Assembly (NCBI GenBank): GCA_036384395.1
Contig: DASVMK010000098.1
Coordinates: 93 to 64,092, forward strand
Direction of reading: 5' to 3'
DNA from: Novosphingobium sp.
GTDB lineage: Bacteria; Pseudomonadota; Alphaproteobacteria; Sphingomonadales; Sphingomonadaceae
Length of the DNA: 64,000 bases
Part shown: positions 1 through 64,000 of the stretch, piece by piece
Position numbering within the stretch: the stretch's first letter is position 1
Layout of the letters: every line of letters begins with the position of its first letter
Notes under the pieces: model-generated
The model's database searches: none
What the model was told of the DNA's origin: nothing
The model's input: the letters and a program-made list of their open reading frames with translations, nothing else
Translations under genes and position numbers: made by a program

Positions 1-424
1 CCCGATGATCACCCCCAACGGCGTCGCGCTGTCGCCCGACGGCCAGACGCTCTACGTCAGCGAGACCGAGACCGGCCGGCTCTGGGCCTGGCCGATCGTC
101 GGGCCGGGCGAAGTGGCCAGGGAACCGTGGCCCTCGCCGGCGGGCGGGCGCTTCGTGGGCGGGCCGACCGGCTATCAGCGCTTCGATTCGATGGCGGTGG
201 AGGAAGGTGGCAACATCTGCGTCGCCACGCTGGTCGGCGCCGGGATCAGCGTCTTCGCCCCCGACGGCAGCGGCCTTATCGAGTTTTACGCCGCGCCCGA
301 ACCTTATTCGACCAATATCGCCTTCGGCGGGCCGGACATGCGCACCGCGTATATCACGCTCTCGGGCTACGGCACGCTGATCGCGGTCGACTGGCCGCGG
401 CCGGGGCTGAAGTTGGCCTATTGA
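1..424 (+). CDS. SMP-30/gluconolactonase/LRE family protein (5'-truncated by window edge)
   Basis: Beta-propeller motifs PNGVALSPDGQTLYVSET, FDSMAVEEGGNICVA, TNIAFGGPDMRTAYIT; the frame runs off the window start. Confidence 0.85.
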   Translation, partial: PMITPNGVALSPDGQTLYVSETETGRLWAWPIVGPGEVAREPWPSPAGGRFVGGPTGYQRFDSMAVEEGGNICVATLVGAGISVFAPDGSGLIEFYAAPEPYSTNIAFGGPDMRTAYITLSGYGTLIAVDWPRPGLKLAY

Positions 425-434
425 GCGTCGGGCG

Positions 435-1910
435 TCAGAACTTCATCGAGAACGGGTCGCGCGTGTCGCCCGAGAAGTCGATGAACACGTTCTTGGTCTG
501 CAGGAATTCCTGAATCCCCGCCGCGCCGCGGACGCGGCCGAAGCCCGACTCCTTGCAGCCGCCGAACGGCGCCTGCGGCGCGGCGACGCGGTAGGTGTTC
601 ACCCAGACGACACCGCTCTGGACGCTGCGCATCATCCGCAGGCAGCGGCCGATGTTCTCCGACCAGATGCCGCTGGCGAGGCCATAGGGCGTGTCGTTGG
701 CGATCCGCACCGCCTCTTCCTCGTCCTCGAACGGGATGATCGACAGCACCGGGCCGAAGATCTCCTCGGCGGCGACTGTCATGTCGTTGCGCACGTCGGC
801 GAAGATCGTCGGCTCGATGAAGAAGCCTTGCTCCAGGCCCGGCCCCTCGGCCCGGCCGCCGCCCGCGACGAGCCGCGCGCCGTCGCCCTTGGCGGCCTCG
901 ATGAATGACAGGATCTTGGCGAACTGCGGCGCGTTGGCGGCGGTGCCCATCTCGGTCTCGGGCAGGCGCGGATCGCCCAGGCGAATCCGCTTGGCGCGCG
1001 CGGCCAGCCCTTCGACCATGCGGTCGTAGATGCCGCGCTGCACCAGCAGCCGCGAGCCGGCGATGCAGGTCTGCCCGGTGGCGCCGAAGATGCCGGCGAG
1101 CGCGCCGATCAGCGCGCGGTCGAAGTCGGCGTCGTCGAACACGATGTTGGGCGACTTGCCGCCCAGTTCCATCGTCACCGGCTTGAGGTTGGCGCCCGCC
1201 CTGGCGGCGATCAGGCGGCCGACGCCGGGGCTGCCGGTGAAGCTGACCTTGTCGATCCGCGGCGAGCCGGTCAGCGCCGCGCCGACATCGCCCGCGCCGG
1301 TGACGACCTGGACGACACCCGCCGGAAAGCCCGCCTTCTCGCACAGCTTGGCCACTTCGAGCGTGGTGGTCGAGGCGTGCTCGCTCGGCTTGAGGATCAC
1401 GCAGTTGCCCGCGGTGAGCGCGGCGGGCAGCGTGTTGGTAAGGATCGCCACCGGCGAATTCCACGCGGTCACGCAGGCGACGACGCCATAGGGCACGCGG
1501 ATCGCGATATCGAGCGTGTCTTTCTGGTCGAGCGGCACGACGTCGCCGTGCAGCTTGTCGGCCCAGCCGGCGTAGTAGCGGAAGATGCGCGCGGCATAGC
1601 CCATCTGGTTGTGCGTCTCGCGGATGACCTTGCCGTTGTCGGTGGTCTCGAGCAGCGCCATGCGGGTCGCGTCGGCGTCGAGCAGGTCGGCGACCCGGTT
1701 GAGCAGCCGCGCCCGCTCGCCCGGCGTGGTCTTGCTCCACACCGTGTCGAACGCGCGCCGCGCCGCGTCGATCGCGTCCTCGACGTCTTCGGCGCTGGCG
1801 ACGGCGATCTCGGCGTGGACCGACTGATCGTAGGGGTTCACCGCCGGCATCGTACCGCCGCGCCCCGCCCGCCAGCCGCCGTCGATGTGGAGTTTGTAGG
1901 TCTCGACCAT
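435..1910 (-). CDS. NAD(P)-dependent aldehyde dehydrogenase
   Basis: Motifs AWNSP, LKPSE, FTGS, MELGGKSP, GQTCIAG (catalytic Cys), EEIFGPV, PFGGCKESGFGR; GAGGG RBS before ATG 1910. Confidence 0.95.
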   Translation of the reverse strand: MVETYKLHIDGGWRAGRGGTMPAVNPYDQSVHAEIAVASAEDVEDAIDAARRAFDTVWSKTTPGERARLLNRVADLLDADATRMALLETTDNGKVIRETHNQMGYAARIFRYYAGWADKLHGDVVPLDQKDTLDIAIRVPYGVVACVTAWNSPVAILTNTLPAALTAGNCVILKPSEHASTTTLEVAKLCEKAGFPAGVVQVVTGAGDVGAALTGSPRIDKVSFTGSPGVGRLIAARAGANLKPVTMELGGKSPNIVFDDADFDRALIGALAGIFGATGQTCIAGSRLLVQRGIYDRMVEGLAARAKRIRLGDPRLPETEMGTAANAPQFAKILSFIEAAKGDGARLVAGGGRAEGPGLEQGFFIEPTIFADVRNDMTVAAEEIFGPVLSIIPFEDEEEAVRIANDTPYGLASGIWSENIGRCLRMMRSVQSGVVWVNTYRVAAPQAPFGGCKESGFGRVRGAAGIQEFLQTKNVFIDFSGDTRDPFSMKF

Positions 1911-1951
1911 GATCACCCTCGTTCCCGCGCGCCGCTGTCACCCAACGAATC

Positions 1952-1965
1952 GATAATGCATTATC
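1952..1965. promoter_or_regulatory. Perfect 14-bp AT-rich palindrome GATAATGCATTATC, candidate operator in the divergent ALDH/ppk intergenic region
   Basis: Read directly from the sequence; lies ~40-55 bp upstream of the ALDH start. Confidence 0.5.
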
Positions 1966-2083
1966 TTGTGAGGCGCCTTTCGGGCAATCCCTTCCGCGCC
2001 GCCGGTGCGATCATGCGCGCGTGAAATTGCCTCTGCCGCGGGGGGCGGCAAGCTGGTATCGTGGCGCGATCGCTCGCAAGGCG

Positions 2084-2101
2084 ATGTAATCGAACCGTAA
2101 C
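2084..2101 (+). promoter_or_regulatory. Degenerate Pho-box-like site upstream of ppk (ATGTAAT-cgaa-CCGTAAC)
   Basis: Two heptamers at 11-bp spacing; the cgaa spacer also occurs in the arrays at 19902-19982; ppk is a common Pho-regulon gene. Confidence 0.5.
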
Positions 2102-2161
2102 ATCGATGCCGCATGCGCGCAGGCAGCGTGCACGAATCCTAGGCACCGGCAAGGAAGGGTG

Positions 2162-4336
2162 ATGAGCGAGGGACGCGGCGAGGCCGTCATGCCGCAAGCG
2201 GAACTGGGCGGATCGCGGTATTTCAACCGGGAGCTGAGCTGGCTGGCGTTCAACCAGCGCGTCCTCGCCGAAGCCTCCAACCCCGACTATCCGCTGCTTG
2301 AGCGGCTGCGCTTCCTGTCGATCTCGGGCAGCAACCTCGACGAGTTCACGATGGTGCGCGTCGCCGGGCTGGCCGGGCAGGTGCGCCAGCAGGTCGAGGA
2401 GACCTCGATCGACGGCCTCACCCCGTCGCAGCAGCTTGCCGCGATCCGCGATGCGGTGACCGAGCTCGAGGCCGGGCAGCAGGAAAGCTGGCGCGTGCTG
2501 CGCGGCCAATTGGCCGAACAGGGCATCGCGTTGGCCGGCGACGTGCGGCTGGATGCCGATCAGCGCGCCTGGCTCAAGGACTATTTCCTCGAGCACATCG
2601 TCCCGATCATCACCCCGCAGGCGATCGATCCGGCGCATCCGTTCCCGTTCGTCGCCAACCAGGGCATGGGCATCCTGTTCTCGCTGATCCGCACCGCCGA
2701 CGGATCGCCGGTGATGGAGATGATCCTCATCCCCTCGGCGCTGCCGCGCTTCATCCGCATGCCCGGCGGCAAAGAGAGTCAGAGCGCGAGCGGTCAGGCG
2801 CTCTACATCGCCATCGAGGACTTGCTGTGCCGTCACGCCGGGCTGATGTTCCCCGGCTTCAAGGTCCAGGGCCACGGCGTGTTCCGCGTGCTGCGCGACA
2901 GCGACCTAGAGGTCGAGGAGGACGCCGAGGACCTCGTCCGCTATTTCCGCACCGCGATCCAGCGCCGCCGCCGGGGCCGGGTGATCTCGCTGCAACTGCA
3001 GGGCGATTTCGATCCGGCGGCCGAGAAGCTGCTACGCGACCAGCTGCGCCTCGACAACGCGATGGTGCTCAAGACCGACGGCCTGATCGGCATCAGCGGC
3101 CTCGCCGGCATCGTCGAGGAGGACCGCCCCGACCTCAAGTTCGAGCCCTATAGCCCGCGCTATCCCGAACGCATCATGGAACACGACGGCGATTGCTTCG
3201 CCGCGATCCGCGAGAAGGACATCGTCATCCACCACCCCTACGAGAGCTTCGAGGTGGTGATCGACTTCCTGCGCCAGGCGGCCGAGGATCCCGACGTCGT
3301 CGCGATCAAGCAGACGCTCTACCGCGCCGGCAAGCAATCGGGCATCATCAACGCGCTGATCGCGGCGGCCGAGAACGGCAAGTCGGTGACCGCGGTGGTC
3401 GAGCTCAAGGCGCGCTTCGACGAGGAGCAGAACCTCCACTGGGCCAGCCAGCTCGAACGCGCGGGCGTGCAGGTGATCTACGGCTTCGTCGATTGGAAGA
3501 CCCACGCCAAGGTCTCGATGGTGGTGCGGCGCGAGGGCGAGGGCTATCGCACCTATTGCCACTTCGGCACCGGCAACTACCACCCGGTGACCGCGCGCAT
3601 CTACACCGACCTCAGCTTCTTCACCGCCGATCCCAAGGCCGGGCGCGACGCGGGCATGCTGTTCAACTTCATCACCGGCTATGTCGAGCCCGACAAGACC
3701 GAGCTCCTGTCGCTCTCGCCGCTGGGCCTGCGCCGCAAGCTCTACGAATGCATCGACGGCGAGATCGCCAACGCCACGGCGGGCAAGCCGGCGGTGATCT
3801 GGGCCAAGCTCAACGCGCTGACCGATCCCGAGCTGATCGACCGGCTCTATGCCGCGAGCGCGGCCGGGGTGGAGATCCTGCTGGTGGTGCGCGGCATCTG
3901 CTGCCTGCGGCCGGGCGTGCCGGGGCTGTCCGACAACATCGTCGTCAAGTCGATCATCGGCCGCTTCCTCGAGCACAGCCGCATCTGGGCCTTCGCCAAC
4001 GGCGCGCCGCTGCCCAACGCCAAGGCGCTGCTGTTCATCTCCTCGGCCGACGGCATGAGCCGCAACCTCGACCGCCGGGTGGAGCTGCTGGTGCCGATCC
4101 GCAACCGCACGGTTCACGACCAGGTGCTCGATCAGGTAATGCTGGCGAATCTGCTCGATACCGAGCAGAGCTGGCTGATCGGCCCGGACGGTAGCCATGC
4201 CCGGATGGACAAGGGTGAGAAGCCATTCAATCTGCATCTCTACTTCATGACCAATCCCTCGCTGTCTGGCCGCGGCGCGGCGCTGACCAGCGGCCGCAAG
4301 GTGCCCAAGCTCGCGCTGCGTCGCGGCGCTGGTTGA
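2162..4336 (+). CDS. ppk: Polyphosphate kinase 1
   Basis: YFNRELSWLAFNQRVL, HHPYESF, IKQTLYR, ELKARFDEEQN, KTHAK, GRFLEHSRI, SADGMSRNLDRRVE. Confidence 0.97.
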   Translation: MSEGRGEAVMPQAELGGSRYFNRELSWLAFNQRVLAEASNPDYPLLERLRFLSISGSNLDEFTMVRVAGLAGQVRQQVEETSIDGLTPSQQLAAIRDAVTELEAGQQESWRVLRGQLAEQGIALAGDVRLDADQRAWLKDYFLEHIVPIITPQAIDPAHPFPFVANQGMGILFSLIRTADGSPVMEMILIPSALPRFIRMPGGKESQSASGQALYIAIEDLLCRHAGLMFPGFKVQGHGVFRVLRDSDLEVEEDAEDLVRYFRTAIQRRRRGRVISLQLQGDFDPAAEKLLRDQLRLDNAMVLKTDGLIGISGLAGIVEEDRPDLKFEPYSPRYPERIMEHDGDCFAAIREKDIVIHHPYESFEVVIDFLRQAAEDPDVVAIKQTLYRAGKQSGIINALIAAAENGKSVTAVVELKARFDEEQNLHWASQLERAGVQVIYGFVDWKTHAKVSMVVRREGEGYRTYCHFGTGNYHPVTARIYTDLSFFTADPKAGRDAGMLFNFITGYVEPDKTELLSLSPLGLRRKLYECIDGEIANATAGKPAVIWAKLNALTDPELIDRLYAASAAGVEILLVVRGICCLRPGVPGLSDNIVVKSIIGRFLEHSRIWAFANGAPLPNAKALLFISSADGMSRNLDRRVELLVPIRNRTVHDQVLDQVMLANLLDTEQSWLIGPDGSHARMDKGEKPFNLHLYFMTNPSLSGRGAALTSGRKVPKLALRRGAG

Positions 4337-4358
4337 GGGTACGCGCGGGGCGGCGCGC

Positions 4359-5792
4359 ATGACCGCCGAGCGCGCGATCATCGACATCGGTTCGAACACC
4401 GTGCGCCTGGTGGTGTACGGCGGGCCGGCGCGCGCGCCGACGGTGCTGCTGAACGAGAAGGTCACCGCCAAGCTCGGCAAGGGCCTCGCCGAGAACGGCC
4501 GGCTGTCGGACAAGGCGATGAAAGTCGCGCTGGCCGCGCTCGGGCGCTATGCCCTGCTGCTGCGACTGCGCGGGGTGGAGAGGGTCGAGACCGTCGCCAC
4601 CGCCGCCGCGCGCGATGCGACCAATGGCGAGGATTTCCTGGCGCGCGTCCGCGCGCTGGGGCTGGCGCCGCGGCTGCTGTCGGGCGAGCAGGAGGCGGTC
4701 ACCAGCGCGATGGGCGTGATCGGCGCGCTGCCGGGCGCCAAGGGCGTCGTTGCCGATCTCGGCGGCGGCAGCCTGGAGCTGATCCATGTCGAGGGCGGGC
4801 GAAGCTGGCACGGCGCCAGCCTGCCGTTCGGCACGCTGCGCCTGCCGGGCTTGCGCGCGCAAGGGCCTGTCCGTTTCTCGCGCGGCATCGTCAAGGCGCT
4901 CGACGCGGCCGAATGGCACTGCGCGCCGGGCGAGGCGTTGTACCTCGTCGGCGGCTCGCACCGCGCGCTGGCGCGGGTGGCGATGCACGCGGCGGGCTGG
5001 CCGATCGACGATCCGCATGCCTTCGAACTGTCGCCGCAGGCGGCGCTCAAGACCTGCCGGCTGGTGCTGGCGGACGCGCTGCCGCCGGCGATTCCCGGCC
5101 TCTCGGCCTCACGCCGGGCGAGCCTGCCCGCCGCCGCCGCGCTGCTGGCGGTCCTGGTGCGCGAGCTCAAGCCGGCGCGGCTGGTGTTCTCCGCTTGGGG
5201 TCTGCGCGAGGGGCTGATGTACGCGGCGCTGCCGGCGGCGGAGCAGGCGCTCGATCCGCTGCTGGCGGGCGCCTTCGCCTTCGGCCAGGCGCTCGGCTGC
5301 GCGCCCGCCGACGCCGCGGCGATCGCCGGCTGGACCGCGCCGGTGGCGGCCGGGGACGAAACCTTGCGCCTCGCCGCGACGCTGCTGGCGCTGGTCTCGC
5401 AGCGGATCGAGCCCAACTTGCGCGCCGGGCACATCATGGACGGGGCGCTGCGCAAGCGCTGGATCGGCATCGACGCCCCCGGCCGCGCGCAGATTGCCGC
5501 CTGCGCGCTCGCCAACGCCGGGCGCGCGGCGCCGGCCGAGGCGCTGGGGCGCCTTGCCCCGGCCGACCGGTTGCGCGAGGCGGCCGGATGGGGCCTCGCC
5601 ATGCGCCTGTGCCGGCGCTTCAGCGGCCTTTCCGCCAAGGTGCTGGCGGGAAGCGCGCTGAGCGTGGAGGACGGCGCGCTCACGCTGACGATGCAGGAGG
5701 CCTACGCGCCGCTTTACACCGAGATGGTCGAGAAGGACCTCAAGGCGCTGGCCGAGCACCTGGGCCTGCGCGCGGCGGTGCGGAAGGCGTAG
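4359..5792 (+). CDS. ppx: Ppx/GppA family exopolyphosphatase
   Basis: IIDIGSNTVRL, SGEQEA, DLGGGSLEL, SAWGLREG; directly downstream of ppk. Confidence 0.92.
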   Translation: MTAERAIIDIGSNTVRLVVYGGPARAPTVLLNEKVTAKLGKGLAENGRLSDKAMKVALAALGRYALLLRLRGVERVETVATAAARDATNGEDFLARVRALGLAPRLLSGEQEAVTSAMGVIGALPGAKGVVADLGGGSLELIHVEGGRSWHGASLPFGTLRLPGLRAQGPVRFSRGIVKALDAAEWHCAPGEALYLVGGSHRALARVAMHAAGWPIDDPHAFELSPQAALKTCRLVLADALPPAIPGLSASRRASLPAAAALLAVLVRELKPARLVFSAWGLREGLMYAALPAAEQALDPLLAGAFAFGQALGCAPADAAAIAGWTAPVAAGDETLRLAATLLALVSQRIEPNLRAGHIMDGALRKRWIGIDAPGRAQIAACALANAGRAAPAEALGRLAPADRLREAAGWGLAMRLCRRFSGLSAKVLAGSALSVEDGALTLTMQEAYAPLYTEMVEKDLKALAEHLGLRAAVRKA

Positions 5793-5800
5793 AGAAGGGG

Positions 5801-5928
5801 TGTTCGCGCAAAGGCGCGAAGGTGTAGCGCCCGCGGCGAAGCCGCGCTTACGATCCGGAAAGAGCTATAGGCCTTCGGCCGGGCGCGACCTCTTTGCGCC
5901 TTTGCGCCTTTGCGCCTTTGCGCGAACA
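5801..5928. repeat. REP-like palindromic intergenic element with 22-bp terminal inverted repeats, two internal hairpins and a 4x CTTTGCGC octamer
   Basis: 5801-5822 TGTTCGCGCAAAGGCGCGAAGG matches the reverse complement of 5907-5928 at 21/22; internal CGCGGC-GAA-GCCGCG and GGCC-TTC-GGCC; tandem octamer 5892-5923; lies between convergent ppx and virB11. Confidence 0.8.
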
Positions 5929-5938
5929 AAACTCTTGT

Positions 5939-6934
5939 TCAGCCCACCAGCTCCCGCGCCACGGCGATCTCGGCGATGGTCCGCTGGCCCTCGTGGCGCT
6001 TGAGCTGCACGATCACGTCGATCAGCGAGGCGGCGTAGTCGATCGTTTCGTGGCGGGTGAGGCCGATCTGCGCCTGCATCGCCATCAGGCCGATCTGCTC
6101 CAATGCGCCGCGCGGGGAATTGGCGTGGACGGTGGAGAACGAGCCGGGATGGCCGGTGTTGATCGCGCGCAGGAACGAGACCGTCTCGCGTCCGCGCAAT
6201 TCGCCCAGCACGATGCGGTCGGGGCGCAGGCGCAGCGCCGCCTGGACGAGATCGTCGGGCGTCACTCGCGCTTCGCCGAGCTCCCCCTTGACCGCGACGA
6301 GGCCCAGCGCATTCGCCGTCGGCAGCTTGAGCTCGGGCGTGTCCTCGACCAGGATCACGCGCTCGCCGGGCGGAATCGCGCCGAGCATGGCGTTGAGGAA
6401 CGTGGTCTTGCCGGTCGAGGTGCCGCCGGCCACCAGGATCGTCTTCCGCCGCGCGATCGCCGCGCGCAAGTAGTCGAGCGGGCGGGCCAGCGGATCGGGC
6501 ATCGCCGCTTCGGCCTGGGGCCGGATCGGGCCGTTGTTCCAGGCATCGAGCGGCAGGTCGATCAGGCGGTGGCGGCGGATCGCCAGCGCCCAGTTGCGCC
6601 GCGTCGCCGGCGGGCCGACGAGCTGGATGCGCGCGCCGTCAGGTAGTGTCGCGGCCAGCAGCGGATGCTCGCGGTTGATGCCCTGGTGGCTCTGGCGCGC
6701 GACTTGCTCGGCCAGTCGTTGCAGCAGGGTATCGTCGATCTCGGGCAGCGCGACGCGCTGCATGGCGGGCGTGCCGGCCTCCTCGATCCACAGCTCGCCG
6801 GGGCGGTTGACGAGGATCTCGGTGACGCTTTCGCGCGCCAGGAACGGGCGGAACGGCGCCAGGTAGGCGTCGAGATAGACGCTGCGCGGCGCGGTGTCCG
6901 CCGCCGCCGGGAGCGCGCGCAGCTCGGCGCTCAC
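5939..6934 (-). CDS. virB11: P-type T4SS ATPase VirB11
   Basis: EILVNRPGE, Walker A GGTSTGKTT, VEDTPEL, LRLRPDRIVLGELRG, NTGHPGSFSTVHANS; GTG start overlaps the virB10 stop (GTGA). The longer tracked ORF is an upstream extension. Confidence 0.95.
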   Translation of the reverse strand: MSAELRALPAAADTAPRSVYLDAYLAPFRPFLARESVTEILVNRPGELWIEEAGTPAMQRVALPEIDDTLLQRLAEQVARQSHQGINREHPLLAATLPDGARIQLVGPPATRRNWALAIRRHRLIDLPLDAWNNGPIRPQAEAAMPDPLARPLDYLRAAIARRKTILVAGGTSTGKTTFLNAMLGAIPPGERVILVEDTPELKLPTANALGLVAVKGELGEARVTPDDLVQAALRLRPDRIVLGELRGRETVSFLRAINTGHPGSFSTVHANSPRGALEQIGLMAMQAQIGLTRHETIDYAASLIDVIVQLKRHEGQRTIAEIAVARELVG

Positions 6935-8034
6935 TCGCGTTCGACCTTCGAGAAGTCGAGATCGCGCGCGGTGAAGACGCGGATCGGCTCGCCCTGGCGG
7001 ACGCGGATCGTCGGGCCGATCTGTCCGCCCTGGCCGACCGCCGCCGCGGCCGCCGACTGGCCGCCGCCGCCGACGATCACATTGGCGCCGTTGCCGATCA
7101 GCGAGGGGATGCCGCCGATCACCGAGAGCAGCATCGACGAGCCGAAGCGCTCGAAGAAATGGCTGTCGACCTTGCCGGCGAGGCCGGTCTCGCCGGAGAA
7201 GGCGACGGCGGGGGAGGCGATGGCGACCGAGACGCCGTCGGGGCGGATCAGCCGCGTCCAGATCACGTAGGCGCGCTTCTGGCCCGAGGTCATGCCGCTC
7301 TTGTACTGGCCGATGAGCCGCGACGAGCGGGGGACGAGCACGCGGGTGCCGTCGAACGAGCGCACGTCGGCCGAGACGATGGCGCGGACGTAGCCGGGCA
7401 CGTCGGTGTCGATCGCGGTTTCCAGCACCGCCGGGATCAGCGTGCCCTGCGTCACCGTGGTGCGCGGATCGATCGCGCTGGCCGCACTGGCCGCGCCGCC
7501 GCCCACCCCGCCGAGCCGCGCGGCGAAATCGTCGTTGCCGTTGCCGGAGCCGCCCGGTGCCGCCGCCGGTCCGCCCAGCGCGATGGCGGGGGCGGACGCG
7601 GGAAGCGCGCTGGCGTCGAACACGATGGTCGGGCTGCTGTGTGGGTTGGCCCGCACGCCTGGCGCCATTTGCGGCGGCGCGGCGAGGACCGCCTGCTGTT
7701 GCGGCGCTGCGGGCGCGGTTCCGGGCGCGGGGGTGATCGCCTGTGGCGGCACCGCGGGCGGCAGCGCGACGGGCGGGGCGCCCACTTGCGTCGGCAAGGG
7801 CCCGCGCTTCTGCACGGTGCGGGCGTTGTCCATGCTCCACAGCGTCACCGCGCCGAGCAGGCCGACCACCGCGACCCCGGCGGCCAGGCCGAAGGCGTCG
7901 GAGCGCGGCTTGCGCGCCGCGACTTGCGGCAGGACGTTGCGCGTGGCGAGATCGATGATCTCCGCGCCTTGCGCATCGCGCGGATCGGCGTCGTTGGCGG
8001 CGAAGCGTTCGGACAGCTTGGTCGTGGGGCGCAT
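6931..8034 (-). CDS. virB10: TrbI/VirB10 T4SS core-complex protein
   Basis: N-terminal TM helix, Pro/Ala linker, QGTLIPAVLETAIDTDVPG, VPRSSRLIGQY, G..G.VDSHFFERFG, PTIRVRQGEPIRVFTARDLDF. Confidence 0.95.
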   Translation of the reverse strand: MRPTTKLSERFAANDADPRDAQGAEIIDLATRNVLPQVAARKPRSDAFGLAAGVAVVGLLGAVTLWSMDNARTVQKRGPLPTQVGAPPVALPPAVPPQAITPAPGTAPAAPQQQAVLAAPPQMAPGVRANPHSSPTIVFDASALPASAPAIALGGPAAAPGGSGNGNDDFAARLGGVGGGAASAASAIDPRTTVTQGTLIPAVLETAIDTDVPGYVRAIVSADVRSFDGTRVLVPRSSRLIGQYKSGMTSGQKRAYVIWTRLIRPDGVSVAIASPAVAFSGETGLAGKVDSHFFERFGSSMLLSVIGGIPSLIGNGANVIVGGGGQSAAAAAVGQGGQIGPTIRVRQGEPIRVFTARDLDFSKVERE

Positions 8035-8038
8035 GGGA

Positions 8039-8842
8039 TCAGTGGCCTTGGGCGGGGAGGATGAGCGGCGGGGCGGCGGTGTCGGTGGCGGCGGCCAGGC
8101 CCGGCGAAGCGGCCGGCGCGACCGGTTTGGGCGCCGCGCCGCGGTTCTCCAGCATGGCCATCGCCTTGCCCAGCCGCAGCACGATCAGCGCGGGCACGCC
8201 GTCCACCACGATCACGTCGTCGCGCACCGCGTAGTTCACCGGGCCTTCGACGCCCGCTTCGTTCTGCACCAGGATCGCCGGTACCGGCTGGCCGGCGGGC
8301 CACGACAGGAAGGTGGATTCGCCGTCGTCATAGACGCGCTGCGGCAGCAGCGTCGGCTTGCCCTTGGGGGCCCAGGCGAAGTTGAGCTGCGCGGGATCGA
8401 CCGGCGGCTTGGCCAGCGCCTGCGCCTCGGCGCTGCTCAACGTGGGCTGCGGGGCCGGCTTGGGCTCGGCCGGATAGGTGAAGCGCAGCACGTAGATCGG
8501 CCGCGCGGCGGGCGAGGCGGCGAGGTCGAACACATAGCTGCGCTTGTCGGTCACCACCGTCATGTTGGTGCGCGCGCTGGCGGTGAGCGGTTTCACGAAC
8601 AGCATGTTGGCGCGCTTGTTGGGCGTCACCTGCCACAAGTTCGAATCGCCGATGGCGACGTTCTCGATGTGCTCCTCGTCGGCGAAGGCGATCGCCGCCT
8701 GGACGCCGGTGCGCCCTTCGAGGCGGACGACCTGGTTGGGGTCGTAGTGCCGGGTGGCGAGGCGCGGGTCGGCGGTCTGGGCATGCGCCGGCACCGCGAT
8801 CGTGACGAGGGGGGCTAGCGCGAGAAGCAGCGGGCGGATCAT
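8039..8842 (-). CDS. virB9: TrbG/VirB9 T4SS outer-membrane core protein
   Basis: Signal peptide, DPRL..Y.P.QV, NMLFVKP, TNMTVVTDKRSYVFDL, VYDDGESTF; ATG overlaps the virB6 stop. Confidence 0.93.
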   Translation of the reverse strand: MIRPLLLALAPLVTIAVPAHAQTADPRLATRHYDPNQVVRLEGRTGVQAAIAFADEEHIENVAIGDSNLWQVTPNKRANMLFVKPLTASARTNMTVVTDKRSYVFDLAASPAARPIYVLRFTYPAEPKPAPQPTLSSAEAQALAKPPVDPAQLNFAWAPKGKPTLLPQRVYDDGESTFLSWPAGQPVPAILVQNEAGVEGPVNYAVRDDVIVVDGVPALIVLRLGKAMAMLENRGAAPKPVAPAASPGLAAATDTAAPPLILPAQGH

Positions 8843-10038
8843 CGGGACATCTCTTTCAGCGAAGCGGGCGCGCGCGCGGCGAAGCGGCTGCCGATCCCGC
8901 GCGCGCGGGCGCGGGGCAGCGGCGGCAGGCCGGGCTGCGGCGCGAGCGCGGCGGCCTGGGTAACGGTGGTGCGGATCGTGCTGGTCTGCGCCGAGCCGCC
9001 GGTGGGGGCCTGCGCCTCGGCGGCGGCGGCGATCACCGGCGCCAGCGCCGCGCCGCGCGCCAGCATCGGCGTCGGCTGCGCGGCCAGCGGCGCGAGGACC
9101 GGGATGGCGGCGGCACCGTTCGCCGACGAACCGCCCCTGCCGCTCTCGGAGGGCGCGGCGAGGCCGAACACCGTCCAGGCCGACACCATCGTGCCCGCGA
9201 CCTTCATCACCATGCTCATCAGCGCCGCGTGGACCGCCGCGATCACGAACAGCGCCATCGCCGCGCGCGGGTCGATCCCCTCGGTGCCGCGCAAGTCGGC
9301 GATCACCGGCACCGCGAGCTCGAGCGTCAGCGAACCGCCGGCGACGACGAACAGCGGCGCGATCGCGGTCATGACGAGGCCGCGCAGCCAGCCCGCCGCC
9401 AGCCCGCGCGTGCCCGAGAACAGCGCCAGCACGACGAAGACCGGCCCCAGCGCGAGCAGCACGGCCAGTGCGATCCGCGCGGTCACCAGCACGCCGACGG
9501 TGCCGAGCAGCAGCAGCAGCGCGCCGAGCCACATCAGCCCGGTGGGCGAGAACGCGCCTCCGGCTTGAGCGGCATTGGCGGCCTGCGCCGCGCCCGCCGC
9601 CGGAGCGGCGCCGTTGCTGGCGGTCTGGGCGATCGCCGCGAAGATCATGTCGAGCCGGCCGGCGAAGATCTGCGTCGCCGAGCCCTTGATGCCGGTGAGG
9701 ATCCCGGCGAGCTGGTCGGGCGCGCCGATGGCGAGGTTCCAGACCACGCCCTGCCAGGCGACCCAGCTCGTCGCGAAGGTCAGCACGAGGCCGAGCGTCA
9801 GCGCGCGCGGGGTCAGCGCCGCCACGCCGAGCCGGCTGCGCCCGGTGAGCAGCGCCAGCGCGAAGACCGCGATGTAGAGCGTCAGCAGGATCGTCAGCGC
9901 CGGCAGGAGCGCGCCTTGCGCGCCGAACAGCCGGCCGAACGCCGCGCCCGCCAGCTCGTTCGACAGGCAATCGACCGCGCGCAGCGCCGGGGCGGCGCCC
10001 AGCGAGGCTTCGGCGGTGAGCTGGGTGCAGGCGGCCAT
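8839..10038 (-). CDS. virB6: TrbL/VirB6 polytopic inner-membrane T4SS protein
   Basis: Several TM segments, RIALAVLLALGPVFVVLALFSGTRGLAAGWL signature, Ala/Pro-rich C-tail; sits between virB4 and virB9. Confidence 0.88.
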   Translation of the reverse strand: MAACTQLTAEASLGAAPALRAVDCLSNELAGAAFGRLFGAQGALLPALTILLTLYIAVFALALLTGRSRLGVAALTPRALTLGLVLTFATSWVAWQGVVWNLAIGAPDQLAGILTGIKGSATQIFAGRLDMIFAAIAQTASNGAAPAAGAAQAANAAQAGGAFSPTGLMWLGALLLLLGTVGVLVTARIALAVLLALGPVFVVLALFSGTRGLAAGWLRGLVMTAIAPLFVVAGGSLTLELAVPVIADLRGTEGIDPRAAMALFVIAAVHAALMSMVMKVAGTMVSAWTVFGLAAPSESGRGGSSANGAAAIPVLAPLAAQPTPMLARGAALAPVIAAAAEAQAPTGGSAQTSTIRTTVTQAAALAPQPGLPPLPRARARGIGSRFAARAPASLKEMSR

Positions 10039-10039
10039 G

Positions 10040-12469
10040 CTACTCGGCCGCCTCGATCCACAGCGCGTCCTCGTCGTCCGCTTCGCCCGGCCAGGCCTCG
10101 CCGGTCAGCAGCGGATACCAGGCGGCGGGCCGGTCGCCGACCTGGGCGCGCAAGGCGTCGAGCCGGCGCACGGTGCTTTCGCGGCCCGAGAGCACGGTCA
10201 GCACCTCGGGCATGCCCGAGAGGTCGAGCCGCACGACGACCGAGGCGTCCGACTGGCGGACCAGGAAACAGCGGCTCTGCGCCGGCAGCGTGCGGATCAG
10301 GTCCAGCTCGTGGCTCGTCAGGCCGAAGCCCTCGCAATAGTCTTCGGGCCGGGCGCGGGCGTTGGGCATGAACACCATCGTCGCGGTCTGCTCGACCAGC
10401 GCCGCCGAAATCCGGCTTTCGAGCGCGTCGCGCGCCGACTGGGTGGCGAAACCGACCAGCGCGTTGCGCTTGCGCAGCGTCTTGAGCCAATCGCGGATGC
10501 GCGCGGCGAAGACCGGATCGTCGAGCGCCTTCCAGCCCTCGTCGATCAGGATCATCGCCGGCGTGCCGTCGAGCCGCTCGTCGATGCGGTGGAAAAGGTA
10601 CATCATCACCGGCGTGCGCAGCCGCGGGGTTTCGAGCAGCGCGGTCATGTCGAAGCCGATGACGCGGGCGGAGAGGTCGAGGCGATCCTCCGCGTTGTCG
10701 AACAGCCAGCCGTGCTCGCCCGCCCCGATCCAGGCGTCGAGCCGGGCGGCGAGGTCGCCGGGTTCGGGGCGGCGGCTGCCCGCCAGCAACTCGCGGAAAT
10801 GGGTGAGGCGGCGCAGCGCCGGATCGTTGGCGTAGGCGGCGTCGACCGCGCCCGCCAGTGTCGCGTGCTCCTCCGGCCCGTCGGCGGCGAGCAGCACCGC
10901 CAGCCAGTCGCGCAGGAAGGCGCGGTTGGCGGGGGTGTCGGGGAGCGCCAGCGGGTTGAAGCCGGTCGGATGCCCGGCGGCGATACGGCTGTAATCGCCG
11001 CCGATGCCGCGCACGAAGACCTCGGCACCGCGATCCTTGTCGAACAATACGGTGCGGGGGCCGAACTTCTGCGCCTGCGCCGCGAGGAAGTTCATCACCA
11101 CCGTCTTGCCCGAGCCGGAGGGGCCGATGACGGTGAAGTTGCCGAGGTCACCCTGATGGAAATTGAAGAAGAACGGCGTCGCGCTGGTGGTGGTCAGCAG
11201 CGTCGCCGCCTCGCCCCAGTGGTTGCCCTGGGCGCTGCCCATCGCGAAGCCGTGGAGGCTGGCGAAGCAGGCCATGTTGGCGCTGGAGACCAGCGCGCGG
11301 CGAACGACGAACGCCTCGTTGCCGGGGAACTGACCCCAGAAGCCGGGCTCGAGGTTGACGTCCTCGCGCACCGCGATCGCGCCCATGTCGGCGAGCGCGG
11401 CGGCGCAGGCGGCGGCGGTCTCGTCGAGCGCGGGCAGGCTGGGCGCGCGGACCAGGACGGAGAGGTGGTGATCGCCGAAAGCGGTGGCGCCGGTGCCGAG
11501 CGCGTCGCGCGCGGCGGTCATCTCGCGGCGTTCGGCCAGCGCCTCCTCGTCGGCGGATTTCAAACGGCGGATGGCGAGGTCGATGCGCTCGCGGGCGATC
11601 TGGCGGTCGGTCGGCGCGTAGCTGGCGGTCAGCACCAGCTCGCACGGCAGCCGCAGCAGCGCGTCGGCGAGGCCGGGCGCGGTGGTGTCGGGGTAGTCCT
11701 TGAGGCTGATCAGCGCGGCGAAATCGCTGCTCCCCGCCGCCACTCCTCCTGGGCCGCGCGCTTCCATCGCGTCGAGGCCGAACGACAGCCGCTTGTAGGG
11801 CAGCATGCGACCCACGTCGGTGCCTTCGGCCGGGCGGCGCACGGGGCGCATCTCGCCGTTGTAGAGCGCGCTGAGCAGTTCGAGCACTTCCGAGCAGGTG
11901 CCGCCCGCGCCCTCGTAGTCGCCCAGCATCCGCGCGCCATAGGCGCCGAGCGAGGCGGTGAGCGCGCCCGCCGCCGCCTTGAGCGCGCGCACGTCCGCGG
12001 GATCGGCTGCGATTGGCGCGGCGCCTTTGCGCTTCATCATCCGGCCGAGCCTGTCGGCCCAGCCGGCGCGGCCGCGCGCGGGGCGGCGCACCAGCGTGAC
12101 GAACTGGTCGTTGACGTAAAGCGCGCGGGTGGCGACCGCCGCCTTCCAGCGCGCGTCGATATGCGCGGCCAGCGGATCCTCGAACGTGCCGTCGAGCTCG
12201 ACATGGACGCGGCGGCGGATGACGTGGTGGTAGAGCACGAAACGGGCGTCGAGCGCGCTGCGCAGCAGCACCTCGCGCGTCGCGGCGTGGGCGTTGAGTT
12301 CGTCGGTGTCGGCGGTCTCGAACGAGAGGCCGGGCACCATCAGCGCGCACAGCACCGATCCGTCGCGCAGCAGCACGACGTTCTCGTCGACGAGCGCGCG
12401 GTAGGGCAGGCGGTCGCCGGCCGAGGCTTCCTTGTTCGCCCAAGCGGCCGCTCCGGATAACAGGCCCAT
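10040..12469 (-). CDS. virB4: VirB4 family T4SS ATPase
   Basis: Walker A GPSGSGKT, LFDKDRG, GFNPL, Walker B ILIDEGW, WLKTLRKRN, FATQS; start MGLLSGAAAW with AGGAG RBS. Confidence 0.96.
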   Translation of the reverse strand: MGLLSGAAAWANKEASAGDRLPYRALVDENVVLLRDGSVLCALMVPGLSFETADTDELNAHAATREVLLRSALDARFVLYHHVIRRRVHVELDGTFEDPLAAHIDARWKAAVATRALYVNDQFVTLVRRPARGRAGWADRLGRMMKRKGAAPIAADPADVRALKAAAGALTASLGAYGARMLGDYEGAGGTCSEVLELLSALYNGEMRPVRRPAEGTDVGRMLPYKRLSFGLDAMEARGPGGVAAGSSDFAALISLKDYPDTTAPGLADALLRLPCELVLTASYAPTDRQIARERIDLAIRRLKSADEEALAERREMTAARDALGTGATAFGDHHLSVLVRAPSLPALDETAAACAAALADMGAIAVREDVNLEPGFWGQFPGNEAFVVRRALVSSANMACFASLHGFAMGSAQGNHWGEAATLLTTTSATPFFFNFHQGDLGNFTVIGPSGSGKTVVMNFLAAQAQKFGPRTVLFDKDRGAEVFVRGIGGDYSRIAAGHPTGFNPLALPDTPANRAFLRDWLAVLLAADGPEEHATLAGAVDAAYANDPALRRLTHFRELLAGSRRPEPGDLAARLDAWIGAGEHGWLFDNAEDRLDLSARVIGFDMTALLETPRLRTPVMMYLFHRIDERLDGTPAMILIDEGWKALDDPVFAARIRDWLKTLRKRNALVGFATQSARDALESRISAALVEQTATMVFMPNARARPEDYCEGFGLTSHELDLIRTLPAQSRCFLVRQSDASVVVRLDLSGMPEVLTVLSGRESTVRRLDALRAQVGDRPAAWYPLLTGEAWPGEADDEDALWIEAAE

Positions 12470-12479
12470 CGTTCGCTCC

Positions 12480-12761
12480 TTACGGCGCATAGCTGTTGCA
12501 GCCCCAGCGCTGGAAGTTCCGCACGCGCGGACAGCGGGAGACTTTGGTGATCCACAAATCGAACACGCGCGGTTCACGCAGGCAGGCGAGATAGCCGATC
12601 GCGTGGATCAGCAGCGCCACCGGCAGCGCCAGGAAGCTCTTGGTGATGAGGAACGCCTCGGTGGTCACCGCCGCGTTGATCACGAAGAAGCTGTAGGTGA
12701 CGCCGGCGAACATCTGCGGCCGTGTCAGCGCCCGGTGCACCGGATAGCGCGTAAGCTCCAT
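12480..12761 (-). CDS. virB3: VirB3 T4SS protein
   Basis: 93 aa, ALTRPQMFAGV motif, two TM helices, directly upstream of virB4. Confidence 0.92.
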   Translation of the reverse strand: MELTRYPVHRALTRPQMFAGVTYSFFVINAAVTTEAFLITKSFLALPVALLIHAIGYLACLREPRVFDLWITKVSRCPRVRNFQRWGCNSYAP

Positions 12762-13078
12762 CAGCCGACCGCCGCGGCCGACTGGATGCCGGTGACGATC
12801 GCGCCCGCGCCGAACAGCACGAAGCAGCCGATGATCACCGTCGCGCCGAAGCGCCAGTTCATCCGCCCGGTCAGCATCATGAAGCCCACCGCGGCGACCG
12901 CCATCACCGCGACCGCGGTGGCGACGTTGCCGAGCAGCGTGCCCTGCAGCCAGCCGAGCGCGGCGACGATCGGGCCCGAGCCTTGCGGATCGGCGGCCGC
13001 GCCCGCGACTTGCGCGTAGGCCGCCTGCGGCGCTGCCAGCAACGTGGCGGGGAAAAACTTCTTGAGCATCGGGGTCAT
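12761..13078 (-). CDS. virB2: TrbC/VirB2 pilin
   Basis: Signal/leader followed by two hydrophobic helices (GNVATAVAVMAVAAVGFMMLTG; IIGCFVLFGA); stop overlaps the virB3 start. Confidence 0.9.
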   Translation of the reverse strand: MTPMLKKFFPATLLAAPQAAYAQVAGAAADPQGSGPIVAALGWLQGTLLGNVATAVAVMAVAAVGFMMLTGRMNWRFGATVIIGCFVLFGAGAIVTGIQSAAAVG

Positions 13079-13716
13079 CTCCGAACGGGTGCGGACAGGA
13101 TGGGTGCGGTCAGCCGCGCCATGATCGACGCGACGTAGTTCTGGGTTTCGCGGATGCGCGGGATGCCGCCCGCCGCCTGCACCCGGCCGGGGCCGGCGTT
13201 GTAGGCGGCCAGCGCCTTCTCGATGTCGCCGCCGAACGCATCGAGCTGGGCGCGCAAGTAGCGCGCGCCGCCTTCGAGGTTGGCGTGCGGATCGTCGGGG
13301 TTCACGCCCATCTGGCGGGCGGTGCCGGGCATCAGCTGGGCAAGCCCGCGCGCGCCCGCCGGCGAGACCGCGCCGCTGCGCCAGCGGCTCTCCTGCCAGA
13401 CGAGGGCTTCGATCAAGGCGGGCGACAAGTCATACTTGGCGGCGAGCTCGGCCACGCGCGCGCGGTAGGCGTCGGGGACGGCGGTGGGGGCGACGTCGGT
13501 AACCGGGGTGCCCTGGGGGACGGCCGCCAGGGGCGCGTCGAGGTCGAAGGTGGTCGCCTCGGTCGCGGCTGCCGGTCCGCCCGCGACCCATGCCGCACCG
13601 CGCGTGCCGATCTCGAGCACGTCGGCATGGGCAACGGTGGGGACGAGCGGCGACAGGGCCAACAAGGCCGCCGCGACGTCAGAAACCACCGAATCAACTG
13701 CCCACAACCGACTCAT
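13075..13716 (-). CDS. virB1: VirB1-like soluble lytic transglycosylase with signal peptide
   Basis: SLT motifs QESRW (catalytic Glu), SPAGARGLAQLMPGTA, ALAAYNAGPG, ETQNYV; AGGAGG RBS; first gene of the virB operon. Confidence 0.88.
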   Translation of the reverse strand: MSRLWAVDSVVSDVAAALLALSPLVPTVAHADVLEIGTRGAAWVAGGPAAATEATTFDLDAPLAAVPQGTPVTDVAPTAVPDAYRARVAELAAKYDLSPALIEALVWQESRWRSGAVSPAGARGLAQLMPGTARQMGVNPDDPHANLEGGARYLRAQLDAFGGDIEKALAAYNAGPGRVQAAGGIPRIRETQNYVASIMARLTAPILSAPVRR

Positions 13717-13750
13717 CGAGCCCTCCTGCCGGGGGCCTTGCGCTTTTTAC

Positions 13751-13768
13751 GTGACGGCTCTGTGACAG
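13751..13768 (-). promoter_or_regulatory. Pho box upstream of virB1: CTGTCAC-AGAG-CCGTCAC
   Basis: Reverse complement of GTGACGGCTCTGTGACAG; two near-consensus PhoB heptamers at 11-bp spacing ending 35 bp before the virB1 ATG. Confidence 0.8.
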
Positions 13769-13903
13769 TTACGATGCGTCGCCGCCGAATGGGATTTCGG
13801 CTTTATTCTCTATATGGGCCGGGAAAAAGCAACGGCGCGACCGCGCGATTTCCCCAGCCTTTTCGCGACTATTTGCGACCGAAAGGACCCGTGCTCGCGG
13901 GGA

Positions 13904-14299
13904 TCATCGCGCGGCGAGCATCTGGCCCTGCGAGAGGCGGGACAGCGCGGAGCGGGCGGCCTGGCGCGAATCCATCCAACGGCCGTCGGCAAGTTCGAGC
14001 TCGTAGCGGCTGCGGCTCGCCATCGCAGCGCGGTAGTACCCTTCGGCCTTGGCCATGTCGCCCATGCGGGCGGAGGCGGTGCCGAGGTTGATAAGGGCGG
14101 CCGGATCGTCGATGTCGAGTGCGCGATTGGCGCGGATGCGATGAATCGCTGCCGCGTTGTGGCCGGCGCTGAGTTCGTCGTAGCCGACTTCGGCGTAGGC
14201 GATCTCGCTGCCCGTGCGTCCCTCGTACCCCGGGACGACGATCAGCGGCGCGGATTGAGCCAGCAGCGCGGCAACCAGCATAGTAGCGGACATCGGCAT
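13904..14299 (-). CDS. Small secreted tetratricopeptide-repeat protein
   Basis: AGGAG RBS, hydrophobic N-terminus, TPR-like segment PAALINLGTASARMGDMAKAEGYYRAAM. Confidence 0.75.
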   Translation of the reverse strand: MPMSATMLVAALLAQSAPLIVVPGYEGRTGSEIAYAEVGYDELSAGHNAAAIHRIRANRALDIDDPAALINLGTASARMGDMAKAEGYYRAAMASRSRYELELADGRWMDSRQAARSALSRLSQGQMLAAR

Positions 14300-14371
14300 C
14301 GTTCTCCTGAATTCTGTTCTGACCCGGTCAGGCTATGACTCGCCTCCTGTTCGCGCAATGAAACTGTAACA

Positions 14372-14499
14372 TTGTCATAAAAATGAAACGTTGGCCTTCC
14401 GGCGGAGTCGGGTCCGTCAGCCAAGGTGTTGTCATAATTGTCATATTACAACCACAGAACACTATTCGAACTGTCATAGAACCGAAAACAAACTGTCAC
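14372..14499 (+). promoter_or_regulatory. Phased array of Pho-box half-sites upstream of the lipoprotein/TBDR operon
   Basis: TTGTCAT 14372, TTGTCAT 14438, CTGTCAT 14471, CTGTCAC 14493: offsets 66, 33 and 22 bp, all multiples of 11; an extra TTGTCAT at 14429. Confidence 0.75.
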
Positions 14500-14571
14500 C
14501 CCCTGCTCCTATTTGGCGAGTCGCGAGGGCGGTCCTGCCGTCGACGAAACTCACCATGAGGGGTACCTACC

Positions 14572-16167
14572 GTGAAAAAACCGCACAGCTTGATTATGGT
14601 CGCCTGCAGCGCGCTGGCGCTCGCCGGCTGCGGCGCCGACGACGTCGCGGCACCCGGCGGCCCGATCGTGATCCCGACGCCGTCGCCGTCGCCCTCTCCG
14701 ACCCCCACGCCCGGCGCGGGCTCGGTCACCGCGGCTGCTTCGTGCACCCCGGGCACTACCGACCTCGGCACCATTCAGCTCCAGGGCACCCGCGGCACCA
14801 TCCGCAACTGCGGTGTTCCGGCGCAGATCACCGGCACGCTTAACCTTACCGCGCGCCGCGCGGACGGCGTGATGTACTCGCTCAACGGCCGCACCGACGT
14901 GGGCCGTGACATCGATCTGGCCGGCGGGGCTGCGGCGACGCTCAACGTCTCGGCCGGCGTGACCGTCTTCGCGCAGACCCGCGAGACCTCGCTGATCGTC
15001 AACCGCGGTTCGCGCCTCAACGCCGACGGCAACGCCAACCAGCCGATCATCTTCACCGCGCTCGCCAACCTCACCGGCCAGGGCATGACCGAGGCCACCG
15101 ACAACCTCTGGGGCGGCCTGATCGTCAACGGCCGCGCGCCGGTCTCGGACTGTGACGCCACCGTCTCGTCCTCCACCGTGGGCGGCTCGGCCGGCTGCTG
15201 GCGCAAGGCCGAAGGCGTCGCCACCGACACGCTGTTCGGCGGCAACGTCGCCAACGACAATTCGGGCATCCTGCGCTACGTCCAGGTGAACTTCACCGGC
15301 GTCGGCGCGAACGCCAGCGAGATCCAGGGCATCACCACCGGCGGCGTCGGCTCGGGCACCGTGATGTCGCACATCCAGATCCACAACAGCCTGGACGACG
15401 GCATCGAATCGTTCGGCGGCACGCAGAACATGGATCACCTGGTGATGACCGGCATCGCCGACGACTCGCTGGACACCGACAACGGCTTCCGCGGCGCGGT
15501 GCAGTTCCTCCTGGCCGTGCGCCGGGCCAACGGCACGGTCGGCGATTCGGCCGGCAACCAGACGATGCTCGAGGTCGACAGCTCGGCGGTGAACGACGCG
15601 CAGCCGCGCCAGTACCTGCGCCTCGCCAACTTCACCTTCGTCCAGAACACGCCGAACGAGCCGGCCATCCGCCTGCGCGGCGGCGCCGACGTCGACCTGA
15701 TCAACGGCATCGTCATCGCCAAGAACACCGGCACCCGCCAGTGCTTCGACGTCGACGACGCGCAGACCGTTCAGGCGGCCGGCACCGGCGGCGCTGCGAA
15801 CGACGAGCGTGGCCCGCCGCGCCTGCTTTCGGTGGTGTTCGACTGCGGCACGCTGATTGATGCCGACGCCGACACCTTCGAGCAGGATACGCTGAGCAAC
15901 CCCGCCAACAGCGCGGTCAACCAGGCCTTCACCAACACGCTGGCGTTCCTGACGGGCTCCACCGTGGGCCAGGTCGCGCCCGGCACGAACGAGCTTGCCG
16001 TCGCCGGCGCGGCCAACCTGACCACGATCAGCTCGTTCTTCACCCAGGTCAACTACATCGGTGCCTTCAGCGGCCCCGGCGATACCTGGACCCAGGGTTG
16101 GACCTGCAACTCCGACGTCGCCAACTTGCGCGGCCTGACGAGCTGCACCGACATCCGCGTCTCGTAA
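14572..16167 (+). CDS. Uncharacterised lipoprotein with parallel beta-helix-like repeats, TBDR-associated
   Basis: GTG start, lipobox LAGC (Cys20), Pro/Thr linker, WGGLIVNGRAP, DNSGILRYV, GGVGSGT, DDGIESFGG, DDSLDTDNG; strongly C-ending codon bias. Confidence 0.8.
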   Translation: MKKPHSLIMVACSALALAGCGADDVAAPGGPIVIPTPSPSPSPTPTPGAGSVTAAASCTPGTTDLGTIQLQGTRGTIRNCGVPAQITGTLNLTARRADGVMYSLNGRTDVGRDIDLAGGAAATLNVSAGVTVFAQTRETSLIVNRGSRLNADGNANQPIIFTALANLTGQGMTEATDNLWGGLIVNGRAPVSDCDATVSSSTVGGSAGCWRKAEGVATDTLFGGNVANDNSGILRYVQVNFTGVGANASEIQGITTGGVGSGTVMSHIQIHNSLDDGIESFGGTQNMDHLVMTGIADDSLDTDNGFRGAVQFLLAVRRANGTVGDSAGNQTMLEVDSSAVNDAQPRQYLRLANFTFVQNTPNEPAIRLRGGADVDLINGIVIAKNTGTRQCFDVDDAQTVQAAGTGGAANDERGPPRLLSVVFDCGTLIDADADTFEQDTLSNPANSAVNQAFTNTLAFLTGSTVGQVAPGTNELAVAGAANLTTISSFFTQVNYIGAFSGPGDTWTQGWTCNSDVANLRGLTSCTDIRVS

Positions 16168-16185
16168 CTCTACTTTGCGTACTCC

Positions 16186-16212
16186 GGGGGAGCGGCCGTG
16201 CGCCCCTCCCCC
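16186..16212 (+). other. GGGGGAG...CTCCCCC stem-loop between the lipoprotein and TBDR genes
   Basis: 7-bp stem beginning 19 nt after the stop codon; the same stem recurs at 18967-18987. Confidence 0.5.
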
Positions 16213-16239
16213 CCTCTTCGTTCTCCTGGGGGACCACCA

Positions 16240-18948
16240 ATGACCCGTTCGCGCCTTTTCCTCGCTCTGTTGCTGGCTGGCACCGGGCTGACCAGCCACG
16301 CCGCGATGGCGCAAACCGAGCCGCAGCCGACGCCGCCCAGCGGTGCCGAAACGGCCACACCCGCACCGGCGGACCCGGCGCCCGCCGAGGAAGACGTGGA
16401 GGTGTCCGCTCCCGGCGCGGAGGGCGCCGAGATCGTCGTCACCGGCCGCTTCATTCCCGAGCCCGTCCGCAACACCGCGCAAGTGGTGAACGTGCTGTCG
16501 TCCGCCGAAATCGCGCGCACCGGCGACGGCGACATTTCGGGCGCGCTGCAGCGCGTGACCGGCCTGTCGGTCAACACCAATGGCTTCGTCTACGTTCGCG
16601 GTCTCGGTGATCGCTATTCGCTGGCGCTGCTCAACGGCCTGGCGCTCCCTTCGCCCGAACCGCTGCGGCGTGTGGTGCCGCTCGACGTGTTTCCGACCAG
16701 CATCGTCTCCAGCGCGCTCGTTCAGAAAAGCTATTCGGTCAACTACCCTGGCGAGTACGGCGGCGGCGTCATCAACCTCACCACCGCCTCGCTGCCCGAG
16801 GAGAACTACCTGACGCTCGGCACCGGCATCAGCATCGACACCGAGACCACCGCCCAGCTCGGCTACACCTATTACGGCAGCAAGCGCGACATCGTCGGCT
16901 ACGACGACGGCACCCGTCGCTTGCCCACCGCGCTGCGCAACAACAACGGCCAACTTGTCAGCGCCAACGTGCTGGAGAACGAGGATACGCTGATCGTCCA
17001 GCGCAACCATGACATCCCGGCCAACTTCAGCGCCTCGGCAAGCGCCGGCTACGCCACCGATTTCGGCGAGAGCCGCTTCGGCGTGCTCGCCAGCATGGGC
17101 TACTCGAACGGCTGGCGCACCCGCGGCGCCACGCAGCAGACCGCGCTGGCGGGCTCGCTGGTCAACAGCAGCTATGGCGTGCGGACCGAGAACCGCATCC
17201 AGGCCAACGCGCTGGTCAGCCTCGGCCTCGACCTGCCGCAGGGCCACAAACTGCGCTTCACCAACGTCTACATCCACGACACTTCGAAGGTCGCGCGCGT
17301 GCGCGGATCCTACGAGAACATTCAGACCCGCTTCGAGGACCTGGACGCCGGCCGCCTGACGGGCCCTTACGATTCGCTCAATTACGAGACGAACTACGTC
17401 CAGCGCCAGCTCATCACCTCGCAGCTCGTCGGCGAGTTCAAGTTCGGCGACTTCGACCTCGACTTGCGCGGCAGCTATTCGAACTCGCAACGCAAGTCGC
17501 CCTACGAGCGGACGACGCAGTACCGCTACGTCCCCGCGACCGAAGGCTATGCGATCCGCTTCGGCGCGCCGACGGGCGTTGTGTTCAGCGACCTGAACGA
17601 GGACGTGTGGGCCGGTGGCGCCGACCTCGCCTATGAATTCACGGGGCCGTTCACCGCCAAGCTCTCGGCGGGTTACGCCTACAGCGACACGAGCCGCCGT
17701 TTCGAAAGCCTGAACTTCGTCTACGACGACGGTGGCGCGCCGGTGGTGACCACGCCCAACGCCTACCTGCCGATCTACCAGCTTCTTTCGCCGGACTTCG
17801 TCGATTACGAAAACATCACGCTGCGCCAGGCCAACCGCGCGTTCGGCCAGGCGCTCTATCGCGGCGACCTGACCGTGCACGGCGGCTATGTGCGCGCCGA
17901 CATGGGCCTGGCCGAAGGGCTCAGGCTCGAGGCGGGCGTACGCTACGAGACCGCCAAGCAGACGCTGACGCTGCCCGACATCTACGGCAACAATCCGAAC
18001 GGCGCCGGCACGGCCGCAGTGATCGAGAAGAAGAACGACTACTGGTTGCCCGCCGCGACGATGACCTGGAACTTCGCCGAAGACTGGCAATTGCGCGTCC
18101 ACGGCTCCAAGACGATCGCCCGGCCGCAGTTCCGCGAGCTCGGCACGATCCCGGTGCTCGATCTGGAATCCGATCGCCTGCTGAGCGGCAACCCGTTCCT
18201 GACCGACAGCCAGCTCTACAACGCCGAGGTCCGCACCGAGTTCTATCCGGCGCGCGGAGAGCGGATCTCGCTGGCCGGCTTCTACAAGCGGATCGACAAG
18301 CCGATCGAATCGATCGCCACCGTCGACGCCTCGGGCCAGCTCCAGGTCAGCAACGCCAACGCGCCCAAGGCTGACCTTTACGGCGTCGAGGCGGAAGTGG
18401 TGAAGTACTTCGACCTCGCCGGCCTTGGCGGCGACTATTTCGCCACCCGCCGTCTGATGCTCTCGGCCAACTACACCTATAGCCAGTCGAAGCTGAAGGT
18501 GGCGGCCGGCGACACCACCGTGCTGTTCCCCGGCAATATCGACAGCCCGCTGATCGCCCCCGCAGGCCAGGTGTTCACAAACGGCAGCCCGCTGACCGGA
18601 CAGTCAAAGCACCTCGCCAACATCCAGTTCGGCATCGAGGATACCGAGACCTTGTCGCAGATCACCCTGCTGCTGACTTACGCCAGCAAGCGCGTGAGCT
18701 CGCGCGGGGCCAACAGCGGCGGCGTGGTCGATCCCGACATCGTCGAGAGGCCCGGCGTCAACCTCGACATCGTCGCGCGGCAGGCCATCGAGGTGGCCGG
18801 CATGCCGCCGCTCGAATTCAAAGTGGAGGGCCGCAACCTCCTCGGAACCGATTTCAGCGAGACGCAGCGCTATCCGGCCTACACGGTGCAGAACAACACT
18901 TACGACGTTGGCACCACCATCGCGGCCAGCATCTCGGCCAAGTTCTAA
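16240..18948 (+). CDS. TonB-dependent outer-membrane receptor
   Basis: Signal peptide, TonB box EIVVTG, plug motifs ALQRVTGLSV and VYVRGLGDRY...LNG, RVVPLDVFP, C-terminal ...SISAKF. Confidence 0.95.
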   Translation: MTRSRLFLALLLAGTGLTSHAAMAQTEPQPTPPSGAETATPAPADPAPAEEDVEVSAPGAEGAEIVVTGRFIPEPVRNTAQVVNVLSSAEIARTGDGDISGALQRVTGLSVNTNGFVYVRGLGDRYSLALLNGLALPSPEPLRRVVPLDVFPTSIVSSALVQKSYSVNYPGEYGGGVINLTTASLPEENYLTLGTGISIDTETTAQLGYTYYGSKRDIVGYDDGTRRLPTALRNNNGQLVSANVLENEDTLIVQRNHDIPANFSASASAGYATDFGESRFGVLASMGYSNGWRTRGATQQTALAGSLVNSSYGVRTENRIQANALVSLGLDLPQGHKLRFTNVYIHDTSKVARVRGSYENIQTRFEDLDAGRLTGPYDSLNYETNYVQRQLITSQLVGEFKFGDFDLDLRGSYSNSQRKSPYERTTQYRYVPATEGYAIRFGAPTGVVFSDLNEDVWAGGADLAYEFTGPFTAKLSAGYAYSDTSRRFESLNFVYDDGGAPVVTTPNAYLPIYQLLSPDFVDYENITLRQANRAFGQALYRGDLTVHGGYVRADMGLAEGLRLEAGVRYETAKQTLTLPDIYGNNPNGAGTAAVIEKKNDYWLPAATMTWNFAEDWQLRVHGSKTIARPQFRELGTIPVLDLESDRLLSGNPFLTDSQLYNAEVRTEFYPARGERISLAGFYKRIDKPIESIATVDASGQLQVSNANAPKADLYGVEAEVVKYFDLAGLGGDYFATRRLMLSANYTYSQSKLKVAAGDTTVLFPGNIDSPLIAPAGQVFTNGSPLTGQSKHLANIQFGIEDTETLSQITLLLTYASKRVSSRGANSGGVVDPDIVERPGVNLDIVARQAIEVAGMPPLEFKVEGRNLLGTDFSETQRYPAYTVQNNTYDVGTTIAASISAKF

Positions 18949-19000
18949 TCCCGGTTTCCTGCCGAAGGGGGAGGCCCTCTCTCCCCCCGACCCTCCTATA

Positions 19001-19036
19001 GGCCCGGCTCCCGCAAGGGTTCCGGGCCTTCTTTTG
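19001..19036 (+). terminator. Rho-independent terminator after the TBDR
   Basis: GGCCCGG-CTCCC-GCAA-GGGTT-CCGGGCC followed by TTCTTTTG. Confidence 0.75.
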
Positions 19037-19080
19037 TCTGGCGGTGGCTCAGAGCGGCGTGCGCGCAACCAGCGTCACCT

Positions 19081-19163
19081 GCGCCCCCGCGAAAGCGGGG
19101 GCCTCGTTCGGCGGGATCATAGGTTGCGTGGGCGGCCCGAGGTCCCCGCTTGCGCGGGGACGC
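19081..19163. repeat. Inverted REP doublet (GCCCCCGC-GAAA-GCGGGGGC ... GTCCCCGC-TTGC-GCGGGGAC)
   Basis: 19081-19106 and 19138-19163 are imperfect inverted copies, each itself a hairpin; resembles the common alphaproteobacterial CCCGCGAAAGCGGG REP. Confidence 0.8.
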
Positions 19164-19183
19164 GCTTCTCTTGAGGCTAACCC

Positions 19184-19858
19184 TCAAGGCTGGTCGAGCA
19201 CGTATCCCAGCGAACGCACCGTGCGCAGCGGATCGCCGGCGCCGGCGGTGCGCAGCGCGCGGCGCAGGCGGCCGATCCAGACATCGACCGTGCGTTCGTC
19301 GACCGGCGGGTCCTGCTTGCCGAGCGCGGCGATGAGCTGGCCGCGGGTGAACACCCGGCCGGGATGCTCGACCAGGTAGCGCAGCAGGCGGAACTCGTTG
19401 GGCATCAGCGGGATCGCCTTGCCGCGCCAGCGCGCCTGGAAGGCGGCGAGATCGATGCTGAGCTCGCCGAGCGCGAGGTTGCGCGCGGGCGCGCCGTCGT
19501 GGTCGTGCGGCCGGGCCGAGAGCACCCGGTCGAGCAGCGCGGTGCGGGTGGCGGGTCCGACCATGTAGTCGTCCGCCCCGGCGCGCAGCGCACGGCGGCG
19601 GGCGTCCTGGTCGTCCTCCTCCAGCATCATCGTGATGTGCGCCTGCGCGGTCAGCGGATCGCAGCGCAGCCGGCGGCAGATCTCGAGCCCTGAGATCTCG
19701 GGCAGCACCCAGTCGACGAAGGCCCAGAGCGTGCCTTCGAGCAGCGGCAGCTCGCTGGGCCGCGCCCAGCGATGGAACAGCACTTCGAGCTCGCCGTGGA
19801 CGAACGGCGCGGTTCCCCCCTCGAGCTCGCCGGTCAGCAGTATGTCGACGCGGTGCAT
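19184..19858 (-). CDS. PhoB-like OmpR-family regulator with atypical (pseudo-)receiver domain
   Basis: FVDWVLPEISGLEICRRLR and GADDY resemble PhoB; DNA-binding domain ERTVDVWIGRLRRAL...LRTVRSLGY; GGAG RBS before ATG 19858. Confidence 0.85.
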   Translation of the reverse strand: MHRVDILLTGELEGGTAPFVHGELEVLFHRWARPSELPLLEGTLWAFVDWVLPEISGLEICRRLRCDPLTAQAHITMMLEEDDQDARRRALRAGADDYMVGPATRTALLDRVLSARPHDHDGAPARNLALGELSIDLAAFQARWRGKAIPLMPNEFRLLRYLVEHPGRVFTRGQLIAALGKQDPPVDERTVDVWIGRLRRALRTAGAGDPLRTVRSLGYVLDQP

Positions 19859-19901
19859 GGAACTCCGGCCCTGTGTTGCGGAAGGACCCTGCCGCCGCCG
19901 T

Positions 19902-19941
19902 GTGACGCGCAAATGACGGTTCGGCGACAGTTCGGTGAAAT
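19902..19941 (-). promoter_or_regulatory. Four-unit Pho-box array upstream of the phoB-like gene
   Basis: Minus strand ATTTCAC-CGAA-CTGTCGC-CGAA-CCGTCAT-TTGC-GCGTCAC with exact 11-bp period. Confidence 0.8.
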
Positions 19942-19953
19942 CGCGGCGCTCGC

Positions 19954-19982
19954 CTGTCACCGAACTGACCCCGATCCGTCAC
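19954..19982 (+). promoter_or_regulatory. Three-unit Pho-box array upstream of plcP-agt
   Basis: CTGTCAC-CGAA-CTGACCC-CGAT-CCGTCAC with exact 11-bp period. Confidence 0.8.
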
Positions 19983-20033
19983 CACCCCGCAACCGCGCCG
20001 GATTAAAAGGAGGCGAAACCGGCAAAGGTGACA

Positions 20034-20933
20034 ATGATGATCTTCGATGACGCGGACCTGCTGCCCCGCAAGCCGGGTGGCGTTCCTCCCCTGGGCAAGA
20101 TCCCCGAATGGCTCGACCTGCCAGACCCCAAGGGCTTCCGTCCCAAGCGCAAGTACCGCACGGTGTGGATTTCCGACGTCCACCTCGGCACGCGCGGCTG
20201 CAACGCGGCGCTGCTCGTGGATTTCCTGCGCTCGATCGAGTGCCAGACGCTCTACCTGGTCGGCGACATCGTCGACGGCTGGCGGCTGCGCAAAGGCTGG
20301 TACTGGCCCGACGCCCACAACGAGGTGGTCCGCCGCCTGCTCAAGATGGCGCATCGCGGCACCCGCGTGGTCTTCGTCGCGGGCAATCACGACGAGATGC
20401 TGCGCGACTATGCCGGGCTGACCTTCGGCGGGGTCGAGCTGGTGCTCGAAGCGGTGCACGAGACCGCCGACGGTCGCCGCCTGCTGGTGACTCACGGCGA
20501 CAGCTTCGACGGCGTGGTGCTCTACGCCAAGTGGCTCGCGTTCCTGGGCGACAAGGCCTACGGGCTGCTGCTGCGCGCCAACATCCTGTTCAACGCCGTG
20601 CGACGGCGGCTGAAGATGCCGTACTGGTCGCTCTCCGCGCACCTCAAGCGCAAGGTCAAGAACGCCGTCCAGTACGTCTGCAGCTTCGAGGAGGCGGTGG
20701 CGCGCGAGGCGCTCGAGCGCGGCTTCGACGGCATCGTCTGCGGCCACATCCACTGCGCCGAGATTCGCGCGATCGGCGACATCACCTATTACAACGACGG
20801 CGACTGGGTCGAAAGCTGCACCGCGCTGGCCGAAGAGGCCGATGGCGCGATGCACATCGTCGACTGGGCGCAGGAAGTGGCGGCCGAGGCGGCGGCGAAC
20901 GCGCCCACCCAGCCGCTGGAGACGGTGGCATGA
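20034..20933 (+). CDS. plcP: PlcP-type phospholipase C (LpxH-like metallophosphoesterase)
   Basis: SDVHLG, GDIVD, GNHD (His, not the Arg of LpxH GNRD), THGD, CGHIH, YYNDGDWVESCT; coupled to a GT4 gene; Pho box upstream. An alternative GTG start lies at 20028. Confidence 0.85.
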   Translation: MMIFDDADLLPRKPGGVPPLGKIPEWLDLPDPKGFRPKRKYRTVWISDVHLGTRGCNAALLVDFLRSIECQTLYLVGDIVDGWRLRKGWYWPDAHNEVVRRLLKMAHRGTRVVFVAGNHDEMLRDYAGLTFGGVELVLEAVHETADGRRLLVTHGDSFDGVVLYAKWLAFLGDKAYGLLLRANILFNAVRRRLKMPYWSLSAHLKRKVKNAVQYVCSFEEAVAREALERGFDGIVCGHIHCAEIRAIGDITYYNDGDWVESCTALAEEADGAMHIVDWAQEVAAEAAANAPTQPLETVA

Positions 20934-22033
20934 GCGCGCCTATTCGCATCGCTATCGCCACCGACGCCTGGTTTCCGCAGGTCAACGGCGTCGTCCGCAC
21001 GCTGGCGGCCACCGTCGCGGTGCTCGACCGGCAGGGCTACGAGGTCGAACTGATCACGCCCGAGCGCTTCCTCACCGTGCCGATGCCCGGCTATTCGGCG
21101 ATCCGCCTGGCGCTGGCCCCGCGCTTCGCCGCGCGGCGGATGCTCGACCACTATCGCCCCGACATCGTCCACATCGCCACCGAAGGGCCGATCGGCTGGA
21201 GCGCGCGCGGTTGGTGCCTGGCGCGCGGGGTGCCGTTCACCACCGCGTTCCACACACGCTTTCCCGACTATGCGGCGGTCCGCACCGGCATCAGTGCCGA
21301 GCGCTTCTGGCCGATCATGCGCCGCTTCCATGCCCCCAGCCGCGCGGTGCTCGTCGCTACGCGCAGTCTGGAGCTGGAACTGCGCGGGCGCGGCTTCGAG
21401 CGAATCCGGCCCTGGAGCCGGGGCATCGACAACTGGGTCTTCCGTGCCGACGGCGACGCCCATCCCGATCTCGTCCATCTGCCGCGCCCGTTGCTGCTCA
21501 ACGTCGGCCGCGTCGCGCCCGAGAAGAACCTCGAGGCGTTCTTGCAGGCCGAGACGCCCGGCACCAAGGTCGTCGTCGGCGAAGGCCCTGCGCTTGGCGA
21601 CCTGCGCGCGCGCTATCCCGATGTGATGTTCATGGGCGCGCTGGCGGGCGAGGAGCTCGCCGCCGCCTATCGCAGCGCCGACTGTTTCGTGTTCCCCAGC
21701 CTTACCGACACCTTCGGGCTGGTGGTGATCGAGGCACTGTCGTGCGGCGTGCCGGTGGCCGCCTATCCGGTGCCCGGTCCGATCGACATCCTGGGTCCCG
21801 ATGGCTGCGGCGTCGATGGCGAGCAGGCCCGGGCGGCGGGCGCGGTCGATGAAGACCTTGCCGCCGCGATCGCCCGCGCGCTGAGGCTGCGCCGCGCCGA
21901 CGCCATCGCGCTGGCGCGCAACTACACCTGGGAACGCGCGACCGACCACTTCCTCGCGGCGATCCGCTCGGCGCTGGATGGAGCGGCGGAGCCGGTGGCG
22001 GCGCGCTCGGAGGCCGAGCTGGAGGCGGCCTGA
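20930..22033 (+). CDS. GT4 glycosyltransferase, Agt-like glycolipid (glucosyl/glucuronosyl-DAG) synthase
   Basis: RIAIATDAWFPQVNGVVRTL, VHIATEGPIG, VGRVAPEKN, FVFPSLTDTFGLVVIEALSCGVPV; ATGA overlap with plcP. Confidence 0.85.
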   Translation: MSAPIRIAIATDAWFPQVNGVVRTLAATVAVLDRQGYEVELITPERFLTVPMPGYSAIRLALAPRFAARRMLDHYRPDIVHIATEGPIGWSARGWCLARGVPFTTAFHTRFPDYAAVRTGISAERFWPIMRRFHAPSRAVLVATRSLELELRGRGFERIRPWSRGIDNWVFRADGDAHPDLVHLPRPLLLNVGRVAPEKNLEAFLQAETPGTKVVVGEGPALGDLRARYPDVMFMGALAGEELAAAYRSADCFVFPSLTDTFGLVVIEALSCGVPVAAYPVPGPIDILGPDGCGVDGEQARAAGAVDEDLAAAIARALRLRRADAIALARNYTWERATDHFLAAIRSALDGAAEPVAARSEAELEAA

Positions 22034-22134
22034 GGTTTTGACCGGGTTTGAGAGAGGCAACGGTTTCGTCCCTCGCCAGCGGCGCTGGGACTGGTCTTGC
22101 TGGCGATCCGCGCCTGGCTGCGGTAATCCCCTGG

Positions 22135-22159
22135 GGAACCGCGGCGGGGTTCGATCATT
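22135..22159 (+). promoter_or_regulatory. Candidate EcfG (sigmaT) general-stress promoter GGAAC-N16-CATT
   Basis: GGAAC 22135-22139 and CATT 22156-22159, 33 bp upstream of a small lipoprotein start. Confidence 0.55.
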
Positions 22160-22191
22160 CTGGACCGCGGGTAGCCTGAGGAGAGAAATCC

Positions 22192-22530
22192 ATGCGTAAC
22201 ATCGCCCCGAAATTCGGCATCATCCTGTCGTTCGCCGCCGGTCTCGCGCTCCCCGGGTGTTCGGAAAAGACCCAGGACAGCGCGCAGAACACCATCGATG
22301 CCGCGGGCGAGGACATGAGCAGCGCGGCCAGCGATGCCGCCGCCGACGGCGCCCGCGCGGTCAACGCCGCCGCCACCGAGGGCGCCGCCGCCGTCAGCGA
22401 AGCCGCCCGGGACGCCGCCGGCGAGGCCGCGCGCGTCACCGACCGGATGGGCGACGCGATGAAGGAAGGCGCGGCAAAGGTCGAAGCGCGCACCCAGGGC
22501 GAGTCCGAGGACAAGGCGAAGGCGGACTGA
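22192..22530 (+). CDS. Small Ala/Asp-rich lipoprotein
   Basis: GAGGAG RBS, lipobox LPGC, low-complexity amphipathic repeats. Confidence 0.75.
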   Translation: MRNIAPKFGIILSFAAGLALPGCSEKTQDSAQNTIDAAGEDMSSAASDAAADGARAVNAAATEGAAAVSEAARDAAGEAARVTDRMGDAMKEGAAKVEARTQGESEDKAKAD

Positions 22531-22539
22531 GGGCAAAAC

Positions 22540-22563
22540 GCGCGTCCCCGCCTGGGCGGGGAC
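22540..22563. repeat. Single REP hairpin GCGCGTCCCCGC-CTGG-GCGGGGAC
   Basis: Same stem as 19142-19165 (reverse complement) with a different loop; lies between convergent genes. Confidence 0.7.
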
Positions 22564-22566
22564 ACC

Positions 22567-24111
22567 TCAGTGCGCGTCCACCTGCGCGAGTGCCCCGGTC
22601 TTGATCCGGGGCGTCAGCCAGACCACGCCGGCCGCCGCGAACAGGATCACGGCGGTGATCAGGAAGGTGTGATTGACGGCGAGCATCATCGCCTCGTTGT
22701 CAACCATGTTGCTGATGACCTGGCGTATCTGTTCCGGCCCCATGCCCGCGCTCGCGAGCGTGGCGGTGGTCTCGTCGGGATGCAGCGCGCCCGCTAGTTC
22801 GGTGCGGGCGGTGCGCTGGCCGTTGCCCCACACGGTCAGCGCCAGCGAGGTCGATAGCGCCACCGCCATCGTGCGCAGGAACGACTGGATGCCCGCGGCC
22901 GATGCGGTCTTCTCGATCGGCACCAGGTTTATCGACAGCGTGGTCAGCGGAATCATGAAGAACGGCAGCGCCAGGCCCTGGAGGATCTGCGGCAACGCCA
23001 GCGTCCCGAAATCGGCGCCCGTCGTCCAGCTCGCGCGCAGCAGCGCCATGCAGCCCATCCAGCCGACCGAGCACGAGATCATGATCCGCACATCGACCCG
23101 GCCGACCAGCCGGGCGGAGATTTGCGAGGTGATGATCGCCGCGCCCGCGGTGAGCGCGGTGATCACGCCGGCCATCGTCGCGGTATAGCCCATCGACGTC
23201 TGCAGCCACTGCGGGATGATGATGATGCTGGCAAAATAAGCGCCGAAGCACAGCGCCAGCGTCAGGATCGCGAAGCCGAAACCGGGATAGCGAAAGATCC
23301 GGAGATCGACGATCGGGTGTTCCTCGGTCCATTCCCAGATGACGAAGGCCATGAAGCCGACCGCCGCGCAGACCGCCAGCACGACGATCCGCCAGTCGCC
23401 GAACCAGTCGTGGTCGCGGCCGATGTCGAGCACGATCTGCAGGCAGCCGATCCAGAACACCAGCAGCGCCAGGCCGATGCGATCGACCGGCACCTTTTGC
23501 GCCGGCGTTTCGTAAGGGCGCAGCAGCCAGGCGGCGGCGATCGTGCAGAAGATCGCCACCGGGATGTTGAGCAGGAAGATCCAGTGCCAGCTGAAGCTGT
23601 CGCTGATCCAGCCACCGAGGATCGGGCCGACCGCCGGGCCGAGCAGCGTCGTCATCGCCCAGACGCCCATCGCCATCGTCCGCTTCTCGGGCGGAAAGAT
23701 ACGCGCCAGCAGCGTCTGCGACATCGGCATCAGCGGCGCGCCGCACAGGCCCTGGCCGATGCGCGCGGCGACCAGCATGCCCAGTGTCACCGACAGTCCG
23801 CACAGCAGCGAGAACAGGCCGAAGCCGAACATCGAGACGGTGAACACCCGCACCGCGCCGAAGCGTTGCGACAGCCATCCGGCCAGCGGCACGCAGATCG
23901 CCTCGGACACCGCGTAGGAGGTGATGATCCAGGTGCCCTGATCCATCGAGATGCCGAGATTGCCCGCGATATGCGGCACCGAGACGTTGGCCACGGTCAG
24001 ATCGAGCACGACCATGAAGTTGCTCAGCGCCAGCACCAGCCCGCACAGCATCAGCCGGCTGGTGGGGACGTTCGCCGGGCTACTGGCGATGGCGCGCGCG
24101 GTGTCGCTCAT
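22567..24111 (-). CDS. DHA2 family MFS efflux permease (EmrB-like)
   Basis: LDLTVANVSVPHIAG, WIITSYAVSEAI, RIGQG, GPAVGPILGGWI, WHWIFLLNIP. Confidence 0.93.
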   Translation of the reverse strand: MSDTARAIASSPANVPTSRLMLCGLVLALSNFMVVLDLTVANVSVPHIAGNLGISMDQGTWIITSYAVSEAICVPLAGWLSQRFGAVRVFTVSMFGFGLFSLLCGLSVTLGMLVAARIGQGLCGAPLMPMSQTLLARIFPPEKRTMAMGVWAMTTLLGPAVGPILGGWISDSFSWHWIFLLNIPVAIFCTIAAAWLLRPYETPAQKVPVDRIGLALLVFWIGCLQIVLDIGRDHDWFGDWRIVVLAVCAAVGFMAFVIWEWTEEHPIVDLRIFRYPGFGFAILTLALCFGAYFASIIIIPQWLQTSMGYTATMAGVITALTAGAAIITSQISARLVGRVDVRIMISCSVGWMGCMALLRASWTTGADFGTLALPQILQGLALPFFMIPLTTLSINLVPIEKTASAAGIQSFLRTMAVALSTSLALTVWGNGQRTARTELAGALHPDETTATLASAGMGPEQIRQVISNMVDNEAMMLAVNHTFLITAVILFAAAGVVWLTPRIKTGALAQVDAH

Positions 24112-24116
24112 CGCGG

Positions 24117-25319
24117 TCACTCGCCCGAGATGTCGATCGTCACTTCGGTCGACAGGCCGACGCGCAGCGGATGGGCGGCAAGCTCCCGGGGATCGAGCTC
24201 GATCCGCACCGGCAGGCGCTGGACCACCTTGATCCAGTTGCCGGTGGCGTTCTGCGCCGGGATCAGCGCCATCGACGCGCCGGTGCCGCCGGAGAAGCCC
24301 GCGACCTTGCCGTGATAGACCACGTCGCCGCCATAGATGTCGGCGGTGACCTCGGCCGGCATGCCGACGCGCACGTCGCGCAGCTGCCGCTCCTTGAAGT
24401 TCGCCTGGACGTAAACCTGGCTCAGCGGCACGAGGCTCATGATCGGCGCGCCTTGCGCGACGCGCTGGCCCAGCTGGACCTGGCGCCGGGTGACGACGCC
24501 GTCGATCGGCGCGCGGATCACCGTGCGGTCGAGGTCGAGCCGGGCGGCGTCGAGCCTGGCCTTGGCGGCGAGCACGCCGGGGTCGGTGTCCTCGGTCGAG
24601 CCGCGCACCAGCGCTTCGTTGGCCGAAAGCTCGCCGGCGGCGGACTGGCGGGTGGAGCGGGCGCCGGCGATCGTCGCCTGCGCGGTCGCCACCCCGGCGC
24701 GGGCCGAAGCCAGCGCCTGGCGCGCCGAGGTCAGCTCCTCGCCCGAAACGCCACCGCTCGCGGCCAGGGCCTCGCGGCGCTGCAAGTCGATCCGGGCCTT
24801 CTCGAAGTCGGCCTGGGCGGCGGCGAGTTGCGCCTGCGCCTGCGCGACGCTGGCGCCGCCCGCGGCGACGCGCGCCGACAGCGCCGATCCGGTCGCCACG
24901 GTCTGGCGGAAGCGGCGCCGCGCCTCGGCCAGCTCGGCTTCGGCCTGGGCGAGGGCGATGCGGGCGTTGGTGGGATCGAGCCGCACCAGCACTTGCCCGC
25001 GCCGCACGGCTTGGGTGTCCTTCACCGCGACCTCGATCGCTTGGCCGGCGATCAGCGGTGTGACCTGGGCCAGCTCGGCGTCGACATAGGCGTTGTCGGT
25101 GCCGACGTGGTTGCGGCCGACCAGCAGATACCAGGCCAGCCAGACCAGCACGCCCAGCCCGACGGCGAGCGCCAGCCGGGCCAGCCAGGTCTTGCGCGCG
25201 GCCAGCCGGCGCGCCTTGGCGGCGGCGGCGGCCTCCGCCTCGTCGGATGCGTTGGCCACGGCCGCGTCGATCGCGTCGCCTTCCAGCACTTTGCCGGTGT
25301 CGTCTTCCCAATCAGCCAT
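24117..25319 (-). CDS. HlyD/EmrA-type periplasmic adaptor subunit
   Basis: TDNAYV, VIRAPIDGVV, ANFKERQL..VRVG, PAQNATGNWIKVVQRLPVRI. Confidence 0.94.
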   Translation of the reverse strand: MADWEDDTGKVLEGDAIDAAVANASDEAEAAAAAKARRLAARKTWLARLALAVGLGVLVWLAWYLLVGRNHVGTDNAYVDAELAQVTPLIAGQAIEVAVKDTQAVRRGQVLVRLDPTNARIALAQAEAELAEARRRFRQTVATGSALSARVAAGGASVAQAQAQLAAAQADFEKARIDLQRREALAASGGVSGEELTSARQALASARAGVATAQATIAGARSTRQSAAGELSANEALVRGSTEDTDPGVLAAKARLDAARLDLDRTVIRAPIDGVVTRRQVQLGQRVAQGAPIMSLVPLSQVYVQANFKERQLRDVRVGMPAEVTADIYGGDVVYHGKVAGFSGGTGASMALIPAQNATGNWIKVVQRLPVRIELDPRELAAHPLRVGLSTEVTIDISGE

Positions 25320-26778
25320 GCGACTGGTCCTTGTCGGTGTGAGTGTCTTGCGAGATGCCCGCGAAGCCGCCACCGAGCGCGCGGATCAGCGCGATGTCGG
25401 CGCTGCGCGCGGCCGCCTCCAGGCTCGCGGCGGCGAGGCGCGCGGCCAGCAGGCGGTCCTCGACTGCGAGCACGTCGAGATAGTTGGAAAGCCCCGCTCG
25501 GTAGCGGCCTTGCGCGATGGTATAGGCATCTTGCGAGGCGGCGACCGCGGCGCGTGCGTCGGCGAGCCGCTGGGCGATCATGGTCACCCCGGTGACCGCG
25601 TCGGCGGCGTCCTGATAGGCGGTGACCACCGCCTGGTCGTAAGCGGCGACGGCGAGGTCGTAATCGGCGCGCGCGCCGCGATAGCGGCCGCGCCGGGCGC
25701 CGGCGTCGAAGATCGGCAGGTCGATCGCCGGGCCGGCGCTGCCGTAGAGCGAGTCCTTGGCGATCAGGTTGTCGAACCCGAAGGCCTGGACCCCGACCAG
25801 CGCGCTCAGACGGATCGACGGGAAGAAGTCGGCGCGCGCCACCCTGATGCGCCGCGCCGCCGCCTCGACCCGCTCGCGCGCGGCGACGATGTCGGGACGG
25901 CGCGCGATCAGCGCGGTGGTCGTGCCTTCGGGCACGCCGGCAAGGCGCGCGGCGGGCAAAGCGGGGCGGGCGATGGCCAGCCCGCGGTCGGGGCCGGCGC
26001 CCATCAGCGCGGCGATCTGGTGCTGGCGGACGGCGATCGCCTGCTCGGTCTCGCCCAATGCGGCGCGCGCGGTCGCGGCCTCGGCATCGGCCTGGCGCAA
26101 GCTGCCGCGCGTCTCCAGCCCGTTGATCTGGCGGTCGCCCACCAGCTTGCGCGAGGCGTTGCGCACCTCGAGCGCGGCCAGGCGCACGTCGCGTTCGTCG
26201 TAGAGGCGGGCGAGGTCGGCGTAAGACGAGGCGATGCCGGTCGCCAGCGTCGTCCGGGCCTGCGCGAGATCGAGCGCTGCCGCGCGCTCTTCGGACGTCG
26301 CGGCGGCGAGCGCGGCGCGGTTCTTGCCCCAGAGATCGAGATCGAAGGCGAGCGTGCCCGCGACTTGCGCGCTTTCCTGCCAGCCGTGCGGGAGGAACGG
26401 CTTGAACGTGTCGGGGAAACCCAGGTTGAGGCTCTGCCGGTCGTAGCCGGCGCGCCCTTGCGCATCGAGCGTCGGCAGCGTCGCCGCGCCGGCCTGTTGG
26501 GTCAGCCCGCGCGCGCGCTGCAGCCGCGCGGCGGCGGCGGCGACGTCGGGCGCGCCTTGCAGCGCCTCCTCGATCAACGCCGAGAGCTGCGCGTCGCCAT
26601 AGTCGGTCCACCAGCGATCTCCGGGCCACGCCGCGCCGGGCGCGGGCGCCAGACTGCGGGTCGCCGCGACGCTTTCGGGCGTGCGCGGGATCGGCTTGGG
26701 GCCCAGGTCGGGAGGCGTGACGCAGCCGGCCAGCAGGAGAAAGCCGAGGGGGACCGCGAATCGAGAGTGTCTGGTCAT
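25312..26778 (-). CDS. NodT/TolC-family outer-membrane efflux lipoprotein
   Basis: Lipobox LAGC, WW..YGDAQLSALIEEAL, FDLDLWGK, RRPDIVAA, P.FDAG. Confidence 0.93.
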   Translation of the reverse strand: MTRHSRFAVPLGFLLLAGCVTPPDLGPKPIPRTPESVAATRSLAPAPGAAWPGDRWWTDYGDAQLSALIEEALQGAPDVAAAAARLQRARGLTQQAGAATLPTLDAQGRAGYDRQSLNLGFPDTFKPFLPHGWQESAQVAGTLAFDLDLWGKNRAALAAATSEERAAALDLAQARTTLATGIASSYADLARLYDERDVRLAALEVRNASRKLVGDRQINGLETRGSLRQADAEAATARAALGETEQAIAVRQHQIAALMGAGPDRGLAIARPALPAARLAGVPEGTTTALIARRPDIVAARERVEAAARRIRVARADFFPSIRLSALVGVQAFGFDNLIAKDSLYGSAGPAIDLPIFDAGARRGRYRGARADYDLAVAAYDQAVVTAYQDAADAVTGVTMIAQRLADARAAVAASQDAYTIAQGRYRAGLSNYLDVLAVEDRLLAARLAAASLEAAARSADIALIRALGGGFAGISQDTHTDKDQSHG

Positions 26779-26784
26779 AGAAAA

Positions 26785-26866
26785 CCGTACCACTTGGTAT
26801 GGAATGCTAGGGGATGTGGGCGCACCCCATCCGCTTGTCAACCCGGTATCGTACTATATAGTATGG
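26785..26866. promoter_or_regulatory. Two TetR-type operators YCGTAC-N6-GTATGG
   Basis: CCGTAC-CACTTG-GTATGG (26785-26802) and TCGTAC-TATATA-GTATGG (26849-26866), each beside one of the divergent starts. Confidence 0.7.
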
Positions 26867-26871
26867 TAACG

Positions 26872-27510
26872 ATGTCCGTGGAGTCTCCCACCCCCGCCAG
26901 CCGCAGAGAGGCCCGGCGTTTGTCGCGCCGCGACACGATCCTCGATGTCGCCGGCCCCTATTTCCTCGAACATGGGTACGGCGGCACGACGATGTCGGCG
27001 GTCGCCGCCGCGCTGGGCGGGTCCAAGGGAACGCTGTGGAGCTATTTTCCGTCCAAGGAGATGTTGTTCGCAGCCGTGATCGAACGGGCGAGCGAATCGT
27101 TCCGCGCGCAGATCGCCGCGATCCTGCGGCCGGACAAGGCGCTCGACGTCGCGCTGCACGACGTCTGCTGCGAACAGTTGCGCAAGGTGACCTCGCCCGA
27201 TGCGATCGCGCTGCACCGGCTCGTCGCGGGCGCGGCCGGGCGTTTCCCGGAAGTCGGGCGGATCTTCTACGAGAACGCGCCGCGGCTGACGCAGCGACTG
27301 ATCGCCGATTATCTGGAGCAGGCGATGGCGCGCGGATTGCTGCGCCGGGCCGATCCGCTGCGCGCCGCCCAGCATCTCCATGCGCTGTGCATGTCGCGCA
27401 GCTATCAGCAGCATCTCCTCGGTGTGATCGACGACGTCACGCCCGAGATGATCGAGGCCGATGTCGCCAGCGCGCTCGAGACGTTCGTGTCCGGCTATGG
27501 CTCCTCCTAG
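26872..27510 (+). CDS. TetR/AcrR family transcriptional regulator
   Basis: HTH GYGGTTMSAVAAALGGSKGTLWSYFPSKEMLF; divergent from the efflux operon. Confidence 0.93.
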   Translation: MSVESPTPASRREARRLSRRDTILDVAGPYFLEHGYGGTTMSAVAAALGGSKGTLWSYFPSKEMLFAAVIERASESFRAQIAAILRPDKALDVALHDVCCEQLRKVTSPDAIALHRLVAGAAGRFPEVGRIFYENAPRLTQRLIADYLEQAMARGLLRRADPLRAAQHLHALCMSRSYQQHLLGVIDDVTPEMIEADVASALETFVSGYGSS

Positions 27511-27523
27511 GCGAGTGGGCGTT

Positions 27524-28024
27524 GTGAGCTTTCCCGAGCGCTACGACACTCCGGTGCTGCGCGTCCGCATCGCGCTGATCGCCGAGAGCTTCGCGCGGCT
27601 GCTTGGTCGTCCGCTGGTCGCGCCCGGTTGTGATGCGGTCGAAGCGCTGTGGATCGCGCCCGAGGCCATCGTCGCGCATGGCACCGGGGCCGATCCCGCG
27701 TTCTTCTTCGCCAACCGCGTCGCGCTGGCGGCGTTCGACGCCGATCTCGACCGCTTCCTCGGCATGCCCTCGCGGCTCTCGGCCGAAGCCTCCGCGCGCG
27801 GCGAGCGCCAGGCGCTGCTCGACCGTGTGACCCGCGACGGCTTCATCGCCGACTATGCGGGGGTGCGCGTGACCTTGGACGGGCGGCGTTTCCGCATCGC
27901 CGATGCGACGGTGTGGAACCTGATCGATGCGGATGGGCAGGCGCACGGCCAGGCCGCCGCCTTCGCGCCGCCGCTGAAGGACGCCCGGCGGGCCGAGGTC
28001 TCGCGGGCGGTAGGAAAGCTGTAG
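27524..28024 (+). CDS. Stand-alone MEKHLA (PAS-like) domain protein
   Basis: HGTGADPAFFFAN..AL..F...PSRLSAE..ER..LL.RV..DGFI.DY.GVR....GRRF.I..ATVWNLID; start uncertain. Confidence 0.8.
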   Translation: MSFPERYDTPVLRVRIALIAESFARLLGRPLVAPGCDAVEALWIAPEAIVAHGTGADPAFFFANRVALAAFDADLDRFLGMPSRLSAEASARGERQALLDRVTRDGFIADYAGVRVTLDGRRFRIADATVWNLIDADGQAHGQAAAFAPPLKDARRAEVSRAVGKL

Positions 28025-28025
28025 G

Positions 28026-29438
28026 TTACCCCAGCGGCAGCACCAGCTCGGCGCGCAGGCCCGCGACCGAACCGTCGGCGCGGTGGCGGTTGGTCAGGCG
28101 CAGCTCGCCGCCGTGCTGCTCGGCGATCGCGCGGGCGAGCGCGAGGCCGAGGCCGGCGCCGCCGGTTTCGGTATTGCGCGAGGGTTCCCCGCGGGTGAAC
28201 GGATCGAGCATCCGCCCCATCGCCGATTCCGGGATGCCAGGCCCCTCGTCGTCGATACGGATCGTCGCCCGGCTGCGCTCGCGCGACAGCGAGACGTCGG
28301 CCGTCCCGCCATAGCGCAGCGCGTTGCCGATCAGGTTGCGCAGCGCGCGGCGCAGCCAGGTGGCGCGCAGCGGCAGGACCATCCGTTGGGTGTCCCCCAG
28401 GCGGACGTTCTCGCCCATGTCCTCGTATTCCTCGACCACGGCGGCGACGAGCGCGGAAAGCTCGAACGGCTCGCATGGATCGCTCGGGCGGCCGACGCGG
28501 GCGAGCGAGAGGATGTCGTCGAGCGTGTGGACGATGTCCTCGATGGTCGCGGCCATGCGCCTGCGCTCGCTCTCGTCCTCGACCGTCTCGATGCGGACGC
28601 GCAGCGCCGCGAGCGGGGTCTTGAGATCGTGGCCGATGGCGCCGAGCATCACGTCCTTCTCGTCCAGCAGGGCCGAGATGCGGTCTTCCATCGCGTTGTG
28701 CGCGATCATCAGCCGGCGCACGTCGTCGGGCCCTTGCGGATCGAGCCGCCCCGCCGGATCGCGCGTCTCGGCGAAGCGCTCGACGCGGTCGGTCAGCGCC
28801 GCGAGCGGGCGGGTGATCCGCCGCAGGATGAAGGCGATGGCGCCGACGACGACGAGGTAGAGGAACAGCGTCTGCGCCACCAGCGTGCGGACCACGAGCG
28901 ATTCGTTGGTTGGCTCCATCACCCGCGCCACCAGCCATTCCGACTGGTCCGGGCGGCGCACCACGGCAAGCAGCACGCCGCCGTCGCTGCGCCGGACCCG
29001 CCGCTTCATGATCCGCGCCTCCCATTCGAAGCGCCGTATCGTGAAGGGATCCGCCTCGGCCTCGCGACGCACGACGATCAGCGCGTCGGTGGCGAAGTCC
29101 TGATCGCTCAGCACTTCGCGCAGCCGCTGCTCGATCTTGGGGTCGCGCTCGTCGGCGGGCTGGATGGGATCGACGGCGGTGCGTTCCGGGGTGAACGTGC
29201 GCGGCACCTCGGGAAAGCGGGTGCCGATCGGATCGGGCTCGCGCGAGGGGATATGGTTGGTGCGCGTCACCGACAGCAGGCGGAAGGCGAGCGCGTGGGC
29301 CAGCACGATGTCGCGCCGTTCGGCCTGCGCGCGATAGACCAGCAGCGCGCTGAAGCCTTGCGCCAGCAGCAACGCGATCGCCACGGCCATCAGCATCTGG
29401 CCCTTGAGGCTGCGCGGCCAGAACCGGCAGGTCACCAC
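28026..29438 (-). CDS. Sensor histidine kinase (HAMP, HisKA, HATPase)
   Basis: Two TM helices, AIGHDLKTPL (H box), NLIGNALRYG, DDEGPGI, GAGLGLA; GTG start uncertain (29438 or 29435). Confidence 0.92.
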   Translation of the reverse strand: MVTCRFWPRSLKGQMLMAVAIALLLAQGFSALLVYRAQAERRDIVLAHALAFRLLSVTRTNHIPSREPDPIGTRFPEVPRTFTPERTAVDPIQPADERDPKIEQRLREVLSDQDFATDALIVVRREAEADPFTIRRFEWEARIMKRRVRRSDGGVLLAVVRRPDQSEWLVARVMEPTNESLVVRTLVAQTLFLYLVVVGAIAFILRRITRPLAALTDRVERFAETRDPAGRLDPQGPDDVRRLMIAHNAMEDRISALLDEKDVMLGAIGHDLKTPLAALRVRIETVEDESERRRMAATIEDIVHTLDDILSLARVGRPSDPCEPFELSALVAAVVEEYEDMGENVRLGDTQRMVLPLRATWLRRALRNLIGNALRYGGTADVSLSRERSRATIRIDDEGPGIPESAMGRMLDPFTRGEPSRNTETGGAGLGLALARAIAEQHGGELRLTNRHRADGSVAGLRAELVLPLG

Positions 29439-29445
29439 CGGCGGC

Positions 29446-30168
29446 TCATCCCCGTACGCGCCGCACGTCGGCGGCCAGCATGTAGCCGCCACCCCAGACG
29501 GTCTGGATCAGTTGCGGGCTGCGGCTGTCGACCTCGATCTTGCGGCGCAGACGGCTGACCTGGTTATCGACCGCGCGGTCGAACAAGTGCGCCTCGCGGC
29601 CCTGGACCATGTCGAGCAGCCGATCGCGGTCGAGCACCTGGCGCGGGTGATCGAGGAAGGCGACGAGCAAGCGGAACTCGACCGAGGAGATGACGACGAC
29701 GGCGCCCTCCTGGTCGGTCAGCCGGCGCTTGAGCGGATCGAGCCGCCAGCCCTCGAACTCGTAGAGCTCGTTTTCGCCGGCTTGCCCGGCGACGCGCGCC
29801 GAGCGGCGCAGCACGCTGCGGATGCGCGCGACGAGCTCGCGCGGCTCGAACGGCTTGACGACATAGTCGTCCGCGCCGATCTCCAGCCCGACGATACGGT
29901 CGGTCGCCTCGCCCCGCGCGGTCAGGAAGATCACCGGGATCGCCCGCGCCTCGACAACGTGGCGGCACAGCGAGATGCCGTCCTCGCCGGGCATCATGAT
30001 GTCGAGCAGGAGGAGGTCGGGGGGGGCGTCGCGCAGCAGCGTGCGGGCCTGGGCGGCCGAGGACGCCTGGCTTACGCAAAACCCTTGGCGCGAGAGATAG
30101 TCGGCCAGGGGGGCGCGCAAGGCCGCCTCGTCGTCGACCAGCAGCAGTTTGATCGGATCGTCGTTCAT
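29446..30168 (-). CDS. OmpR-family response regulator
   Basis: LLVDDE, LLDIMMPG, FLTARG, GADDYVVKPF, DRAVDNQVSRLRRKIE, TVWGGGY. Confidence 0.95.
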   Translation of the reverse strand: MNDDPIKLLLVDDEAALRAPLADYLSRQGFCVSQASSAAQARTLLRDAPPDLLLLDIMMPGEDGISLCRHVVEARAIPVIFLTARGEATDRIVGLEIGADDYVVKPFEPRELVARIRSVLRRSARVAGQAGENELYEFEGWRLDPLKRRLTDQEGAVVVISSVEFRLLVAFLDHPRQVLDRDRLLDMVQGREAHLFDRAVDNQVSRLRRKIEVDSRSPQLIQTVWGGGYMLAADVRRVRG

Positions 30169-30674
30169 CCGGGCGACGGTTGCCCTGCCGGGCCGCGGCG
30201 CGGCGTCTGCCGCGGCGCCCGCGCGCGGCGCTCGGCGGGGGTGAGGCGGCCGTCCTTGTTGGCGTCGGCGGCGTCGAACCGGCGGAGCGCGACGGCGATG
30301 TACTCGGCCTGGGTCACGCCGCCGCTAGGACCGGCGGCGGCGCCGGCCGGCGCGCCGGGACGCGGGCGCGCGGCTTGCTTGGCGGGGCCGCCATCCTTGG
30401 CCGCATTGGTGCCGGCGGCGGTGAATTCGCTGCGCGAGAGCTGGCCGTCGTGATCGGTGTCGAGCCGGTCGAACAGTTCGGCGCGGCGGGCGTCGCGGTC
30501 GGCGCCGTCCAGCTTGCCATCCTTGTTGACGTCGAGCTGGTCGAACATCCGCGTCGCCACCGCCTGGGCCTGGTCGCGGGTGAGATCGCCGGCGGCGTCC
30601 TCCCGCTTTTCGAGGGCGTAAGCGGATCCGGCGGCGAGCGTCGCCAGCAAAAGACCGATCAGCGCGTGCCGCAT
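30165..30674 (-). CDS. Secreted EF-hand domain protein
   Basis: Signal peptide; loops DVNKDGKLDGAD, DTDHDGQLSRSE, DANKDGRLTPAE; stop overlaps the RR start. Confidence 0.85.
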   Translation of the reverse strand: MRHALIGLLLATLAAGSAYALEKREDAAGDLTRDQAQAVATRMFDQLDVNKDGKLDGADRDARRAELFDRLDTDHDGQLSRSEFTAAGTNAAKDGGPAKQAARPRPGAPAGAAAGPSGGVTQAEYIAVALRRFDAADANKDGRLTPAERRARAPRQTPRRGPAGQPSPG

Positions 30675-30795
30675 GGGCCGTCCTCCTGAAATGAGAAAAC
30701 CGGGCGGCGCGGGGGAGGGGAAGGGGGTGCGCCACCCGGTTTCCATTGCGGAGATATCCCCTTCCTGTCGCGCCATTGTGCCGCGTTCCCCCTCA

Positions 30796-30814
30796 ATTGT
30801 CGCAATTTGTCGCA
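30796..30814 (-). promoter_or_regulatory. Direct repeat TTGTCGCAA x2 (10-bp period), candidate autoregulatory site of the adjacent OmpR-type RR
   Basis: TTGTCGCAA at 30796 and 30806, with weaker copies at 30765 and 30776, upstream of the EF-hand/RR/HK operon. Confidence 0.5.
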
Positions 30815-30858
30815 AACGGGAAGAGGCGTTCATCGCATCGCAACCTCACCCTCGCCGA

Positions 30859-31257
30859 TTAGCGCGGACGATGCTCGGTGCCGAAGCCGGCGGTGATGAA
30901 CAAACAGGTGGCCTGGTCCACGACATCGGCGGTGTGCCAGACCCCCGGCGGGTTGATCGCGTACTCGCCTGCCTGCAGCGTGACGACACGCGGCTCGCTG
31001 CCATCGACCTCCTGCACCAGCCGGATCTCGCCCGAGACGCAGACCACGACCTCGTCGCCCGCCGGGTGGCGTTCCCAGGCGTCCCACGGCGCGGAGAAGC
31101 TGTAGAGGCTGACCAGTCGCCCCTCGGTGCCGTCGGCGGTCGTGCGCCGGCCGTATTCCTCGTACCAGTCGATGCCGGTGAAGGCGGGCTGCGATCCCGC
31201 GGTGCCGCCCAGGCCGAGGTGGATCGGATGCTCGGCGAGGCGCAAGGGTCCGGTCAT
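30859..31257 (-). CDS. Cupin domain protein
   Basis: WERHPAGDEVVVCVSG and INPPGVWHTA cupin motifs. Confidence 0.85.
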   Translation of the reverse strand: MTGPLRLAEHPIHLGLGGTAGSQPAFTGIDWYEEYGRRTTADGTEGRLVSLYSFSAPWDAWERHPAGDEVVVCVSGEIRLVQEVDGSEPRVVTLQAGEYAINPPGVWHTADVVDQATCLFITAGFGTEHRPR

Positions 31258-31280
31258 CGCGGGTCTCCTCGGGTCAGGGG

Positions 31281-33095
31281 CTAAAGCGGGGCGCACTGCG
31301 CCGCCAGCCAGGCGCGCGGCGCGTCATCGAGCTGCGGGCCGACGATGTCCAGCACGCGCGCGTGATAGGCGTTCCACCAGGCGCGCTCGTCGGCGTCGAG
31401 CAACGTGACTTCCACCAGCGCACGGTCGATCGGCGCGTGGGTCAGCGTCTCGAAGCCGAGGAACGCGCCCTCGGCCCCCGGTATCGTCCGTTCCTCGACC
31501 AGCACCAGGTTCTCGATGCGGATGCCGTAGGCGCCGGTCTTGTAATAGCCCGGTTCGTCCGAGAGGATCATGCCGGCGAGCAGCTCCTGCTCGGTCCCAC
31601 CCTGTCCGCCGGCGCCCTTGCCGATCCGCTGCGGCCCTTCGTGGACCGACAGGAAGCTGCCGACGCCGTGGCCGGTGCCGTGCGCGTAGTCGAGGCCCGC
31701 CGCCCACAGGAACTGGCGTGCCAGCGTATCGAGCTGGCTACCGACCGTGCCGGCGGGAAACACCGCGCGGGCGAGCGCGATATGGCCCTTGAGCACGCGG
31801 GTGAAGCGGTCGCGCACTTCGGCCGGCGCCTCTCCCGGTCCGATCCACACGGTGCGGGTGATGTCGGTCGTGCCGTCCGGGTATTGGCCGCCCGAATCGA
31901 CGAGATAGATCGAGCTTGGCTCGAGCCTGCGGTTGCTCTCCTCGCTCACGCGGTAGTGGACGACCGCGCCGTTCGGCCCCGCGCCCGAGATCGTGTCGAA
32001 CGACAGGTCGCGCAGATCGCCGGTCTCGCGGCGCAGCTGGTGCAAGCGCTCGGCGGCGTCGATCTCCGTCACCCCGCCCTGGGGCGCTGCCTCGGAAAGC
32101 CAGTGGAGGAAGCGCGTCACCGCCGCGCCGTCGCGTGCCTGCGCGGTGCGCTGGCCGGCTTGCTCGACGGGGTTCTTGATCGCCTTGGGCAGCACGCATG
32201 GGTCGCGTTCCTCGACCACCTCGGCGTCTTGCAGTTCGGCGAACACCGCCTGCACCGCGCGTTCGGGATCGACCGCGACGCGCTTGCCACCAAGCGCCCG
32301 CAGCGCGGAAACGAAACCGTCACGCGGGGCGACCCGCACCGCGTCGCCCAGATGCGCGCGCAGATCGGGCGTCACTTTCTCGGGCGCGACGAACCAGTCG
32401 GCGGTGCCGTCGGCATGGGCGATGACGAACGACAGCGCCACCGGCGTCCGCTCGACGTCGCTGCCGCGCACATTGAGCAGCCAGGCGACCGAATCGAGCG
32501 CGGTGATCACCGCCGCGTCGAGCTTTTTCGAAGCGAGCCATTCGGCCACCGCCGCGCGCTTGGCCTCGCTCGACTGGCCGGCGAACGCCTCACCGTGGAC
32601 CAGCGCGGGCGCGGACGAAGGCGCGGGCCGATCGGCCCAGATCGCGTCGATCGGGTTGCCCTCGACCGCCACCAGCCTCGCCCCGCGCGCGCCCAGCGCC
32701 TTGCCCGCCGTTTCGACCCAGCGCTTGCCGTGCAGCCAGGCATCGTAGCCGATCCGCGCGCCTTCGGGTGCGTGTTCGCCCAGCCAGGCGGCGACGCTGG
32801 TCTGCGGCACGCTCTGGTAGTCGTAGAGTTGCCCGTCCACCTGGTCGCGCACTTGCAGCGTGTAGCGCCCGTCGACGAAGATCGCCGCGCCCGGTCCCGT
32901 ACCAGGGTCCTTCAGCACCACCGCCGTTCCGGTCGAGCCGTTGAACCCTGTCAGCCACTGCAGCCGCTGGGCATAGCCGCCGACGTATTCGCTCATGTGC
33001 TCGTCGGAGATCGGCACGACGAACCCGTCGAGCCCGCGCGCCTCCAGCTCCTTGCGCAGCGCGGCGAGGCGGGATTCATGGGTCTTCATCAGCAT
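31281..33095 (-). CDS. Aminopeptidase P family (M24B) Xaa-Pro aminopeptidase
   Basis: GFNGSTG, FVDGRYTLQ, DSGGQYPDGTTDITRT, HGTGHGVG, VHEGP, EPGYYK, GIRIENL. Confidence 0.95.
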   Translation of the reverse strand: MLMKTHESRLAALRKELEARGLDGFVVPISDEHMSEYVGGYAQRLQWLTGFNGSTGTAVVLKDPGTGPGAAIFVDGRYTLQVRDQVDGQLYDYQSVPQTSVAAWLGEHAPEGARIGYDAWLHGKRWVETAGKALGARGARLVAVEGNPIDAIWADRPAPSSAPALVHGEAFAGQSSEAKRAAVAEWLASKKLDAAVITALDSVAWLLNVRGSDVERTPVALSFVIAHADGTADWFVAPEKVTPDLRAHLGDAVRVAPRDGFVSALRALGGKRVAVDPERAVQAVFAELQDAEVVEERDPCVLPKAIKNPVEQAGQRTAQARDGAAVTRFLHWLSEAAPQGGVTEIDAAERLHQLRRETGDLRDLSFDTISGAGPNGAVVHYRVSEESNRRLEPSSIYLVDSGGQYPDGTTDITRTVWIGPGEAPAEVRDRFTRVLKGHIALARAVFPAGTVGSQLDTLARQFLWAAGLDYAHGTGHGVGSFLSVHEGPQRIGKGAGGQGGTEQELLAGMILSDEPGYYKTGAYGIRIENLVLVEERTIPGAEGAFLGFETLTHAPIDRALVEVTLLDADERAWWNAYHARVLDIVGPQLDDAPRAWLAAQCAPL

Positions 33096-33123
33096 GGTTG
33101 CGGTCCTCGTGGGTGCACCATAG

Positions 33124-35211
33124 ATGCGTGTCATGGACGATACCACAAGTCTCGCGGCCCCGATCGCGGCGAAAAAACCCAACAGCTTCACCCACCACGG
33201 CGTCACCGTCACCGACGATTACGCCTGGCTGCGCGATCCCGGCTATCCCGAGGTCACCGACCCAGCGGTGCTTGCTCACCTGGAGGCCGAGAACGCCTGG
33301 TTCGAACATCGCATGGGCCCGCACAAGCCGCTGGTCGAGAGGCTGTTCCAGGAGATGCGCGGGCGCATCAAGGAAGCCGACAAGTCGGTGCCGCAGAAGG
33401 ACGGCGACTGGCTCTACTGGATCGAGTTCGAGGAGGGCGCCGAGTACAAGAAGTGGTGGCGCCGGCCCGTGGCCGGGGGTGATGACGAGCTGATCCTCGA
33501 CGAAGTCGCGCTGGCCGAGGGCAAGGAATACTTCCGCCTCGGCGCCATCGCGGTCAGCACCGACGGCAGGCTGCTCGCCTGGTCGGTGGACGACAACGGA
33601 TCCGAGCGCTTCACCGCGCGGATCAAGGTGATCGCCACCGGCGAAGTGCTGCCAGACGAGATCCCCGGCACGCTGTCGTCGCTGATCTGGGTCGCGAACG
33701 ACACCGGCCTCGTCTATTCGCTCGCCAACGAGCAATGGCGTACCGACAACGCCCGCCTGCACTGGCTGGGCAAGCCGCTGGCCGACGACGTCGAGCTCTA
33801 CCACGAGGACGACGAGGGCTTCCGCGTCGGCTCCTCGCTTTCGGCCAACGAGCAATGGTTGATCATCGGCGCGTCCGATCACGAGACCAGCGAGGTCCGC
33901 CTGATCCCCGCCGCCGATCCGCTGGCCGCGCCGATCCTGGTCCGCGCGCGCCAGAAGGGTGTCGAGTACGACGTCGATGAGCGCGACGGCACACTCTACA
34001 TCCACGCCAACGACACCCACGAGAACTTCCGCCTCGCCACCGCGCCGCTGGAGCGGCCGGGCGAGTGGACGACGCTGATCGAGGGCTCGGACGCCTTCTA
34101 CCTCACCGGCTTCGACCTGTTCCGCGACTTCTACGTGGTCGAGGGCCGCCCGACACGAGGACATGGGGCCGGGCTCGACCGGATCGAGGTGCGCTATTAC
34201 GACGATCCGGGCCGCGTCGAGCCGATCCAGTTCCCCGAGGCGAGCTACACGGCCGGGCTGGGCGATAATCCCGAATGGGCGATGGACGTGCTGCGGCTGT
34301 CCTACGAGAGCATGGTCAGCCCGGCGACGGTCTATGACTATGTGGTGGCCGACCGCAGCCTGAAGCTGCTCAAGGTCCAGGAGATCCCCTCGGGCTACGA
34401 CGCCTCGCTCTACACGACCGAGCGGCTGGAAATCGTGGCACGCGACGGCACCGCGATCCCGGTCAGCGTGCTATCGCGTAAGGACCGCAAGCCGGGCGGC
34501 CCGCTGCATCTCTACGGCTACGGCGCCTATGGCATCGCCATCGAGCCGGGCTTCTCGACCACGCGACTGAGCCTCGTCGATCGCGGCTTCGCCTATGCCA
34601 TCGCCCATATCCGCGGCGGCGATGACTTGGGCCGCGCTTGGTACAAGGCGGGCAAGCTCGAGCGGCGGGCGAATACCTTCACCGACTTCGTCGATGTCGC
34701 GCGTGGCCTGGTCGATCGCGGCTACACCCAGGCGGGCCGTATCGGCATCTCGGGCGGCTCGGCCGGCGGCGAGCTGATGGGGGCGGTGATCAATTCCGAC
34801 CCCGACCTGTTCGGCGCGGTCGTGGCGCATGTGCCCTTCGTCGACGTCCTGGCGACGATGCTCGACGAGAGCCTGCCGCTGACCCCCGGCGAATGGCCCG
34901 AATGGGGCAATCCGATCGAGGACGCCAAGGCTTTCGCGCTGATCCGCGGCTATTCGCCTTACGACCAGGTCAAGCCCCAGGCCTACCCGCCGCTGCTGGT
35001 CACCGCCGGGCTCAACGATCCGCGCGTGACTTATTGGGAGCCGGCCAAGTGGGTCGCCAAGCTGCGCGAGCTCAAGACCGACGGCAACGAGCTGCTTCTG
35101 AAGACCAACATGGGCGCCGGCCACGGCGGCAAGTCGGGGCGCTTCGAAAGCCTGCGCGAGACCGCCGAGGAGTTCGCCTTCATCCTGTGGCAGTTGGGCG
35201 TGGAGGGGTGA
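33124..35211 (+). CDS. ptrB: Oligopeptidase B (peptidase S9A)
   Basis: DDYAWLRD, HIRGG, GGSAGG (Ser), DPRV (Asp), GHGG (His); an alternative start lies at 33133. Confidence 0.93.
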   Translation: MRVMDDTTSLAAPIAAKKPNSFTHHGVTVTDDYAWLRDPGYPEVTDPAVLAHLEAENAWFEHRMGPHKPLVERLFQEMRGRIKEADKSVPQKDGDWLYWIEFEEGAEYKKWWRRPVAGGDDELILDEVALAEGKEYFRLGAIAVSTDGRLLAWSVDDNGSERFTARIKVIATGEVLPDEIPGTLSSLIWVANDTGLVYSLANEQWRTDNARLHWLGKPLADDVELYHEDDEGFRVGSSLSANEQWLIIGASDHETSEVRLIPAADPLAAPILVRARQKGVEYDVDERDGTLYIHANDTHENFRLATAPLERPGEWTTLIEGSDAFYLTGFDLFRDFYVVEGRPTRGHGAGLDRIEVRYYDDPGRVEPIQFPEASYTAGLGDNPEWAMDVLRLSYESMVSPATVYDYVVADRSLKLLKVQEIPSGYDASLYTTERLEIVARDGTAIPVSVLSRKDRKPGGPLHLYGYGAYGIAIEPGFSTTRLSLVDRGFAYAIAHIRGGDDLGRAWYKAGKLERRANTFTDFVDVARGLVDRGYTQAGRIGISGGSAGGELMGAVINSDPDLFGAVVAHVPFVDVLATMLDESLPLTPGEWPEWGNPIEDAKAFALIRGYSPYDQVKPQAYPPLLVTAGLNDPRVTYWEPAKWVAKLRELKTDGNELLLKTNMGAGHGGKSGRFESLRETAEEFAFILWQLGVEG

Positions 35212-35225
35212 CAAGTTTCGCGGGC

Positions 35226-35621
35226 ATGACTTTCACCCTCACCTTCACCGCCCTGCCCGAGCACATCGACGTGATGGGCCACGTCAACAACGCGGTCTGG
35301 GTGCAATGGATGGAGGCGATCGCCACCGCGCACTGGGAGGCCGTGGCCGCGCCCGCGCATGTGCGCTCCTATGTATGGGTCGCGACCCGGCACGAGATCG
35401 ACTATCGCGGCAACGTCGGCCTGGGCGAGAGCGTCACCGCCGAGACCTTCATCCCCGATGGCCCCAAGGGCGCGCGCTTCGACCGGCGCGTCGATTTCCG
35501 CAATTCCGCCGGCAAGGTCATCGTCAGCGCCCGCACCACCTGGGCGATGATCGACAAGGCCAGCGGCAAGCTGACGCGCGTCCCGCCCGAGGTGGCGGCG
35601 CCGTTCTTCGATCCCGGTTAA
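35226..35621 (+). CDS. 4HBT-like acyl-CoA thioesterase
   Basis: HIDVMGHVNNAVWVQWME hotdog-fold motif. Confidence 0.9.
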   Translation: MTFTLTFTALPEHIDVMGHVNNAVWVQWMEAIATAHWEAVAAPAHVRSYVWVATRHEIDYRGNVGLGESVTAETFIPDGPKGARFDRRVDFRNSAGKVIVSARTTWAMIDKASGKLTRVPPEVAAPFFDPG

Positions 35622-36025
35622 AGGCGGCCGAGTGAGACCCCGTCCATCCGGATTTCGCCGGTATGGATCTCGGTGCTGATCGTCGCCGTTCCACCCGGGC
35701 CGTTGACGATGAACTGATCCATCGCGAGCGGCGACGCCCCGAGGAGGTCGTCCTTGTGCGCGGCGCGCGACATCGCCTCAAGCTCCAGGTCGGCCAGCAA
35801 CAGGCCCGTCGCATACCCGGCCATGCCGCCGGCCTGACGCATCTGGTCGCGGCCTAGCGTATCGGCAAGCGTCAGCATGCTGCGCGGCCACTGCGACCAG
35901 CCGGCGCCGGTCACCGCGCCGGCAAGCTGCGCGTCGCTGACGGCGGCATTGCAGGAGCCTTCGCTCGGCGCGGCCTGGAAGCACAAGGTAAACGCGGTCA
36001 CGACGATGGCGGTTTCGATCGACAT
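35618..36025 (-). CDS. Hypothetical protein, possible signal peptide
   Basis: Fills the gap between the thioesterase and ald; GGGGA RBS-like sequence; no recognised domain. Confidence 0.5.
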   Translation of the reverse strand: MSIETAIVVTAFTLCFQAAPSEGSCNAAVSDAQLAGAVTGAGWSQWPRSMLTLADTLGRDQMRQAGGMAGYATGLLLADLELEAMSRAAHKDDLLGASPLAMDQFIVNGPGGTATISTEIHTGEIRMDGVSLGRL

Positions 36026-36094
36026 GGGTCCCCGACGGCTCGTTGACGGTCGGCCCGGTCATGCCAGCGGCGGGTTAATATTTCGGACGGGGGC

Positions 36095-37225
36095 TCAGCC
36101 CAGCGCCTCCATCACGGGCACATGATCATAGCCCAGTTCGCGGGCCACCGCTTCGTGCGTGACCTGGCCGGCGTGGACGTTGAGCCCGGCGGCGAGGTGC
36201 GGGTCGGCCCGCAGCGCCGCTTGCCAGCCGTCGGGGCGGTCGAAGGCGTCGGCGATGCGCAGCGCGTGCGGCAGGGTGACGTTGTTGAGCGCATAGGTGC
36301 TGGTCCGCGCCACCGCGCCGGGCATGTTGGCGACGCAGTAGTGGACGATGCCGTCGACGATGAAAGTGGGATCGTCGTGCGTCGTGGGATGGCTGGTCTC
36401 GAAGCAGCCGCCCTGGTCGATGGCGACGTCGACCAGCACCGCGCCCGGCTTCATGCAGCCGAGCATCTCGCGCGTCACCAGCCGGGGCGCGGCGGCGCCC
36501 GGCACCAGCACCGCGCCGATCACCAGCTCGGCCTCGCAGATCATCTGGAATATGGTCGAGCGGTTGGAGAAGCGCGTCTTGGCGCGGCTTTCGAAATGGA
36601 TGCCGAGCCGCTCGAGCACTTCGGGATCGCGATCGATGATGGTCACGTCGGCGCCGAGGCCGACCGCCATCTGCGCGGCGTTGAACCCGACCACGCCGCC
36701 GCCGATCACCAGCACCCGCCCCGGCAGCACGCCGGGCACCCCGCCCAGCAGCACGCCGCGCCCGCCGTGCGCCTTCTCGAGCGCGGTGGCGCCGGCCTGG
36801 ATCGACATGCGTCCGGCGACCTGACTCATCGGCTTGAGCAGGGGCAGCGAATGGCCGGGCCCGGTCACCGTCTCGTAGGCGATCGCGCTGACGCCGGACC
36901 TGAGGAGATCGGCGGTCTGCTCGGGATCGGGCGCGAGGTGGAGGTAGGTATAGAGGATCTGTCCCTCGCGCAGCATCGCGCGCTCGGCGGCTTGCGGCTC
37001 CTTGACCTTCACGATCATCGCGCAGCCTTCGAACACCGACGCCGCATCCGGCCGGATCGCAGCGCCCGCCGCCTCGTAGTCGCCGTCGCTCGCGCCGATG
37101 CCGGCCCCCGCACCGCTCTCGACCCAGACCTCGTGCCCGTGCGCGACCAGCTCGCGAACGCTCTCGGGCGTCAGCCCGACGCGGTATTCGTGGTTCTTGA
37201 TCTCGCGAACGGTGCCGATGCGCAT
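36095..37225 (-). CDS. ald: Alanine dehydrogenase
   Basis: [55 protein letters not shown]. Confidence 0.97.
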
Positions 37226-37334
37226 GGGCATTCTCCTTTGACCGACAGGATTGCATCCCAACATAGGCACTCGTCCATCTCGAAAGCATTGGTGCGGTTT
37301 GCTTCCCCGGCAACTCGCCCTAGTATCGCGCCGG

Positions 37335-38486
37335 ATGTCGGACCGAAAACTGGCGGCCTGGGAAGAGGCGGGGCTGATCGACGCGACGACGGCCGCGCGG
37401 ATCCGCGCCTGGGAGGCGGCGCACGCGCGGCCGCTGGCGCTGTGGGCGGCGATCGGCATCGCCGCGCTGGCGATCGGGCTGGGGCTGATGTCGCTGGTCG
37501 CGGCCAACTGGGAGGCAATCCCCGGCGCGGTGCGGCTTTCGATCCATTTCGTGGTGATCGTCGCCCTGGCGGCCGGGCTGTGGGCCAAGGCGCGCGACTT
37601 CGCCGAGCGGCAGCCGATGCTGGAGGAGGGCGCGTTGTTCGTCTTCGGCGTGCTCGGGCTCACATTCCTCGGCCACGTCGGTCAGGTCTACCAGACGATC
37701 GCGCCGCTGTGGCAACTGCTCGTCGTCTGGCTCGTGCTGTTCGCGCCGTTGTTGCTGGCGCGCGGGGCCGGCTGGCTGACCGCGGCGATGTTGATGGCGA
37801 CCACGGTGACGGCGGTGTGGAACGTGGCGATCGACGCGGGCGATCCCGACACCGTGCTCGCCGACTTCGGGCTGACGGTGCGGCTCGCGCTGCTGACCGG
37901 CGCGCCGGCGCTCGTCGCCGGGCTCGCGGCCTGGCAGGGCGGCGCACGCGAAGGCTTCTGGGAGCGGCGGCTGGAGCAGATGGCGGCGTTTTATGCGATC
38001 GGCGGCGCCAGCCTGCTCGCCGTCGCCTGCACGTTCGAACGCTGGCCGGCCGATCCCCACGCGGGCGCGATCCTGGCGGCGGTGGCGATCTACGCGGCGG
38101 TCGGCCTGGCGGCGGCCTTGCTGGTGCTGCGCGCCCGGCCCGACGGCTCGGGCCGGGCGCAGGCGGCGGTGCTGTTCGCCTGCGGACTGACCGGGCCGCT
38201 GGCCTACCTGCTGTCGGGCAGCGAGCTTGGCGCGGGGCTGCTGTTCATGGGGCTGTGGGCCGTGATCGGGACGGCGGCGCTGCGCGGCGAGGGGCAGGGC
38301 GATTTCCAGGCCGCCGTCGCCCTGATCGCGATCCGCCTCATCGTGCTGAGCTTCGAGCTGGCCGGCGATCTGCTCACCACCGGCGCCGGGCTGATCGCGG
38401 CTGGGGTGCTGATTCTGGCGGTGGCCTATGGCGCGCTACGGATCGCCCAGCGCTATGCGCCCGCACCGGCGGAGGCCCGGCCATGA
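37335..38486 (+). CDS. DUF2157-family integral membrane protein
   Basis: N-terminal W.EAGLID.....RI, LGLMSLVAANWEAIP, GQVYQ; about 11 TM segments. Confidence 0.8.
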   Translation: MSDRKLAAWEEAGLIDATTAARIRAWEAAHARPLALWAAIGIAALAIGLGLMSLVAANWEAIPGAVRLSIHFVVIVALAAGLWAKARDFAERQPMLEEGALFVFGVLGLTFLGHVGQVYQTIAPLWQLLVVWLVLFAPLLLARGAGWLTAAMLMATTVTAVWNVAIDAGDPDTVLADFGLTVRLALLTGAPALVAGLAAWQGGAREGFWERRLEQMAAFYAIGGASLLAVACTFERWPADPHAGAILAAVAIYAAVGLAAALLVLRARPDGSGRAQAAVLFACGLTGPLAYLLSGSELGAGLLFMGLWAVIGTAALRGEGQGDFQAAVALIAIRLIVLSFELAGDLLTTGAGLIAAGVLILAVAYGALRIAQRYAPAPAEARP

Positions 38487-38950
38487 CGGCGGGCTGGCCG
38501 CGGCTGGCGGCGCTGGCGCTGCCGGTCCTCGGCCTGGGCGCGGCCTGGGCCTGGACCGATGCGCGGGCGCGGCAGGGCACCGAGTGGGAGGTGCCGGTCA
38601 GCGCCTCGGGCCCACGCGCCTCGCTGCGCGGGCGCTACGTCCGCTTCCGCTACGACTGGGCCCTGCCCGAGGGCATCGACGGGGCCGAGGCGCTGTGCCT
38701 GGAGGGCGCGCCGCCCCGGCTGGCCGCGGTGCGCGCGACCGTGCTGAGCGATCGGCGCTGCCGCTCGCTGGCGCGGGCCACGCCGGGCGGCCTGCTCTAC
38801 GTGCCGCAAGAGCAGGTGCCGACGATCCGCCGCCAGCTCGCCGATCCCGCGTTCGCGCCGGTCGTCCGCATCCGTGTGAACGCCAGCGGTGCGATCACGC
38901 CGCTGTCGCTCCGGTTCGAGGGGCGCGGGGAGCGATTGCAGGAGCGGTAA
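38483..38950 (+). CDS. GDYXXLXY-domain membrane-anchored protein (degenerate motif)
   Basis: N-terminal TM, PVSASGPRASLRGRYVRFRY, YVPQE; ATGA-type coupling to the DUF2157 gene. Confidence 0.7.
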   Translation: MTAGWPRLAALALPVLGLGAAWAWTDARARQGTEWEVPVSASGPRASLRGRYVRFRYDWALPEGIDGAEALCLEGAPPRLAAVRATVLSDRRCRSLARATPGGLLYVPQEQVPTIRRQLADPAFAPVVRIRVNASGAITPLSLRFEGRGERLQER

Positions 38951-38969
38951 CTTCCGATCCTCCACAGGA

Positions 38970-41321
<2,352 letters not shown>

Positions 41322-41363
41322 TCGTCGTTCCCCTGCTTCGCCGCGCATAATGCCCGCTGGCGT

Positions 41364-41400
41364 GACTCCGCGTCAAGAATCCTTGGGATTCCGGCGAGTC
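41364..41400. promoter_or_regulatory. Cluster of four GANTC (CcrM) sites in the ftsK upstream region
   Basis: GACTC 41364, GAATC 41377, GATTC 41387, GAGTC 41396, i.e. 43-79 bp upstream of the ftsK start. Confidence 0.6.
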
Positions 41401-41933
41401 CTTTCGTCGCAAAGGCCATCGATCGCGGCCCATTTCGGGTGGGCGAGGCGCTTGGCGCCGCGTTTCGTCATGCCGCCCAGCGCGATGACCGGCACCGGGC
41501 TGCGCGCCGCCAGCAGGCGAAAGCGCAGCGGGCCCAGCGTCCGCGCGCCGGGGTGCGAGCGGGTGGCGAAGACCGGCGAGAGCAGCACCGCGTCGGCGTG
41601 GCGGGCGCGGCGCAACTCGCGCAGGGAGTGGGCGGTCGCCAGATGCAGCCCGCGGCCATGCGAAGGTGCGCCGTAGAAGCCGTCCGCGTCCCAGCGCCGC
41701 GCTTGCTCGGCGCTGCCCGCCAGCACCACCCGGTGCCCGCGCCGCCGGGCGAGACGGGCGAGGGCGTCGAACCGCTCTCGCCGCGCGTCCGGCGCGAGGT
41801 GGTAGTGCCGGACGATCAGCCCCGATCCGCGCGGCAACCGGGCGAGTGCCCGCTCCAGCGCTGCATCGTTGCGCGCATCGCTGACCAGCCACAAGTCGGG
41901 CAGGGCATCGCGAGAGGGGGACTGGCGCCGCAT
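41373..41933 (-). CDS. Thiamine-phosphate synthase (ThiE/TenI)-like TIM-barrel protein
   Basis: ATAHSLREL, ADAVLLSPVFATRSHP, PVIALGGM. Confidence 0.8.
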   Translation of the reverse strand: MRRQSPSRDALPDLWLVSDARNDAALERALARLPRGSGLIVRHYHLAPDARRERFDALARLARRRGHRVVLAGSAEQARRWDADGFYGAPSHGRGLHLATAHSLRELRRARHADAVLLSPVFATRSHPGARTLGPLRFRLLAARSPVPVIALGGMTKRGAKRLAHPKWAAIDGLCDERTRRNPKDS

Positions 41934-41958
41934 GATCGCCTCGCTATAGCAGCGCCGC

Positions 41959-42639
41959 ATGGATCAGCCAGCCGACCCACTTCTCGCCCATCAGCGTCTC
42001 GGGCAGGTGCGCGCGCGCATCGCCGCCGCCGCGGCCCTCGCCCGCCGTCCGGTGGGCGACATCGAACTCGTCGCGGTGAGCAAGACTCACCCGGTCGAGC
42101 GCATCGCGCCGTTGATCGCCGCCGGCCAGCGCGTGTTCGGCGAGAACCGCGTGCAAGAGGCCGAGGCCAAGTGGCCGGCGCTGCGCGAGGATCATCCCGG
42201 CGTGGCGCTGCACCTCGTCGGCCGGCTTCAGTCGAACAAGGCCGAGGACGCGGTGCGGCTGTTCGACTGCATCCATTCGCTCGACCGCGCCTCGCTGGTG
42301 GCGGCTCTTGCAAAGGCGATGGATAGGGCCGGGCGGCAGGTGCCTTGCTTCGTCCAGGTCAACATCGGCGCCGAGGAGCAGAAGGGCGGCTGCGCCATCG
42401 CCGATCTGCCGGCGCTGCTCGCCGAAGCGCGCGCGGCCGCAATCCCGCTCGCCGGGCTTATGTGCGTGCCGCCGCTCGGCATAGAGCCGGCGCCGTTCTT
42501 CGCGCTGCTCGACAAGCTGACGGACGACCACGGCCTTGCCGGCCGCAGCATGGGCATGAGCGACGACTTCGAGACGGCGATCACGCTGGGCGCCACCCAC
42601 GTCCGCGTCGGCAGCGCGCTGTTCGGCGGGCGAGGATAA
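41959..42639 (+). CDS. yggS: PLP homeostasis protein YggS
   Basis: LVAVSKT, FGENRVQE, LHLVGRLQSNK, GLMCVPP, SMGMSDDFETAI..GATHVRVGSALFG. Confidence 0.96.
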   Translation: MDQPADPLLAHQRLGQVRARIAAAAALARRPVGDIELVAVSKTHPVERIAPLIAAGQRVFGENRVQEAEAKWPALREDHPGVALHLVGRLQSNKAEDAVRLFDCIHSLDRASLVAALAKAMDRAGRQVPCFVQVNIGAEEQKGGCAIADLPALLAEARAAAIPLAGLMCVPPLGIEPAPFFALLDKLTDDHGLAGRSMGMSDDFETAITLGATHVRVGSALFGGRG

Positions 42640-42651
42640 GAGCGCGCGGGA

Positions 42652-44739
42652 TCAGCGCGCCTTGTCCTGCGTTAGATCGACCAGTCCGCCGGCCGTCAGC
42701 ACTTGCGGCAGCACTTGCGGCGCGCCGCCGCCGGCCGGATACCAGACGTAGAGCGGGACCCCCGCCGCGCCGTGCGCGGTGAGGAAGCGGGTGATCGCCG
42801 GATCGCGCCGCGTCCAGTCGCCGCGCAGCACGGTGACGCCGGCCTTGGCGAAGGCGTCGCGCACTTCCGCCCGCTCGATCGCGACTTGCTCGTTGACCTT
42901 GCAGGTCAGGCACCAGTCGGCGGTGAAATAGGCGAAGACCGGCTTGCCCGAGGCGCGCGCCGCCGCCAGCGCGGTGTCGCCGAACGGGGTGGAGGGCAGC
43001 ACTCCGGCGCTCTCGGCGGCCGGGCTGCTCACCGTGCGCGGCAGCGCGGCGGCGGAGACCGCGACGAGCGCGGTCAGACCGCCCAGCACCAGCCCGCGCG
43101 CGCCGCGTCCCTGTCGCTGGCGGCGGCCGGTCGTGGCCAGCACGACGAGAAGGACGACCACCGCCGCCCCGCAGGCGAGCGCGAAGCTCGCGCCGCCAAG
43201 CCGGCTCGCCAGCCACAGCAGCGCCAGCGCGGTCAGCGCCATCGGCAGCGCCATCCAGCGGCGGAAGCGCACCATCCAGGGACCGGGCCTGGGCAAGCGG
43301 CGGCGCAGCGCGGGGACGAAGGCGATGGCGAGGAACGGCGCGGCGATGCCGAGCCCGAGCGCGGCGAACAGCGCCAGCGCCGGCGCCAGCGGCAGCAACA
43401 GCGCGGCGCCCATCGCCGCGGCCATGAACGGCCCGGTGCAAGGCGTCGCGACGAAGGCGGCGAGCAGCCCCGTGGCGAAACTGCCGCGCGGATGCGCCTC
43501 GCCGACCAGGCCTGGCACGGCGAATTCGAACAGGCCCAGCAGGTTGGCGGTGATCGCCACCGCCAGCAGCAGCAGCCCGGCGACGACCAGCGGCTCCTGG
43601 AGCTGGAACGCCCAGCCCACCTCGCTGCCGCCCGCGCGCAAGGCCAGCAGCAGCCCGCCGAGCGCGGTGCAGGCGACGATCACCCCCGCGCTGTAGGCCA
43701 GGCCCTCGGCGCGCGCCTCGGCCTCGCTGCCGCCGGCGCGGGCGAGGCTCAGCGCCTTGAGGCTGAGGATCGGGAAAACGCAGGGCATCACGTTGAGCAG
43801 CAGCCCGCCAGCGAAAGCGGCGAGCAGCAGCCAGGGCAGCGCCGCGAACTGGACCGGGGCGGCGGCGACGGCGAGCGGCGTGCCGCCGGTCGGCACCGCG
43901 CCGGGATCGGCGTCGATGGCGATCCCGTCGCCCGCCCGGTTGAGCCGCAGCACACCCGACAGCGTCGCGGGACTGGCGGGCGCGAACTTGGCGCGATCGA
44001 GTTCGACGATCAGCAGATCGCCCTTGCGGCGGAAGCGCTGCGGCGCGGCGTAAGCGGCGACTTTGTCCTGCGCGAGAAAGAGATGCGGCGCTTCGAGCGC
44101 GACCGCGGCGGGCAGCGGGATGCCGATGCGCAACGCCCGCGCATCGAGCGCGAAAGCGGCCCTGGCGCCGAGCGGGGCGGGCAGGCGGGTGCGCCAGGCG
44201 TCGAAGCGCGGATCGGGGCGCGGATCGGCGCTTCCGGCGCCCACCGTCACCACCGTCTCCAGCGTCCCGCGCTCGGGCACGCAGATTGTCTCGGTGCAGG
44301 CGAGCCATTCGGCCGCGAGGCGGACCGGCAGGCGGCTGCCCGGCGCCAGGCCGGCGGGGACGGTCAGCGGCACCAGCAGCGCGTAGTCGCCCTTGTACAC
44401 GTGGTTCATCAGCCCGGAAACGAGCAGCGTCTCGGGCACCGGATACTGCGCCGCGCCGGCTTGCAGGCCGGGCGGCAGCGTCCAGTTCAGCGTCATGCCG
44501 AGCCCCGCGTCGCCCGGGTTGGACCAGTAGCCGTGCCAGCCCGGCTCGGGCCGCATGTGGATCGCCAGCGTGACCGTGCCGCCGGGCGTGGCGGGGCCCT
44601 CGGCGACCAGCTCGGCGGCGATGTGGTTGGGCGCGGCCCAGCCTGGCGCGGCCCAGCCTGGCGCGGCCAGGACGAGCGCGCAGAGCTGCGCCAGCAGCGC
44701 GATCAGCAGGCGGAAGGGACGCGACCCCGTGACGACCAT
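42652..44739 (-). CDS. Protein-disulfide reductase DsbD/ScsB-like fused protein
   Basis: GWHGYWSNPGDAG, CTETIC, LNVMPCVFPIL, ATPCTGPFM, thioredoxin ADWCLTCKVNE; GGAG RBS before ATG 44739. Confidence 0.9.
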   Translation of the reverse strand: MVVTGSRPFRLLIALLAQLCALVLAAPGWAAPGWAAPNHIAAELVAEGPATPGGTVTLAIHMRPEPGWHGYWSNPGDAGLGMTLNWTLPPGLQAGAAQYPVPETLLVSGLMNHVYKGDYALLVPLTVPAGLAPGSRLPVRLAAEWLACTETICVPERGTLETVVTVGAGSADPRPDPRFDAWRTRLPAPLGARAAFALDARALRIGIPLPAAVALEAPHLFLAQDKVAAYAAPQRFRRKGDLLIVELDRAKFAPASPATLSGVLRLNRAGDGIAIDADPGAVPTGGTPLAVAAAPVQFAALPWLLLAAFAGGLLLNVMPCVFPILSLKALSLARAGGSEAEARAEGLAYSAGVIVACTALGGLLLALRAGGSEVGWAFQLQEPLVVAGLLLLAVAITANLLGLFEFAVPGLVGEAHPRGSFATGLLAAFVATPCTGPFMAAAMGAALLLPLAPALALFAALGLGIAAPFLAIAFVPALRRRLPRPGPWMVRFRRWMALPMALTALALLWLASRLGGASFALACGAAVVVLLVVLATTGRRQRQGRGARGLVLGGLTALVAVSAAALPRTVSSPAAESAGVLPSTPFGDTALAAARASGKPVFAYFTADWCLTCKVNEQVAIERAEVRDAFAKAGVTVLRGDWTRRDPAITRFLTAHGAAGVPLYVWYPAGGGAPQVLPQVLTAGGLVDLTQDKAR
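44631..44668. repeat. 15-bp in-frame tandem duplication (GCGCGGCCCAGCCTG x2.5) in the DsbD-like signal region
   Basis: Encodes LAAPGWAAPGWAAP. Confidence 0.85.
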
Positions 44740-44832
44740 CGAACTCCTCGGCGAGCGGCTCTTGCAGGCATGACGCGGGCCGGTCATGCAGGCGGCTTAG
44801 ACGCTGTCGCCGTGATTCACCAAGGAAACCGC

Positions 44833-46491
44833 ATGCGCCGCTACGTTACGGCCCTTGTTGCCATTCTTGTTGCCGTTGCCTCGCTTGCCGGAGCGCCGGT
44901 TCGGGCGCAGGACACTGTCCTTGAGCGAGCGCCGCCCCGGCTGGTCGTGGCGATCTCGGTCGATCAGTTCTCCGCCGATCTCTTCGCCGAATACCGCCAG
45001 CACTTCACGCAAGGGCTCGGTCGGCTGCTGCAAGGCGCGGTGTTCCCCTCGGGCTTCCAGTCGCACGCGGCGACCGAGACCTGTCCCGGCCATTCGACGA
45101 TCCTCACCGGCGCGCACCCCGCGCGGACCGGGATCGTCGCCAACAACTGGTTCGACCCCGGCCTGGCCCGCGCCGACAAGCGCGTCTATTGCGTCGAGGA
45201 CGAGCGCGACCCCGCCAGCAGCTCAGGCAACCCGGTGGTCTCGGCTCGCCATCTCAGGGTGCCGACTTTGGGCGACCGGCTGAAGGCGGCGAACCCCTCC
45301 AACCGCAATGTCGCGGTGGCGGGCAAGGACCGCGCCGCGATCATGATGGGCGGGCACGCGATCGACCAGGTCTATTGGTGGAAGAACGGGTTCGTCACGC
45401 TGGCCGGGCGCAAGCCCGATCCCGCCGCGGTGGAGGCATCCGCCGCGGCGAGCAAGCTGATCGGCGAGGGCGCGCCCGAACTGCCGGTGCCGGCGTGGTG
45501 CGCCGGCAAGGACCGGGCGATTCCGGTCGGCGGCGGCACGGTCGGCACCGGGCGCTTCGCGCTTCGCGCCGGCAACGAATTCGATTTCCGCGCCTCGCCG
45601 CGGCTCGACCGGGCGACGCTCGATCTCGCGGCGCGGCTGGCCGAGCGCATGAAGCTCGGCCGCGGCCGCGCGGCGGATGTGCTTTCGGTCAGCCTGTCGG
45701 CGACCGACTATGTCGGCCACGGCGCCGGCACCGAAGGCGTGGAGATGTGCATCCAGCTCGCCGAAGTCGACCAGGCGCTGGGCGATTTCTTCGCCCGCCT
45801 CGACGCGCAGGGTGTCGATTACGTCGCGGTGCTGACCGCCGACCACGGCGGTTTCGATTTGCCCGAGCGGCTCGTCCAGCAGGGCTATCCGGCGCGGCGC
45901 ATCGACGGCACGCTGGGGCTGAAGACGCTGGCCGCCGCGGTGCTCGCGCAGACCGGCGTGGCCGCGCCGGCGGGCGATCTGCTCTATGCCGACGGGACGG
46001 GTGGCGACATCTACCTGAGCAAGGCGCTCTCGCCCGAGGACCGGGCGAAGGTTGCGACCGCGCTTGCCGCCCTGCTGCGCGCCAATCCGCAAGTCGAGGC
46101 GGTCTTCACCGCGCAGGAACTGGCCGAGACGCCGATGCCCGCCGGCTCGCCGCAGGACTGGACGCTGCGCCAGCGCGCCCGCGCCTCGTTCGATCCCGAG
46201 CGGTCGGGGGAGGTCGTGGTACTGCTCAAGCGCGGCCTGGTGCCGATCACCCGCGGAGCCCCAGGCCGCGCCACCACGCACGGCAGCCCCTGGGATTACG
46301 ACCGCCGCGTGCCGATCCTGTTCTGGCGCAAGGGTCTGACCGGCCTCGAGCAGCCCGCGCCGGTCGAAACGGTCGACATCGCGCCGACTTTGGCCGGGAT
46401 GCTGGGGCTTGCAGTGCCGGCGGGCGCCTTCGACGGCCGCTGCCTTGATATCGATGGCGGCGCGGGGGATAGCTGTAACGCGGTGCATTAG
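44833..46491 (+). CDS. PhoK/PafA-type alkaline phosphatase
   Basis: Signal peptide, VAISVDQF, HAATETCPGHSTILTG (Thr nucleophile), KDRAA, SATDYVGH, TADHG, THGSPWDYD. The tracked 1262-aa ORF is an upstream shadow extension. Confidence 0.88.
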   Translation: MRRYVTALVAILVAVASLAGAPVRAQDTVLERAPPRLVVAISVDQFSADLFAEYRQHFTQGLGRLLQGAVFPSGFQSHAATETCPGHSTILTGAHPARTGIVANNWFDPGLARADKRVYCVEDERDPASSSGNPVVSARHLRVPTLGDRLKAANPSNRNVAVAGKDRAAIMMGGHAIDQVYWWKNGFVTLAGRKPDPAAVEASAAASKLIGEGAPELPVPAWCAGKDRAIPVGGGTVGTGRFALRAGNEFDFRASPRLDRATLDLAARLAERMKLGRGRAADVLSVSLSATDYVGHGAGTEGVEMCIQLAEVDQALGDFFARLDAQGVDYVAVLTADHGGFDLPERLVQQGYPARRIDGTLGLKTLAAAVLAQTGVAAPAGDLLYADGTGGDIYLSKALSPEDRAKVATALAALLRANPQVEAVFTAQELAETPMPAGSPQDWTLRQRARASFDPERSGEVVVLLKRGLVPITRGAPGRATTHGSPWDYDRRVPILFWRKGLTGLEQPAPVETVDIAPTLAGMLGLAVPAGAFDGRCLDIDGGAGDSCNAVH

Positions 46492-46557
46492 TTTACGGCC
46501 TAGTTTCCGTCCGGCCTGAGCTTGTCGAAGCACGCAGGCCGACGCTACAAGCCGCCA

Positions 46558-47772
46558 ATGGACGAAAGACGCGATCTCGTGATCCTCGGCGGCGGGCTGG
46601 TCGGCATGACGCTGGCGCTGGCCGCCGCGCGCGCCGGCTTCACCAGCCATGTGGTCGACCGGGCCGATGCCGCCGCGCTGACCGCCGAGGGCTTCGACGG
46701 GCGCGCCTCGGCGATTTCGACGGCGTCGTGGAACCTGTTCGGCAACATCGGCCTGACCCAGCGGCTCGAACCGCTCGGCTGTCCGATCGATTCAATCGCG
46801 GTGACCGATGCGATGAAGCCGGGTCGCATCGATTTTCGCCCCGAACCGCATGAGGGCTCGCTGGGGCGCATGTTCGCCAACCGCGACTTGCGGCTCGCGC
46901 TGTTCGAAGCGGCGCGTGCCGAGCCGCGGCTCGCCTGGCACACCGGCGCCGAAGTGCTCGCGCGCCACCGCGACGCGCACGGCGTTTCCGTCACGCTGAA
47001 GGATGGCCGCGTGCTCGAAGGCAGCCTGCTGATCGGTGCGGAAGGGCGGATATCGCCCACGCGCGAGGAAGCAGGGATCGCCGTCGCCAAGTGGGACTAC
47101 CGCCACCGCGCGATGGTCACCGCGCTGGCGCACGAGAAGTCGCACGACAACGTCGCCTGGGAGATCTTCTACCCGGCCGGGCCCTTCGCGCTGCTGCCGC
47201 TGCGCGACACCGACGACGGCCGCCACCGCAGCGCGCTCGTCTGGACCGTCGCCGAAAAGGACGCGGCCGGTTATCAGGCGCTCGGGCCCCGCGGCTTCGT
47301 CGCCGAAGTGGACAAGCGCATGCAAGGGCTGTTCGGCGCGGTCGAGCTGATCGCCCCGGTCGCCTCCTATCCGCTCGATTTCCATCACGCCGGACGCCTC
47401 ACCGCCGAACGGCTGGCGCTGGTCGGCGATGCCGCGCACGGCATCCATCCGATCGCCGGCCAGGGGCTCAACCTCGGTCTGCGCGATGTCGGCGCGCTGA
47501 TCCAGGTCCTGGCCGAAGGCGCACGGCTGGGACTCGACCCCGGCGACGCGCAGACCCTCGCCCGCTACGAGCGCTGGCGCAGCCTCGACAATTTCATGGT
47601 CGCCTCGGTCACCGACGGCATCACCCGCCTGTTCGGCGTGCCGGGCCGACTGCCCTCGGCGGTGCGCCGGCTGGGCATGGGCGCGATCCAGCGCCTGCCC
47701 GCGCTCAAGCGCTTCTTCATGGACGAGGCCCGCGGCGTCAGCGGCACGCTGCCCGAGCTGCTGCAGGGCTGA
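46558..47772 (+). CDS. UbiH/UbiF/VisC/COQ6 family FAD-dependent hydroxylase
   Basis: ILGGGLVG, RASAIS, LIGAEGRISPTR, LVGDAAHGIHPIAGQGLNLGLRD. Confidence 0.92.
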   Translation: MDERRDLVILGGGLVGMTLALAAARAGFTSHVVDRADAAALTAEGFDGRASAISTASWNLFGNIGLTQRLEPLGCPIDSIAVTDAMKPGRIDFRPEPHEGSLGRMFANRDLRLALFEAARAEPRLAWHTGAEVLARHRDAHGVSVTLKDGRVLEGSLLIGAEGRISPTREEAGIAVAKWDYRHRAMVTALAHEKSHDNVAWEIFYPAGPFALLPLRDTDDGRHRSALVWTVAEKDAAGYQALGPRGFVAEVDKRMQGLFGAVELIAPVASYPLDFHHAGRLTAERLALVGDAAHGIHPIAGQGLNLGLRDVGALIQVLAEGARLGLDPGDAQTLARYERWRSLDNFMVASVTDGITRLFGVPGRLPSAVRRLGMGAIQRLPALKRFFMDEARGVSGTLPELLQG

Positions 47773-47799
47773 TTCGGTCCTCGCCGTGCCGGGGAGGAA

Positions 47800-48708
47800 C
47801 TACGCGCCCGTCGTCGGCTGCACGGTTTCCGCGGGCGGCACGAGCGGGCTCGGCTGGTCGACCGGCTGGCCGGCATCGTTGTGGAGCCGGCGCGGTTCGA
47901 GCAGCGCGGTCGTCTCGATCAGGTCGAGCGCGCGCTGGACTTCGGCATAGCGGCGGGCCGAGGCGATCCAGTCCCGCGCCTGCGCGGCGCCGGGCAGGCG
48001 CTCGACTTCGGCGATGGCGGGATCGATCTTGCCGGCGGCAAGGAACAGGCGCGCGCGGATCAGGCGGTTTTCCGGGTTGGTCGAGCGCGTCGTCTCGCGG
48101 CGGATGACGAAGAGCCCGGCCAGCTCGCTCCGCAGCCGGGTCCAGGTGTCGCCTTCGCGCGGGGCGCGGGCCAGCGCGGCGGCCTGGGCGTCAAGGCCGC
48201 CGGTCAGGTCGTCGATCGTCACCGGCTTCTTCGCGGCGTCGATGATCGTGCGGACCGCGTTGGGCTGGGCGTCGGCGAAGCGCAGCTTGAGCTGGTTCTC
48301 GATATAGCCGAGACCGGTCCCCCGATCGATCGCGCGGCGCGCGGCGAAGGCGATCAGCAGCGCTTCGGCGCGCGCGGCGTTGCCCGAGGCGGCGTTCGCC
48401 TGCAGGTCGATCCGCGCCAGCCGCTGTTCGAGCAGCGCGATGCGCATCTCCGCGGCGTCGAGCGCCTCGTCCGACACGGCCGACGCGCCGGCCGTGGTCG
48501 GGCGGTTGGCGACTGGCTGCGGCGCGGCGCCGCGTTCGGGGCGCGGCAGATACGCGCTCAGGTCGCCGTGCCAGACCAGCCAGGCGACGCCGCCGGCCCC
48601 GAGCAGGAAGGCGATCAGTCCGGCAAGGAGTATTGTGCGCAGCGACGTGCGGCGGCGGGCCGGAGGCAGCGGCGGCGGCACGGAAGGGGAAAGCTGCTCG
48701 TCCTGCAT
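47800..48708 (-). CDS. Mitofilin/Mic60-like membrane-anchored coiled-coil protein
   Basis: Single N-terminal TM, coiled coils, C-terminal RARLFLAAGKIDPAIAEVERLP...DWIASARRY resembling the mitofilin domain; lies downstream of hemC-hemD, the usual alphaproteobacterial Mic60 position. Confidence 0.7.
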   Translation of the reverse strand: MQDEQLSPSVPPPLPPARRRTSLRTILLAGLIAFLLGAGGVAWLVWHGDLSAYLPRPERGAAPQPVANRPTTAGASAVSDEALDAAEMRIALLEQRLARIDLQANAASGNAARAEALLIAFAARRAIDRGTGLGYIENQLKLRFADAQPNAVRTIIDAAKKPVTIDDLTGGLDAQAAALARAPREGDTWTRLRSELAGLFVIRRETTRSTNPENRLIRARLFLAAGKIDPAIAEVERLPGAAQARDWIASARRYAEVQRALDLIETTALLEPRRLHNDAGQPVDQPSPLVPPAETVQPTTGA

Positions 48709-48725
48709 GCGTGTCGTCTTGTCCC

Positions 48726-48829
48726 TACAGCATCGCGCGGAAAAGTGGGAACCGGTTTTCCGTAAATAGCGATGCGACAACAAAACTTAGAGCAGGTTGT
48801 ACGATTCGGATATCGGGCAACCCGCTCTA
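48726..48829. mobile_element. ~104-bp non-autonomous palindromic element (CIR/Bru-RS/RIME-like MITE)
   Basis: Ends TACAGC...GCTCTA; core GGAAAAGTGGGAACCGGTTTTCC flanked by GCATCGC/GCGATGC; second hairpin TTAGAGCAGGTTG...CAACCCGCTCTAA. Confidence 0.75.
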
Positions 48830-49522
48830 AGGAGAGCCGTCCGCCTCTTGGCACATCCGCTGGGCCAGCGCCAGCATGGCGGCGTCGCGCGGCGTCTCGG
48901 CGATTTCCACGGCGCGCCAGCCGGGGCCCACCGCCTCGATCACATGCGCGCCGATGGCGATGAGCGATATCACGCTGCGATCGATGGCCCGCGCCTCGCA
49001 CCGCTCGGCGAAATGGCGGGCGGATTCGGCCGAATGCAGCATCACGACCGTCGGACGGGCCAGCCAGCCTTCGAGCTCGGGGGGCAGCGGGCGCGGGGCG
49101 ACGGCATAGACCGTGCGCTCCACCATCGTGGCCCCCGGCGGCGGTACCAGCGCCAGCCGCTCGCGCCCGGCCAGACGCAGGATCCGGCGATGCGCGGGGC
49201 CGACCGCGTCGAGCACCGGCTGCAAGCCGCCGCGCCCGGTGGCGACGACGTTCAAGGCCGCCGCGCGGGCCATGTCCGCGGTGGTCTCGCCGACTGCATA
49301 AGTGGGCTTGCCGGCATAAGCCGCGAGCGCCGGTCCGGCGTGGCGCAGCGCGTTGGCGCTGCCGAGCAGCAGCGCGTCGATCTCCTCGGGCGGGGGCGCG
49401 TCCCAGGTGACGGGTTCCACGTCGAACAGCGGGAAGCCCCGCACCCTGAGCCCCTGCGCGCGCGCGGCGACGACGGTGGTGGCGCAGCCCGGCTGGGGGC
49501 GGATGACGATCAGCGGGATCAT
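48827..49522 (-). CDS. hemD: Uroporphyrinogen-III synthase
   Basis: LIVIRPQPG, GFPLF, YAVGETTA, LRLAGRE, VMLHSAESAR; ATGA overlap with hemC. Confidence 0.9.
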   Translation of the reverse strand: MIPLIVIRPQPGCATTVVAARAQGLRVRGFPLFDVEPVTWDAPPPEEIDALLLGSANALRHAGPALAAYAGKPTYAVGETTADMARAAALNVVATGRGGLQPVLDAVGPAHRRILRLAGRERLALVPPPGATMVERTVYAVAPRPLPPELEGWLARPTVVMLHSAESARHFAERCEARAIDRSVISLIAIGAHVIEAVGPGWRAVEIAETPRDAAMLALAQRMCQEADGSP

Positions 49523-50472
49523 GCGCGCCCCCCGAAGTGCGCGGCGATCGCGACGGGCGCGCGGCCGAGCAGCTCGGCCGCCAGCGCCGCGGGTCCGGCC
49601 GGATCGCTCGCCCGGAAGCGCGCCTCGCCCTCGATCCGCTCGGCGCCGTCGGGGCTGAACAGCGCCGCGCGCATGTGCAGGTCCGCGCCCTCGTGGCGGG
49701 TGAGCGTCGCGATGGCGCTGTGGCACGTGCCGCCGAGCGCCGCGAGCAGCGCCCGCTCGGCCATGACCGCGTCGCGGCTGGGGGGGTGGTCGATGGCGCC
49801 GAGCAGCGCGCGCGTCGCGGCGTCGTTGGTCCGGCACTCGATGGCGATCGCGCCCTGGCCGGGGGCGGGCAGCCATTGCTCGGCGTCGAGCACGTGGCCG
49901 GTGCCGGTCTGGCCCAGGCGGTTCAAGCCGGCGGCGGCAAGCAGCGTCGCGTCGGCCTCGCCCGCCGCCAGCTTGGCCAGCCGCGTGGCGACGTTGCCGC
50001 GGATCGGCACCACCCGGCAGTCGGGCCGCGCGTGAAGCAACTGCGCCGCCCGGCGCGGGGCCGAAGTGCCGACGCGCGCGCCCTGCGGCAGCGCGCCGAT
50101 GGTCGCCGCGCCGACCAGCACGTCGCGCACGTCCTCGCGGGGGAGGAAGGCGGCGATGGCGATTTCGGCGGGGCGGATGGTCTCGACGTCCTTCGACGAA
50201 TGCACGGCGAAATCGATCTCGCCGGCCAGCAGCGCGGCGTCGAGCTCCTTGGTCCACAACGCCTTGCCGCCGATCTCGGCGAGCGGCCGGTCCTGGATCC
50301 TGTCGCCGCTGGCGGTGACGGCGACGAGCTCGACCCGGTCCTCGCTCCAGCCATGCGCGGCGCACAGCCGCGCGCGCGCCTCTTCGGCCTGGGCCAGGGC
50401 AAGGGGGGAGCTGCGGGTGCCTAAGCGCAAGGGGCGGGCCAGATGCAAAAGGGGGGAGGAAGGATTGGTCAT
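49519..50472 (-). CDS. hemC: Hydroxymethylbilane synthase (porphobilinogen deaminase)
   Basis: [55 protein letters not shown]. Confidence 0.96.
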
Positions 50473-50517
50473 GGGGCGACTTGTGCTAGTCGCCAATTGC
50501 GTTCAGGGAAAGCCGGG

Positions 50518-51552
50518 ATGAGGGTAGTCCTTGGCATCGAGAGCTCGTGCGACGAGACCGCCGCCGCTTTGGTGCGTGCCGACCGGACGATCCTTGCCCA
50601 ACGCATCGCCTCGCAGGACGAGGTGCACGCGCCTTACGGCGGCGTCGTTCCCGAGATCGCCGCGCGCGCGCATGCGGAGAAGCTCGCGCCGCTCATTGAG
50701 GGCACTTTGGCGGACGCCGGCATGGAGCTGAGGGACGTTGACGGCATCGCCGCCACCGCCGGGCCGGGGCTGATCGGCGGGGTGATGGTCGGTCTGGTGA
50801 CCGGCAAGGCGCTGGCGATGGCCAGCGGCAAGCCGCTGATCGCGATCAATCACCTGGAAGGCCACGCGCTGTCGCCGCGGCTGGCCGACGCCTCGCTCGC
50901 CTATCCCTACCTGCTGCTGCTCGTCTCGGGCGGGCATTGCCAGTTGCTGGAGGTCGAAGGCGTCGGCCGCTACCGCCGCCTCGCCACGACGATCGACGAT
51001 GCGCTGGGCGAAGCCTTCGACAAGACCGCCAAGATCCTCGGCCTCGGCTATCCCGGCGGCCCGGCGGTCGAGCGCCTCGCGGCGCGGGGCGAGGCAAGGG
51101 CGGTGCCGCTGCCGCGCCCCTTGCTGGGCAGCGCCGAGCCGCATTTCTCCTTCGCCGGCCTCAAGAGCGCGGTGATGCGGGCCAAGCAGGCCAATACCCA
51201 CCGCGATGCCGATATCGCCGCCGCCTTCCAGCAAGCCGCGATCGACTGCGTACTCGATCGCACCACGCGCGCTCTGGGGGCGGCGGGCGCGGTGACCGCG
51301 CTCGTCGTCGCCGGCGGGGTCGCGGCCAACACGGCGATCCGCGGCGCGCTGGCCAGCCTCGCGGCGGCGAGCGGGCTGCGCTTCGTCGCGCCGCCGCTGT
51401 CGCTCTGCACCGACAACGCGGCGATGATCGGCTGGGCCGGCATCGAACGCCTGGCGCTGGGCGAGGAGAGTCCGCTCGACTTCGCCGCCCGGCCGCGCTG
51501 GCCGCTCGATCCGGACGCCGCGCCGGTGCGCGGCGCGGGGGTTAAGGCATGA
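50518..51552 (+). CDS. tsaD: tRNA N6-adenosine threonylcarbamoyltransferase
   Basis: [55 protein letters not shown]. Confidence 0.97.
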
Positions 51553-51568
51553 TGGCGGGGGAAGAGTG

Positions 51569-52570
51569 ATGGCGGAAAAAGCGAAACTGGGCGTGCTGGG
51601 CGGCGGCGCCTGGGGCACCGCGCTGGCGCAGGCGCTGGCGAGCGACGGCAGCGATGTCGTCCTCTGGGCGCGCGAGCCCGAGCTGGTGGTGGAGATCAAT
51701 GCGCACCACCGTAACAGCCTCTACCTGCCGGGCGCGCCGCTTTCGCCCCATATCCGGGCGACCGGGAATCTCGCCGATCTCGGCGGCATCGGCGTGCTGC
51801 TGGCGGTCGTGCCGGCGCAGTTCCTCGCCGGTGTCCTCGCCGGATTGCCCGCCGGCGCGCGCGATCTCGTACTGTGCTCGAAGGGGATCGAGGCGGGCAG
51901 CGGCCGGCTGATGGCCGATGTCGCGCGCGATGCCGCCCCCCAGGCGGGCCTCGCCGTGCTCTCGGGGCCGACCTTCGCGCACGAGGTCGCCGCCGGGCTG
52001 CCGACCGCGGTGACGCTGGCCTGCTCGGGCGGCGAGGCACAGTGGCGACGGCTCTCGGCGGCGCTGGCCCGGCCCGCGCTGCGGCCCTACTTTTCGGACG
52101 ATGTCGTCGGCGCCGAGGTCGGCGGCGCGATCAAGAACGTGTTGGCGATCGCCTGCGGCGTCGTCGAGGGGCTGCGGCTCGGCCAGAACGCCCGCTCCGC
52201 GCTGATCGCGCGCGGCTATGCCGAAATGCTGCGCTTCGGCGCGGTTCGCGGAGCGCGGGCGGAGACGCTGTCGGGCCTCTGCGGGCTGGGCGACCTGGTG
52301 CTGACGTGCTCGTCCACATCGAGCCGCAACTTCTCGCTCGGCAAGGCGCTGGGCGAAGGCATGACCGCGGCCGAGGCGCTGTCGGGCAAGGCGACCGTGG
52401 CCGAAGGCGCGGCGACCGCGCCGGTGCTGGCCGAGCTCGCCCGCCGCGACGGTGTCGACATGCCGATCGTCGAAGCGGTCTGCCGCCTGCTCGCCGGCGA
52501 AGCGCCGGCGCGCGTGGTGGTCGCCGACCTGCTCGCCCGACCGCTGCGCGCGGAAGGACGCCCGGCTTGA
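51569..52570 (+). CDS. gpsA: NAD(P)H-dependent glycerol-3-phosphate dehydrogenase
   Basis: GGGAWGTALA, LSGPTFA, GAIKNVLAIACG, GLGDLVLTCSS..SRN. Confidence 0.96.
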   Translation: MAEKAKLGVLGGGAWGTALAQALASDGSDVVLWAREPELVVEINAHHRNSLYLPGAPLSPHIRATGNLADLGGIGVLLAVVPAQFLAGVLAGLPAGARDLVLCSKGIEAGSGRLMADVARDAAPQAGLAVLSGPTFAHEVAAGLPTAVTLACSGGEAQWRRLSAALARPALRPYFSDDVVGAEVGGAIKNVLAIACGVVEGLRLGQNARSALIARGYAEMLRFGAVRGARAETLSGLCGLGDLVLTCSSTSSRNFSLGKALGEGMTAAEALSGKATVAEGAATAPVLAELARRDGVDMPIVEAVCRLLAGEAPARVVVADLLARPLRAEGRPA

Positions 52571-54045
52571 GCGAAGCGGCTTCGCAGGCGGACATCGCCG
52601 CGCTCGCCAAGGGCGGGCGGACGAATTTCTTCGGCTTTCTGCTGCGTCTGGCCGCGCGCGTGCCGTTCCTGTTCATCGCCGGCCGCCTCTACGGCGCCGA
52701 CGCGCTCGGCCGTTTCGCCTCGGCGCTGGTGGTGATCGAACTGTGCGGATTGATCGCCACGCTCGGCCTCAAGCGCGGCCTGGCCAAGAGCCTGTCGGAC
52801 GACGAGCGCTCCGCCGCCAGCATCGTGGCCGACGCGATGCTCGCCAGCCTGGCCGCGGCGGTGCTGCTCGCCGGGCTGCTGTTCGTCTTTCCCGCACCGA
52901 TGTTCCCCAGCGGCATCCGCTACGACCTAGACCTGCTGCTGCCGATATCGATCCTGCCGCTCGCCGCGACCGACGTGGCGCTGGCGGCGCTCGCCTATCG
53001 CTACAATGTCAAGGCGACGGTGCAGGCGCGTGCCGTGGTCGAGCCGTGGACGCTGTCGATCGCGGCGGCGGCACTGTGGTTCGTGGTGCCGCACGGCGGC
53101 CTGTCGCTGGCCTACATCCTGTCGAACTTCACCGCCGCGGCGGCCGCGCTGGTGCCGCTGGCGCGCTGCTATGGCCGTCCGCACGACTGGCGGCCGAACC
53201 CGCGGCGGATGCTCAAGGTCATCCAGACGTACTATCCGCTGGCCGTCGCCGATCTCGTCGAATGGGGCTCGCGCCGGCTCGACTTGTTCATCCTCGGCTT
53301 CTTCGCCTCGCCGGCGGCGGTCGGCATCTACTGGGCCGCGCAGCAGGTCGCCAGCCTGCCGCAGAAGCTGAAGACGAGCTTCGAGCCGATCCTCGGCCCG
53401 GTCATCACCCGCAATCTCAAGGAGCGAAACTATGGCGCCATCGCCGCGCAAGTCTCGCAAGTAGGCTTCTGGATCGTCGCCGCCCAGGCCGGCATCGCGC
53501 TGGCGCTCGGCATTCCGGGCGAGGGCGTGATGGGCCTGGTCGGCCCGGCCTTCGTCGGCGGCACCGGGGCGCTCGCCTTCCTGCTCGCGGCCGAAGTGGT
53601 CGCGGCCAGCGCCGTGGTGAGCGAGGCGGCGCTGGTGTACGTGGCGCGGATGCGCAACCTGGCGATCTCGCTCGCCACGATCGCGCTGCAGGCGGGGCTG
53701 ACCGTGGGGGGCATCCTGCTGGTGAGCGAGCTCGGCTACGACCAGCTCTACCGCGCCGCCGCCGCCGCCGCCGCGCTGATGGTGGCGCTGGGCCTCGCGT
53801 CGCTGGCCAAGTCGCAGCTTCTCGCGCATTTGCTCGGTCGGCGGCTCCACACCTGGCGCTGGCCGCTGCTCTGGGCGGCCGCCCCGGCGGTGACGATCGG
53901 CTGGCTGGCGACCCGCTTCCTTCCCGAATGGGCCGAGCTGGCCTTCGGCGTGCCGGCGGTTCTGCTCTCCTATGGCTGGATGATCTGGCGCTACGGATTC
54001 GGTCCCGACGACCGGGTGCTGTTCCGCAAGAATGTCGGGGCCTGA
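52567..54045 (+). CDS. MOP-superfamily oligosaccharide flippase
   Basis: About 12-14 TM segments, LYGADALG, D..ILG.....AVGIY; TTG start overlapping the gpsA stop. Confidence 0.8.
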   Translation: MSEAASQADIAALAKGGRTNFFGFLLRLAARVPFLFIAGRLYGADALGRFASALVVIELCGLIATLGLKRGLAKSLSDDERSAASIVADAMLASLAAAVLLAGLLFVFPAPMFPSGIRYDLDLLLPISILPLAATDVALAALAYRYNVKATVQARAVVEPWTLSIAAAALWFVVPHGGLSLAYILSNFTAAAAALVPLARCYGRPHDWRPNPRRMLKVIQTYYPLAVADLVEWGSRRLDLFILGFFASPAAVGIYWAAQQVASLPQKLKTSFEPILGPVITRNLKERNYGAIAAQVSQVGFWIVAAQAGIALALGIPGEGVMGLVGPAFVGGTGALAFLLAAEVVAASAVVSEAALVYVARMRNLAISLATIALQAGLTVGGILLVSELGYDQLYRAAAAAAALMVALGLASLAKSQLLAHLLGRRLHTWRWPLLWAAAPAVTIGWLATRFLPEWAELAFGVPAVLLSYGWMIWRYGFGPDDRVLFRKNVGA

Positions 54046-54144
54046 ATGTCGGCTTCTGAGCGGGCATGACGTTGGCAGGTGGGTTCGTCGCTGGTAAGCG
54101 TCGCGTTCGCGGCTGCGGGAAGCCGCTTTTGGGGAGATCATTGC

Positions 54145-54678
54145 ATGCGTTCGATCATCGTCCTGCCGCTCGTCGCGGCGCTGGCGCTCACGGCTTGCGG
54201 CCGCGATGACAAGCCCAAGAGCGAGGAAGAGGTGAAGGACGCGATGGCCAACATGGTCAAGCCCACGCCCGGCCTCTACCGCTCGACCGCCAAGCTGATG
54301 AGCTTCGACGTGCCCGGCATGCCGCCCGCGCAGGCGGAGCGGATGAAGGAGATGTTCTCGCAGCAGCAGGGCCGCGACTTCTGCCTGACCAAGGCCGAAG
54401 CCGACAAGGGCTATGAGGAGATGACCAAGAAGCTGGCCGAGGGCAACTGCAAGTACGACCGCTTCGACGCCCGCGGCAACACGCTCGACGCCAAGCTGAC
54501 CTGCCAGACCGGCAAGGACATGACCGCGACGATCGAGATGAAGGGCACGATGTCGGCCGAAGGCTCGCAGATGCGGATGAAAGTGGCGCAGGCCGCGCCC
54601 AACATGCCCAATGGCGGCCAGGTCAAGATGGAAGCCGATGTCGCCTCGCAGCGGATCGGCGATTGCCCCGGCGGCTGA
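54145..54678 (+). CDS. DUF3617-family lipoprotein
   Basis: Lipobox LTAC, PGLY, CLTK, C.Y.RFD, SQRIGDC. Confidence 0.8.
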   Translation: MRSIIVLPLVAALALTACGRDDKPKSEEEVKDAMANMVKPTPGLYRSTAKLMSFDVPGMPPAQAERMKEMFSQQQGRDFCLTKAEADKGYEEMTKKLAEGNCKYDRFDARGNTLDAKLTCQTGKDMTATIEMKGTMSAEGSQMRMKVAQAAPNMPNGGQVKMEADVASQRIGDCPGG

Positions 54679-54689
54679 CTCGCGAAACG

Positions 54690-54714
54690 GCAACCCCGGA
54701 GCGTCCGTTCCGTT
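54690..54714 (+). promoter_or_regulatory. Candidate EcfG promoter GCAAC-N16-CGTT
   Basis: One mismatch to GGAAC; 37 bp upstream of the hydrolase start. Confidence 0.4.
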
Positions 54715-54750
54715 CAGCTTCTGTAGTCGTTCCGATGGTTAGCGAGGGGC

Positions 54751-55533
54751 ATGGCCAACCTCCATTCCATGCGTGATGCGGCGACCGCGGCGGGCCAGCG
54801 GACGGTCTCGGCGCGCCGCGAACTGGCACGGCGCGCGGCGCTCGCGCGGCAACCCCGGCCCGAAGGCGTGAGCGGACCGTCGCTGCGGCTGCTGCTGGGT
54901 GAGCTTGGCGTGCTGGTCGGTATCGTCCGGCGGCCGGTGCTGCCGGCGCCGGCGCTCGATCCCCAGCCGGTCATGCTGCTGCCCGGCTTCGGCGCGCATC
55001 CGGTCCGTATGCGACGCATGCTGCGCGCCCTCGAGGCGGCGGGTCACGCCCCGCACGAATGGGGGCTGGGCTTCAACCTCGGCCCGACGCCGGCCAACTT
55101 CGCGTTCCTGCTCGCCCGGGTGGACAAGCTGGCGCGCCGGCACGGGCGGCCGGTGGCGCTGGTCGGCTGGAGCCTGGGTGGCCTGTTCGCGCGCGAGATC
55201 GCGCACCGCATTCCCGATCGCGTGAGCCGCGTGATCACGATGGGCACGCCCTTCTCGGGCGATCCGCGCGCCAACAACGCCTGGCGCGCCTACCAGCTCA
55301 TCACCGGCCACGCGGTCGACGCGCCGCCGATCGACTGCGTCTTCGCGGCCAAGCCCCCGGTGCCGACGATCGCGCTGTGGAGCCCGCGTGACGGCATCAT
55401 CGCGCCGCGCTCCGCGTGCGGCTGGCCGGGCGAGCGCGATCGCGCGGTGGCGCTGCGCTGCAACCACCTCGGCTTCGCCGCCTCGCCCGAGGCGATCGCC
55501 GAAGTGCTGCGCCAGCTCGACGCACAGTTTTAG
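54751..55533 (+). CDS. Alpha/beta-hydrolase (lipase/esterase-like)
   Basis: LLPGF, nucleophile elbow GWSLGG, ITMGTPF, DGII, NHLGF. Confidence 0.85.
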   Translation: MANLHSMRDAATAAGQRTVSARRELARRAALARQPRPEGVSGPSLRLLLGELGVLVGIVRRPVLPAPALDPQPVMLLPGFGAHPVRMRRMLRALEAAGHAPHEWGLGFNLGPTPANFAFLLARVDKLARRHGRPVALVGWSLGGLFAREIAHRIPDRVSRVITMGTPFSGDPRANNAWRAYQLITGHAVDAPPIDCVFAAKPPVPTIALWSPRDGIIAPRSACGWPGERDRAVALRCNHLGFAASPEAIAEVLRQLDAQF

Positions 55534-55558
55534 CTAACCGTTGTGAATGGCGCGGGGG

Positions 55559-56032
55559 CTAGTTCGCCGCCACGCCCACCGACTGGCTCAGGCGCTCGCG
55601 CAAGCGCGAGACCGCGCTCGGAGCGGCGGGGTCGAAACGGTGCCAGTCGCGGTCGAGCCGGACCAGCCGGGCGTAGAAGCGCTCGGTGGTGGCGATGAGC
55701 GCGAGGATCTCGGGCTTGAGTACGGCGATCCGGCTGGGCTCCGCCTGCGGGTATTCGGGCGAGAGCCGGCTGTTGCGGCGCAACTGGAATTCGGAAAGCT
55801 CGCCCATGCAGAAGGCGCGATGGTTGAGCAGCCAGGCGAGGGCGTGCATCATCCGCGTCGTCGTGCGCAGCGCTTCGCAGGTCAGCGCCACGCGCGCGGC
55901 GTCGTCCTCGGTCAGCAGCGCCATCTCGCGCCGCGACAGATCGAAGGTTTCGCGCACCTCGTCCGACAGCACCAGGGCCTCGCAATAGAGACCCTCGATG
56001 ATCCGGGGATTTATGGCGATCGCCGTGGACAT
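55559..56032 (-). CDS. DUF1465 family protein (RcdA-like)
   Basis: LY.EAL.L.DE.R, EALRTTTRMMHALAWLL..RA...GE, LY.RL.RLD; Caulobacter RcdA belongs to this family. Confidence 0.8.
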   Translation of the reverse strand: MSTAIAINPRIIEGLYCEALVLSDEVRETFDLSRREMALLTEDDAARVALTCEALRTTTRMMHALAWLLNHRAFCMGELSEFQLRRNSRLSPEYPQAEPSRIAVLKPEILALIATTERFYARLVRLDRDWHRFDPAAPSAVSRLRERLSQSVGVAAN

Positions 56033-56082
56033 TCCCACTGGGGTAAACCCGCCCGCGGCCGTGCCGCAACGGGCTTTCCGGC

Positions 56083-56114
56083 TTATGCACAGTCCAAAAC
56101 GGGACTGTGCATAA
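56083..56114. promoter_or_regulatory. Perfect 13-bp inverted repeat TTATGCACAGTCC-N6-GGACTGTGCATAA
   Basis: Read directly; lies between DUF465 and the rcdA-like gene; no U-tract. Confidence 0.55.
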
Positions 56115-56176
56115 TGGGTACGGTTTACGGCTTGGAAACGCCGCTTCGTCGGGCCCTGCGAGTCGGCGATCGGGGG

Positions 56177-56389
56177 TCAGGCGATGATGTCGGGGATCAG
56201 GTAATCCTCGAGAAGCGCGATCTGGTCCTTGAGCTTGAGCTTGCGCTTTTTAAGGCGCGCGATCTGCAATTGGTCGGTGATGCCGCCCGGCGCGCGCCCC
56301 GCCTGCGATAGCGCATCGATCGCGGCGTCGAGGTCGCGATGCTCGATTCGCAGCATTTCCAGGCGCTTGCGCAGTTCCTCTTCGCTCAC
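56177..56389 (-). CDS. DUF465/YdcH-family small coiled-coil protein
   Basis: L..LRIEHRDLDAAIDAL...DQLQIARLKKRKLKLKDQI; GTG start. Confidence 0.88.
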   Translation of the reverse strand: MSEEELRKRLEMLRIEHRDLDAAIDALSQAGRAPGGITDQLQIARLKKRKLKLKDQIALLEDYLIPDIIA

Positions 56390-56606
56390 GCCCGTACTCG
56401 CTCCGCGTGTTTCGCCGCCAGCCTGACAGGAGGACGCTTCCAGCCTTCCTGTCGGCCCGCCGTGACCACGCCGCGATCCATCGAAAACCCCGCGGCAGTG
56501 CTTCGCAAGATAGGGCGATTGTGGTTGGATAGCAATTGCGCCGCACTTCGGAATGTCGAGTCGCGCATCCGAGTGGGGTTGCGTCCAACAAGGAGGACCA
56601 TCCATC

Positions 56607-56762
56607 ATGGAGACATCGCACGTCAGCGCATTGCAGATGAAGCATGCCGGTCTCGAGAAGCAGCTCGAGCATGAAATGACCCGGCCCTTGCCTGACATCC
56701 TGGTGATTCGAGAGATCAAGAAGCGCAAGCTGCGGATCAAGGAACGACTTGAACATATCTGA
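56607..56762 (+). CDS. DUF465/YdcH-family small protein
   Basis: AGGAGG RBS; L..KHAGLE..L..E..RP.PD...I..IKKRKLRIKE. Confidence 0.85.
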   Translation: METSHVSALQMKHAGLEKQLEHEMTRPLPDILVIREIKKRKLRIKERLEHI

Positions 56763-56822
56763 ATGGCGATGCGGCTGTCGGCCGGCGTTTCCAAAGCCGC
56801 GGCTTTGGTTTAGTCCTGCACC

Positions 56823-59099
56823 ATGTTGTCGACAGCCGCAGCCGCCTCGCGCCAGATCCTGACCCGCCTGCACGAGGTCATGGCCTCGCGCAGCCACGTT
56901 CAGGCCAAGCTCAATCAAGTGGTGGAAGCGATCGGCGAAGGCCTCGATAGCGAGGTCTGCTCGATCTACCTGCTGCGCGAAGGCATGCTCGAACTGTTCG
57001 CCACCCGCGGCCTGGCGCAGGAGGCGGTTCACGTCACCCGCATGGCGATCGGCGAGGGGCTGGTCGGCACGATCGGCGGCAACGTCGAGACGCTGAACCT
57101 AGCCGAGGCGACCGCCCACCCCGACTTCTCCTATCGCCCGGAAACCGGCGAAGACCGGTTCCACTCGTTCGCCGGCGTGCCCATCGTCCGGCGCGAGCGC
57201 GCCGTCGGCGTGCTGTGCGTCCAGCACGTCGATCCCCGCCGCTACGAGGAAGTGGAGATCGAGACGCTGCAGACCGTGGCGATGGTGCTGTCCGAGCTGA
57301 TCTCCAACGCCGAGCTGATCGACAACGAGGACACGCTGGGCCTGTCGCCCGAGCTGACCGGCCCGACCCAGATCAAGGGGCTGACGCTGGTCAAGGGCCT
57401 GGCCAGCGGCTGCGCCGTGTTCCACCAGCCGCGCGTCACCATCGAGCACGTCATGGCCGAGGATACCGAGGCCGAGCGTCAGCGCGTGTACCTCGCCTTC
57501 GACCGCATGCGCGACCAGATCGAGCGGATGGCTGCGCAGGCCGAGTTCGGCGTCGGTGGCGAGCACGAGGAAGTGCTCGAGACCTACAAGATGTTCGCCT
57601 ACGACGAAGGCTGGGCACGGCGGATCAACGAGGCGATCGATTCCGGCCTGACCGCCGAAGCGGCGATCGAGCGCGTCCAGCAGCGCACTCGTATGCGGAT
57701 GCGGCAGATCGACGACCCGCTGCTGGCCGACCGCATGCACGACCTGGAGGACCTGTCCAATCGGCTGCTGCGCATCGTCTCGGGCCAGCTCGGCACCGCC
57801 GCCAGCCAGGGGCTGCGCGGCGACGCCATCCTGATCGCGCGCAATCTCGGCCCGGCCGAGCTGCTCGAATACGACAAACGCCGGCTGAAGGGCGTGATCC
57901 TCGAGGAAGGCTCGCTTACCGCGCACGTCGTCATCGTCGCGCGGGCGATGGGGGTGCCGGTGCTTGGCCGCGTTCGCAGCTTGCGCGGGGTGATCCGCGA
58001 CGGCGACCATCTCCTGCTCGACGCCGACCAGGGCACCGCCACCGTGCGGCCCGCCCCGCCGATGGTCGAGGCTTTCGAGGCGCGCTTCCAGCGCAGCCGC
58101 GAGCGCCAGGCGGCCTATGCCGCGCTGCGCGACGTTCAGCCCTTCACCAAGGACGGCGAGCGTATCACGGTGATGATCAACGCCGGCCTGCGCGACGACA
58201 TGCCCAACCTCGGCCATACCGGGGCCGACGGCATCGGCCTGTTCCGCACCGAGTTCCAGTTCCTTGTTTCCGCCACGCTGCCGCAGCGCGAGCGGCAGAC
58301 GCGGCTCTATCGTGACGTGCTCGACGCCGCGGGCGATAGACCGGTGGTGTTCCGCACGGTCGATATCGGCGGCGACAAAGTGCTGCCCTACTTGCGCCAC
58401 GACGACGGCGAGGGCGAAGAGAACCCGGCGATGGGCTGGCGCGCGATCCGCGTCGCGCTCGAGCGCGAGGGGCTGCTGAAGGCACAGGCCCGCTCGCTGC
58501 TGGAGGCCGCGGCGGGGCGCACGCTCAACGTCATGTTCCCGATGGTCTCAGAGCCCTGGGAGTTCGACGCGGCCAAGGCGGTGTTCGAAGGCCAGCGCGA
58601 ATTCCTGCGCAAGCAGAAGCGGGTGCTGCCCGACGCCATCCGCTATGGCGCGATGCTCGAGGTGCCGGCGCTGGCCGAGCAGCTCGATCTTCTGGCGCCC
58701 AAGCTGTCGTTCCTGTCGATCGGCACCAACGATCTCACCCAGTTCCTGTTCGCCGCCGACCGTGCCAATCCCAAGCTGGCCGAGCGCTACGATTGGCTGA
58801 GCCCGTCGATCCTGCGCTTCCTGCGGCGCGTGGTCGCCAACCTCGAAGGCCATGACGTCGATCTTACCGTCTGCGGCGAGATGGGCGGCCGCCGGCTCGA
58901 AGCGCTGGCGCTGATCGGGCTGGGCATCCACCGCCTGTCGATCACCCCGGCGGCGGTCGGTCCGATCAAGGAGCTGATCTGCCGGATCGACGCGGCCGAG
59001 ATCCGCCGCGCGATGGACGGCTGGCTCGCCGCGCCGCCGCCCGACTTGCGCCGGGCCCTGCTCGACTGGGCCTGCGAGCGTGGCATTTCCTGCGATTGA
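56823..59099 (+). CDS. ptsP: Phosphoenolpyruvate-protein phosphotransferase EI-Ntr
   Basis: N-terminal GAF domain, GSLTAHVVIVAR (phospho-His), GIGLFRTEF, ENPAMGWRAIR, SIGTNDLTQF, VCGEMG. Confidence 0.96.
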   Translation: MLSTAAAASRQILTRLHEVMASRSHVQAKLNQVVEAIGEGLDSEVCSIYLLREGMLELFATRGLAQEAVHVTRMAIGEGLVGTIGGNVETLNLAEATAHPDFSYRPETGEDRFHSFAGVPIVRRERAVGVLCVQHVDPRRYEEVEIETLQTVAMVLSELISNAELIDNEDTLGLSPELTGPTQIKGLTLVKGLASGCAVFHQPRVTIEHVMAEDTEAERQRVYLAFDRMRDQIERMAAQAEFGVGGEHEEVLETYKMFAYDEGWARRINEAIDSGLTAEAAIERVQQRTRMRMRQIDDPLLADRMHDLEDLSNRLLRIVSGQLGTAASQGLRGDAILIARNLGPAELLEYDKRRLKGVILEEGSLTAHVVIVARAMGVPVLGRVRSLRGVIRDGDHLLLDADQGTATVRPAPPMVEAFEARFQRSRERQAAYAALRDVQPFTKDGERITVMINAGLRDDMPNLGHTGADGIGLFRTEFQFLVSATLPQRERQTRLYRDVLDAAGDRPVVFRTVDIGGDKVLPYLRHDDGEGEENPAMGWRAIRVALEREGLLKAQARSLLEAAAGRTLNVMFPMVSEPWEFDAAKAVFEGQREFLRKQKRVLPDAIRYGAMLEVPALAEQLDLLAPKLSFLSIGTNDLTQFLFAADRANPKLAERYDWLSPSILRFLRRVVANLEGHDVDLTVCGEMGGRRLEALALIGLGIHRLSITPAAVGPIKELICRIDAAEIRRAMDGWLAAPPPDLRRALLDWACERGISCD

Positions 59100-59260
59100 T
59101 CGTGCAGCACCGCCTCGCTTGGGTGAGGGCATCCGTCGCTGCTACGGCACGGCTGGCGGAGCGCCTGTGCGCGGCTCCGGCGCAAGCCCGTTGACATTCG
59201 ACGTCAAGCGGCCTTCTCTTGGCGCGGGGGTCGCAACTCAATACAATCGGACGGAAGCGA

Positions 59261-60016
59261 ATGGCTGAAAGCCAGCGGGATGACACACAACCATCGTTCG
59301 AAGGGGCGCTCGACGCCGGGTCGCGACTGCGCCAGGCGCGCGAAGCGGCGGGGCTGAGCCGGGCCGACATCGCCGCCACCACCAAGATTCCCGAACGGCA
59401 CATCGTCGCGATCGAGGCGGGCGATTTCGCCGCGCTCGCGGGCCGTTCTTATGCGATCGGCTTCTCGCGAAGCTATGCCCGCGCGGTCGGCCTCGACGAG
59501 CAGGACATCATCGGCGCGGTGCGTCAGGAAATGGGCGCCGGCGATGCTGAACCTGAGCACCGCCACGCCTTCGAGCCGGGCGACCCGTCGCGCGTACCGA
59601 GCAAGCGCATCGCCTGGCTGGCGGCGCTGGCCGTGCTCGTGGTCGCCGTGGTGCTGATGATCGTCTGGCGCGCGCACAGCAACGAGGTCGGCGATCCGGT
59701 CGACCTGACGCTCAGCGGCGAGGGGACGGTGCTCGATGGCGCCACGCCCGAAAGCGGCATCGCGATGTCCCCCAGCGGGTTGCCGGTCGAGCCGACCGCC
59801 GGCGCGGTCATCCCCGGCAGCATCGCGCCGATCCCGGCGGTTCCCGCCGCGCCCGTGGCGGCGCCGGCGCGTGCGCCCGCGCGCCTTGGCCTGCCGGCGG
59901 CAAGCCCGACAGCGAGCGCGCCCGCTCCCACACCGAGCGGCAGCGTGCCTGCCGCATCCGCCCCCGCTCATGCCGATGCGGCTTCGCCGGCGCCGCCTTC
60001 CACCGTTTCGCAATAG
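59261..60016 (+). CDS. RodZ-like HTH membrane protein, apparently lacking the C-terminal periplasmic domain
   Basis: GSRLRQAREAAGLS..DIA..TKI...IE.GDF..L....Y..GF.RSYA..VGLD, TM helix, then a Pro/Ala tail. Confidence 0.8.
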   Translation: MAESQRDDTQPSFEGALDAGSRLRQAREAAGLSRADIAATTKIPERHIVAIEAGDFAALAGRSYAIGFSRSYARAVGLDEQDIIGAVRQEMGAGDAEPEHRHAFEPGDPSRVPSKRIAWLAALAVLVVAVVLMIVWRAHSNEVGDPVDLTLSGEGTVLDGATPESGIAMSPSGLPVEPTAGAVIPGSIAPIPAVPAAPVAAPARAPARLGLPAASPTASAPAPTPSGSVPAASAPAHADAASPAPPSTVSQ

Positions 60017-60138
60017 CCTCGGCTCGACAGCGCGCGCGGGCTGAGGCACATCGGCCCCGTCGCGAGGCGCGTACGATTTTGGCGTCATGGCGGTACGGGT
60101 CGCGACCGCCGGACGGGTAGAGTGGAGCTGAACGGGCG

Positions 60139-61161
60139 ATGATGAAACTGCTTAGGGTTGGCGCTGCGGCGCGCGGGGCCAGTCTTACGGTCATGGTGCT
60201 GGCGCTGGTCGGCGGGGGGGTGCCGCTCCAGGCGCAGGACGCGGGCGCCGATGCCCGGTTGCGGAAGCTCGAAGGCGAAGTGCGCGCCATCCAGCGCAAG
60301 GTGTTCCCCGGCGCCGACGGCAAGTTCTTCGCGCCCGAGATCACCCCGACCCCCGGCGCGGCGGCCACCACGCCGGGCGTGCCCGCCTCGACCCCGGTCA
60401 CCGACATGCTTGCGCGCATGGACTCGCTCGAGCGGCAGCTGGCCGGGCTGACCGCGCAGACCGAGCAGAACAGCAACCGCATCGCGCAGATCGAGGCCAA
60501 GCTGGCGCCGCCGGCCCCGGCTAACGCGGATCCGGCGATGGCGCCGTCGGCGGGTGCCCCGGCCGCGTCCGCCGCCAATCTCTCGGCGATGACTGGTGGT
60601 GCCGCGACGCCGCGTCCGGCTCCGGTTGCGACCCCGACTCCGGCTCTGGCGCCGACCCCCGCGCCTGCGGCGAGGCCCGCCGCAGCGGCCGCTGCCGCGC
60701 CCAAGCCGGTCGCGCCCTCGGCAGCGCGCGTCGCCGCGGTCCGCGCGGTCGAGAAGCCGAGCACCGGCAATGCCGGCGACGACGAGTACAGCTATGGCTT
60801 CCGTCTGTGGGACGCGAAGCTATATCCCGAGGCGCAGCAGCAGCTGAAGCTGATGGTCGACAAGTATCCGCGCGATCCCAAGATCAGCTACGCGCGCAAC
60901 CTGCTCGGCCGCGCCTATCTCGACGACGGCAAGCCGCGCGAGGCGGCGAGCTGGTTCCTCCAGAACTACCAGGCCGACAAGGTCGGCGCGCGCGCTGCGG
61001 ACAGTCTGCTGTTCCTCGGCGAATCGATGCGCCGGCTGAACGACACCAACCGCGCCTGCGTCGCGCTGGCCGAATTCGCGCGCACTTATCCGGCCGAAGC
61101 CGCCGGCCGGCTCAAGGGCCAGTACGACCAGACCCGGGCCGGGGTGAAGTGCCCCAGTTAG
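60139..61161 (+). CDS. cpoB: Tol-Pal-associated protein CpoB/YbgF
   Basis: Signal peptide, coiled coil, Pro/Ala linker, C-terminal TPR (Y..G..L....Y..A, LLGRAY, AADSLLFLG, AC..L). Confidence 0.82.
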   Translation: MMKLLRVGAAARGASLTVMVLALVGGGVPLQAQDAGADARLRKLEGEVRAIQRKVFPGADGKFFAPEITPTPGAAATTPGVPASTPVTDMLARMDSLERQLAGLTAQTEQNSNRIAQIEAKLAPPAPANADPAMAPSAGAPAASAANLSAMTGGAATPRPAPVATPTPALAPTPAPAARPAAAAAAAPKPVAPSAARVAAVRAVEKPSTGNAGDDEYSYGFRLWDAKLYPEAQQQLKLMVDKYPRDPKISYARNLLGRAYLDDGKPREAASWFLQNYQADKVGARAADSLLFLGESMRRLNDTNRACVALAEFARTYPAEAAGRLKGQYDQTRAGVKCPS

Positions 61162-61162
61162 G

Positions 61163-62122
61163 ATGATCGAGGCCAGCGAAGCCCGCTTCGCCGAGGCGCT
61201 GGCGGCGATCTGGCCGGAGGCCGCGCGGGCGCGCGACTGGACGCTCGGTCTTGCGGTCTCGGGCGGGCCGGACAGCCTGGCGCTGCTGGTGCTCGCCGCC
61301 GCCGCCTTTCCGGGCCGGGTCGAGGCCGCCACCGTCGATCACGGCCTGCGCGCCGAGAGCGCCGCCGAGGCGGCCCTGGTCGCGCAGGTCTGCGCGGATC
61401 GAAACGTGCCGCACGCGACGCTGGCGGTGACGGTGGCGGAGGGCAACCTCCAGGCCGAGGCGCGGGCCGCGCGCTATGCGGCGCTGGCGCAATGGCTGAC
61501 CGAACGGGGCCTCTCGGCACTCGTCACCGCGCACCATGCCGACGACCAGGCGGAAACGCTGCTGATGCGGCTCAACCGGGGAAGCGGCGCAGCCGGACTT
61601 GCCGGGGTGCGCGCACGTGCCGCCGTGCCGGGCAACCGGTTGCCGCTGCTGCGCCCCCTGCTGGGGTTCCGGCGCGCCGAACTGGCGGCGGTGGTGCAGG
61701 CCGCCGGCATCGACCCGGTGGACGATCCCAGCAACACCGACGACCGCTTCGACCGCGCCCGGCTGCGCAAGGCGCTCGTCCAGGCCGACTGGCTCGACGT
61801 TCCCTCGCTGGCCGAAAGCGCGACGCATCTGGCCGACGCCAGCGCCGCGCTCGAGTGGGCCGCGGCGCGCGAATGGAGCGAGTGCGTGACCGAGGCGGGG
61901 ACGGGGATCACCTACCGCCCCAGCGCGCCGCGGGCGGTGGCGCTGCTGGTGCTGGCGCGCATCGTCGCCCGGCTGGACGGAGAGCCGGCGAGGGGAAGCG
62001 CGCTGGCGCGGTTGTTCGATACGCTGTTGGCCGGTCGCCCGGCATCGATCGGCGGCCTTCTCGCCCGCCCGTCGCTGGAAGGCTGGAATTTCGCCCGCGC
62101 GCCCAAGCGGCGGAGCGTTTGA
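61163..62122 (+). CDS. tilS: tRNA(Ile)-lysidine synthetase
   Basis: AVSGGPDSLAL, VDHGLR, QAEARAARY, TAHHADDQAET, LLRPLL, DDPSN. Confidence 0.95.
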   Translation: MIEASEARFAEALAAIWPEAARARDWTLGLAVSGGPDSLALLVLAAAAFPGRVEAATVDHGLRAESAAEAALVAQVCADRNVPHATLAVTVAEGNLQAEARAARYAALAQWLTERGLSALVTAHHADDQAETLLMRLNRGSGAAGLAGVRARAAVPGNRLPLLRPLLGFRRAELAAVVQAAGIDPVDDPSNTDDRFDRARLRKALVQADWLDVPSLAESATHLADASAALEWAAAREWSECVTEAGTGITYRPSAPRAVALLVLARIVARLDGEPARGSALARLFDTLLAGRPASIGGLLARPSLEGWNFARAPKRRSV

Positions 62123-62126
62123 GCGC

Positions 62127-62279
62127 TCAGAAGGTCAGCGCGCCGGTGATCCAGATCAGCGACAGCGCCGCGATCGCCAGGAACAGGCTGATGACCAGCA
62201 CATAACGGACGATGTGCGGCGTGCTGCCGCCGCGGGCCTCGTCCGTCCTGATGTGCACTTCGTTGTCGTGCATTTCCAT
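62127..62279 (-). CDS. Small (50 aa) single-TM protein
   Basis: GGAGG RBS; EARGG..PHIVRYVL.ISL.LA followed by a TM helix; EcfG-type promoter upstream. Confidence 0.75.
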   Translation of the reverse strand: MEMHDNEVHIRTDEARGGSTPHIVRYVLVISLFLAIAALSLIWITGALTF

Positions 62280-62345
62280 GACCGCACCTCCATGTTCGGG
62301 CGCAGGCAACCGCACGGCCACCCGCGCCCCGATATCATAGCAGGA

Positions 62346-62371
62346 AACGGTCGAGTCGCGAGAACGGTTCC
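62346..62371 (-). promoter_or_regulatory. EcfG (sigmaT) promoter GGAAC-N17-CGTT
   Basis: Exact consensus match on the minus strand, 67 bp upstream of the small protein start. Confidence 0.7.
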
Positions 62372-62410
62372 TCGCGCGCGCCTGTGCGAGGCTCGCGCGA
62401 AGGCGGCTGG

Positions 62411-63247
62411 TCAGTCGCGCAGCAGTTCGTTGATGCCGGTCTTGGAGCGGGTCTGCGCGTCGACGGTCTTGACGATCACCGCGCAGTAGAGCGACGGGCC
62501 GGGCGTGCCGTCGGGCAGGGGCTTGCCCGGCAGCGAGCCGGGGACGACGACGGCATAGGGCGGCACCTTGCCCATGTGGACTTCGCCGGTCGCGCGGTCG
62601 ACGATCTTGGTCGAGGCGCCGATGAACACGCCCATCGACAGCACCGCGCCAGTGCCGACGATCACGCCTTCGGCCACTTCGGAGCGCGCGCCGATGAAGG
62701 CGTGGTCCTCGATGATCACCGGGCCGGCCTGCAGCGGCTCGAGCACGCCGCCGATGCCGGCGCCGCCCGAGATGTGCACGCCCTTGCCGATCTGCGCGCA
62801 AGAGCCGACGGTAGCCCAGGTATCGACCATCGTGCCTTCATCGACGAAGGCGCCGATGTTGACGAAGCTCGGCATCAGCACCACGCCCTTGGCGATGTGC
62901 GCGCCGCGCCGCACCACCGCGCCGGGGACCGCGCGGAAACCGGCTTCCTTGAAGCGCAGCTCGTCCCAGCCGGTGAACTTGAGCGGAACCTTGTCGAAGG
63001 CGTCGGCGCCGGCGGCACCATAGGGCACCGGCTCGTTGTCGTTGAGGCGGAACGACAGCAGCACCGCCTTCTTGAGCCACTGGTTGACCTTCCAGCCGCC
63101 CTGGCCGTCGGGCTCGGCCACGCGCGCCTGGCCCGAATCGAGCAGCGCCAGCGCCTCGTCGACGATCTTGCGGACATCGCTGCTTGCCGGCGTCACGCCG
63201 TCGCGGGCCTCCCAAGCGGCTTCGATGGCGGTTTCGAGCTGGGACAT
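62411..63247 (-). CDS. dapD: 2,3,4,5-tetrahydropyridine-2,6-dicarboxylate N-succinyltransferase
   Basis: [60 protein letters not shown]. Confidence 0.97.
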
Positions 63248-63394
63248 GGGACAAGCGCTCCGGATGGCGATGCAGGAGGGCTGCGCCTATCGCGTGCGGG
63301 GCGGAAGAGCAAGGCGCGCGACGGGTCATCGCGACCTTCATCTTTTGGCGACGGACTCGTGCTATGGCGGGCGGCGGATGGCAGGGGTGACTCG

Positions 63395-64000
63395 ATGCGG
63401 GGACAGGACGGTCGGCGGCTGGCGAACATGATCGTGCGGCACGGCCGCTGGGGCGCGGCCGGCGCGGCGTTGTTCGCCGCGGCTTGCGGCGGCGGCGGTA
63501 ACGGTGGCGGCGCCCAGAGCACGCCCGCGCCGATCGCCACGCCCACCCCGGTCGCTTCGCCGAGCCCCGCGCCGACCGCCACCGCGACTCCGGCGGCGGC
63601 GTTCGACACCGCCGAGTACCGCCAGTCCGATGGTCCCGCCTTCCACCGCGCCATTCCCGCGTGGCAGCAAGGCGCCAACGGACAGGGCGTGACGATCGCG
63701 GTGATCGACACCGGGATCGACACCGCCAACCCCGAATTCGCCGGCCGCATCTCCTCGGCTTCTGCCGACGTCGCCGGCAATCGCGGCATCCAGTCGGAGG
63801 ATTTCCACGGGCCGATGGTCGCGCTGGTCGCCGCCGCGGCGCGCAACGACAGCGGCATCATGGGGATCGCCTGGCAGGCGGACGTGATGGCGCTGCGCGC
63901 CGACACGCCGGGAAGCTGCGCCTCGTCGGATGGCTGCAGGTTCGCCGCCAGCGCCATCGCCTCGGGCATCGACCGGGCGGTGAGCAACGGTGCCAAGGTC
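63395..64000 (+). CDS. S8 (subtilisin-like) serine peptidase, probable lipoprotein, 3'-truncated
   Basis: Not in the ORF track because there is no stop in the window. ATG at 63395 or 63428, FAAAC lipobox-like site, Pro/Thr linker, G.GVTIAVIDTGID (Asp), HGPMVA (His), GIAWQA. Confidence 0.85.
   Translation, partial: MRGQDGRRLANMIVRHGRWGAAGAALFAAACGGGGNGGGAQSTPAPIATPTPVASPSPAPTATATPAAAFDTAEYRQSDGPAFHRAIPAWQQGANGQGVTIAVIDTGIDTANPEFAGRISSASADVAGNRGIQSEDFHGPMVALVAAAARNDSGIMGIAWQADVMALRADTPGSCASSDGCRFAASAIASGIDRAVSNGAKV

Follow-up and report, generated by a model that had tools for sequence, protein, structure and literature searches.

A predicted Pho-regulon cluster in Novosphingobium sp. in which a VirB-type type IV secretion operon lies beside an ElpS-like lipoprotein module

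Within the 64,000-nucleotide stretch of Novosphingobium DNA analysed here (the window), the region from 2084 to 22033 is likely to represent a Pho-regulon cluster, the units of which would be switched on by phosphorylated PhoB and in which a type IV secretion system (T4SS) lacking VirB8 and VirD4 is found beside an ElpS-like module in a genome from which a type II secretion system (T2SS) is absent. Under phosphate limitation, phosphorylated PhoB, encoded at the phoR-pstSCAB-phoU-phoB locus, would bind direct-repeat boxes occupying the place of the -35 element, and would activate ppk-ppx (polyphosphate turnover), the eight-gene virB1-2-3-4-6-9-10-11 type IV secretion operon, an ElpS-like beta-helix lipoprotein with its TonB-dependent receptor (TBDR) and probably the divergent small TPR gene as well, an orphan PhoB paralogue (receiver without the conserved Thr and Lys, recognition helix close to that of PhoB), and plcP-agt, through which phospholipids would be swapped for glycolipids. 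In Caulobacter and many relatives the lipoprotein module appears to be tied to a PhoB-controlled T2SS, and in the present lineage, which has no T2SS, a chromosomal T4SS stands beside the module. PhoB binding, induction by low phosphate and a role of the T4SS in phosphorus acquisition are what we infer from the sequence; the features concerned are listed in Table 1.

Table 1. Genes and Pho-like boxes of the cluster, in window coordinates
Feature	Position	Strand	Details
Weak Pho-like box before ppk, ATGTAATCGAACCGTAAC (ATGTAAT-cgaa-CCGTAAC)	2084..2101	+	score 9.8, rank 43/2787; 57 nt upstream of ppk start
ppk1, polyphosphate kinase	2159..4336	+	all four PP_kinase Pfam domains, E down to 5e-74
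ppx, exopolyphosphatase (Ppx/GppA)	4359..5792	+	Pfam PF02541, 1e-43
virB11 ATPase	5939..6934	-	TIGR02788, 296 bits, above cut-off
virB10	6931..8034	-	TrbI, 1.5e-48; NF038091
virB9	8039..8842	-	CagX, 1.9e-49; TIGR02781
virB6 (TrbL family)	8839..10038	-	PF04610, 3.5e-32
virB4 ATPase	10040..12469	-	PF03135, 5.8e-40
virB3	12480..12761	-	PF05101, 1.3e-27
virB2 pilin	12761..13078	-	PF04956, 3.4e-16; 72-91% identical in 55/151 related genomes
virB1, lytic transglycosylase	13075..13716	-	SLT, 1.9e-24
Pho box of virB operon, CTGTCACAGAGCCGTCAC (CTGTCAC-agag-CCGTCAC)	13751..13768	-	score 19.7, rank 7
Small TPR protein, 125 aa	13904..14281	-	weak TPR Pfam hits; divergent from lipoprotein gene
Pho-box cluster of lipoprotein-TBDR operon (14372, 14430/14439, 14471-14499)	14372..14499	+	direct reading
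Beta-helix surface lipoprotein (PF28492 Beta_helix_4), ElpS-like by context	14572..16167	+	lipobox LAGC; PF28492 in precomputed annotation
TonB-dependent receptor	16198..18948	+	plug + barrel; nearest TIGR01782, below cut-off (184 vs 310 bits)
Atypical PhoB paralogue, orphan OmpR-family, degenerate receiver	19184..19858	-	TIGR02154 148.7 bits vs cut-off 296.2
Three-repeat Pho box before regulator (CTGTCGC-cgaa-CCGTCAT-ttgc-GCGTCAC)	19902..19930	-	rank 20
Three-repeat Pho box before plcP-agt (CTGTCAC-cgaa-CTGACCC-cgat-CCGTCAC)	19954..19982	+	rank 36
plcP-like metallophosphoesterase	20034..20933	+	PF00149
agt-like GT4 glycosyltransferase	20930..22033	+	GT4 domains

The source genome is that of a marine-type alphaproteobacterium (70% GC; assembly 92% complete, 273 contigs), the phoR-pstSCAB-phoU-phoB locus of which lies on a different contig from the window. 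Direct reading of this locus showed that pstS is preceded by CTGTCATAACACTGTCAT and phoR by CTGTCACAAAACTGTTAA, and the same motif is found upstream of two OprO/P porins and a PhoU-like DUF47 gene. An initial annotation had proposed five Pho-like sites in the window, before ppk-ppx, virB, the lipoprotein-TBDR pair, the phoB-like gene and plcP-agt; each could be read directly at its position and matches the boxes of the organism's own pstS and phoR. The proposed 11-bp periodicity was present at all five loci, each with at least two 7-bp direct repeats near CTGTCAT, the exception being a pair of TGTCAT copies at 14430/14439 (forward strand), which are spaced 9 bp apart and so fall off the period.

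Counting mismatches against CTGTCAT-N4-CTGTCAT gave modest enrichment only at up to three mismatches (2 observed vs 0.5 expected) and counted overlapping repeats twice at up to four, and was therefore replaced by a position weight matrix (PWM) trained on five sites outside the window (pstS, phoR, the two OprO/P porins and the NUDIX-DUF47 gene). Across the upstream regions of 2787 genes called with our own codon-bias caller, all five claimed targets ranked within the top 43, with the lipoprotein gene at rank 8 and the TPR gene at rank 32 in addition to the ranks in Table 1. The genome-wide PWM scan also confirmed the predicted local enrichment: positions 2084-22033 contain nine sites scoring 9.5 or more against 0.94 expected (Poisson P ~7e-7), six merged clusters against 0.9 expected, and three of the nine sites in the genome that score 16 or more, and its site density is the highest when 374 sliding 20-kb windows are compared over the contigs of 20 kb or longer. 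Chance matching in intergenic stretches that are richer in AT than the 70% GC genome as a whole is a scarcely credible source of the sites in light of this enrichment and of half-sites that are conserved around free spacers in dozens of genomes, control windows being empty. It could draw on the low scores at ppk and plcP (about 10, in the range of many upstream regions of unrelated genes that are probably false positives) and on the 11-bp phasing over 14372-14499, which is not kept in relatives, but in relatives' loci of up to 22 kb each, matches at a PWM score of 11.5 or more occurred solely at the virB1, lipoprotein, regulator and ppk promoters. Enrichment, footprinting and the relative-locus scans effectively refute a chance origin.

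The virB operon contains the MPF-T core of VirB2, B3, B4, B6, B9, B10 and B11 along with the VirB1 transglycosylase, in the canonical order shared with Agrobacterium VirB, R388 Trw, Brucella VirB and Bordetella Ptl. Unlike those systems, it lacks VirB8, has no gene for VirB5 or VirB7 within the operon, is vertically inherited at a fixed chromosomal site and is preceded by a Pho box. There was no PF04335 (VirB8) match at E <=0.01 in the whole 92%-complete genome and no unassigned gene space in the operon, nor is there room in it for either VirB5 or VirB7, the latter being too small for reliable detection. A coupling protein is missing from the operon, a trait shared with Ptl and Brucella VirB; no VirD4 is associated with the system, the sole T4CP of the genome being a TraG/VirD4 protein encoded on contig C262 next to genes for a TraA relaxase, ParA and a resolvase, and no effector or relaxase genes were found near the operon.

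The virB1 box is 35 nt upstream of the virB1 ATG (13716), with AGGAGG between the two, implying a very short leader, which counts against a Pho promoter at this position. Across further genomes, the box takes the form (C/T)TGTCAC-N4-(C/T)TGTCAT with fixed half-sites and a free spacer, and was found at a score of 11 or more in 32 of 45, as against 0 of 359 coding control windows; a convincing box was absent in 8 of the 45. The pstS promoter and several virB1 promoters share a common geometry of box, 6 nt and TGCGCA, and the distance from box to element is constant in relatives for TGCGCA/TAAGCA (virB1, pstS) and for CTAKNN (lipoprotein), which are candidate -10 elements. Scanning the virB1/lipoprotein intergenic region for the sigma-70 consensus returned no promoter, as expected for activator-dependent promoters and for alphaproteobacterial -10 elements, for which such a scan is uninformative. 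The effect of phosphate starvation in Agrobacterium is exerted on virG and is not known to reach virB directly. No account of a T4SS operon under Pho or PhoB control, whether from Sphingomonadales or from other bacteria, turned up in our literature search.

This chromosomal T4SS had earlier been noticed in Erythrobacter genomes, where it served solely as a phylogenetic marker or was labelled an integrative and conjugative element (ICE), a bioRxiv study having named the T4SS plus an OmpR/PhoB gene an ICE beside the photosynthesis cluster. The units of the present cluster could be mere neighbours, independently Pho-regulated or unrelated, with the T4SS as an ICE remnant or part serving DNA transfer and without a role in phosphorus acquisition. 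Neither the flanks in the window nor the 12 relative loci inspected contain an integrase, relaxase, coupling protein or oriT-type gene, however, and although the coupling protein and relaxase on C262 could in principle use the channel, and virB is patchy across the family (68 of 151 genomes), the operon keeps the same chromosomal place in many genera, between ppk and the TPR-lipoprotein-TBDR genes. Amino acid identities among relatives (VirB4 ~75%, Ppk ~70%) are as vertical descent predicts, and published virB4 trees follow the genome tree (PMC4919336). The lack of conserved adjacency of plcP-agt is in keeping with unrelated neighbours, but a mobile element would hardly be expected to have a conserved Pho box or, as often seems to be the case, to share a transcript with ppk, and we consider an ICE or chance neighbourhood a poor explanation overall.

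The interpretation as a Pho-regulon cluster is further informed by gene order. The syntenic core consists of ppk-ppx, virB1-4,6,9-11, the TPR gene, the lipoprotein-TBDR pair and the atypical PhoB paralogue, and this arrangement was recovered across many genera; plcP-agt adjoins the regulator in this genome only. In approximately 30 genomes ppk lies immediately 3' of virB11 on the same strand, and in one its ATG is overlapped by the virB11 stop codon. One locus of the virB-less type retains the order rr-TBDR-lipoprotein-TPR-ppk-ppx, with boxes. The proposed 20-kb island was not upheld as a single conserved unit, as plcP-agt is not part of the core, ppk-ppx is inverted here relative to most relatives, and the lipoprotein-TBDR pair also occurs in genomes without virB. 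Given that the boxes are real, locally enriched and, at the virB1, ppk, regulator and lipoprotein-TBDR promoters, conserved, and that the genes are syntenic, the uncharacterised members very probably do belong to one phosphate-starvation programme, as had been suggested. In relatives, the promoters of the ppk orthologues have stronger boxes of the TGTAAC type (scores 15.5-18.6). By analogy, PhoB control of ppk would be argued against by Caulobacter, in which ppk1 is induced by starvation yet independently of PhoB (PMC11208175).

The TPR gene is conserved in relatives, and a 125-aa TPR gene occupies the same position in L075, a relative's locus of T2SS type. Upstream of the lipoprotein gene, the forward strand carries TTGTCAT-aaaa-ATGAAAC at 14372 and CTGTCAT-agaa-CCGAAAA-caaa-CTGTCAC at 14471-14499, the latter 73 nt upstream of the GTG start (14572), and the proximal box (C/G)TG(C/A)AA-N4-CTGTCAC was recovered from every one of the 11 relatives examined. 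In this genome the half-sites at 14373, 14439, 14472 and 14494 are in phase; a cooperative, helically phased array over 14372-14499 was rejected as a conserved feature, the distal-proximal spacing in relatives being 90, 136, 115 and 88 bp. The AF2 model of the lipoprotein (pLDDT 85) is disordered over residues 1-38 and thereafter forms a right-handed beta-helix. A fold search with this model returned only generic beta-helix matches such as tailspikes and lyases (E >=1.7e-3, TM <=0.3), and no enzymatic function can be assigned from matches this weak and generic.

With its lipobox and tether, and followed at once by a TBDR, the lipoprotein matches by gene context the Caulobacter ElpS-CC0171 phosphate-starvation module, of which the pair would be the counterpart; the assignment is based on context and on a statement in PMC2996285, the comparison with CC0170 being one of gene context. 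Both modules feature a surface lipoprotein of ~50 kDa with a lipobox and flexible N-terminal tether, then a TBDR, beside a multi-gene secretion machine, and phosphate-starvation control is predicted here from the boxes. Unlike in Caulobacter, the adjoining machine is a VirB-type T4SS, which flanks the pair on its opposite side and is transcribed away from it, and an atypical PhoB paralogue and ppk-ppx belong to the syntenic block. The elpS-cc0171 genes are linked to a T2SS gene cluster, and homologues in Sphingopyxis and Hyphomonas adjoin a T2SS (PMC2996285), while the Caulobacter T2SS is within the PhoB regulon (PMC11208175); related systems are the Xanthomonas xcs cluster, which has an ElpS homologue (PMC7777525), and the P. 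aeruginosa Hxc T2SS. An exact-sequence look-up for Hyphomonas-type homologues gave no match. Among the relatives, lipoprotein-TBDR homologues with Pho-like boxes are situated directly upstream of gspC-J in L075 and in a second locus, L078. For marine and freshwater oligotrophs, the lipoprotein and TBDR point to unrecognised components of phosphorus scavenging.

In the present genome, tblastn detected none of GspC, F, G, H and I, and there was no PF08334 match. Across 151 related genomes, the T4SS and T2SS are nearly mutually exclusive, with 50 genomes having only the T4SS, 67 only the T2SS, five both and 29 neither (Fisher P = 1e-13, uncorrected for phylogeny), an anticorrelation of which a few ancestral events could be the source. 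The known roles of T4SSs are conjugation, effector delivery, bacterial killing, and DNA uptake or release. That a Pho-boxed T4SS occupies the place of the phosphate-induced T2SS of relatives offers a first clue to the purpose of this one, and the Pho box, frequent fusion to ppk and near-exclusion with the ElpS-linked T2SS provide a concrete physiological setting for it. One tentative possibility, to which we give well under even chances, is that the T4SS without VirB8 or a dedicated VirD4, vertically inherited and often co-transcribed with ppk, replaced the PhoB-controlled T2SS as a starvation export or release machine under the joint control of PhoB and the phosphorylation-independent paralogue, either moving Sec-exported periplasmic cargo outward in the manner of Ptl or importing phosphorus-rich polymers. 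Candidate cargo would include a protease or phosphatase, the small TPR protein, or whatever frees the ElpS-like lipoprotein. The cluster also offers a natural example of a regulon within which one type of secretion system was apparently exchanged for another.

PhoB (TIGR02154) is the best-matching family of the regulator and its closest paralogue in every genome searched, yet the regulator lacks the intact receiver of a PhoB equivalog and a partner kinase gene and scores half the PhoB cut-off. It matches the profile only from position 51, the N-terminal third of the receiver being remodelled; D53 is kept, T83 is replaced by Leu and K105 by Gly, with loss of the acidic pair. All 16 orthologues share these changes, indicating a maintained atypical regulator and not decay, comparable to the atypical phosphorylation-independent OmpR-family regulators, i.e. 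a conserved PhoB-like protein without the residues needed in normal phosphotransfer. The box before the regulator is also present in four relative loci.

These features raise an alternative, which we regard as unlikely, that the cluster boxes are read mainly by this local paralogue in place of PhoB, in response to a signal other than, or besides, external phosphate. Its recognition helix is near-identical to that of PhoB (RTVDVWI(G/K)RLR vs RTVDVHIRRLR) with the wing Arg kept, its own gene is preceded by a box, there is no adjoining kinase gene, and it co-occurs strongly with the T4SS-type cluster (35 of the 151 genomes with both, five with the regulator only and 91 with neither). The remaining 20 genomes have virB without the paralogue, however, and canonical virB1 boxes persist in at least two of these; furthermore, the cluster boxes are indistinguishable from those of pstS and phoR in the same genome, and no half-site variant is specific to the cluster, TGTAAC-type half-sites also being found at a Pho-type promoter on contig C103. 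Under this alternative the paralogue might act as a phosphorylation-independent regulator controlled by abundance or ligand, as a feed-forward amplifier, or as a competitor damping PhoB.

In plcP-agt, a metallophosphoesterase gene is followed by a GT4 gene behind a Pho box, the identification being at the domain level. This is the 'type 2' arrangement of the PlcP-Agt operon described from Sinorhizobium (PlcP), Agrobacterium (Agt), Erythrobacter sp. NAP1 and SAR11, and for Erythrobacter sp. NAP1 both the Pho box and low-phosphate expression of plcP-agt have been published (PMC4796936). This part of the cluster is already known biology, and only its position beside the regulator is peculiar here; plcP-agt occurs elsewhere among the relative loci once, in a different arrangement beside ppk.

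Raw ORF lists were useless at the high GC content of this genome (2.85 Mb in 273 contigs, 70% GC, the window lying on contig C98), so genes were called with our own codon-bias model, trained on the genome, and named by Pfam and NCBIfam. On this basis the gene assignments of the initial annotation were correct (table), and all the Pho-like sites it had claimed were present on direct reading. The closest named relatives are Tsuneonella, Altererythrobacter and Alteraurantiacibacter, all Erythrobacteraceae.

Features of the window, and of other contigs and loci referred to in the text
Feature	Sequence	Coordinates	Strand	Remark
Aldehyde dehydrogenase gene	window		-	first in order
ppk1, ppx	window		+	after aldehyde dehydrogenase gene
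virB11, B10, B9, B6, B4, B3, B2, B1	window	5939-13716	-	contiguous
Hairpin and T-run	window	13832-13844	-	weak, terminator-like; between TPR gene and virB1 Pho box
TPR gene (125 aa)	window		-	after virB1
Lipoprotein gene (531 aa)	window	14572-16167	+	after TPR gene
TonB-dependent receptor (TBDR) gene	window	16198-18948	+	after lipoprotein gene
OmpR-family regulator gene	window	19184-19858	-	after TBDR gene
PlcP-like metallophosphoesterase gene, then GT4 glycosyltransferase gene	window		+	after regulator
MFS/HlyD/OMF efflux operon	window			after GT4 gene; last in order
Second OmpR/PhoB-family response regulator	window	29476-30150	-	canonical; probable histidine kinase gene adjoining
Resolvase, ParA, TraG/VirD4 coupling protein (541 aa), TraA-type relaxase/helicase (1178 aa), TetR-MFS pair	contig C262	1-12948		outside window
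virB11-ppk junction	L015 (Altererythrobacter sp. KTW20L)	1235-1400		genes overlap
T2SSE/VirB11-like ATPase gene (372 aa)	L019 (Sphingomonas suaedae)	15177-16357		two genes downstream of lipoprotein-TBDR pair
Lipoprotein homologue (901 aa)	L075	10001-12706		Hyphomonas or Rhodospirillaceae type
ppk-ppx near gsp genes	L079 (G100:C6)	84000-103900		virB absent

The true pho locus of the genome, phoR-pstSCAB-phoU-phoB on contig C192, carries a perfect CTGTCATAACACTGTCAT upstream of pstS and CTGTCACAAAACTGTTAA upstream of phoR, so the classical Pho box is valid for this organism. Further hits of a mismatch scan across the genome were two OprO/P phosphate porins and a NUDIX-DUF47 (PhoU-like) gene, and a weight matrix trained on these five sites, all outside the window, ranked virB1 7th, the lipoprotein gene 8th and the regulator 20th among 2787 upstream regions, with TPR (32nd), plcP (36th) and ppk (43rd) lower. 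The proposal of a phosphate-economy island of about 20 kb presupposed that Pho-like sites are not equally dense elsewhere, and this held: with a minimum score of 9.5, 2084-22033 contains nine sites where 0.94 would be expected (P about 7e-7), or six merged clusters against 0.9, and among contigs of 20 kb or longer no other 20-kb stretch was as dense. The half-sites at 14373, 14439, 14472 and 14494 share one common 11-bp phase, but such long-range phasing across 14372-14499 is probably chance, since the distal-to-proximal box spacing in relatives (90, 136, 115 and 88 bp) is no conserved multiple of 11. The weak hairpin upstream of virB1 points to separate transcription of TPR and virB.

Twelve loci of relatives were fetched by a search with the lipoprotein, and the order virB, TPR, lipoprotein, TBDR, regulator was kept in 10 of them, even at 38-40% lipoprotein identity. 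All ten carry (C/T)TGTCAC-N4-(C/T)TGTCAT at the virB1 promoter and a proximal (C/G)TG(C/A)AA-N4-CTGTCAC with distal boxes at the lipoprotein promoter; scans of whole loci gave matches of at least 11.5 only at the virB1, lipoprotein, regulator and ppk promoters. When the footprint was extended to further genomes with VirB2, drawn from the same GTDB family and order, a 180-bp virB1 promoter window held a box of at least 11 in 32 of 45 genomes (coding control windows, 0/359) and of at least 9.5 in 37 (controls, 4/359). The virB1 half-sites are nearly invariant and the 4-bp spacer was seen in over a dozen versions, a pattern typical of a protein-binding direct repeat, and the layout of box, 6 nt and TGCGCA is found both upstream of pstS and at many virB1 promoters. 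The conserved box of ppk itself has a TGTAAC-type second half-site and scores 15.5-18.6 in the relative loci L010, L050, L051, L052 and L054, which rescues the weak site at 2084. Caution comes from Caulobacter, in which ppk1 is starvation-induced independently of PhoB (PMC11208175), and the ppk box is best treated as a candidate PhoB site.

VirB2 orthologues occur in 68 of the 151 genomes of the GTDB family, a wider group than Erythrobacteraceae, and 55 of these are 72-91% identical. In about 30 VirB2-bearing genomes ppk lies 7-9 kb away, on the strand of virB11 and directly downstream of it. [quoted passage not shown] In the present genome ppk-ppx is inverted and convergent with virB11. Where virB is absent, as in L050, regulator-TBDR-lipoprotein-TPR-ppk-ppx is still kept, with boxes. 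The claimed co-location thus stands for ppk, (virB), TPR, lipoprotein-TBDR and regulator, which form the stable unit, but not for plcP-agt, a variable neighbour adjacent in 0/12 relative loci and found divergent next to ppk-ppx-regulator in a single further genus (L052); for plcP-agt of an Erythrobacter, a Pho box and expression at low phosphate had already been published (PMC4796936). An 18-kb contig of a MAG labelled Cypionkella sp. (L008) bears an Erythrobacteraceae-type virB/lipoprotein/TBDR cluster at 72-88% protein identity, and was probably mis-binned into a Rhodobacteraceae MAG.

The T4SS-TBDR cluster had been noticed in Erythrobacter, where the virB4 tree agrees with the genome tree (PMC4919336), and a recent preprint, which noted the OmpR/PhoB gene, termed it an ICE; neither mentions Pho boxes. 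An active ICE is argued against by the fixed position of the T4SS, its ppk-like divergence and the lack of any mobility gene. The virB operon comprises eight genes without room for more, and a whole-genome search found no VirB8 domain. The sole coupling protein lies on contig C262 with TraA relaxase, ParA and resolvase, a fragment of a separate mobile element; the contig holds no mating-pair-formation genes.

The regulator reaches 148.7 bits on the PhoB model, whose cut-off is 296, and matches only from profile position 51. Alignment with the genome's own PhoB and E. coli PhoB indicated that the receiver keeps the phospho-acceptor Asp (FVDW), has T83 replaced by Leu and K105 by Gly, and has lost the acidic pair, with a remodelled alpha1-beta2 region; the recognition helix reads RTVDVWIGRLR, versus RTVDVHIRRLR in PhoB. 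Sixteen orthologues share every one of these features, so this is a maintained atypical regulator rather than a decaying gene, and PhoB is its closest paralogue in every genome. Its presence tracks the T4SS-type cluster (both in 35 genomes, virB only in 20, regulator only in five, neither in 91). Since canonical virB1 boxes also occur in genomes without it (G024, G107), PhoB would be the more parsimonious candidate for reading the boxes, with the paralogue likely a modulator. The second regulator of the window scores 212 bits on the PhoB model with a full-length receiver and has no relation to Pho boxes. The best reading is that phosphate exhaustion would switch on a PhoB-activated promoter set serving polyphosphate metabolism, a secretion machine, a surface lipoprotein with its outer-membrane importer, and lipid remodelling, with the PhoB-like regulator, itself induced through a Pho box, providing feed-forward or damping.

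Besides a lipobox (LAGC) and a Pro/Thr-rich tether, the lipoprotein is confidently predicted to contain a right-handed beta-helix (pLDDT 85; PF28492, Beta_helix_4, in precomputed annotation), to which solved structures gave only generic matches. By gene context, homologues of the pair have exactly the layout of the Caulobacter ElpS module. ElpS (CC0170), a surface lipoprotein of about 50 kDa, is produced in phosphate-starved cells; it is cut at residue 38, and its release depends on the type II secretion system (T2SS). After elpS come the TBDR gene cc0171 and gspC-N, and the same order is reported for Sphingopyxis, Hyphomonas and Xanthomonas (PMC2996285); in Caulobacter the PhoB regulon includes the T2SS (PMC11208175). 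In locus L075 a divergent TPR gene of 125 aa comes first, then the Beta_helix_4 lipoprotein, a TBDR and gspC-J, with a three-repeat Pho box upstream of gspC, and L078, of the same family, has lipoprotein-TBDR-gspC-H. No T2SS was found in the present genome, and across the 151 family genomes high-identity T4SS and GspG nearly exclude each other (both 5, T4SS only 50, T2SS only 67, neither 29; odds ratio 0.04, Fisher P 1e-13, not phylogeny-corrected). From position and this complementary distribution it is conceivable, if rather doubtful, that the T4SS does the job of the ElpS-linked T2SS.

L079, which has the regulator, is another case of ppk near a secretion system, ppk-ppx lying about 4-13 kb from gspE/F and gspG/H. 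In Sphingomonas suaedae the pair stands alone, with GTCA repeats upstream; no other secretion genes adjoin its lone ATPase gene, which has a good Pho-like box in front of it (CTGACTTAAAACCGTCAT, score 16.1). The 901-aa homologues are tandem duplications of the beta-helix domain, each half aligning to the entire window lipoprotein, and in L075 a phytase gene and more TBDR genes are located a few kb upstream.

Follow-up and report, generated by a model that had tools for sequence, protein, structure and literature searches.

The window analysed, a stretch of 64,000 nucleotides of Novosphingobium sp. (GCA_036384395.1), carries a virB operon on the minus strand between positions 5939 and 13716, with the gene order virB1, 2, 3, 4, 6, 9, 10 and 11 (Table 1). 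All eight genes were confirmed by Pfam (SLT/VirB1, VirB2 pilin, VirB3, VirB4, VirB6, VirB9, VirB10 and VirB11), and P-type NCBIfam models were assigned to VirB4, VirB9, VirB10 and VirB11. The closest solved structures were those of TrwK (E = 3e-130) and TrwI. Neighbouring genes overlap by 1–4 nt or are separated by gaps of 1, 4 and 10 nt, which bears out the single tight operon described in the sequence-only reading. VirB2 is the most conserved component, with 74–97% identity across genera; virB1 is missing in many Novosphingobium operons.

Table 1. Features of the virB locus and its surroundings, with positions counted from the first nucleotide of the window.
Feature	Position	Strand	Remarks
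ppk-ppx (polyphosphate kinase, exopolyphosphatase)	2159..5792	+	ppk 2159-4336, ppx 4359-5792; convergent with virB11
virB11 ATPase	5939..6934	-	revised start; GTG overlaps virB10 stop; end of the operon, convergent with ppx
virB10	6931..8034	-	Pfam, NCBIfam
virB9	8039..8842	-	revised start; ATG overlaps virB6 stop
virB6	8839..10038	-	Pfam; structure match
virB4 ATPase	10040..12469	-	start M37 behind AAGGAG; alternative start 12490
virB3	12480..12761	-	Pfam, NCBIfam
virB2 pilin (TrbC/VirB2)	12761..13078	-	Pfam
virB1, lytic transglycosylase, SLT domain	13075..13716	-	Pfam
virB1 ribosome-binding site AGGAGG	13722..13727	-	GGAGG kept in logo
-10-like element GCGCAAGG	13736..13743	-	putative; 7 nt past box; like alphaproteobacterial GCtANAwC type
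Pho box CTGTCACAGAGCCGTCAC	13751..13768	-	two 7-bp direct repeats, 4-bp separation, 11-bp period; probably in -35 place
Weak terminator-like hairpin	13832..13844	-	after TPR gene
Small exported TPR-like protein, 131 aa	13904..14299	-	candidate accessory factor or substrate
AT-rich divergent intergenic region	14340..14510		several phased TGTCAT/TGTAAC repeats, Pho-like; before lipoprotein-TBDR operon
ElpS-like surface lipoprotein	14572..16167	+	LAGC lipobox residues 17-20, Pro-rich linker, parallel beta-helix
TonB-dependent receptor (TBDR), Cc0171-like	16198..18948	+	lipoprotein partner
PhoB paralogue, degenerate receiver domain	19184..19858	-	in 46/61 loci
Cluster of 11-bp-phased Pho-like repeats	19902..19985		both strands; before plcP-like/GT4 pair
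plcP-like metallophosphoesterase and GT4 glycosyltransferase	20028..22033	+	presumed phosphate-sparing lipid remodelling

Several components of a type IV secretion system (T4SS) were looked for and not found. Neither VirD4 nor a relaxase is encoded in the operon, nor are VirB5 and VirB7, as the eight ORFs are assigned to other components and no intergenic space is left. The interval between virB6 and virB9 holds no virB8 or virB7 and has no room for one; a VirB8 ORF occupies this position in a paralogous class of systems with 50–57% identity. A search for VirB8 (PF04335) gave no match in this genome and none in about 29 other genomes bearing the system, closed genomes included; the same search was positive in 70 of 151 genomes of the family. 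VirD4 was missing in many of the genomes bearing the system, and many complete ones lack both VirB8 and VirD4 altogether; the sole VirD4-like gene of the present genome sits on a mobile-element contig. Judged by its gene content, the predicted machine belongs to type IVA in a reduced form that lacks VirB5, VirB7, VirB8 and VirD4. With the coupling protein and the other parts missing, the usual uptake of substrates from the cytoplasm would be impossible. To our knowledge, no working T4SS without VirB8 has been described.

A Pho box reading CTGTCAC-AGAG-CCGTCAC was located by motif search 34 nt before the ATG of virB1 (13716), and the near-perfect box reported earlier for this promoter is thereby confirmed. 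It is the only one in the window when up to three mismatches are permitted (0.12 expected). In the 2.85-Mb genome the relaxed motif had four matches, and seven sites were found with at most one mismatch: at virB1, a NUDIX gene, a dnaQ-like gene, one orphan position and, as canonical Pho genes headed by the same motif, pstS and two phosphate porin (Porin_O_P) genes. The pstS box is likewise trailed by GCGCAG, similar to the -10-like element of virB1, and no sigma-70 consensus promoter was found at the virB1 promoter.

Conservation of the box upstream of orthologous virB1 genes, a check named in the sequence-only reading, was found in 87 of 107 loci from Novosphingobium and genera of the Erythrobacter group, in the same place and on the same strand (window of -160 to +20), where the background would yield about 0.16 matches. 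In 1.67 Mb, both strands included, only 28 other matches occurred, several of which lie at the promoters of the neighbouring TBDR, plcP and ppk genes. In a logo of 98 unique promoters, GTCA and TGTCA were near-invariant, as was CA at +28/+29, the spacer and the flank from -30 to -13 were unconserved, and a -10-like GCGCA and the ribosome-binding site were conserved, with GCGCAwt starting 7–8 nt beyond the box. By the rarity of the motif in the genome and by this conservation, the box lies far above chance.

Two paralogous T4SS classes within the same family are without the box. In 20 loci of the VirB8-containing class no box was found before the virB genes at up to two mismatches. The few sites of that quality in these loci fall elsewhere. 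The box was likewise absent from the 66% T4SS subclass and from copies transferred horizontally outside the family (G377, Phenylobacterium). The phylogenetic footprint, with its conserved box and variable spacer and flanks, and the internal negative controls offered by the box-less paralogues and transferred copies strongly support the earlier proposal, which places the operon in the Pho regulon, and its control by PhoB is predicted with high probability.

The operon lies within a conserved Pho island that consists of ppk-ppx, the ElpS-like lipoprotein with its TBDR, a PhoB paralogue and plcP-agt; that it is flanked by ppk-ppx and by other genes led by Pho-like repeats had been seen before and holds true. 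Downstream, ppk-ppx was present in 39 of 65 loci. The gene for the TPR-like protein, found in 48 of 61 T4SS loci and in none of the T2SS (type II secretion system) loci, is restricted to this T4SS, and the hairpin behind it suggests that virB is transcribed from a promoter of its own. The lipoprotein, of about 50 kDa and followed by the TBDR, was likened to CC0170 on the basis of synteny, size and lipobox, and the pair adjoins the T4SS in 51 of 61 loci. An ORF of 1183 aa on the minus strand over the TBDR gene was rejected as spurious.

In relatives with a T2SS, the lipoprotein and TBDR genes are followed by Pho-like repeats, gspC and gspD, which is the arrangement of elpS-cc0171-gsp in Caulobacter (PMC2996285), where the T2SS belongs to the PhoB regulon (PMC11208175). 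The repeats before gspC are mostly degenerate, with at most one mismatch in 2 of 20 T2SS loci. No GspD above the cut-off was found in the present genome, where the T4SS adjoins the lipoprotein and TBDR genes instead. In a census of 151 genomes of the family, 49 had the Pho-type T4SS and 72 the T2SS, two had both and 32 neither. The two systems are thus near-exclusive (47 genomes with the T4SS only, 70 with the T2SS only; Fisher p = 2.5e-15), but the test ignores phylogeny, and a few ancient events may account for some of the exclusivity. Switches between them were seen inside genera (g1, g47 and g52). The ElpS-like gene accompanied either system, in 42 of 49 T4SS genomes (missing in seven) and 53 of 70 T2SS genomes, and was found in none of the 32 genomes with neither (p = 7e-18, phylogeny again ignored).

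Upon comparison with the Caulobacter crescentus module elpS-cc0171-gspC..N, the two loci share a starvation lipoprotein (LAGC at 17-20, about 50 kDa), a TBDR, an adjoining secretion system and control by PhoB, predicted here (PMC2996285; PMC11208175). The present locus differs in having a reduced T4SS where Caulobacter has a T2SS, in an additional small TPR protein, and in the orientation of the lipoprotein-TBDR genes, which diverge from the secretion operon here and run in the same direction in Caulobacter. The homologues of VirB2, VirB3, VirB4, VirB6, VirB9, VirB10 and VirB11, all placed in the one operon by Pfam and NCBIfam, are shared with the type IVA (MPF-T) systems R388 Trw and Agrobacterium VirB-D4. 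Unlike these, the present system has no VirB5, VirB7, VirB8, VirD4, relaxase or oriT; it lies on the chromosome, is inherited vertically and has a Pho box in front of it.

The Ptl system of Bordetella, a type IVA exporter whose substrate is assembled in the periplasm, likewise has VirB11 and no VirD4 or VirB5, a combination that implies two-step export independent of a coupling protein. Ptl retains VirB7 and VirB8 homologues, lacks VirB1 and is co-transcribed with the genes of its substrate; it is not, as far as we know, regulated by phosphate. Here, by contrast, VirB1 is present, VirB7 and VirB8 are gone and a Pho box is found. Among the three functions proposed before, import of DNA, export and contact with other cells, the evidence favours Ptl-like export, independent of VirD4, of a phosphorus-scavenging substrate located in the periplasm or on the surface, on account of the T4SS/T2SS exchange at the ElpS-TBDR locus. 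We know of no T4SS that exports a hydrolase or a lipoprotein.

Whereas gene content, synteny, co-occurrence and the conserved box can be read directly from the sequences, we infer that PhoB binds and induces, which way substrates travel and what the cargo is, as follows. Under phosphate limitation, phosphorylated PhoB would bind the two 7-bp repeats standing at the presumed -35 site and recruit RNA polymerase to the weak -10, and one translationally coupled mRNA for VirB1-2-3-4-6-9-10-11 would be made. In the former role of the T2SS, the reduced T4SS would carry Sec-exported periplasmic or surface phosphate-scavenging proteins through the outer membrane or release them from it. Its cargo might be the ElpS-like lipoprotein itself, a factor that releases or activates it, or possibly the TPR protein, the lipoprotein and the TPR protein being candidate Sec-exported substrates by their co-occurrence with the system. 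In Caulobacter, ElpS is placed on the surface independently of the T2SS and requires it for release, so the cargo here may be another one. That PhoB controls the operon directly and that the reduced T4SS took over the role of the T2SS is, taken together, somewhat better than an even bet; the export role as such, in replacement of the T2SS, may be given close to an even chance.

PhoB could also induce a ComB-like uptake of DNA into the periplasm, to be used there for transformation or as a source of phosphorus. DNA is rich in phosphorus, the operon contains neither VirD4 nor a relaxase, and ComB of Helicobacter pylori, which is equally chromosomal, VirD4-less, VirB5-less and non-conjugative, is a precedent for an uptake T4SS; a role in transformation has been guessed for sphingomonad T4SSs (PMC4919336). 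However, ComB includes VirB7 and VirB8 but is without VirB11 and VirB1, which is the reverse of the present system for VirB8 and VirB11, and it is linked neither to PhoB nor to a T2SS-like locus. Uptake would explain neither the T2SS exchange nor why the ElpS-like gene strictly depends on one system or the other, and no nuclease or com gene was found in the conserved island, which makes this function unlikely.

The machine might make a pilus only, a VirB2 filament that is induced by PhoB upon phosphate starvation and attaches the cell to particles, minerals or other cells, without transport. That pilus biogenesis in Agrobacterium is independent of VirD4 counts in favour of this, as does the conservation of VirB2, and low phosphate promotes attachment of Agrobacterium (PMC4018554). 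On the other hand, VirB5, the tip protein required for the T-pilus in model systems, is missing, and the exclusivity with the T2SS and the link to ElpS are not accounted for; such a function is considered improbable. It seems quite unlikely that the degenerate PhoB paralogue, or some other regulator of the OmpR family, is what binds the box, or that PhoB represses, with no induction upon starvation. The recognition helix of the paralogue is PhoB-like (RTVDVWIGRLRRAL vs. RTVDVHIRRLRQAI) and the paralogue is conserved in the island, but pstS and the phosphate porins are headed by the same motif, the position and orientation of the box are those of an activating Pho box, and canonical phoB is present in the genome. 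Least probable is a mating channel borrowed by a plasmid or ICE with its own relaxase and coupling protein: the 12.9-kb contig C262 encodes a resolvase, ParA, a VirD4-like protein and a relaxase-like protein of 1200 aa and no mating-pair genes, and the only VirB4 of the genome is that of the chromosomal operon, but the Pho box would be unexplained and the many genomes that keep the T4SS without any VirD4 rule out mating as the conserved function under selection.

The view that T4SSs are unlinked to phosphate status needs to be qualified, as a passage in PMC4018554, citing Winans 1990, has low phosphate raising the expression of the Agrobacterium vir genes. In contrast to vir, the Pho box here stands directly on the structural operon of a T4SS in free-living bacteria. 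The phosphate effect on vir is reportedly indirect and runs by way of virG, a regulator gene carried on a plasmid, within a regulon for interaction with the host. A core T4SS was already noted in Erythrobacter (PMC4919336), and the expectation of similar clusters in other sphingomonads was right. No publication on the PhoB regulation, reduced composition or T2SS-like position of this T4SS was found in the searchable literature; a literature search likewise found no published data on PhoB binding or on induction of this operon by Pi limitation.

The export reading in its full form is put forward tentatively, at slightly less than even probability: a T4SS without VirB5, VirB7, VirB8 and VirD4 would have been recruited to the PhoB regulon and have displaced the T2SS as outer-membrane exporter of the secretome of phosphate starvation, the ElpS pathway. 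The clade with a T4SS in the place of the T2SS comprises Novosphingobium and genera of the Erythrobacter group, a large part of the Sphingomonadaceae. If true, one secretion nanomachine would here have been exchanged for a non-orthologous one, and nature would offer an example of a T4SS that works without VirB8. The PhoB promoter and the T2SS-like location together provide a first testable idea of the function of this machine.

The virB operon comprises eight genes, assigned with Pfam and NCBIfam models to VirB1 (SLT lytic transglycosylase), VirB2 pilin, VirB3, VirB4, VirB6, VirB9, VirB10 and VirB11. Neighbouring genes overlap by 1–4 nt or are separated by gaps of 1, 4 or 10 nt, as expected for one translationally coupled operon. 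The starts of virB9 and virB11 were corrected. The Pho box is followed in the 3' direction by GTAAAAAGCGCAAGG and an AGGAGG ribosome-binding site, with the ATG of virB1 34 nt past the box. A Pho box before an RBS-supported virB1 and eight tightly packed virB genes, as described in the sequence-only reading, was thus borne out in every detail by sequence, domain assignments and gene junctions. The location of the operon between ppk-ppx and other Pho-marked genes also held, with ppk-ppx downstream and phased Pho-like repeats upstream.

Positions in the window of the virB operon, its Pho box and the neighbouring genes
Feature	Position	Strand	Remarks
ppk-ppx	2159-5792	plus	downstream of the operon, convergent on virB11
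virB operon (eight genes)	13716 to 5939	minus	
virB11	5939-6934	minus	corrected start
virB9	8039-8842	minus	corrected start
Pho box	13751-13768	minus	CTGTCACAGAGCCGTCAC
Small exported TPR-like protein, 131 aa	13904-14299	minus	upstream of virB; model pLDDT 82.7
ElpS-like lipoprotein, 531 aa	14572-16167	plus	followed by the TBDR gene
TonB-dependent receptor (TBDR)	16198-18948	plus	
PhoB paralogue	19184-19858	minus	PhoB model match from residue 47 on only
plcP-like phosphoesterase and GT4 glycosyltransferase	20028-22033	plus	

Even when three mismatches were tolerated, the 18-mer of the virB1 box had no second match in the window. The genome (2.85 Mb, 68% G+C, 273 contigs) holds four matches to YTGTCAY-N4-YYGTCAY, against about 0.25 expected as calculated from base composition, and seven sites were found with one mismatch. 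Three of these seven head classical Pho regulon genes, one for a phosphate-binding protein of PstS type and two for OprO/P-family phosphate-selective porins; the pstS box lies on a contig with phoR...pstS...phoB, including the canonical PhoB. Since it heads pstS and porin genes, the motif is this organism's Pho box, and virB1 is among its very few bearers. Two other near-perfect boxes stand before the gene for a NUDIX-domain protein (contig C103, 9663, minus) and that for a DnaQ-like exonuclease (contig C161, 9823, minus); these genes may also belong to the Pho regulon, or the sites may have arisen by chance.

About one third of the family has a single VirB4 orthologue (72-84% identity) per genome; the 49 carriers among 151 sampled genomes belong to many genera, among them Novosphingobium, Altererythrobacter, Tsuneonella, Croceibacterium, Aurantiacibacter and some Sphingobium. 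The check for a box at orthologous virB promoters, proposed in the sequence-only reading, was run on 107 loci whose promoter could be read (1.67 Mb of sequence). With at most one mismatch allowed on the coding strand from -160 to +20 of the first virB gene, the box was found in 87 promoters, where the background rate predicts about 0.16. The rest of the 1.67 Mb, on both strands, held only 28 more matches, several of them at promoters of the TBDR, plcP and ppk genes nearby, and most loci failing the strict search showed recognisable variants (e.g. TGTAAC or GGTCAG). When 98 non-identical promoters were combined in a logo, the heptamers GTCA(C) and TGTCA(T) were nearly invariant around a variable 4-nt spacer, positions -30 to -13 were unconserved, and a second conserved element, GCGCAwt, started 7-8 nt past the box, followed by a conserved GGAGG. 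About half of the Novosphingobium operons (loci L032-L111) are devoid of virB1 and have virB2 directly behind the box, and the lytic transglycosylase is thus dispensable for the system.

Related systems served as controls. A paralogous T4SS class in the family (VirB4 50-57% identical) keeps a VirB8 gene between virB6 and virB9, and none of its 20 loci had a box before the virB genes at two mismatches, with few such sites elsewhere in these loci. This class (L112-L131) is a chromosomal virB1-2-3-4-6-8-9-10-11 cluster; in L112 a lipoprotein gene, instead of virD4, follows virB11. A further subclass with VirB4 of about 66% identity is VirB8-less, lies elsewhere in the genome and has neither a Pho box nor ElpS, TBDR or TPR genes next to it; initially counted as orthologous, it was set apart because both the box and the context of the island, i.e. 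the Pho-marked neighbourhood, are missing. Its members include loci L154, L155 and L157, from genomes G149, G025 and G033 respectively; a T2SS co-occurs in G149 and G025, and the VirB4 frame of G149 contains a TGA. No box was found at the one copy outside the family among 400 alphaproteobacterial genomes, which has a divergent OmpR-type regulator gene upstream, nor at the Phenylobacterium deserti copy. Footprint and controls together make the box a specific conserved property of one chromosomal T4SS lineage. As sequence-level evidence this is a strong argument for PhoB control of the virB operon, which we consider very probable.

As a rival reading, the box may be bound by the PhoB paralogue encoded in the island, the recognition helix of which (RTVDVWIGRLRRAL) differs at two positions from that of the canonical PhoB on contig C192 (RTVDVHIRRLRQAI). 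The partial model match indicates that the receiver of the paralogue is degenerate. Its gene stands behind four phased Pho-like repeats, and the protein may modulate or compete at Pho boxes. Past it, a cluster of 11-bp-phased boxes precedes the plcP-like and GT4 genes. On the side of the operon, an AT-rich region with many phased TGTCAT-like repeats lies ahead of the lipoprotein and TBDR genes, which diverge from the TPR gene. Among 61 loci with enough flanking sequence, 51 kept the lipoprotein and TBDR genes, 48 the gene for the TPR protein and 46 that for the PhoB paralogue; ppk-ppx was conserved in 39 of 65 loci. A 1183-aa ORF at 14551-18102 (minus) was discounted: codon-position GC and the lack of a Pfam match mark it as an antisense artefact of the TBDR and lipoprotein genes, and its apparent tblastn conservation in other loci derives from the sense genes.

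The operon encodes no VirB5, VirB7, VirB8 or VirD4. The VirB8 Pfam model gave no match in the genome of the window, and the same model detects VirB8 in 70 of the 151 family genomes. About 29 carriers of the orthologous T4SS, including several closed genomes, have no VirB8 at all; in the remaining carriers it sits in a different T4SS locus. The model of the 131-aa protein, considered as a substitute for VirB7 or VirB8, showed a generic TPR-like fold and no specific match. Nearly all orthologues have intact frames and VirB2 is 74-97% identical across genera, which indicates that the reduced system is maintained by selection. Among solved structures, the nearest relatives are TrwK and TrwI of plasmid R388.

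The sole VirD4-like gene of the genome lies on contig C262 (12.9 kb, 65% G+C, partly covered by locus L001), together with genes for a resolvase, ParA and a 1200-aa relaxase-like protein. This contig is a fragment of a mobilisable element, has no mating-pair genes and might exploit the chromosomal T4SS. In this genome the system may serve as a channel for mobilisable elements, but such a use cannot account for its conservation, since many carriers are devoid of VirD4. A role restricted to adhesion by a pilus would agree with the highly conserved pilin, but VirB5 is missing.

The lipoprotein gene offers another lead. ElpS (CC0170) of Caulobacter crescentus, a lipoprotein of the phosphate-starvation response, has a mass of about 50 kDa and LAGC at residues 17-20; its release from the cell surface requires the T2SS, and the gene order elpS-cc0171-gsp was also noted in Sphingopyxis alaskensis, Hyphomonas and Xanthomonas (PMC2996285). 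The Caulobacter T2SS is itself a member of the PhoB regulon (PMC11208175). The window lipoprotein was classified as ElpS-like by synteny, size and its lipobox, LAGC at residues 17-20, which is followed by a Pro-rich linker. A parallel beta-helix is confidently predicted, with only a generic resemblance to pectate lyase and tailspike. All homologues bear the precomputed Pfam label PF28492; a subset of about 900 aa is some 400 aa longer than the window protein.

Comparison of the gspD regions of 20 T2SS-bearing family genomes located full-length orthologues of the lipoprotein and TBDR (37-50% identical) beside gsp genes in nine loci; eight of these have the pair immediately ahead of gspC-gspD and co-oriented with it. 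Of the 20 loci, about 12 showed phased, degenerate Pho-like repeats whose position before gspC is fixed, and two had a strict box there. A perfect CTGTCATGCAGCTGTCAT occurs in one locus, and the distribution of best matches was clearly better than in control windows. These repeats support Pho control of the T2SS operons, more weakly than for virB. Depending on the lineage, the same lipoprotein-TBDR pair is thus associated with either a Pho-marked T2SS or the Pho-marked T4SS.

In the census of the 151 family genomes, with a T2SS called from GspD above cut-off, 49 carried the Pho-type T4SS, i.e. the system of the window and its orthologues (ElpS-like gene in 42), two of which also had a T2SS; 70 had a T2SS only (ElpS-like gene in 53) and 32 had neither system and no ElpS-like gene. 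The two systems were nearly mutually exclusive (Fisher p=2.5e-15) and the ElpS-like gene depended on either one (p=7e-18), both tests ignoring phylogeny. Of the 42 T4SS genomes with the gene, about 32 have it next to virB; it is absent from genomes with only paralogous T4SS classes. Because the system state varies within at least three genera (g1, g47 and g52), several independent switches between T4SS and T2SS are likely. Two orthologous loci, L013 (G059) and L014 (G047), have a degenerate or lost Pho box in genomes without an ElpS-like gene, which hints at joint decay of the module.

Judged from its sequence, the coupled eight-gene operon has a Pho-box promoter of apparently activating geometry. 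Under phosphate limitation, phosphorylated PhoB would activate the operon, and the product would be an envelope-spanning complex acting without a coupling protein on Sec-exported substrates. The Ptl system, which has no VirD4 or VirB5 and keeps VirB11, follows the same logic. In taking the place of the T2SS within the ElpS module, the complex would probably serve to release or expose the ElpS-like lipoprotein or its processing factor. Other phosphorus-scavenging proteins are perhaps also substrates, and the small TPR protein might act as an adaptor or be cargo itself. This export role and the replacement of the T2SS are put forward tentatively, as a reading about evenly poised. ComB-like uptake of DNA as a phosphorus source does not fit, as a gene content without VirB8 and with VirB11 is at odds with ComB and the T2SS pattern would be left unexplained.

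Most chromosomal T4SSs of free-living bacteria have, to our knowledge, no known function. In Erythrobacter, a core, vertically inherited T4SS co-evolving with the genomes was described beside a TonB transporter (PMC4919336), and in Agrobacterium low phosphate raises vir gene expression (PMC4018554, citing Winans 1990). The searchable literature held no link of PhoB to a T4SS structural operon in sphingomonads, no Pho box directly on such an operon, no VirB8 loss and no exchange with a T2SS at the ElpS locus. The effect that Winans observed in Agrobacterium in 1990 is reportedly indirect, through virG.

Soil, fresh water and the sea harbour large numbers of the carrier bacteria. For their T4SS, the probable PhoB regulation, the neighbouring genes (for the ElpS-like lipoprotein, the TBDR, polyphosphate metabolism and putative lipid remodelling) and the near-exclusive exchange with the T2SS converge on one testable role, phosphorus acquisition. 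The case would challenge the view of VirB8 as indispensable, would give a natural minimal T4SS for structural work and would be a rare example of secretion-system replacement at one locus.

Follow-up and report, generated by a model that had tools for sequence, protein, structure and literature searches.

A reduced chromosomal VirB-type secretion cluster of the Sphingomonadaceae without VirB5, VirB8 or VirD4, preceded by a predicted Pho box

Eight genes within a 64 000-nucleotide stretch of Novosphingobium sp. DNA (contig DASVMK010000098.1; hereafter the window) encode a reduced type IV secretion system (T4SS). The variant is real and largely undescribed; the sole hint of it in the literature searched is the remark 'lacks VirB8' on two Erythrobacter genomes, in the footnote of a table (PMC2702493). 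Based on sequence comparison, the best overall explanation (probability of about 0.65) is that the cluster descends, in reduced form, from a VirB (MPF-T) T4SS of plasmid type and has become fixed in the chromosome. The lineage appears to have lost VirB5, VirB8 and VirD4 once, with VirB7 not recognisable, and in much of the Sphingomonadaceae purifying selection has kept the cluster since then, in most cases at a single chromosomal site next to ppk-ppx. Taken by itself, the proposal that it represents a conserved and selected T4SS variant of reduced composition is very probably correct.

Organization of the virB cluster

Eight minus-strand open reading frames at positions 5939–13716 of the window were assigned by Pfam matches to virB1-B2-B3-B4-B6-B9-B10-B11, in agreement with the order given in the initial annotation. 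virB1 (13075–13716) encodes a lytic transglycosylase of 213 residues with a signal peptide (SLT, E = 1.9e-24), virB2 (12761–13078) a pilin of 105 residues (TrbC/VirB2, E = 3.4e-16) and virB3 (12480–12761) a protein of 93 residues (VirB3, E = 1.3e-27), which also matches NCBIfam PRK13899 with E = 2.1e-19 and 69.9 bits, under the 74-bit cut-off of that model. The ATPase VirB4 (10040–12469, 809 residues; CagE_TrbE_VirB) starts at the ATG that follows AAGGAG, scores 714.6 bits against TIGR00929 (cut-off 643) and has R388 TrwK as its best match of solved structure (E = 3e-130). VirB6 (8839–10038, 399 residues) is a polytopic membrane protein that matches TrbL over residues 52–276 (E = 3.5e-32); alignment and the conservation profile delineate an Ala/Pro-rich tail of ∼110 residues with a conserved terminal motif, SRARG(I/V)GSRFR. 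VirB9 (8039–8842, 267 residues; full-length match to CagX, E = 2.1e-50) has a signal peptide without a lipobox and can be aligned to R388 TrwF across both domains (E = 5e-17). VirB10 (6931–8034, 367 residues) covers positions 1–188 of the 188-position TrbI profile, and its residues 79–364 align with R388 TrwE (E = 2.9e-34), with an antenna loop that is ∼9 residues shorter. The ATPase VirB11 (5939–6934, 331 residues; T2SSE) has a GTG start that overlaps the virB10 stop codon and scores 296 bits against TIGR02788 (VirB11), over the cut-off; its Walker A motif, Asp box and GHPGS motif are conserved. The components of an MPF-T system are thus present, namely a VirB4-family ATPase, VirB2, VirB3 and VirB6 (TrbC, VirB3 and TrbL above their cut-offs) and a VirB9/VirB10 core. 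All eight frames are open and their catalytic motifs are intact.

The genes are packed tightly, as had been claimed and as reading of the sequence confirms: overlaps of ATGA at B1/B2, TGATG at B2/B3, ATGA at B6/B9 and GTGA at B10/B11 alternate with gaps of 10 nt at B3/B4 (which includes AAGGAG), 1 nt at B4/B6 and 4 nt at B9/B10. Neither the Pfam matches nor the junctions reveal a VirB5, VirB7 or VirB8 within or adjoining the operon. No reading frame conceals a further gene. A scan of the cluster for small lipobox-containing frames returned only internal or antisense artefacts, and comparison of the VirB8 profile with the eight ortholog alignments and two neighbouring genes by hhalign gave probabilities of at most 0.6%. 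The earlier statement that there is no room for unannotated virB5, virB7 or virB8 genes is therefore well founded. VirD4 is likewise missing in and near the operon in the window, and no relaxase flanks the operon. The host-like composition originally ascribed to the operon does not hold, since its GC content of 72.7% lies at the 99th percentile of the 7.8 kb windows of the genome (mean 68.3%) and its tetranucleotide distance at the 90th percentile.

The canonical R388 Trw, pKM101 Tra and Agrobacterium VirB-D4 systems contain homologous VirB1, B2, B3, B4, B6, B9, B10 and B11 in the same order. Unlike them, the present cluster lacks VirB5 (the stalk tip), VirB7 (the O-layer lipoprotein), VirB8 (the arches), VirD4 and a relaxase, is chromosomal and conserved through a family, and has a predicted Pho box in front. 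This box (CTGTCAC-agag-CCGTCAC; 13751–13768, minus strand), read from the sequence and assigned to the virB promoter as its −35 element, ends 34 nt ahead of the ATG of virB1. The pattern TGTCAY-N5-TGTCAY, with at most one mismatch, occurs at only 11 sites in the 2.85 Mb assembly, five of which precede genes for PstS, a PhoR-like kinase, two OprO/P porins and a PhoU_div protein. As in a Pho regulon, the predicted box replaces the −35 element and is shared with pstS and the phoR-like gene of the same genome. Of 18 loci of the type to which the window belongs (type A; see below), 15 keep it on the same strand and at the same position, compared with a background of 0.016 per region. These features make control of the operon by the Pho system likely; such control would not be universal, because the box is missing from the other three type-A loci and from all type-B loci.

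A terminator-like hairpin (13844–13832) separates the virB promoter from a gene for an exported protein of 131 residues with weak TPR matches (13904–14299, minus strand). In 13 of the 18 type-A loci this TPR gene adjoins virB1, and L019, L021, L027 and L028 are without it; the gene is often a neighbour of the system without being an obligatory component. At the other end, where virB11 and ppx converge, the intergenic region contains a structured element (5801–5928), an imperfect inverted repeat with four tandem copies of CTTTGCGC, which is probably a terminator or a REP-like element. Type-B clusters adjoin a Tat lipoprotein with a Dioxygenase_C-like domain. No gene was found to accompany the cluster in both types, and the compared loci share no cargo gene alongside the operon.

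Conservation, distribution and descent

Twenty-two related chromosomal loci were fetched from more than 20 genera, giving 23 loci with the window. The gene set and order are identical in all 22, except that virB1 is missing from L036; in the other 22 of the 23 loci all eight frames are intact and of near-constant length, and no frameshift or stop was found in any of the 23. The motifs GPSGSGKT, ILIDEGW, GGTSTGKTT and VWQESRW are near-invariant; Walker A and Walker B of VirB4 are invariant across the 23 loci, and the VirB1 catalytic motif VWQESRW, which carries the SLT glutamate, is preserved in 21 of 22 loci. The intact Walker motifs of VirB4 and VirB11, the SLT glutamate and the uninterrupted frames noted in the window therefore extend to its relatives. 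Mean pairwise identities are 0.71 for VirB2, 0.74 for VirB4, 0.72 for VirB11 and 0.72 for the housekeeping protein encoded by ppk, so that VirB4 is conserved to the same degree as ppk. The dN/dS ratios range from ∼0.03 to 0.46 over the eight genes, well below 1 for every gene, and all eight are under purifying selection.

An orthologue is present in ∼71 of 201 sampled Sphingomonadaceae genomes. The system is dispensable, since ∼60% of the genomes of the family do without it. The chromosomal clusters form a single VirB4 clade (support 100/98) that includes type A (100/100) and type B, the latter being a basal grade at other chromosomal sites. Most of the loci have one and the same neighbourhood, with a TonB receptor, a lipoprotein and the TPR gene on one side and ppk-ppx on the other; the TonB receptor/lipoprotein flank is common to 14 and the ppk-ppx flank to 10 of 18 type-A loci. 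The proposal of vertical inheritance is supported by the single clade, the shared flanks and the consistent presence in at least 27 genera from which two or three genomes were sampled. Inheritance was not purely vertical, given the different sites of type B, the location of the L036 copy in another family and the mixed presence within the window's own genus.

The nearest relatives outside the clade retain VirB8. The closest VirB4, with 53% identity and a sister position in the tree, is encoded by Sphingomonas aerolata plasmid NZ_CP098765 (L043), which is typed as non-mobilizable and has the order B2-B3-B4 ... B9-B10-B11. Unlike the chromosomal cluster, this plasmid-borne locus has a GC content of 55%; a VirB8/TrbF gene separates its VirB6 region from VirB9, and VirB11 is followed by another copy of VirB2. 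The canonical VirB/D4 locus L037 (43% VirB4 identity) contains VirB5, VirB8 and VirD4. The nearer VirB4 relatives, at ∼40% identity, include loci in which VirB3-VirB4 are followed by several VirB6 paralogues, an arrangement seen in Rickettsiales rvh. The retention of VirB8 in L043 and L037, and the genome-wide lack of any VirB8 in 16 of 25 carriers (see below), bear out the earlier description of a structurally simplified subtype.

Alternative explanations

The system may not be truly minimal, with VirB7- and VirB8-like functions, and perhaps the tip protein, supplied by unlinked or non-homologous genes; we consider this unlikely. There is a precedent in Rickettsia, in which VirB1, VirB2 and VirB7 were initially scored as absent and afterwards located elsewhere in the genome, with T4SS parts scattered (PMC2653234). 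Recognisable homologues of VirB8, a bitopic NTF2-like protein, have been reported across all diderm T4SS classes, and the VirB8 analogues of Gram-positive bacteria can be recognised by structure only (PMC4027160). Exported proteins do adjoin both types of cluster (the TPR protein in type A and the Tat lipoprotein in type B), but the former is missing from several loci and neither is common to both types. Against a dispersed VirB8, the VirB8 family (PF04335) had no match with E < 0.5 in the genome of the window and no match genome-wide in 16 of 25 complete or near-complete cluster carriers, in addition to the negligible hhalign probabilities for the cluster proteins and neighbours. In a rough scan of the genome, no small lipoprotein carrying a P[ILV]N motif turned up. 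VirB5 and VirB7 are both short and evolve rapidly, and the brevity and variability of VirB7 make its absence elsewhere in the genome less than certain. The VirB5 family (PF07996), which does detect VirB5 of L037, gave no match in any genome, even those with full conjugative systems, and this insensitive search is therefore uninformative on VirB5.

Of the subunits missing from the operon, VirB8 was thus not recovered elsewhere, whereas the assembly holds VirD4/TraG and two MobA_MobL relaxases on contigs C262 and C18, so that the claimed absence of VirD4 and relaxase applies to the operon and its flanks and not to the assembly. The only strong VirD4 match is on the plasmid-like C262 (12.9 kb), which carries TraG-TraD-TraA-ParA without mating-pair-formation genes of its own, in an assembly without a second VirB set. 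Nearly identical small plasmids of 11–46 kb occur in Sphingobium, Rhizorhabdus, Brucella and Rhizobium, and another cluster carrier, G057, has VirD4 and a relaxase without VirB8. From these observations, the cluster could be a host mating-pair-formation module kept for moving mobilizable plasmids or islands that supply TraG/TraA in trans. This is improbable, as the operon stays intact although 11 of the 25 complete or near-complete carriers lack both VirB8 and VirD4 and eight of them lack, in addition, MobA_MobL and Relaxase domains (MOBQ/MOBP), the families covered by the relaxase search. Furthermore, C262 shares 99.8% identity with a small, promiscuous, mobilizable plasmid of Brucella anthropi, and its GC content of 65% is below that of the genome (68.2%) and of the operon (72.7%); it may have entered the 273-contig assembly as a promiscuous guest or through a binning error. 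Control by a Pho box and a fixed chromosomal site would also be unexpected for a conjugation helper. Finally, the lack of supposedly essential parts, the many family genomes without the cluster and the further loss of virB1 in L036 could suggest an inactive, slowly decaying remnant of a conjugative element. The 23 uninterrupted loci, the conserved catalytic motifs, the low dN/dS ratios and the conserved promoter motif make this extremely unlikely, and the losses are common to the whole clade and are thus ancient. The initial view that this is not a decayed conjugation system is accordingly borne out.

Proposed mechanism and implications

The eight genes of the reduced MPF-T descendant encode the SLT transglycosylase, the VirB2 pilin, an inner-membrane platform of VirB3, VirB4 and VirB6, an outer-membrane core of VirB9 and VirB10, and the VirB11 ATPase. 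The conserved Pho box suggests that the type-A operon is transcribed from a PhoB-dependent promoter, in which case the T4SS would be made under phosphate scarcity. As no coupling protein or relaxase belongs to the cluster, the canonical one-step route for cytoplasmic DNA or effectors would be closed to the machine. VirB4 and VirB11 most likely power the assembly of a VirB2 pilus or pseudopilus via the VirB9/VirB10 core, and the filament would act between the periplasm and the exterior.

The Ptl system of Bordetella pertussis has homologues of VirB7 (PtlI) and VirB8 (PtlE), lacks VirB1 and is located directly behind its cargo genes; the present cluster differs in having VirB1, in lacking B7 and B8, and in having no attached conserved cargo gene. 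Like the cluster, Ptl is without VirD4 and VirB5 and has VirB11, and it exports Sec-delivered periplasmic cargo in two steps (PMC12857230), which makes it the model for the working of a machine without a coupling protein. In the Sphingomonadaceae cluster the coupling protein is lacking as in Ptl, and the candidate exported neighbours, the TPR protein and the type-B Tat lipoprotein, are not conserved across all loci. Helicobacter pylori ComB, also without VirD4 and VirB5, transports material in two steps between the cell exterior and the periplasm (PMC12857230); it consists of VirB2–B4 and VirB6–B10, keeping B7 and B8 and lacking VirB11 and VirB1, the opposite of the cluster on all four. The described VirD4-less systems (Ptl, Brucella VirB, ComB and Trw) are all two-step or pilus devices (PMC12857230). 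Rickettsiales rvh is likewise chromosomal, vertically inherited and without VirB5 (PMC2653234), but its components are duplicated and scattered in islets. By analogy, the filament might, like Ptl, export cargo delivered by Sec or Tat, or it might, like ComB, capture and take in material, for instance extracellular DNA, in the service of phosphorus scavenging. A two-step pseudopilus mechanism of this kind is put forward tentatively. The fuller proposal, that eight proteins, without VirB5, VirB7, VirB8 or a coupling protein, suffice for a working envelope-spanning T4SS dedicated to PhoB-controlled phosphorus scavenging (for example, through a VirB2 pseudopilus bringing extracellular DNA into the periplasm or releasing periplasmic phosphoesterases), is speculative and rather doubtful.

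In the R388 structure the arches consist of VirB8, which is regarded as a universal scaffold of diderm T4SSs; VirB7 is seen as the lipoprotein that every outer-membrane core contains, and VirB5 as the protein that initiates pilus growth. The apparent loss of these three and of the coupling protein, with the remaining eight genes kept under housekeeping-level constraint across dozens of genera, amounts to a natural deletion experiment; the cluster reveals which T4SS contacts are dispensable and offers a smaller target for structural biology. If the eight-protein, PhoB-controlled machine is real, it would constitute a new structural subclass without arches, VirB5 stalk tip or lipoprotein ring. 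Through the conserved predicted Pho box, phosphate starvation is tied to a T4SS of environmental bacteria that live freely; such a role lies outside conjugation and host interaction, and phosphorus scavenging, if true, would be a new physiological role for T4SSs.

Organization of the operon and its surroundings

The operon spans positions 13716 to 5939 of the minus strand of the window, which has a GC content of ∼70%, and comprises eight open reading frames with clear family matches: virB1 (a VirB1-like SLT lytic transglycosylase; 213 aa), virB2 (a TrbC/VirB2 pilin; 105 aa), virB3 (VirB3; 93 aa), virB4 (the VirB4 ATPase; 809 aa, with the start taken as the ATG that follows an AAGGAG motif), virB6 (TrbL/VirB6; 399 aa), virB9 (CagX/VirB9; 267 aa), virB10 (TrbI/VirB10; 367 aa) and virB11 (the VirB11 ATPase; 331 aa). 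Neighbouring genes overlap by ATGA (virB1/virB2 and virB6/virB9), TGATG (virB2/virB3) and GTGA (virB10/virB11) or are separated by 10 nt (virB3/virB4), 1 nt (virB4/virB6) and 4 nt (virB9/virB10), and no frame is interrupted, which bears out the initial annotation of overlaps or short gaps and open frames. Both flanks are made up of ordinary chromosomal genes: ppk and ppx follow the operon, and the genes that precede it encode a small TPR protein that is exported, a lipoprotein of 531 aa, a TonB-dependent receptor and an OmpR/PhoB-type regulator whose receiver domain is only partial. The GC content of the operon (72.7%) lies in the 99th percentile of 7.8-kb windows of the genome (mean 68.3%, s.d. 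2.2%), so the composition is atypical of the genome and not host-like as had been thought. Between the convergent virB11 and ppx genes (window 5801–5928), four tandem copies of CTTTGCGC sit within an imperfect 22–28-nt inverted repeat (86–95% complementary), which may represent a terminator or REP-like element.

Conservation and phylogeny

Of the 201 genomes sampled from the family, about 71 encode a VirB6 orthologue (E below 1e-70, 44–62% identity), Sphingobium fluviale among them. Every sampled genome carries one in at least 27 genera that were sampled two or three times, and at least three genera, the window's own among them, are mixed. The same eight genes occur in the same order without insertion in all 21 family loci (the 20-kb surroundings of 20 loci and locus L003 of Sphingobium fluviale CHR27), and the lengths of the reading frames are nearly constant. 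Among the 18 syntenic clusters (type A), the TonB-receptor/lipoprotein flank is common to 14 and the ppk–ppx flank to ten. Across the window and the 22 related chromosomal loci, the Walker A motif of VirB4 is invariant (23 of 23) and Walker B reads ILIDEGW in 22; the P-loop, Asp box and GHPGS motif of VirB11 are likewise conserved and the SLT catalytic motif is retained in 21 of 22, so that the ATPase and SLT motifs described as intact in the window are conserved across its relatives. The mean pairwise identities of VirB4 (0.74) and VirB11 (0.72) are comparable to that of the adjacent housekeeping ppk (0.72), with which pairwise distances correlate (r = 0.58 for VirB4 and 0.85 for VirB10). The dN/dS analysis proposed at the outset gave 0.03–0.46 for every one of the eight genes (Nei–Gojobori, six closest pairs), with dS near saturation. 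The operon genes are under strong constraint. At one locus (L033 9473–11377, genome G025) the VirB6 frame enters VirB9 without a stop codon, and a 632-aa VirB6–VirB9 fusion would result unless VirB9 has an internal start. In L032, VirB11 seemed to be fused only because of the way the ORF had been extended; a stop codon is present.

In a class-wide search, no VirB4 outside this family exceeded 57% identity except that of a single genome from another family (locus L036, 67%). The next relative is encoded on a Sphingomonas aerolata plasmid (53%), which has an annotated VirB8/TrbF gene in front of VirB9; the chromosomal locus L037 (43%) contains Pfam-confirmed VirB5, VirB6, VirB8 and VirD4, and loci with several tandem VirB6 paralogues have VirB4 identities of ∼40%. 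In the maximum-likelihood VirB4 tree, which followed up a phylogenetic check suggested earlier, all 23 clusters without VirB8 fall into a single clade (100/98), with the S. aerolata plasmid as its weakly supported sister (84/60). The type-A clusters form a subclade at 100/100, and five clusters at other chromosomal sites (type B) form a basal grade. Judged from these sequence comparisons, the losses are derived and common to the whole clade.

The L036 cluster (genome G427, 6 Mb) has the identical gene set and order minus virB1 and probably represents horizontal transfer of the type-B form. The type-B clusters in L031, L032 and L036 adjoin an OmpR-type two-component system (response regulator and histidine kinase) and a Tat-signal lipoprotein with a Ser/Thr-rich linker and a Dioxygenase_C-like domain (neighbour genes at L031 14338–16184, L032 3972–5779 and 13510–15912, and L036 11725–15106); this lipoprotein is a possible exported partner of the machine. 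In the window, an OmpR/PhoB-family regulator (19184–19960, minus strand) has a receiver domain that matches only Pfam profile positions 47–110 of 111. This degenerate response regulator was rejected as an orthologue of the type-B-adjacent regulator, with which it shares ∼33–44% identity over only the C-terminal part including the DNA-binding domain.

Search for the missing components

Eleven VirB8 proteins served to build a profile, which hhalign compared with alignments of the eight operon proteins and two neighbouring genes. Every probability was 0.6% or less, which disposes of a cryptic VirB8 in the VirB6 tail, the N-termini of VirB10 or VirB1, or the TPR neighbour; the TPR protein was also rejected as an obligate component of the system. 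When the cluster was scanned for small ORFs with a lipobox, the only matches were internal fragments of VirB2 and antisense artefacts, ruling out a hidden VirB7 ORF there. The genome-wide motif scan for VirB7 was empty, but it is crude, and given the small size of VirB7 its absence outside the cluster is not certain; the VirB5 family search had no match in any genome at all and therefore says nothing beyond the cluster. In Rickettsia, T4SS parts first called absent were later found scattered (PMC2653234), a warning against taking the absence of VirB5 and VirB7 as certain.

The genome-wide search for missing parts, as proposed in the initial annotation, covered 25 complete or near-complete carrier genomes. 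PF04335 (VirB8) had no match in 16, whereas VirB8 is present in the other nine; in at least five of these it belongs to a separate conjugative element, lying beside a second, distant VirB6 paralogue. Neither VirB8 nor the PF02534 coupling protein was found in 11 carriers, and eight also lack MobA_MobL and Relaxase domains.

In the window's own assembly (273 contigs, 2.85 Mb, 91.8% completeness), tblastn found no second VirB set, VirB11-like matches on contigs C73 and C13 being ∼33% identical paralogues. The operon and its flanks are free of VirD4 and relaxase genes as first described, although the assembly encodes one VirD4/TraG and two MobA_MobL relaxases elsewhere. The VirD4/TraG gene is on contig C262 (12.9 kb, 65% GC; positions 2725–6957 are locus L002), which also carries genes for a resolvase, ParA, a TraD-like protein and a TraA relaxase of 1200 aa. 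Over 4.2 kb, C262 shares 99.8% identity with a Brucella anthropi plasmid of 21 kb (NZ_CP088967) and 88–96% identity with small plasmids found in Rhizobium, Roseomonas, Labrenzia, Rhizorhabdus and Sphingobium. Given this similarity, C262 is either a very promiscuous plasmid of the mobilizable kind or a contig binned in error, and it does not supply what the operon lacks; moreover, many carriers are without any VirD4. The second MobA_MobL relaxase is at C18:30274–30870, in an open frame of 742 aa.

Predicted regulation and function

Upstream of virB1 lies CTGTCAC-agag-CCGTCAC (13768–13751, minus strand), with 34 nt between its end and the gene. When up to one mismatch is allowed, the motif TGTCAY-N5-TGTCAY occurs just upstream of virB1 on the same strand in 15 of 18 type-A loci compared with none of four type-B loci (background 0.016 per region). 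Only 11 sites exist in the 2.85-Mb assembly, and five of the other ten (C192:27149, C192:25785, C39:11082, C79:1800 and C103:9663) precede genes for a PstS-type binding protein, the adjacent PhoR-like kinase, two OprO/P phosphate porins and a NUDIX–PhoU_div protein. Since these sites precede phosphate genes, we take the motif to be the Pho box of the organism; the five sites give a compact predicted Pho regulon. Activation of the virB operon by PhoB is accordingly predicted. The TPR gene is followed by a terminator-like hairpin, which suggests that the operon is a separate transcription unit. In type B, the lack of a Pho box and the adjoining OmpR-type regulator and kinase suggest that another signal controls the same machine.

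VirB4, VirB10 and VirB9 align with R388 TrwK, TrwE and TrwF over their functional domains, although the VirB10 antenna loop is slightly shorter than that of TrwE. No operon protein is enlarged relative to the canonical outgroup and thus nothing obvious grew to replace VirB8. The VirB6 tail (∼110 residues, about 290–399; window 8839–9170) is low-complexity, Ala/Pro-rich and variable, and nearly all loci keep AAND near its middle and SRARG(I/V)GSRFR near its end as candidate docking motifs. The topology of Agrobacterium VirB6, if valid here, places the tail in the cytoplasm, where we speculate that it may contact the ATPases.

Lacking a coupling protein, the machine cannot take cytoplasmic substrates by the canonical one-step route, and every described VirD4-less system is a two-step exporter, a DNA importer or a pilus-only device (PMC12857230). 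Our preferred reading is that the operon encodes a PhoB-induced VirB2 pilus or pseudopilus machine operating between periplasm and exterior. An antigenically variable adhesin of the Bartonella Trw kind is disfavoured by the strong conservation of VirB2. A 2009 survey remarks in a footnote on Erythrobacter litoralis HTCC2594 and Erythrobacter sp. NAP1 that their T4SS 'lacks VirB8' (PMC2702493); Guglielmini et al. reported recognisable VirB8 homologues in all diderm systems (PMC4027160), and the present lineage is not mentioned in a 2025 review of unusual T4SS (PMC12857230). Full-text literature searches found no functional study of this system. The conserved gene set and order, the VirB8-less clade and the dN/dS values support the initial idea of a simplified T4SS. 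On the sequence evidence, we conclude that the operon represents a genuine T4SS variant that is conserved and reduced, and for which a link to phosphate starvation is predicted.

Follow-up and report, generated by a model that had tools for sequence, protein, structure and literature searches.

A Novosphingobium contig carries, behind an array of Pho boxes, a gene for a PhoB-like regulator that keeps the phospho-accepting aspartate of its receiver but has lost the acidic pair, the threonine and the lysine of the active site. The locus raises the question of what such a regulator does, and of what could control it, in a genome that also encodes a true PhoB. We analyzed it within a stretch of 64,000 nucleotides of the contig, here called the window, and compared it with related genomes. 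The best reading, to which we give a probability of about 0.55, is that the protein is an orphan, PhoB-derived pseudo-receiver regulator that is induced by PhoB, acts as a phosphorylation-independent dimer on Pho-box-like sites and modulates a subset of the Pho regulon. It is probably a second-tier regulator of the phosphate-starvation response. The features on which the argument draws are the following, in order of position in the window.

14572-18948, plus strand: genes for a lipoprotein (531 aa) and a TonB-dependent receptor, identified by Pfam and convergent with the regulator gene

19184-19858, minus strand: the PhoB-derived atypical response regulator gene (X, or P0001), identified as an ORF with a translation of 224 aa; stop codon 19184-19186

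19187-19468, minus strand: winged-helix DNA-binding domain of the regulator (residues 131-224), from PF00486, Foldseek and alignment; recognition helix RTVDVWIGRLRR, wing RTVRSLGY

19514-19858, minus strand: pseudo-receiver domain of the regulator (residues 1-115), from alignments and the AlphaFold model; Asp49 codon at 19712-19714

19902-19941, minus strand: four 11-bp Pho-type units, equal to two Pho boxes, pointing at the regulator gene at 44-83 bp from its ATG; unit 1, ATTTCAC (19941-19935); unit 2, CTGTCGC (19930-19924); unit 3, CCGTCAT (19919-19913); unit 4, GCGTCAC (19908-19902)

19954-19982, plus strand: three 11-bp units (CTGTCAC, CTGACCC, CCGTCAC) pointing at plcP

20028-20933, plus strand: plcP-like metallophosphoesterase gene, divergent from the regulator gene (Pfam Metallophos, 46.2 bits; weak LpxH-type matches)

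20930-22033, plus strand: GT4 glycosyltransferase gene (agt-like), its start overlapping the plcP stop codon (ATGA)

A preliminary description of this DNA had given the gene the span 19184-19941. Its 3' end is correct, but that length is not divisible by 3, and position 19941 marks the distal limit of the Pho-box array rather than a gene start. The corrected gene, 19184-19858 on the minus strand, begins at an ATG at 19858 with GGAG 7 nt upstream, and the equivalent ATG is the start in all orthologs. A longer frame from a GTG at 19960 was rejected, since it would cross the promoter boxes and the orthologs all begin at the 19858 equivalent. The motifs quoted earlier (VDILLTGE, FVDWVLP, HITMMLEED, DDYMVGP, ERTVDVWIGRLRRAL and RTVRSLGY) are all present in the translation of the corrected gene. 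The winged-helix domain gives a match of 77.5 bits to Pfam Trans_reg_C (PF00486; cut-off 26.2) over residues 146-221, and the match to Response_reg (PF00072) is marginal, with 33.0 bits against a cut-off of 30.2 over residues 47-112 only. Both models exceed their gathering scores, which places the protein among the response regulators of the OmpR/PhoB family.

Over residues 48-209 the regulator aligns without gaps to the genome's own PhoB at 43% identity, and this alignment bears out the crippled receiver proposed earlier. Asp49 (FVDW) falls at the phospho-Asp position of PhoB. Leu79 (HITMMLEE) sits at the conserved Thr of PhoB IIMLTA, and Gly101 (DDYMVGP) at the conserved Lys of DDYLTKP; the beta1 acidic pair is gone, with ILLTGE where PhoB has LLVEDD (TGE for EDD). 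A receiver in which any one of five active-site residues is missing is termed a pseudo-receiver, and its carrier an atypical response regulator (Bourret and colleagues, PMC12632262). In the protein analyzed here the Thr, the Lys and one or both residues of the acidic pair are missing, and it is a pseudo-receiver regulator by this definition. It is not an aspartate-less receiver (ALR), as Asp49 is present and, like Trp50 and Leu79, invariant across 12 diverse orthologs.

The N-terminal 46 residues cannot be aligned reliably, and for this reason a structure model was relied on instead. A first alignment had suggested a 13-residue deletion of helix alpha1; this was discarded, as a second alignment placed only small gaps. 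The AlphaFold2 model, based on 44 orthologs, has a mean pLDDT of 81.5, with values of 83-86 over residues 1-30. Before beta3 it contains strands at residues 2-8, 19-21 and 24-30 and zero helices; from beta3 onward, alpha3, beta4, alpha4, beta5, alpha5 and the winged helix are normal. Helices alpha1 and alpha2 are predicted to be absent from the receiver on this one model, which was built from a shallow alignment (66-100% identity). Histidine kinases dock mainly on helix alpha1, and the specificity of the pairing lies mainly there too. With the acidic pair, Thr and Lys missing and alpha1 predicted absent, it appears that PhoR or acetyl phosphate can hardly switch the regulator. Some residual phosphorylation is possible, given that the Asp is kept in nearly all members of the family; one divergent lineage (G034), in which Glu replaces the Asp (FIEW), argues against a need for Asp phosphorylation. 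Foldseek searches with the model returned OmpR/PhoB-family regulators only, and its DNA-binding domain fits the PhoB effector domain 1gxq to an rmsd of 1.3 A. We also considered a His/Asp metal site formed by the invariant H21, H74 and D49, but H74 lies at the start of beta4, distant from the active-site end.

Several observations suggest that the protein arose from PhoB. Its best NCBIfam model is PhoB (TIGR02154), with 148.7 bits over residues 47-222 only, followed by CreB with 96.9 bits. The TIGR02154 score is half of the equivalog cut-off (296.2 bits), so that the regulator does not pass as PhoB itself. The genome's true PhoB scores 314.3 bits on this model, above the cut-off, and is encoded directly after phoU on another contig (C192). 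The best PhoR candidate lies 5 kb upstream of the true phoB, and the Pho box that adjoins it (CTGTCATAACACTGTCAT) is perfect. The candidate phoR and phoB share that contig with this box and with pst-phoU, whereas the regulator gene lies between the TonB receptor gene and plcP. The regulator had been described as a PhoB paralog, and with a true phoB elsewhere it is indeed not the only phoB in the genome. In a maximum-likelihood tree the regulator clade is monophyletic (100/100) and attaches to the PhoBs, its stem measuring 2.36 changes per column; for so long a branch this placement is uncertain. The genome's eight other OmpR-type regulators lie across a branch with 91/88 support from the regulator clade and the PhoBs. 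Descent from PhoB is supported by the best family model together with the attachment in the tree. At 20 of 80 Novosphingobium loci the regulator gene and pstB-phoU-phoB are separated by only 2.3-5 kb, which would fit an origin by local duplication.

The regulator is conserved, next to genes for phosphate scavenging, in more than 100 Novosphingobium and Erythrobacteraceae genomes and was found only in these groups. Among 151 sampled genomes of the same GTDB family, about 40 carry a full-length ortholog, and the threshold missed a more divergent copy in at least one further genome. Exact look-ups gave as hosts Novosphingobium, Croceicoccus, Erythrobacter, Qipengyuania, Altererythrobacter, Altericroceibacterium, Alteripontixanthobacter, Parerythrobacter and Candidatus Andeanibacterium. 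When 400 class-wide genomes were searched with a family profile, the orthologs scored 367-388 bits and none was found outside the family; the other matches reached at most 174 bits, began at about position 43 and were canonical PhoBs. The protein database holds hundreds of orthologs of about 224 aa (73-100% identity). Their entries read only "response regulator transcription factor [Novosphingobium]" or, where JGI named them, PhoB, which is a mis-call. An automated PhoB label on this regulator can mislead reconstructions of the Pho regulon in sphingomonads.

The mean pairwise identity among 21 orthologs is 45% in the N-terminal residues 1-46, 75% in the receiver core (47-115), 26% in the linker (116-130) and 70% in the DNA-binding domain (131-224). 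Gly101 is about 90% conserved among the orthologs. In distant members of the family Leu stands without exception at the Thr position, and Gly, Glu or Ala occupies that of the Lys. Because Leu79 is invariant and the receiver core is more conserved than the DNA-binding domain, the degenerate receiver is, to judge from these comparisons, a fixed, selected state and not decay. The alpha4-beta5-alpha5 face is the dimerization surface of the OmpR/PhoB family, and it is the best-conserved part of this protein, with R88, R89, L91, D96, Y98, R105, L109, D110 and R111 invariant in the 12 diverse orthologs. The Asp-Arg pair D101/R115 of PhoB, which is needed for its dimer-dependent activity (PMC4511772), is retained in the regulator as D97/R111. 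Other positions of the interface differ from PhoB: Glu is changed to Arg after "GL" and, elsewhere, to Ala, and a new Asp precedes the Arg.

The claim of a four-unit Pho array 44-83 bp upstream of the gene is exact, and the array lies on the coding strand. Only its two proximal units (19902-19919) are conserved in relatives. A Pho box is present upstream of the regulator gene in all 20 family-level loci, in 77 of 80 Novosphingobium loci and in all 4 divergent loci (101/104). In the orthologs the two-unit box is on the coding strand about 45-110 bp upstream, mostly near -61/-50, and many of the 77 box-bearing Novosphingobium loci have a third Pho unit. The array at 19902-19941 points at the regulator gene, but the units at 19954-19982 point at plcP. 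The presence of this second, oppositely oriented array implies that the intergenic boxes belong to two divergent promoters, and Novosphingobium loci with plcP divergent from the regulator gene repeatedly show cores on opposite strands at a spacing of 22 bp.

These boxes are not chance matches, given their excess in the window and their rarity genome-wide: the 64-kb window contains two copies of the pattern GTCAY-N6-GTCAY where 0.19 would be expected, one of them ahead of virB, and Pho sites scoring at least 12/14 number 21 in the 2.85-Mb genome, three of them within the island. A sigma-70 consensus promoter was looked for upstream of the regulator gene and was not found, which fits an activator-dependent promoter; the conserved Pho box occupies the place of a -35 element. 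This box could equally be the regulator's own autoregulatory site.

The most constant neighbor of the regulator gene is the receptor-lipoprotein pair, which directly adjoins it in 18 of 20 family-level loci, with a small TPR gene and the virB operon, which encodes a type IV secretion system, beyond. Family-wide searches placed the regulator and receptor-pair genes 3.5-4.5 kb apart in all compared genomes having both. By contrast, a divergent plcP-agt beside the regulator gene is confined to Novosphingobium, where about 50 of 80 loci have it; none of the 20 family-level loci, from other genera, does. For this reason plcP-agt was rejected as the functional partner. An orthologous virB4 was found in 35 of about 40 genomes with the regulator and in 17 of about 110 without it, counts that ignore shared ancestry. 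The virB, TPR, lipoprotein and receptor genes are also present without the regulator in at least five genomes, and three of five keep the virB Pho box. The regulator is therefore not required for the module, and appears to be an accessory to it. The earlier suggestion that the regulator is dedicated to this island is supported by synteny only; the partner, however, is the TonB receptor/lipoprotein/virB block and not plcP-agt, and that block occurs without the regulator as well.

No kinase gene adjoins the regulator gene, as had been noted; its neighbors encode the TonB-dependent receptor and PlcP. The nearest histidine kinase gene is about 8 kb away, beside its own regulator gene. Neither a linked histidine kinase nor a conserved upstream partner was found in the genomes examined, the largest cluster of upstream neighbors comprising 6 of 20 loci.

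The earlier picture of a PhoB-derived mimic induced by PhoB is upheld with respect to descent, the degenerate receiver, the orphan state and the conserved Pho box. The idea that the DNA-binding domain mimics PhoB exclusively was rejected: among solved structures this domain matches GlnR with 58.7 bits and E. coli PhoB with 52 bits, and the RTVDV...RLR helix has a wider distribution than the preliminary description suggested. Since the recognition helix differs from that of PhoB and GlnR matches the domain slightly better, a site specificity identical to PhoB's is only assumed here.

On this basis we suggest the following sequence of events. Under phosphate starvation, PhoB~P would switch on the regulator gene through its Pho box. 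The product would dimerize through the alpha4-beta5-alpha5 face without phosphorylation, so that its activity would be set by abundance, and would bind Pho-box-like direct repeats. It would then modulate part of the Pho regulon, the most likely targets being the neighboring operons of the lipoprotein and TonB receptor, of virB and, in Novosphingobium, of plcP-agt. We favor a positive, feed-forward role for the regulator, because the loop that matches the RNA-polymerase contact of PhoB, though unlike PhoB's, is nearly invariant in the family (LGKQ[ED]PP[IV]DERT). As an extension of this scheme, and one that we regard as doubtful, the copy made under PhoB might keep the costly lipoprotein/TonB receptor/virB/lipid-remodeling island, with its uptake and secretion functions, on after PhoB~P has decayed, serving as a starvation memory or a commitment step. 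If so, persistence of the response would be set by protein dilution and not by a kinase, and the regulator would load onto the additional heptamers, offset by 8-9 bp, that the lipoprotein promoter has in genomes with the regulator gene.

The same loop bears on the first alternative, in which the PhoB-induced regulator occupies Pho boxes without activating and so damps or ends the Pho response by competition, as a negative feedback. A brake of this kind would be expected to show PhoB-type DNA-binding features and control by a Pho box, both of which are seen here, and the polymerase-contact loop is altered, with Leu for Trp and one extra residue (LGKQDPPVDERT vs WGTESEIELRT). The Trp of this loop is needed for activation by E. 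coli PhoB. The altered loop is, however, almost invariant in the family, which would be unexpected if it had no partner, and there is no indication of repression; we consider a brake unlikely.

In a second alternative the regulator would use its alpha4-beta5-alpha5 face to join PhoB~P in a heterodimer, which would steer PhoB~P toward certain promoters only. That this face is the most conserved region and retains the Asp-Arg pair agrees with such a heterodimer, but the changed charges at the interface would suit no less well a homodimer that has been rewired and so insulated from PhoB. The lipoprotein promoters have a three-block architecture common to the genomes with the regulator. A further point for the heterodimer is that they contain on average 4.5 same-strand heptamers in genomes with the regulator and 2.4 in those without (p = 7e-5), a difference that ignores phylogeny and is confounded by lineage and AT content. 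The suspected composite site, TGCAA-N6-TGTCA, occurs in 13 of 19 lipoprotein promoters of genomes with the regulator and in 2 of 20 of genomes without; the TGCAA half-site was rejected as the regulator's own target, since the composite is also found in a genome (L151) that has the module without the regulator. In genomes without the regulator TGTAAC fills the TGCAA position, and it thus appears that TGCAA is a lineage variant of the upstream half-site. The heterodimer seems distinctly improbable to us.

It is also conceivable, though we think it very unlikely, that the N-terminal domain senses a metabolite or protein partner tied to the substrate of the TonB receptor and makes the island's expression depend on that substrate's availability. 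The stretch up to residue 46 is remodeled and yet retains the invariant anchors F19, H21, F28, G42 and W45, the regulator gene is tightly linked to a transporter gene, and ligand-binding or otherwise modified pseudo-receivers are known (PMC12632262); no ligand-binding motif, however, was recognized in the N-domain. Finally, although the Asp is kept in nearly all members and phosphorylation can survive substitutions at the acidic-pair, Thr or Lys positions (PMC12632262), it is hardly credible that the protein is merely an inefficient ordinary response regulator, still phosphorylated on Asp49 by PhoR or an unlinked kinase, as three classes of catalytic residues are missing together, the kinase-docking helix is predicted absent, one lineage has Glu for the Asp and no genome examined has a linked kinase.

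The reading of a PhoB-induced, phosphorylation-independent regulator can be set against systems already described, and a literature search found no paper on this protein. PhoB itself (TIGR02154; E. coli structures 1gxp, 1gxq and 3t72) is the best-scoring model and the nearest branch of the tree. The two proteins share the beta3-alpha3 motif DW..P..SG.E.CRRLR, the GADDY motif, the recognition helix RTVDV...RLR, the wing TVR..GY and the link to Pho boxes. They differ in that the regulator has Trp and Gly in the recognition helix where PhoB has His and Arg, an altered polymerase-contact loop, no acidic pair, Thr or Lys, no predicted alpha1 or alpha2, and, in this genome, a location away from pst-phoU and phoR.

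GlnR of actinomycetes, whose solved structure best matches the DNA-binding domain taken by itself, is likewise an orphan OmpR/PhoB pseudo-receiver regulator that keeps the Asp; according to a study cited in PMC12632262 (ref. 72 therein), this residue has a structural role in a constitutive alpha4-beta5-alpha5 homodimer. GlnR differs in being a master nitrogen regulator and not a paralog of a resident master, in its full five-helix receiver and in its unrelated regulon. HP1043/HsrA of Helicobacter pylori and ChxR of Chlamydia trachomatis also have degenerate receivers, form dimers and bind direct repeats independently of phosphorylation (PMC3960148, PMC8345958). Both belong to the OmpR/PhoB family, and HP1043 (2hqr) was among the matches of the fold search with the regulator; but their role, in reduced genomes, is an essential or global one, no canonical paralog induces them, and their sequences have no affinity to PhoB.

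CmrT of Clostridioides difficile, without a phospho-acceptor, acts through its abundance. The circuit proposed here may resemble that of CmrR/CmrT, described in PMC12548384 as a co-regulated OmpR-family pair of the atypical cmrRST system, although these are encoded in one operon, act on phase-variable morphology and motility genes and do not include a PhoB duplicate. A precedent for the heterodimer is WhiI-BldM of Streptomyces, in which one atypical regulator redirects another (PMC4125116); both are of the NarL/FixJ type and serve a developmental program.

What turns pseudo-receiver regulators on and off is a recognized open question (PMC12632262). The present family offers a clean natural case, as the parent (PhoB), the probable inducing signal (phosphate starvation) and the candidate sites (Pho boxes) are known, and cultured hosts exist in Novosphingobium, Erythrobacter and Croceicoccus; it would show how a nutrient response run by one regulator gains a second tier. 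Compared with the systems above, what may be unusual is its descent from the resident master regulator under that master's own box, together with a receiver predicted to lack two helices.

Pho-type sites recur around the gene for the PhoB-derived regulator with a pseudo-receiver, and a genuine Pho locus lies on another contig of the same assembly. The features concerned are as follows.

Window 13751-13768, minus strand: strong Pho box CTGTCACAGAGCCGTCAC, 35 bp upstream of the virB1-like SLT gene
Window 14300-14571: lipoprotein-TonB receptor operon, AT-rich promoter
Window 19954-19982: three-unit Pho array of the plcP/GT4 genes (CTGTCAC / CTGACCC / CCGTCAC)
Window 20028-22033, plus strand: plcP-like phosphoesterase and GT4 glycosyltransferase genes
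Window 28026-30168, minus strand: ordinary two-component pair (HAMP-HisKA-HATPase kinase plus OmpR-type regulator)
Source genome (G000), contig C192:25784-33085: genuine Pho locus, in the order phoR, Pho box, pst genes, phoU, phoB
Contig C192, 27148-27165: perfect Pho box of that locus, between phoR and the pst genes

The genuine phoB is incomplete, since the contig stops at about its residue 214. In the window, the PhoB model matches the OmpR-type regulator of the two-component pair with 211.7 bits; the pair lies about 8 kb from the pseudo-receiver regulator gene and appears unconnected with it.

The Pho box upstream of the regulator gene is retained in unusual orthologue loci. In one Novosphingobium subgroup, including N. 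nitrogenifigens, the usual neighbours are gone (loci L100 and L104, ~5100-7560) and the gene is flanked by MIP-family channel and GT2 glycosyltransferase genes on the same strand, yet the Pho box is still present. A divergent orthologue (L145, G034:C1:2227300-2229000), in which the receiver Asp is replaced by Glu (IFIEWLL), also keeps its upstream box. In one uncultured relative the regulator's DNA-binding domain is present twice: a divergent extra copy (61% identical; L064:5078-5380, minus strand) lies immediately upstream of the regulator orthologue.

At the virB promoter, GTCAC-N6-GTCAT is found at the same position in all 17 relatives possessing the regulator gene; of the 5 relatives lacking that gene, 3 also have the motif there. 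The plcP-like and GT4 genes, joined by an ATGA overlap at window 20930-20933, have a Pho array of their own, whose outer cores, spaced 22 bp, are seen again in Novosphingobium loci.

The lipoprotein gene (window 14572) begins with GTG (VK/VT...) in all lineages with an adjoining virB operon, whereas lineages without virB nearby use ATG (loci L020-L038 versus L124-L143). Because the start codon tracks virB proximity, the lipoprotein-TonB receptor pair seems to comprise two subfamilies. Three promoter blocks are conserved between the window and relatives: a distal ATGTCAT-A-ATGTCAT-N4-CTGTAAC, a middle block with TGTCAT copies at 9-bp spacing, and a proximal TGCAAAGAAACTGTCAC followed by ccTAG. 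Simple Pho boxes, with their 11-bp period, do not account for these offsets of 8-9 bp.
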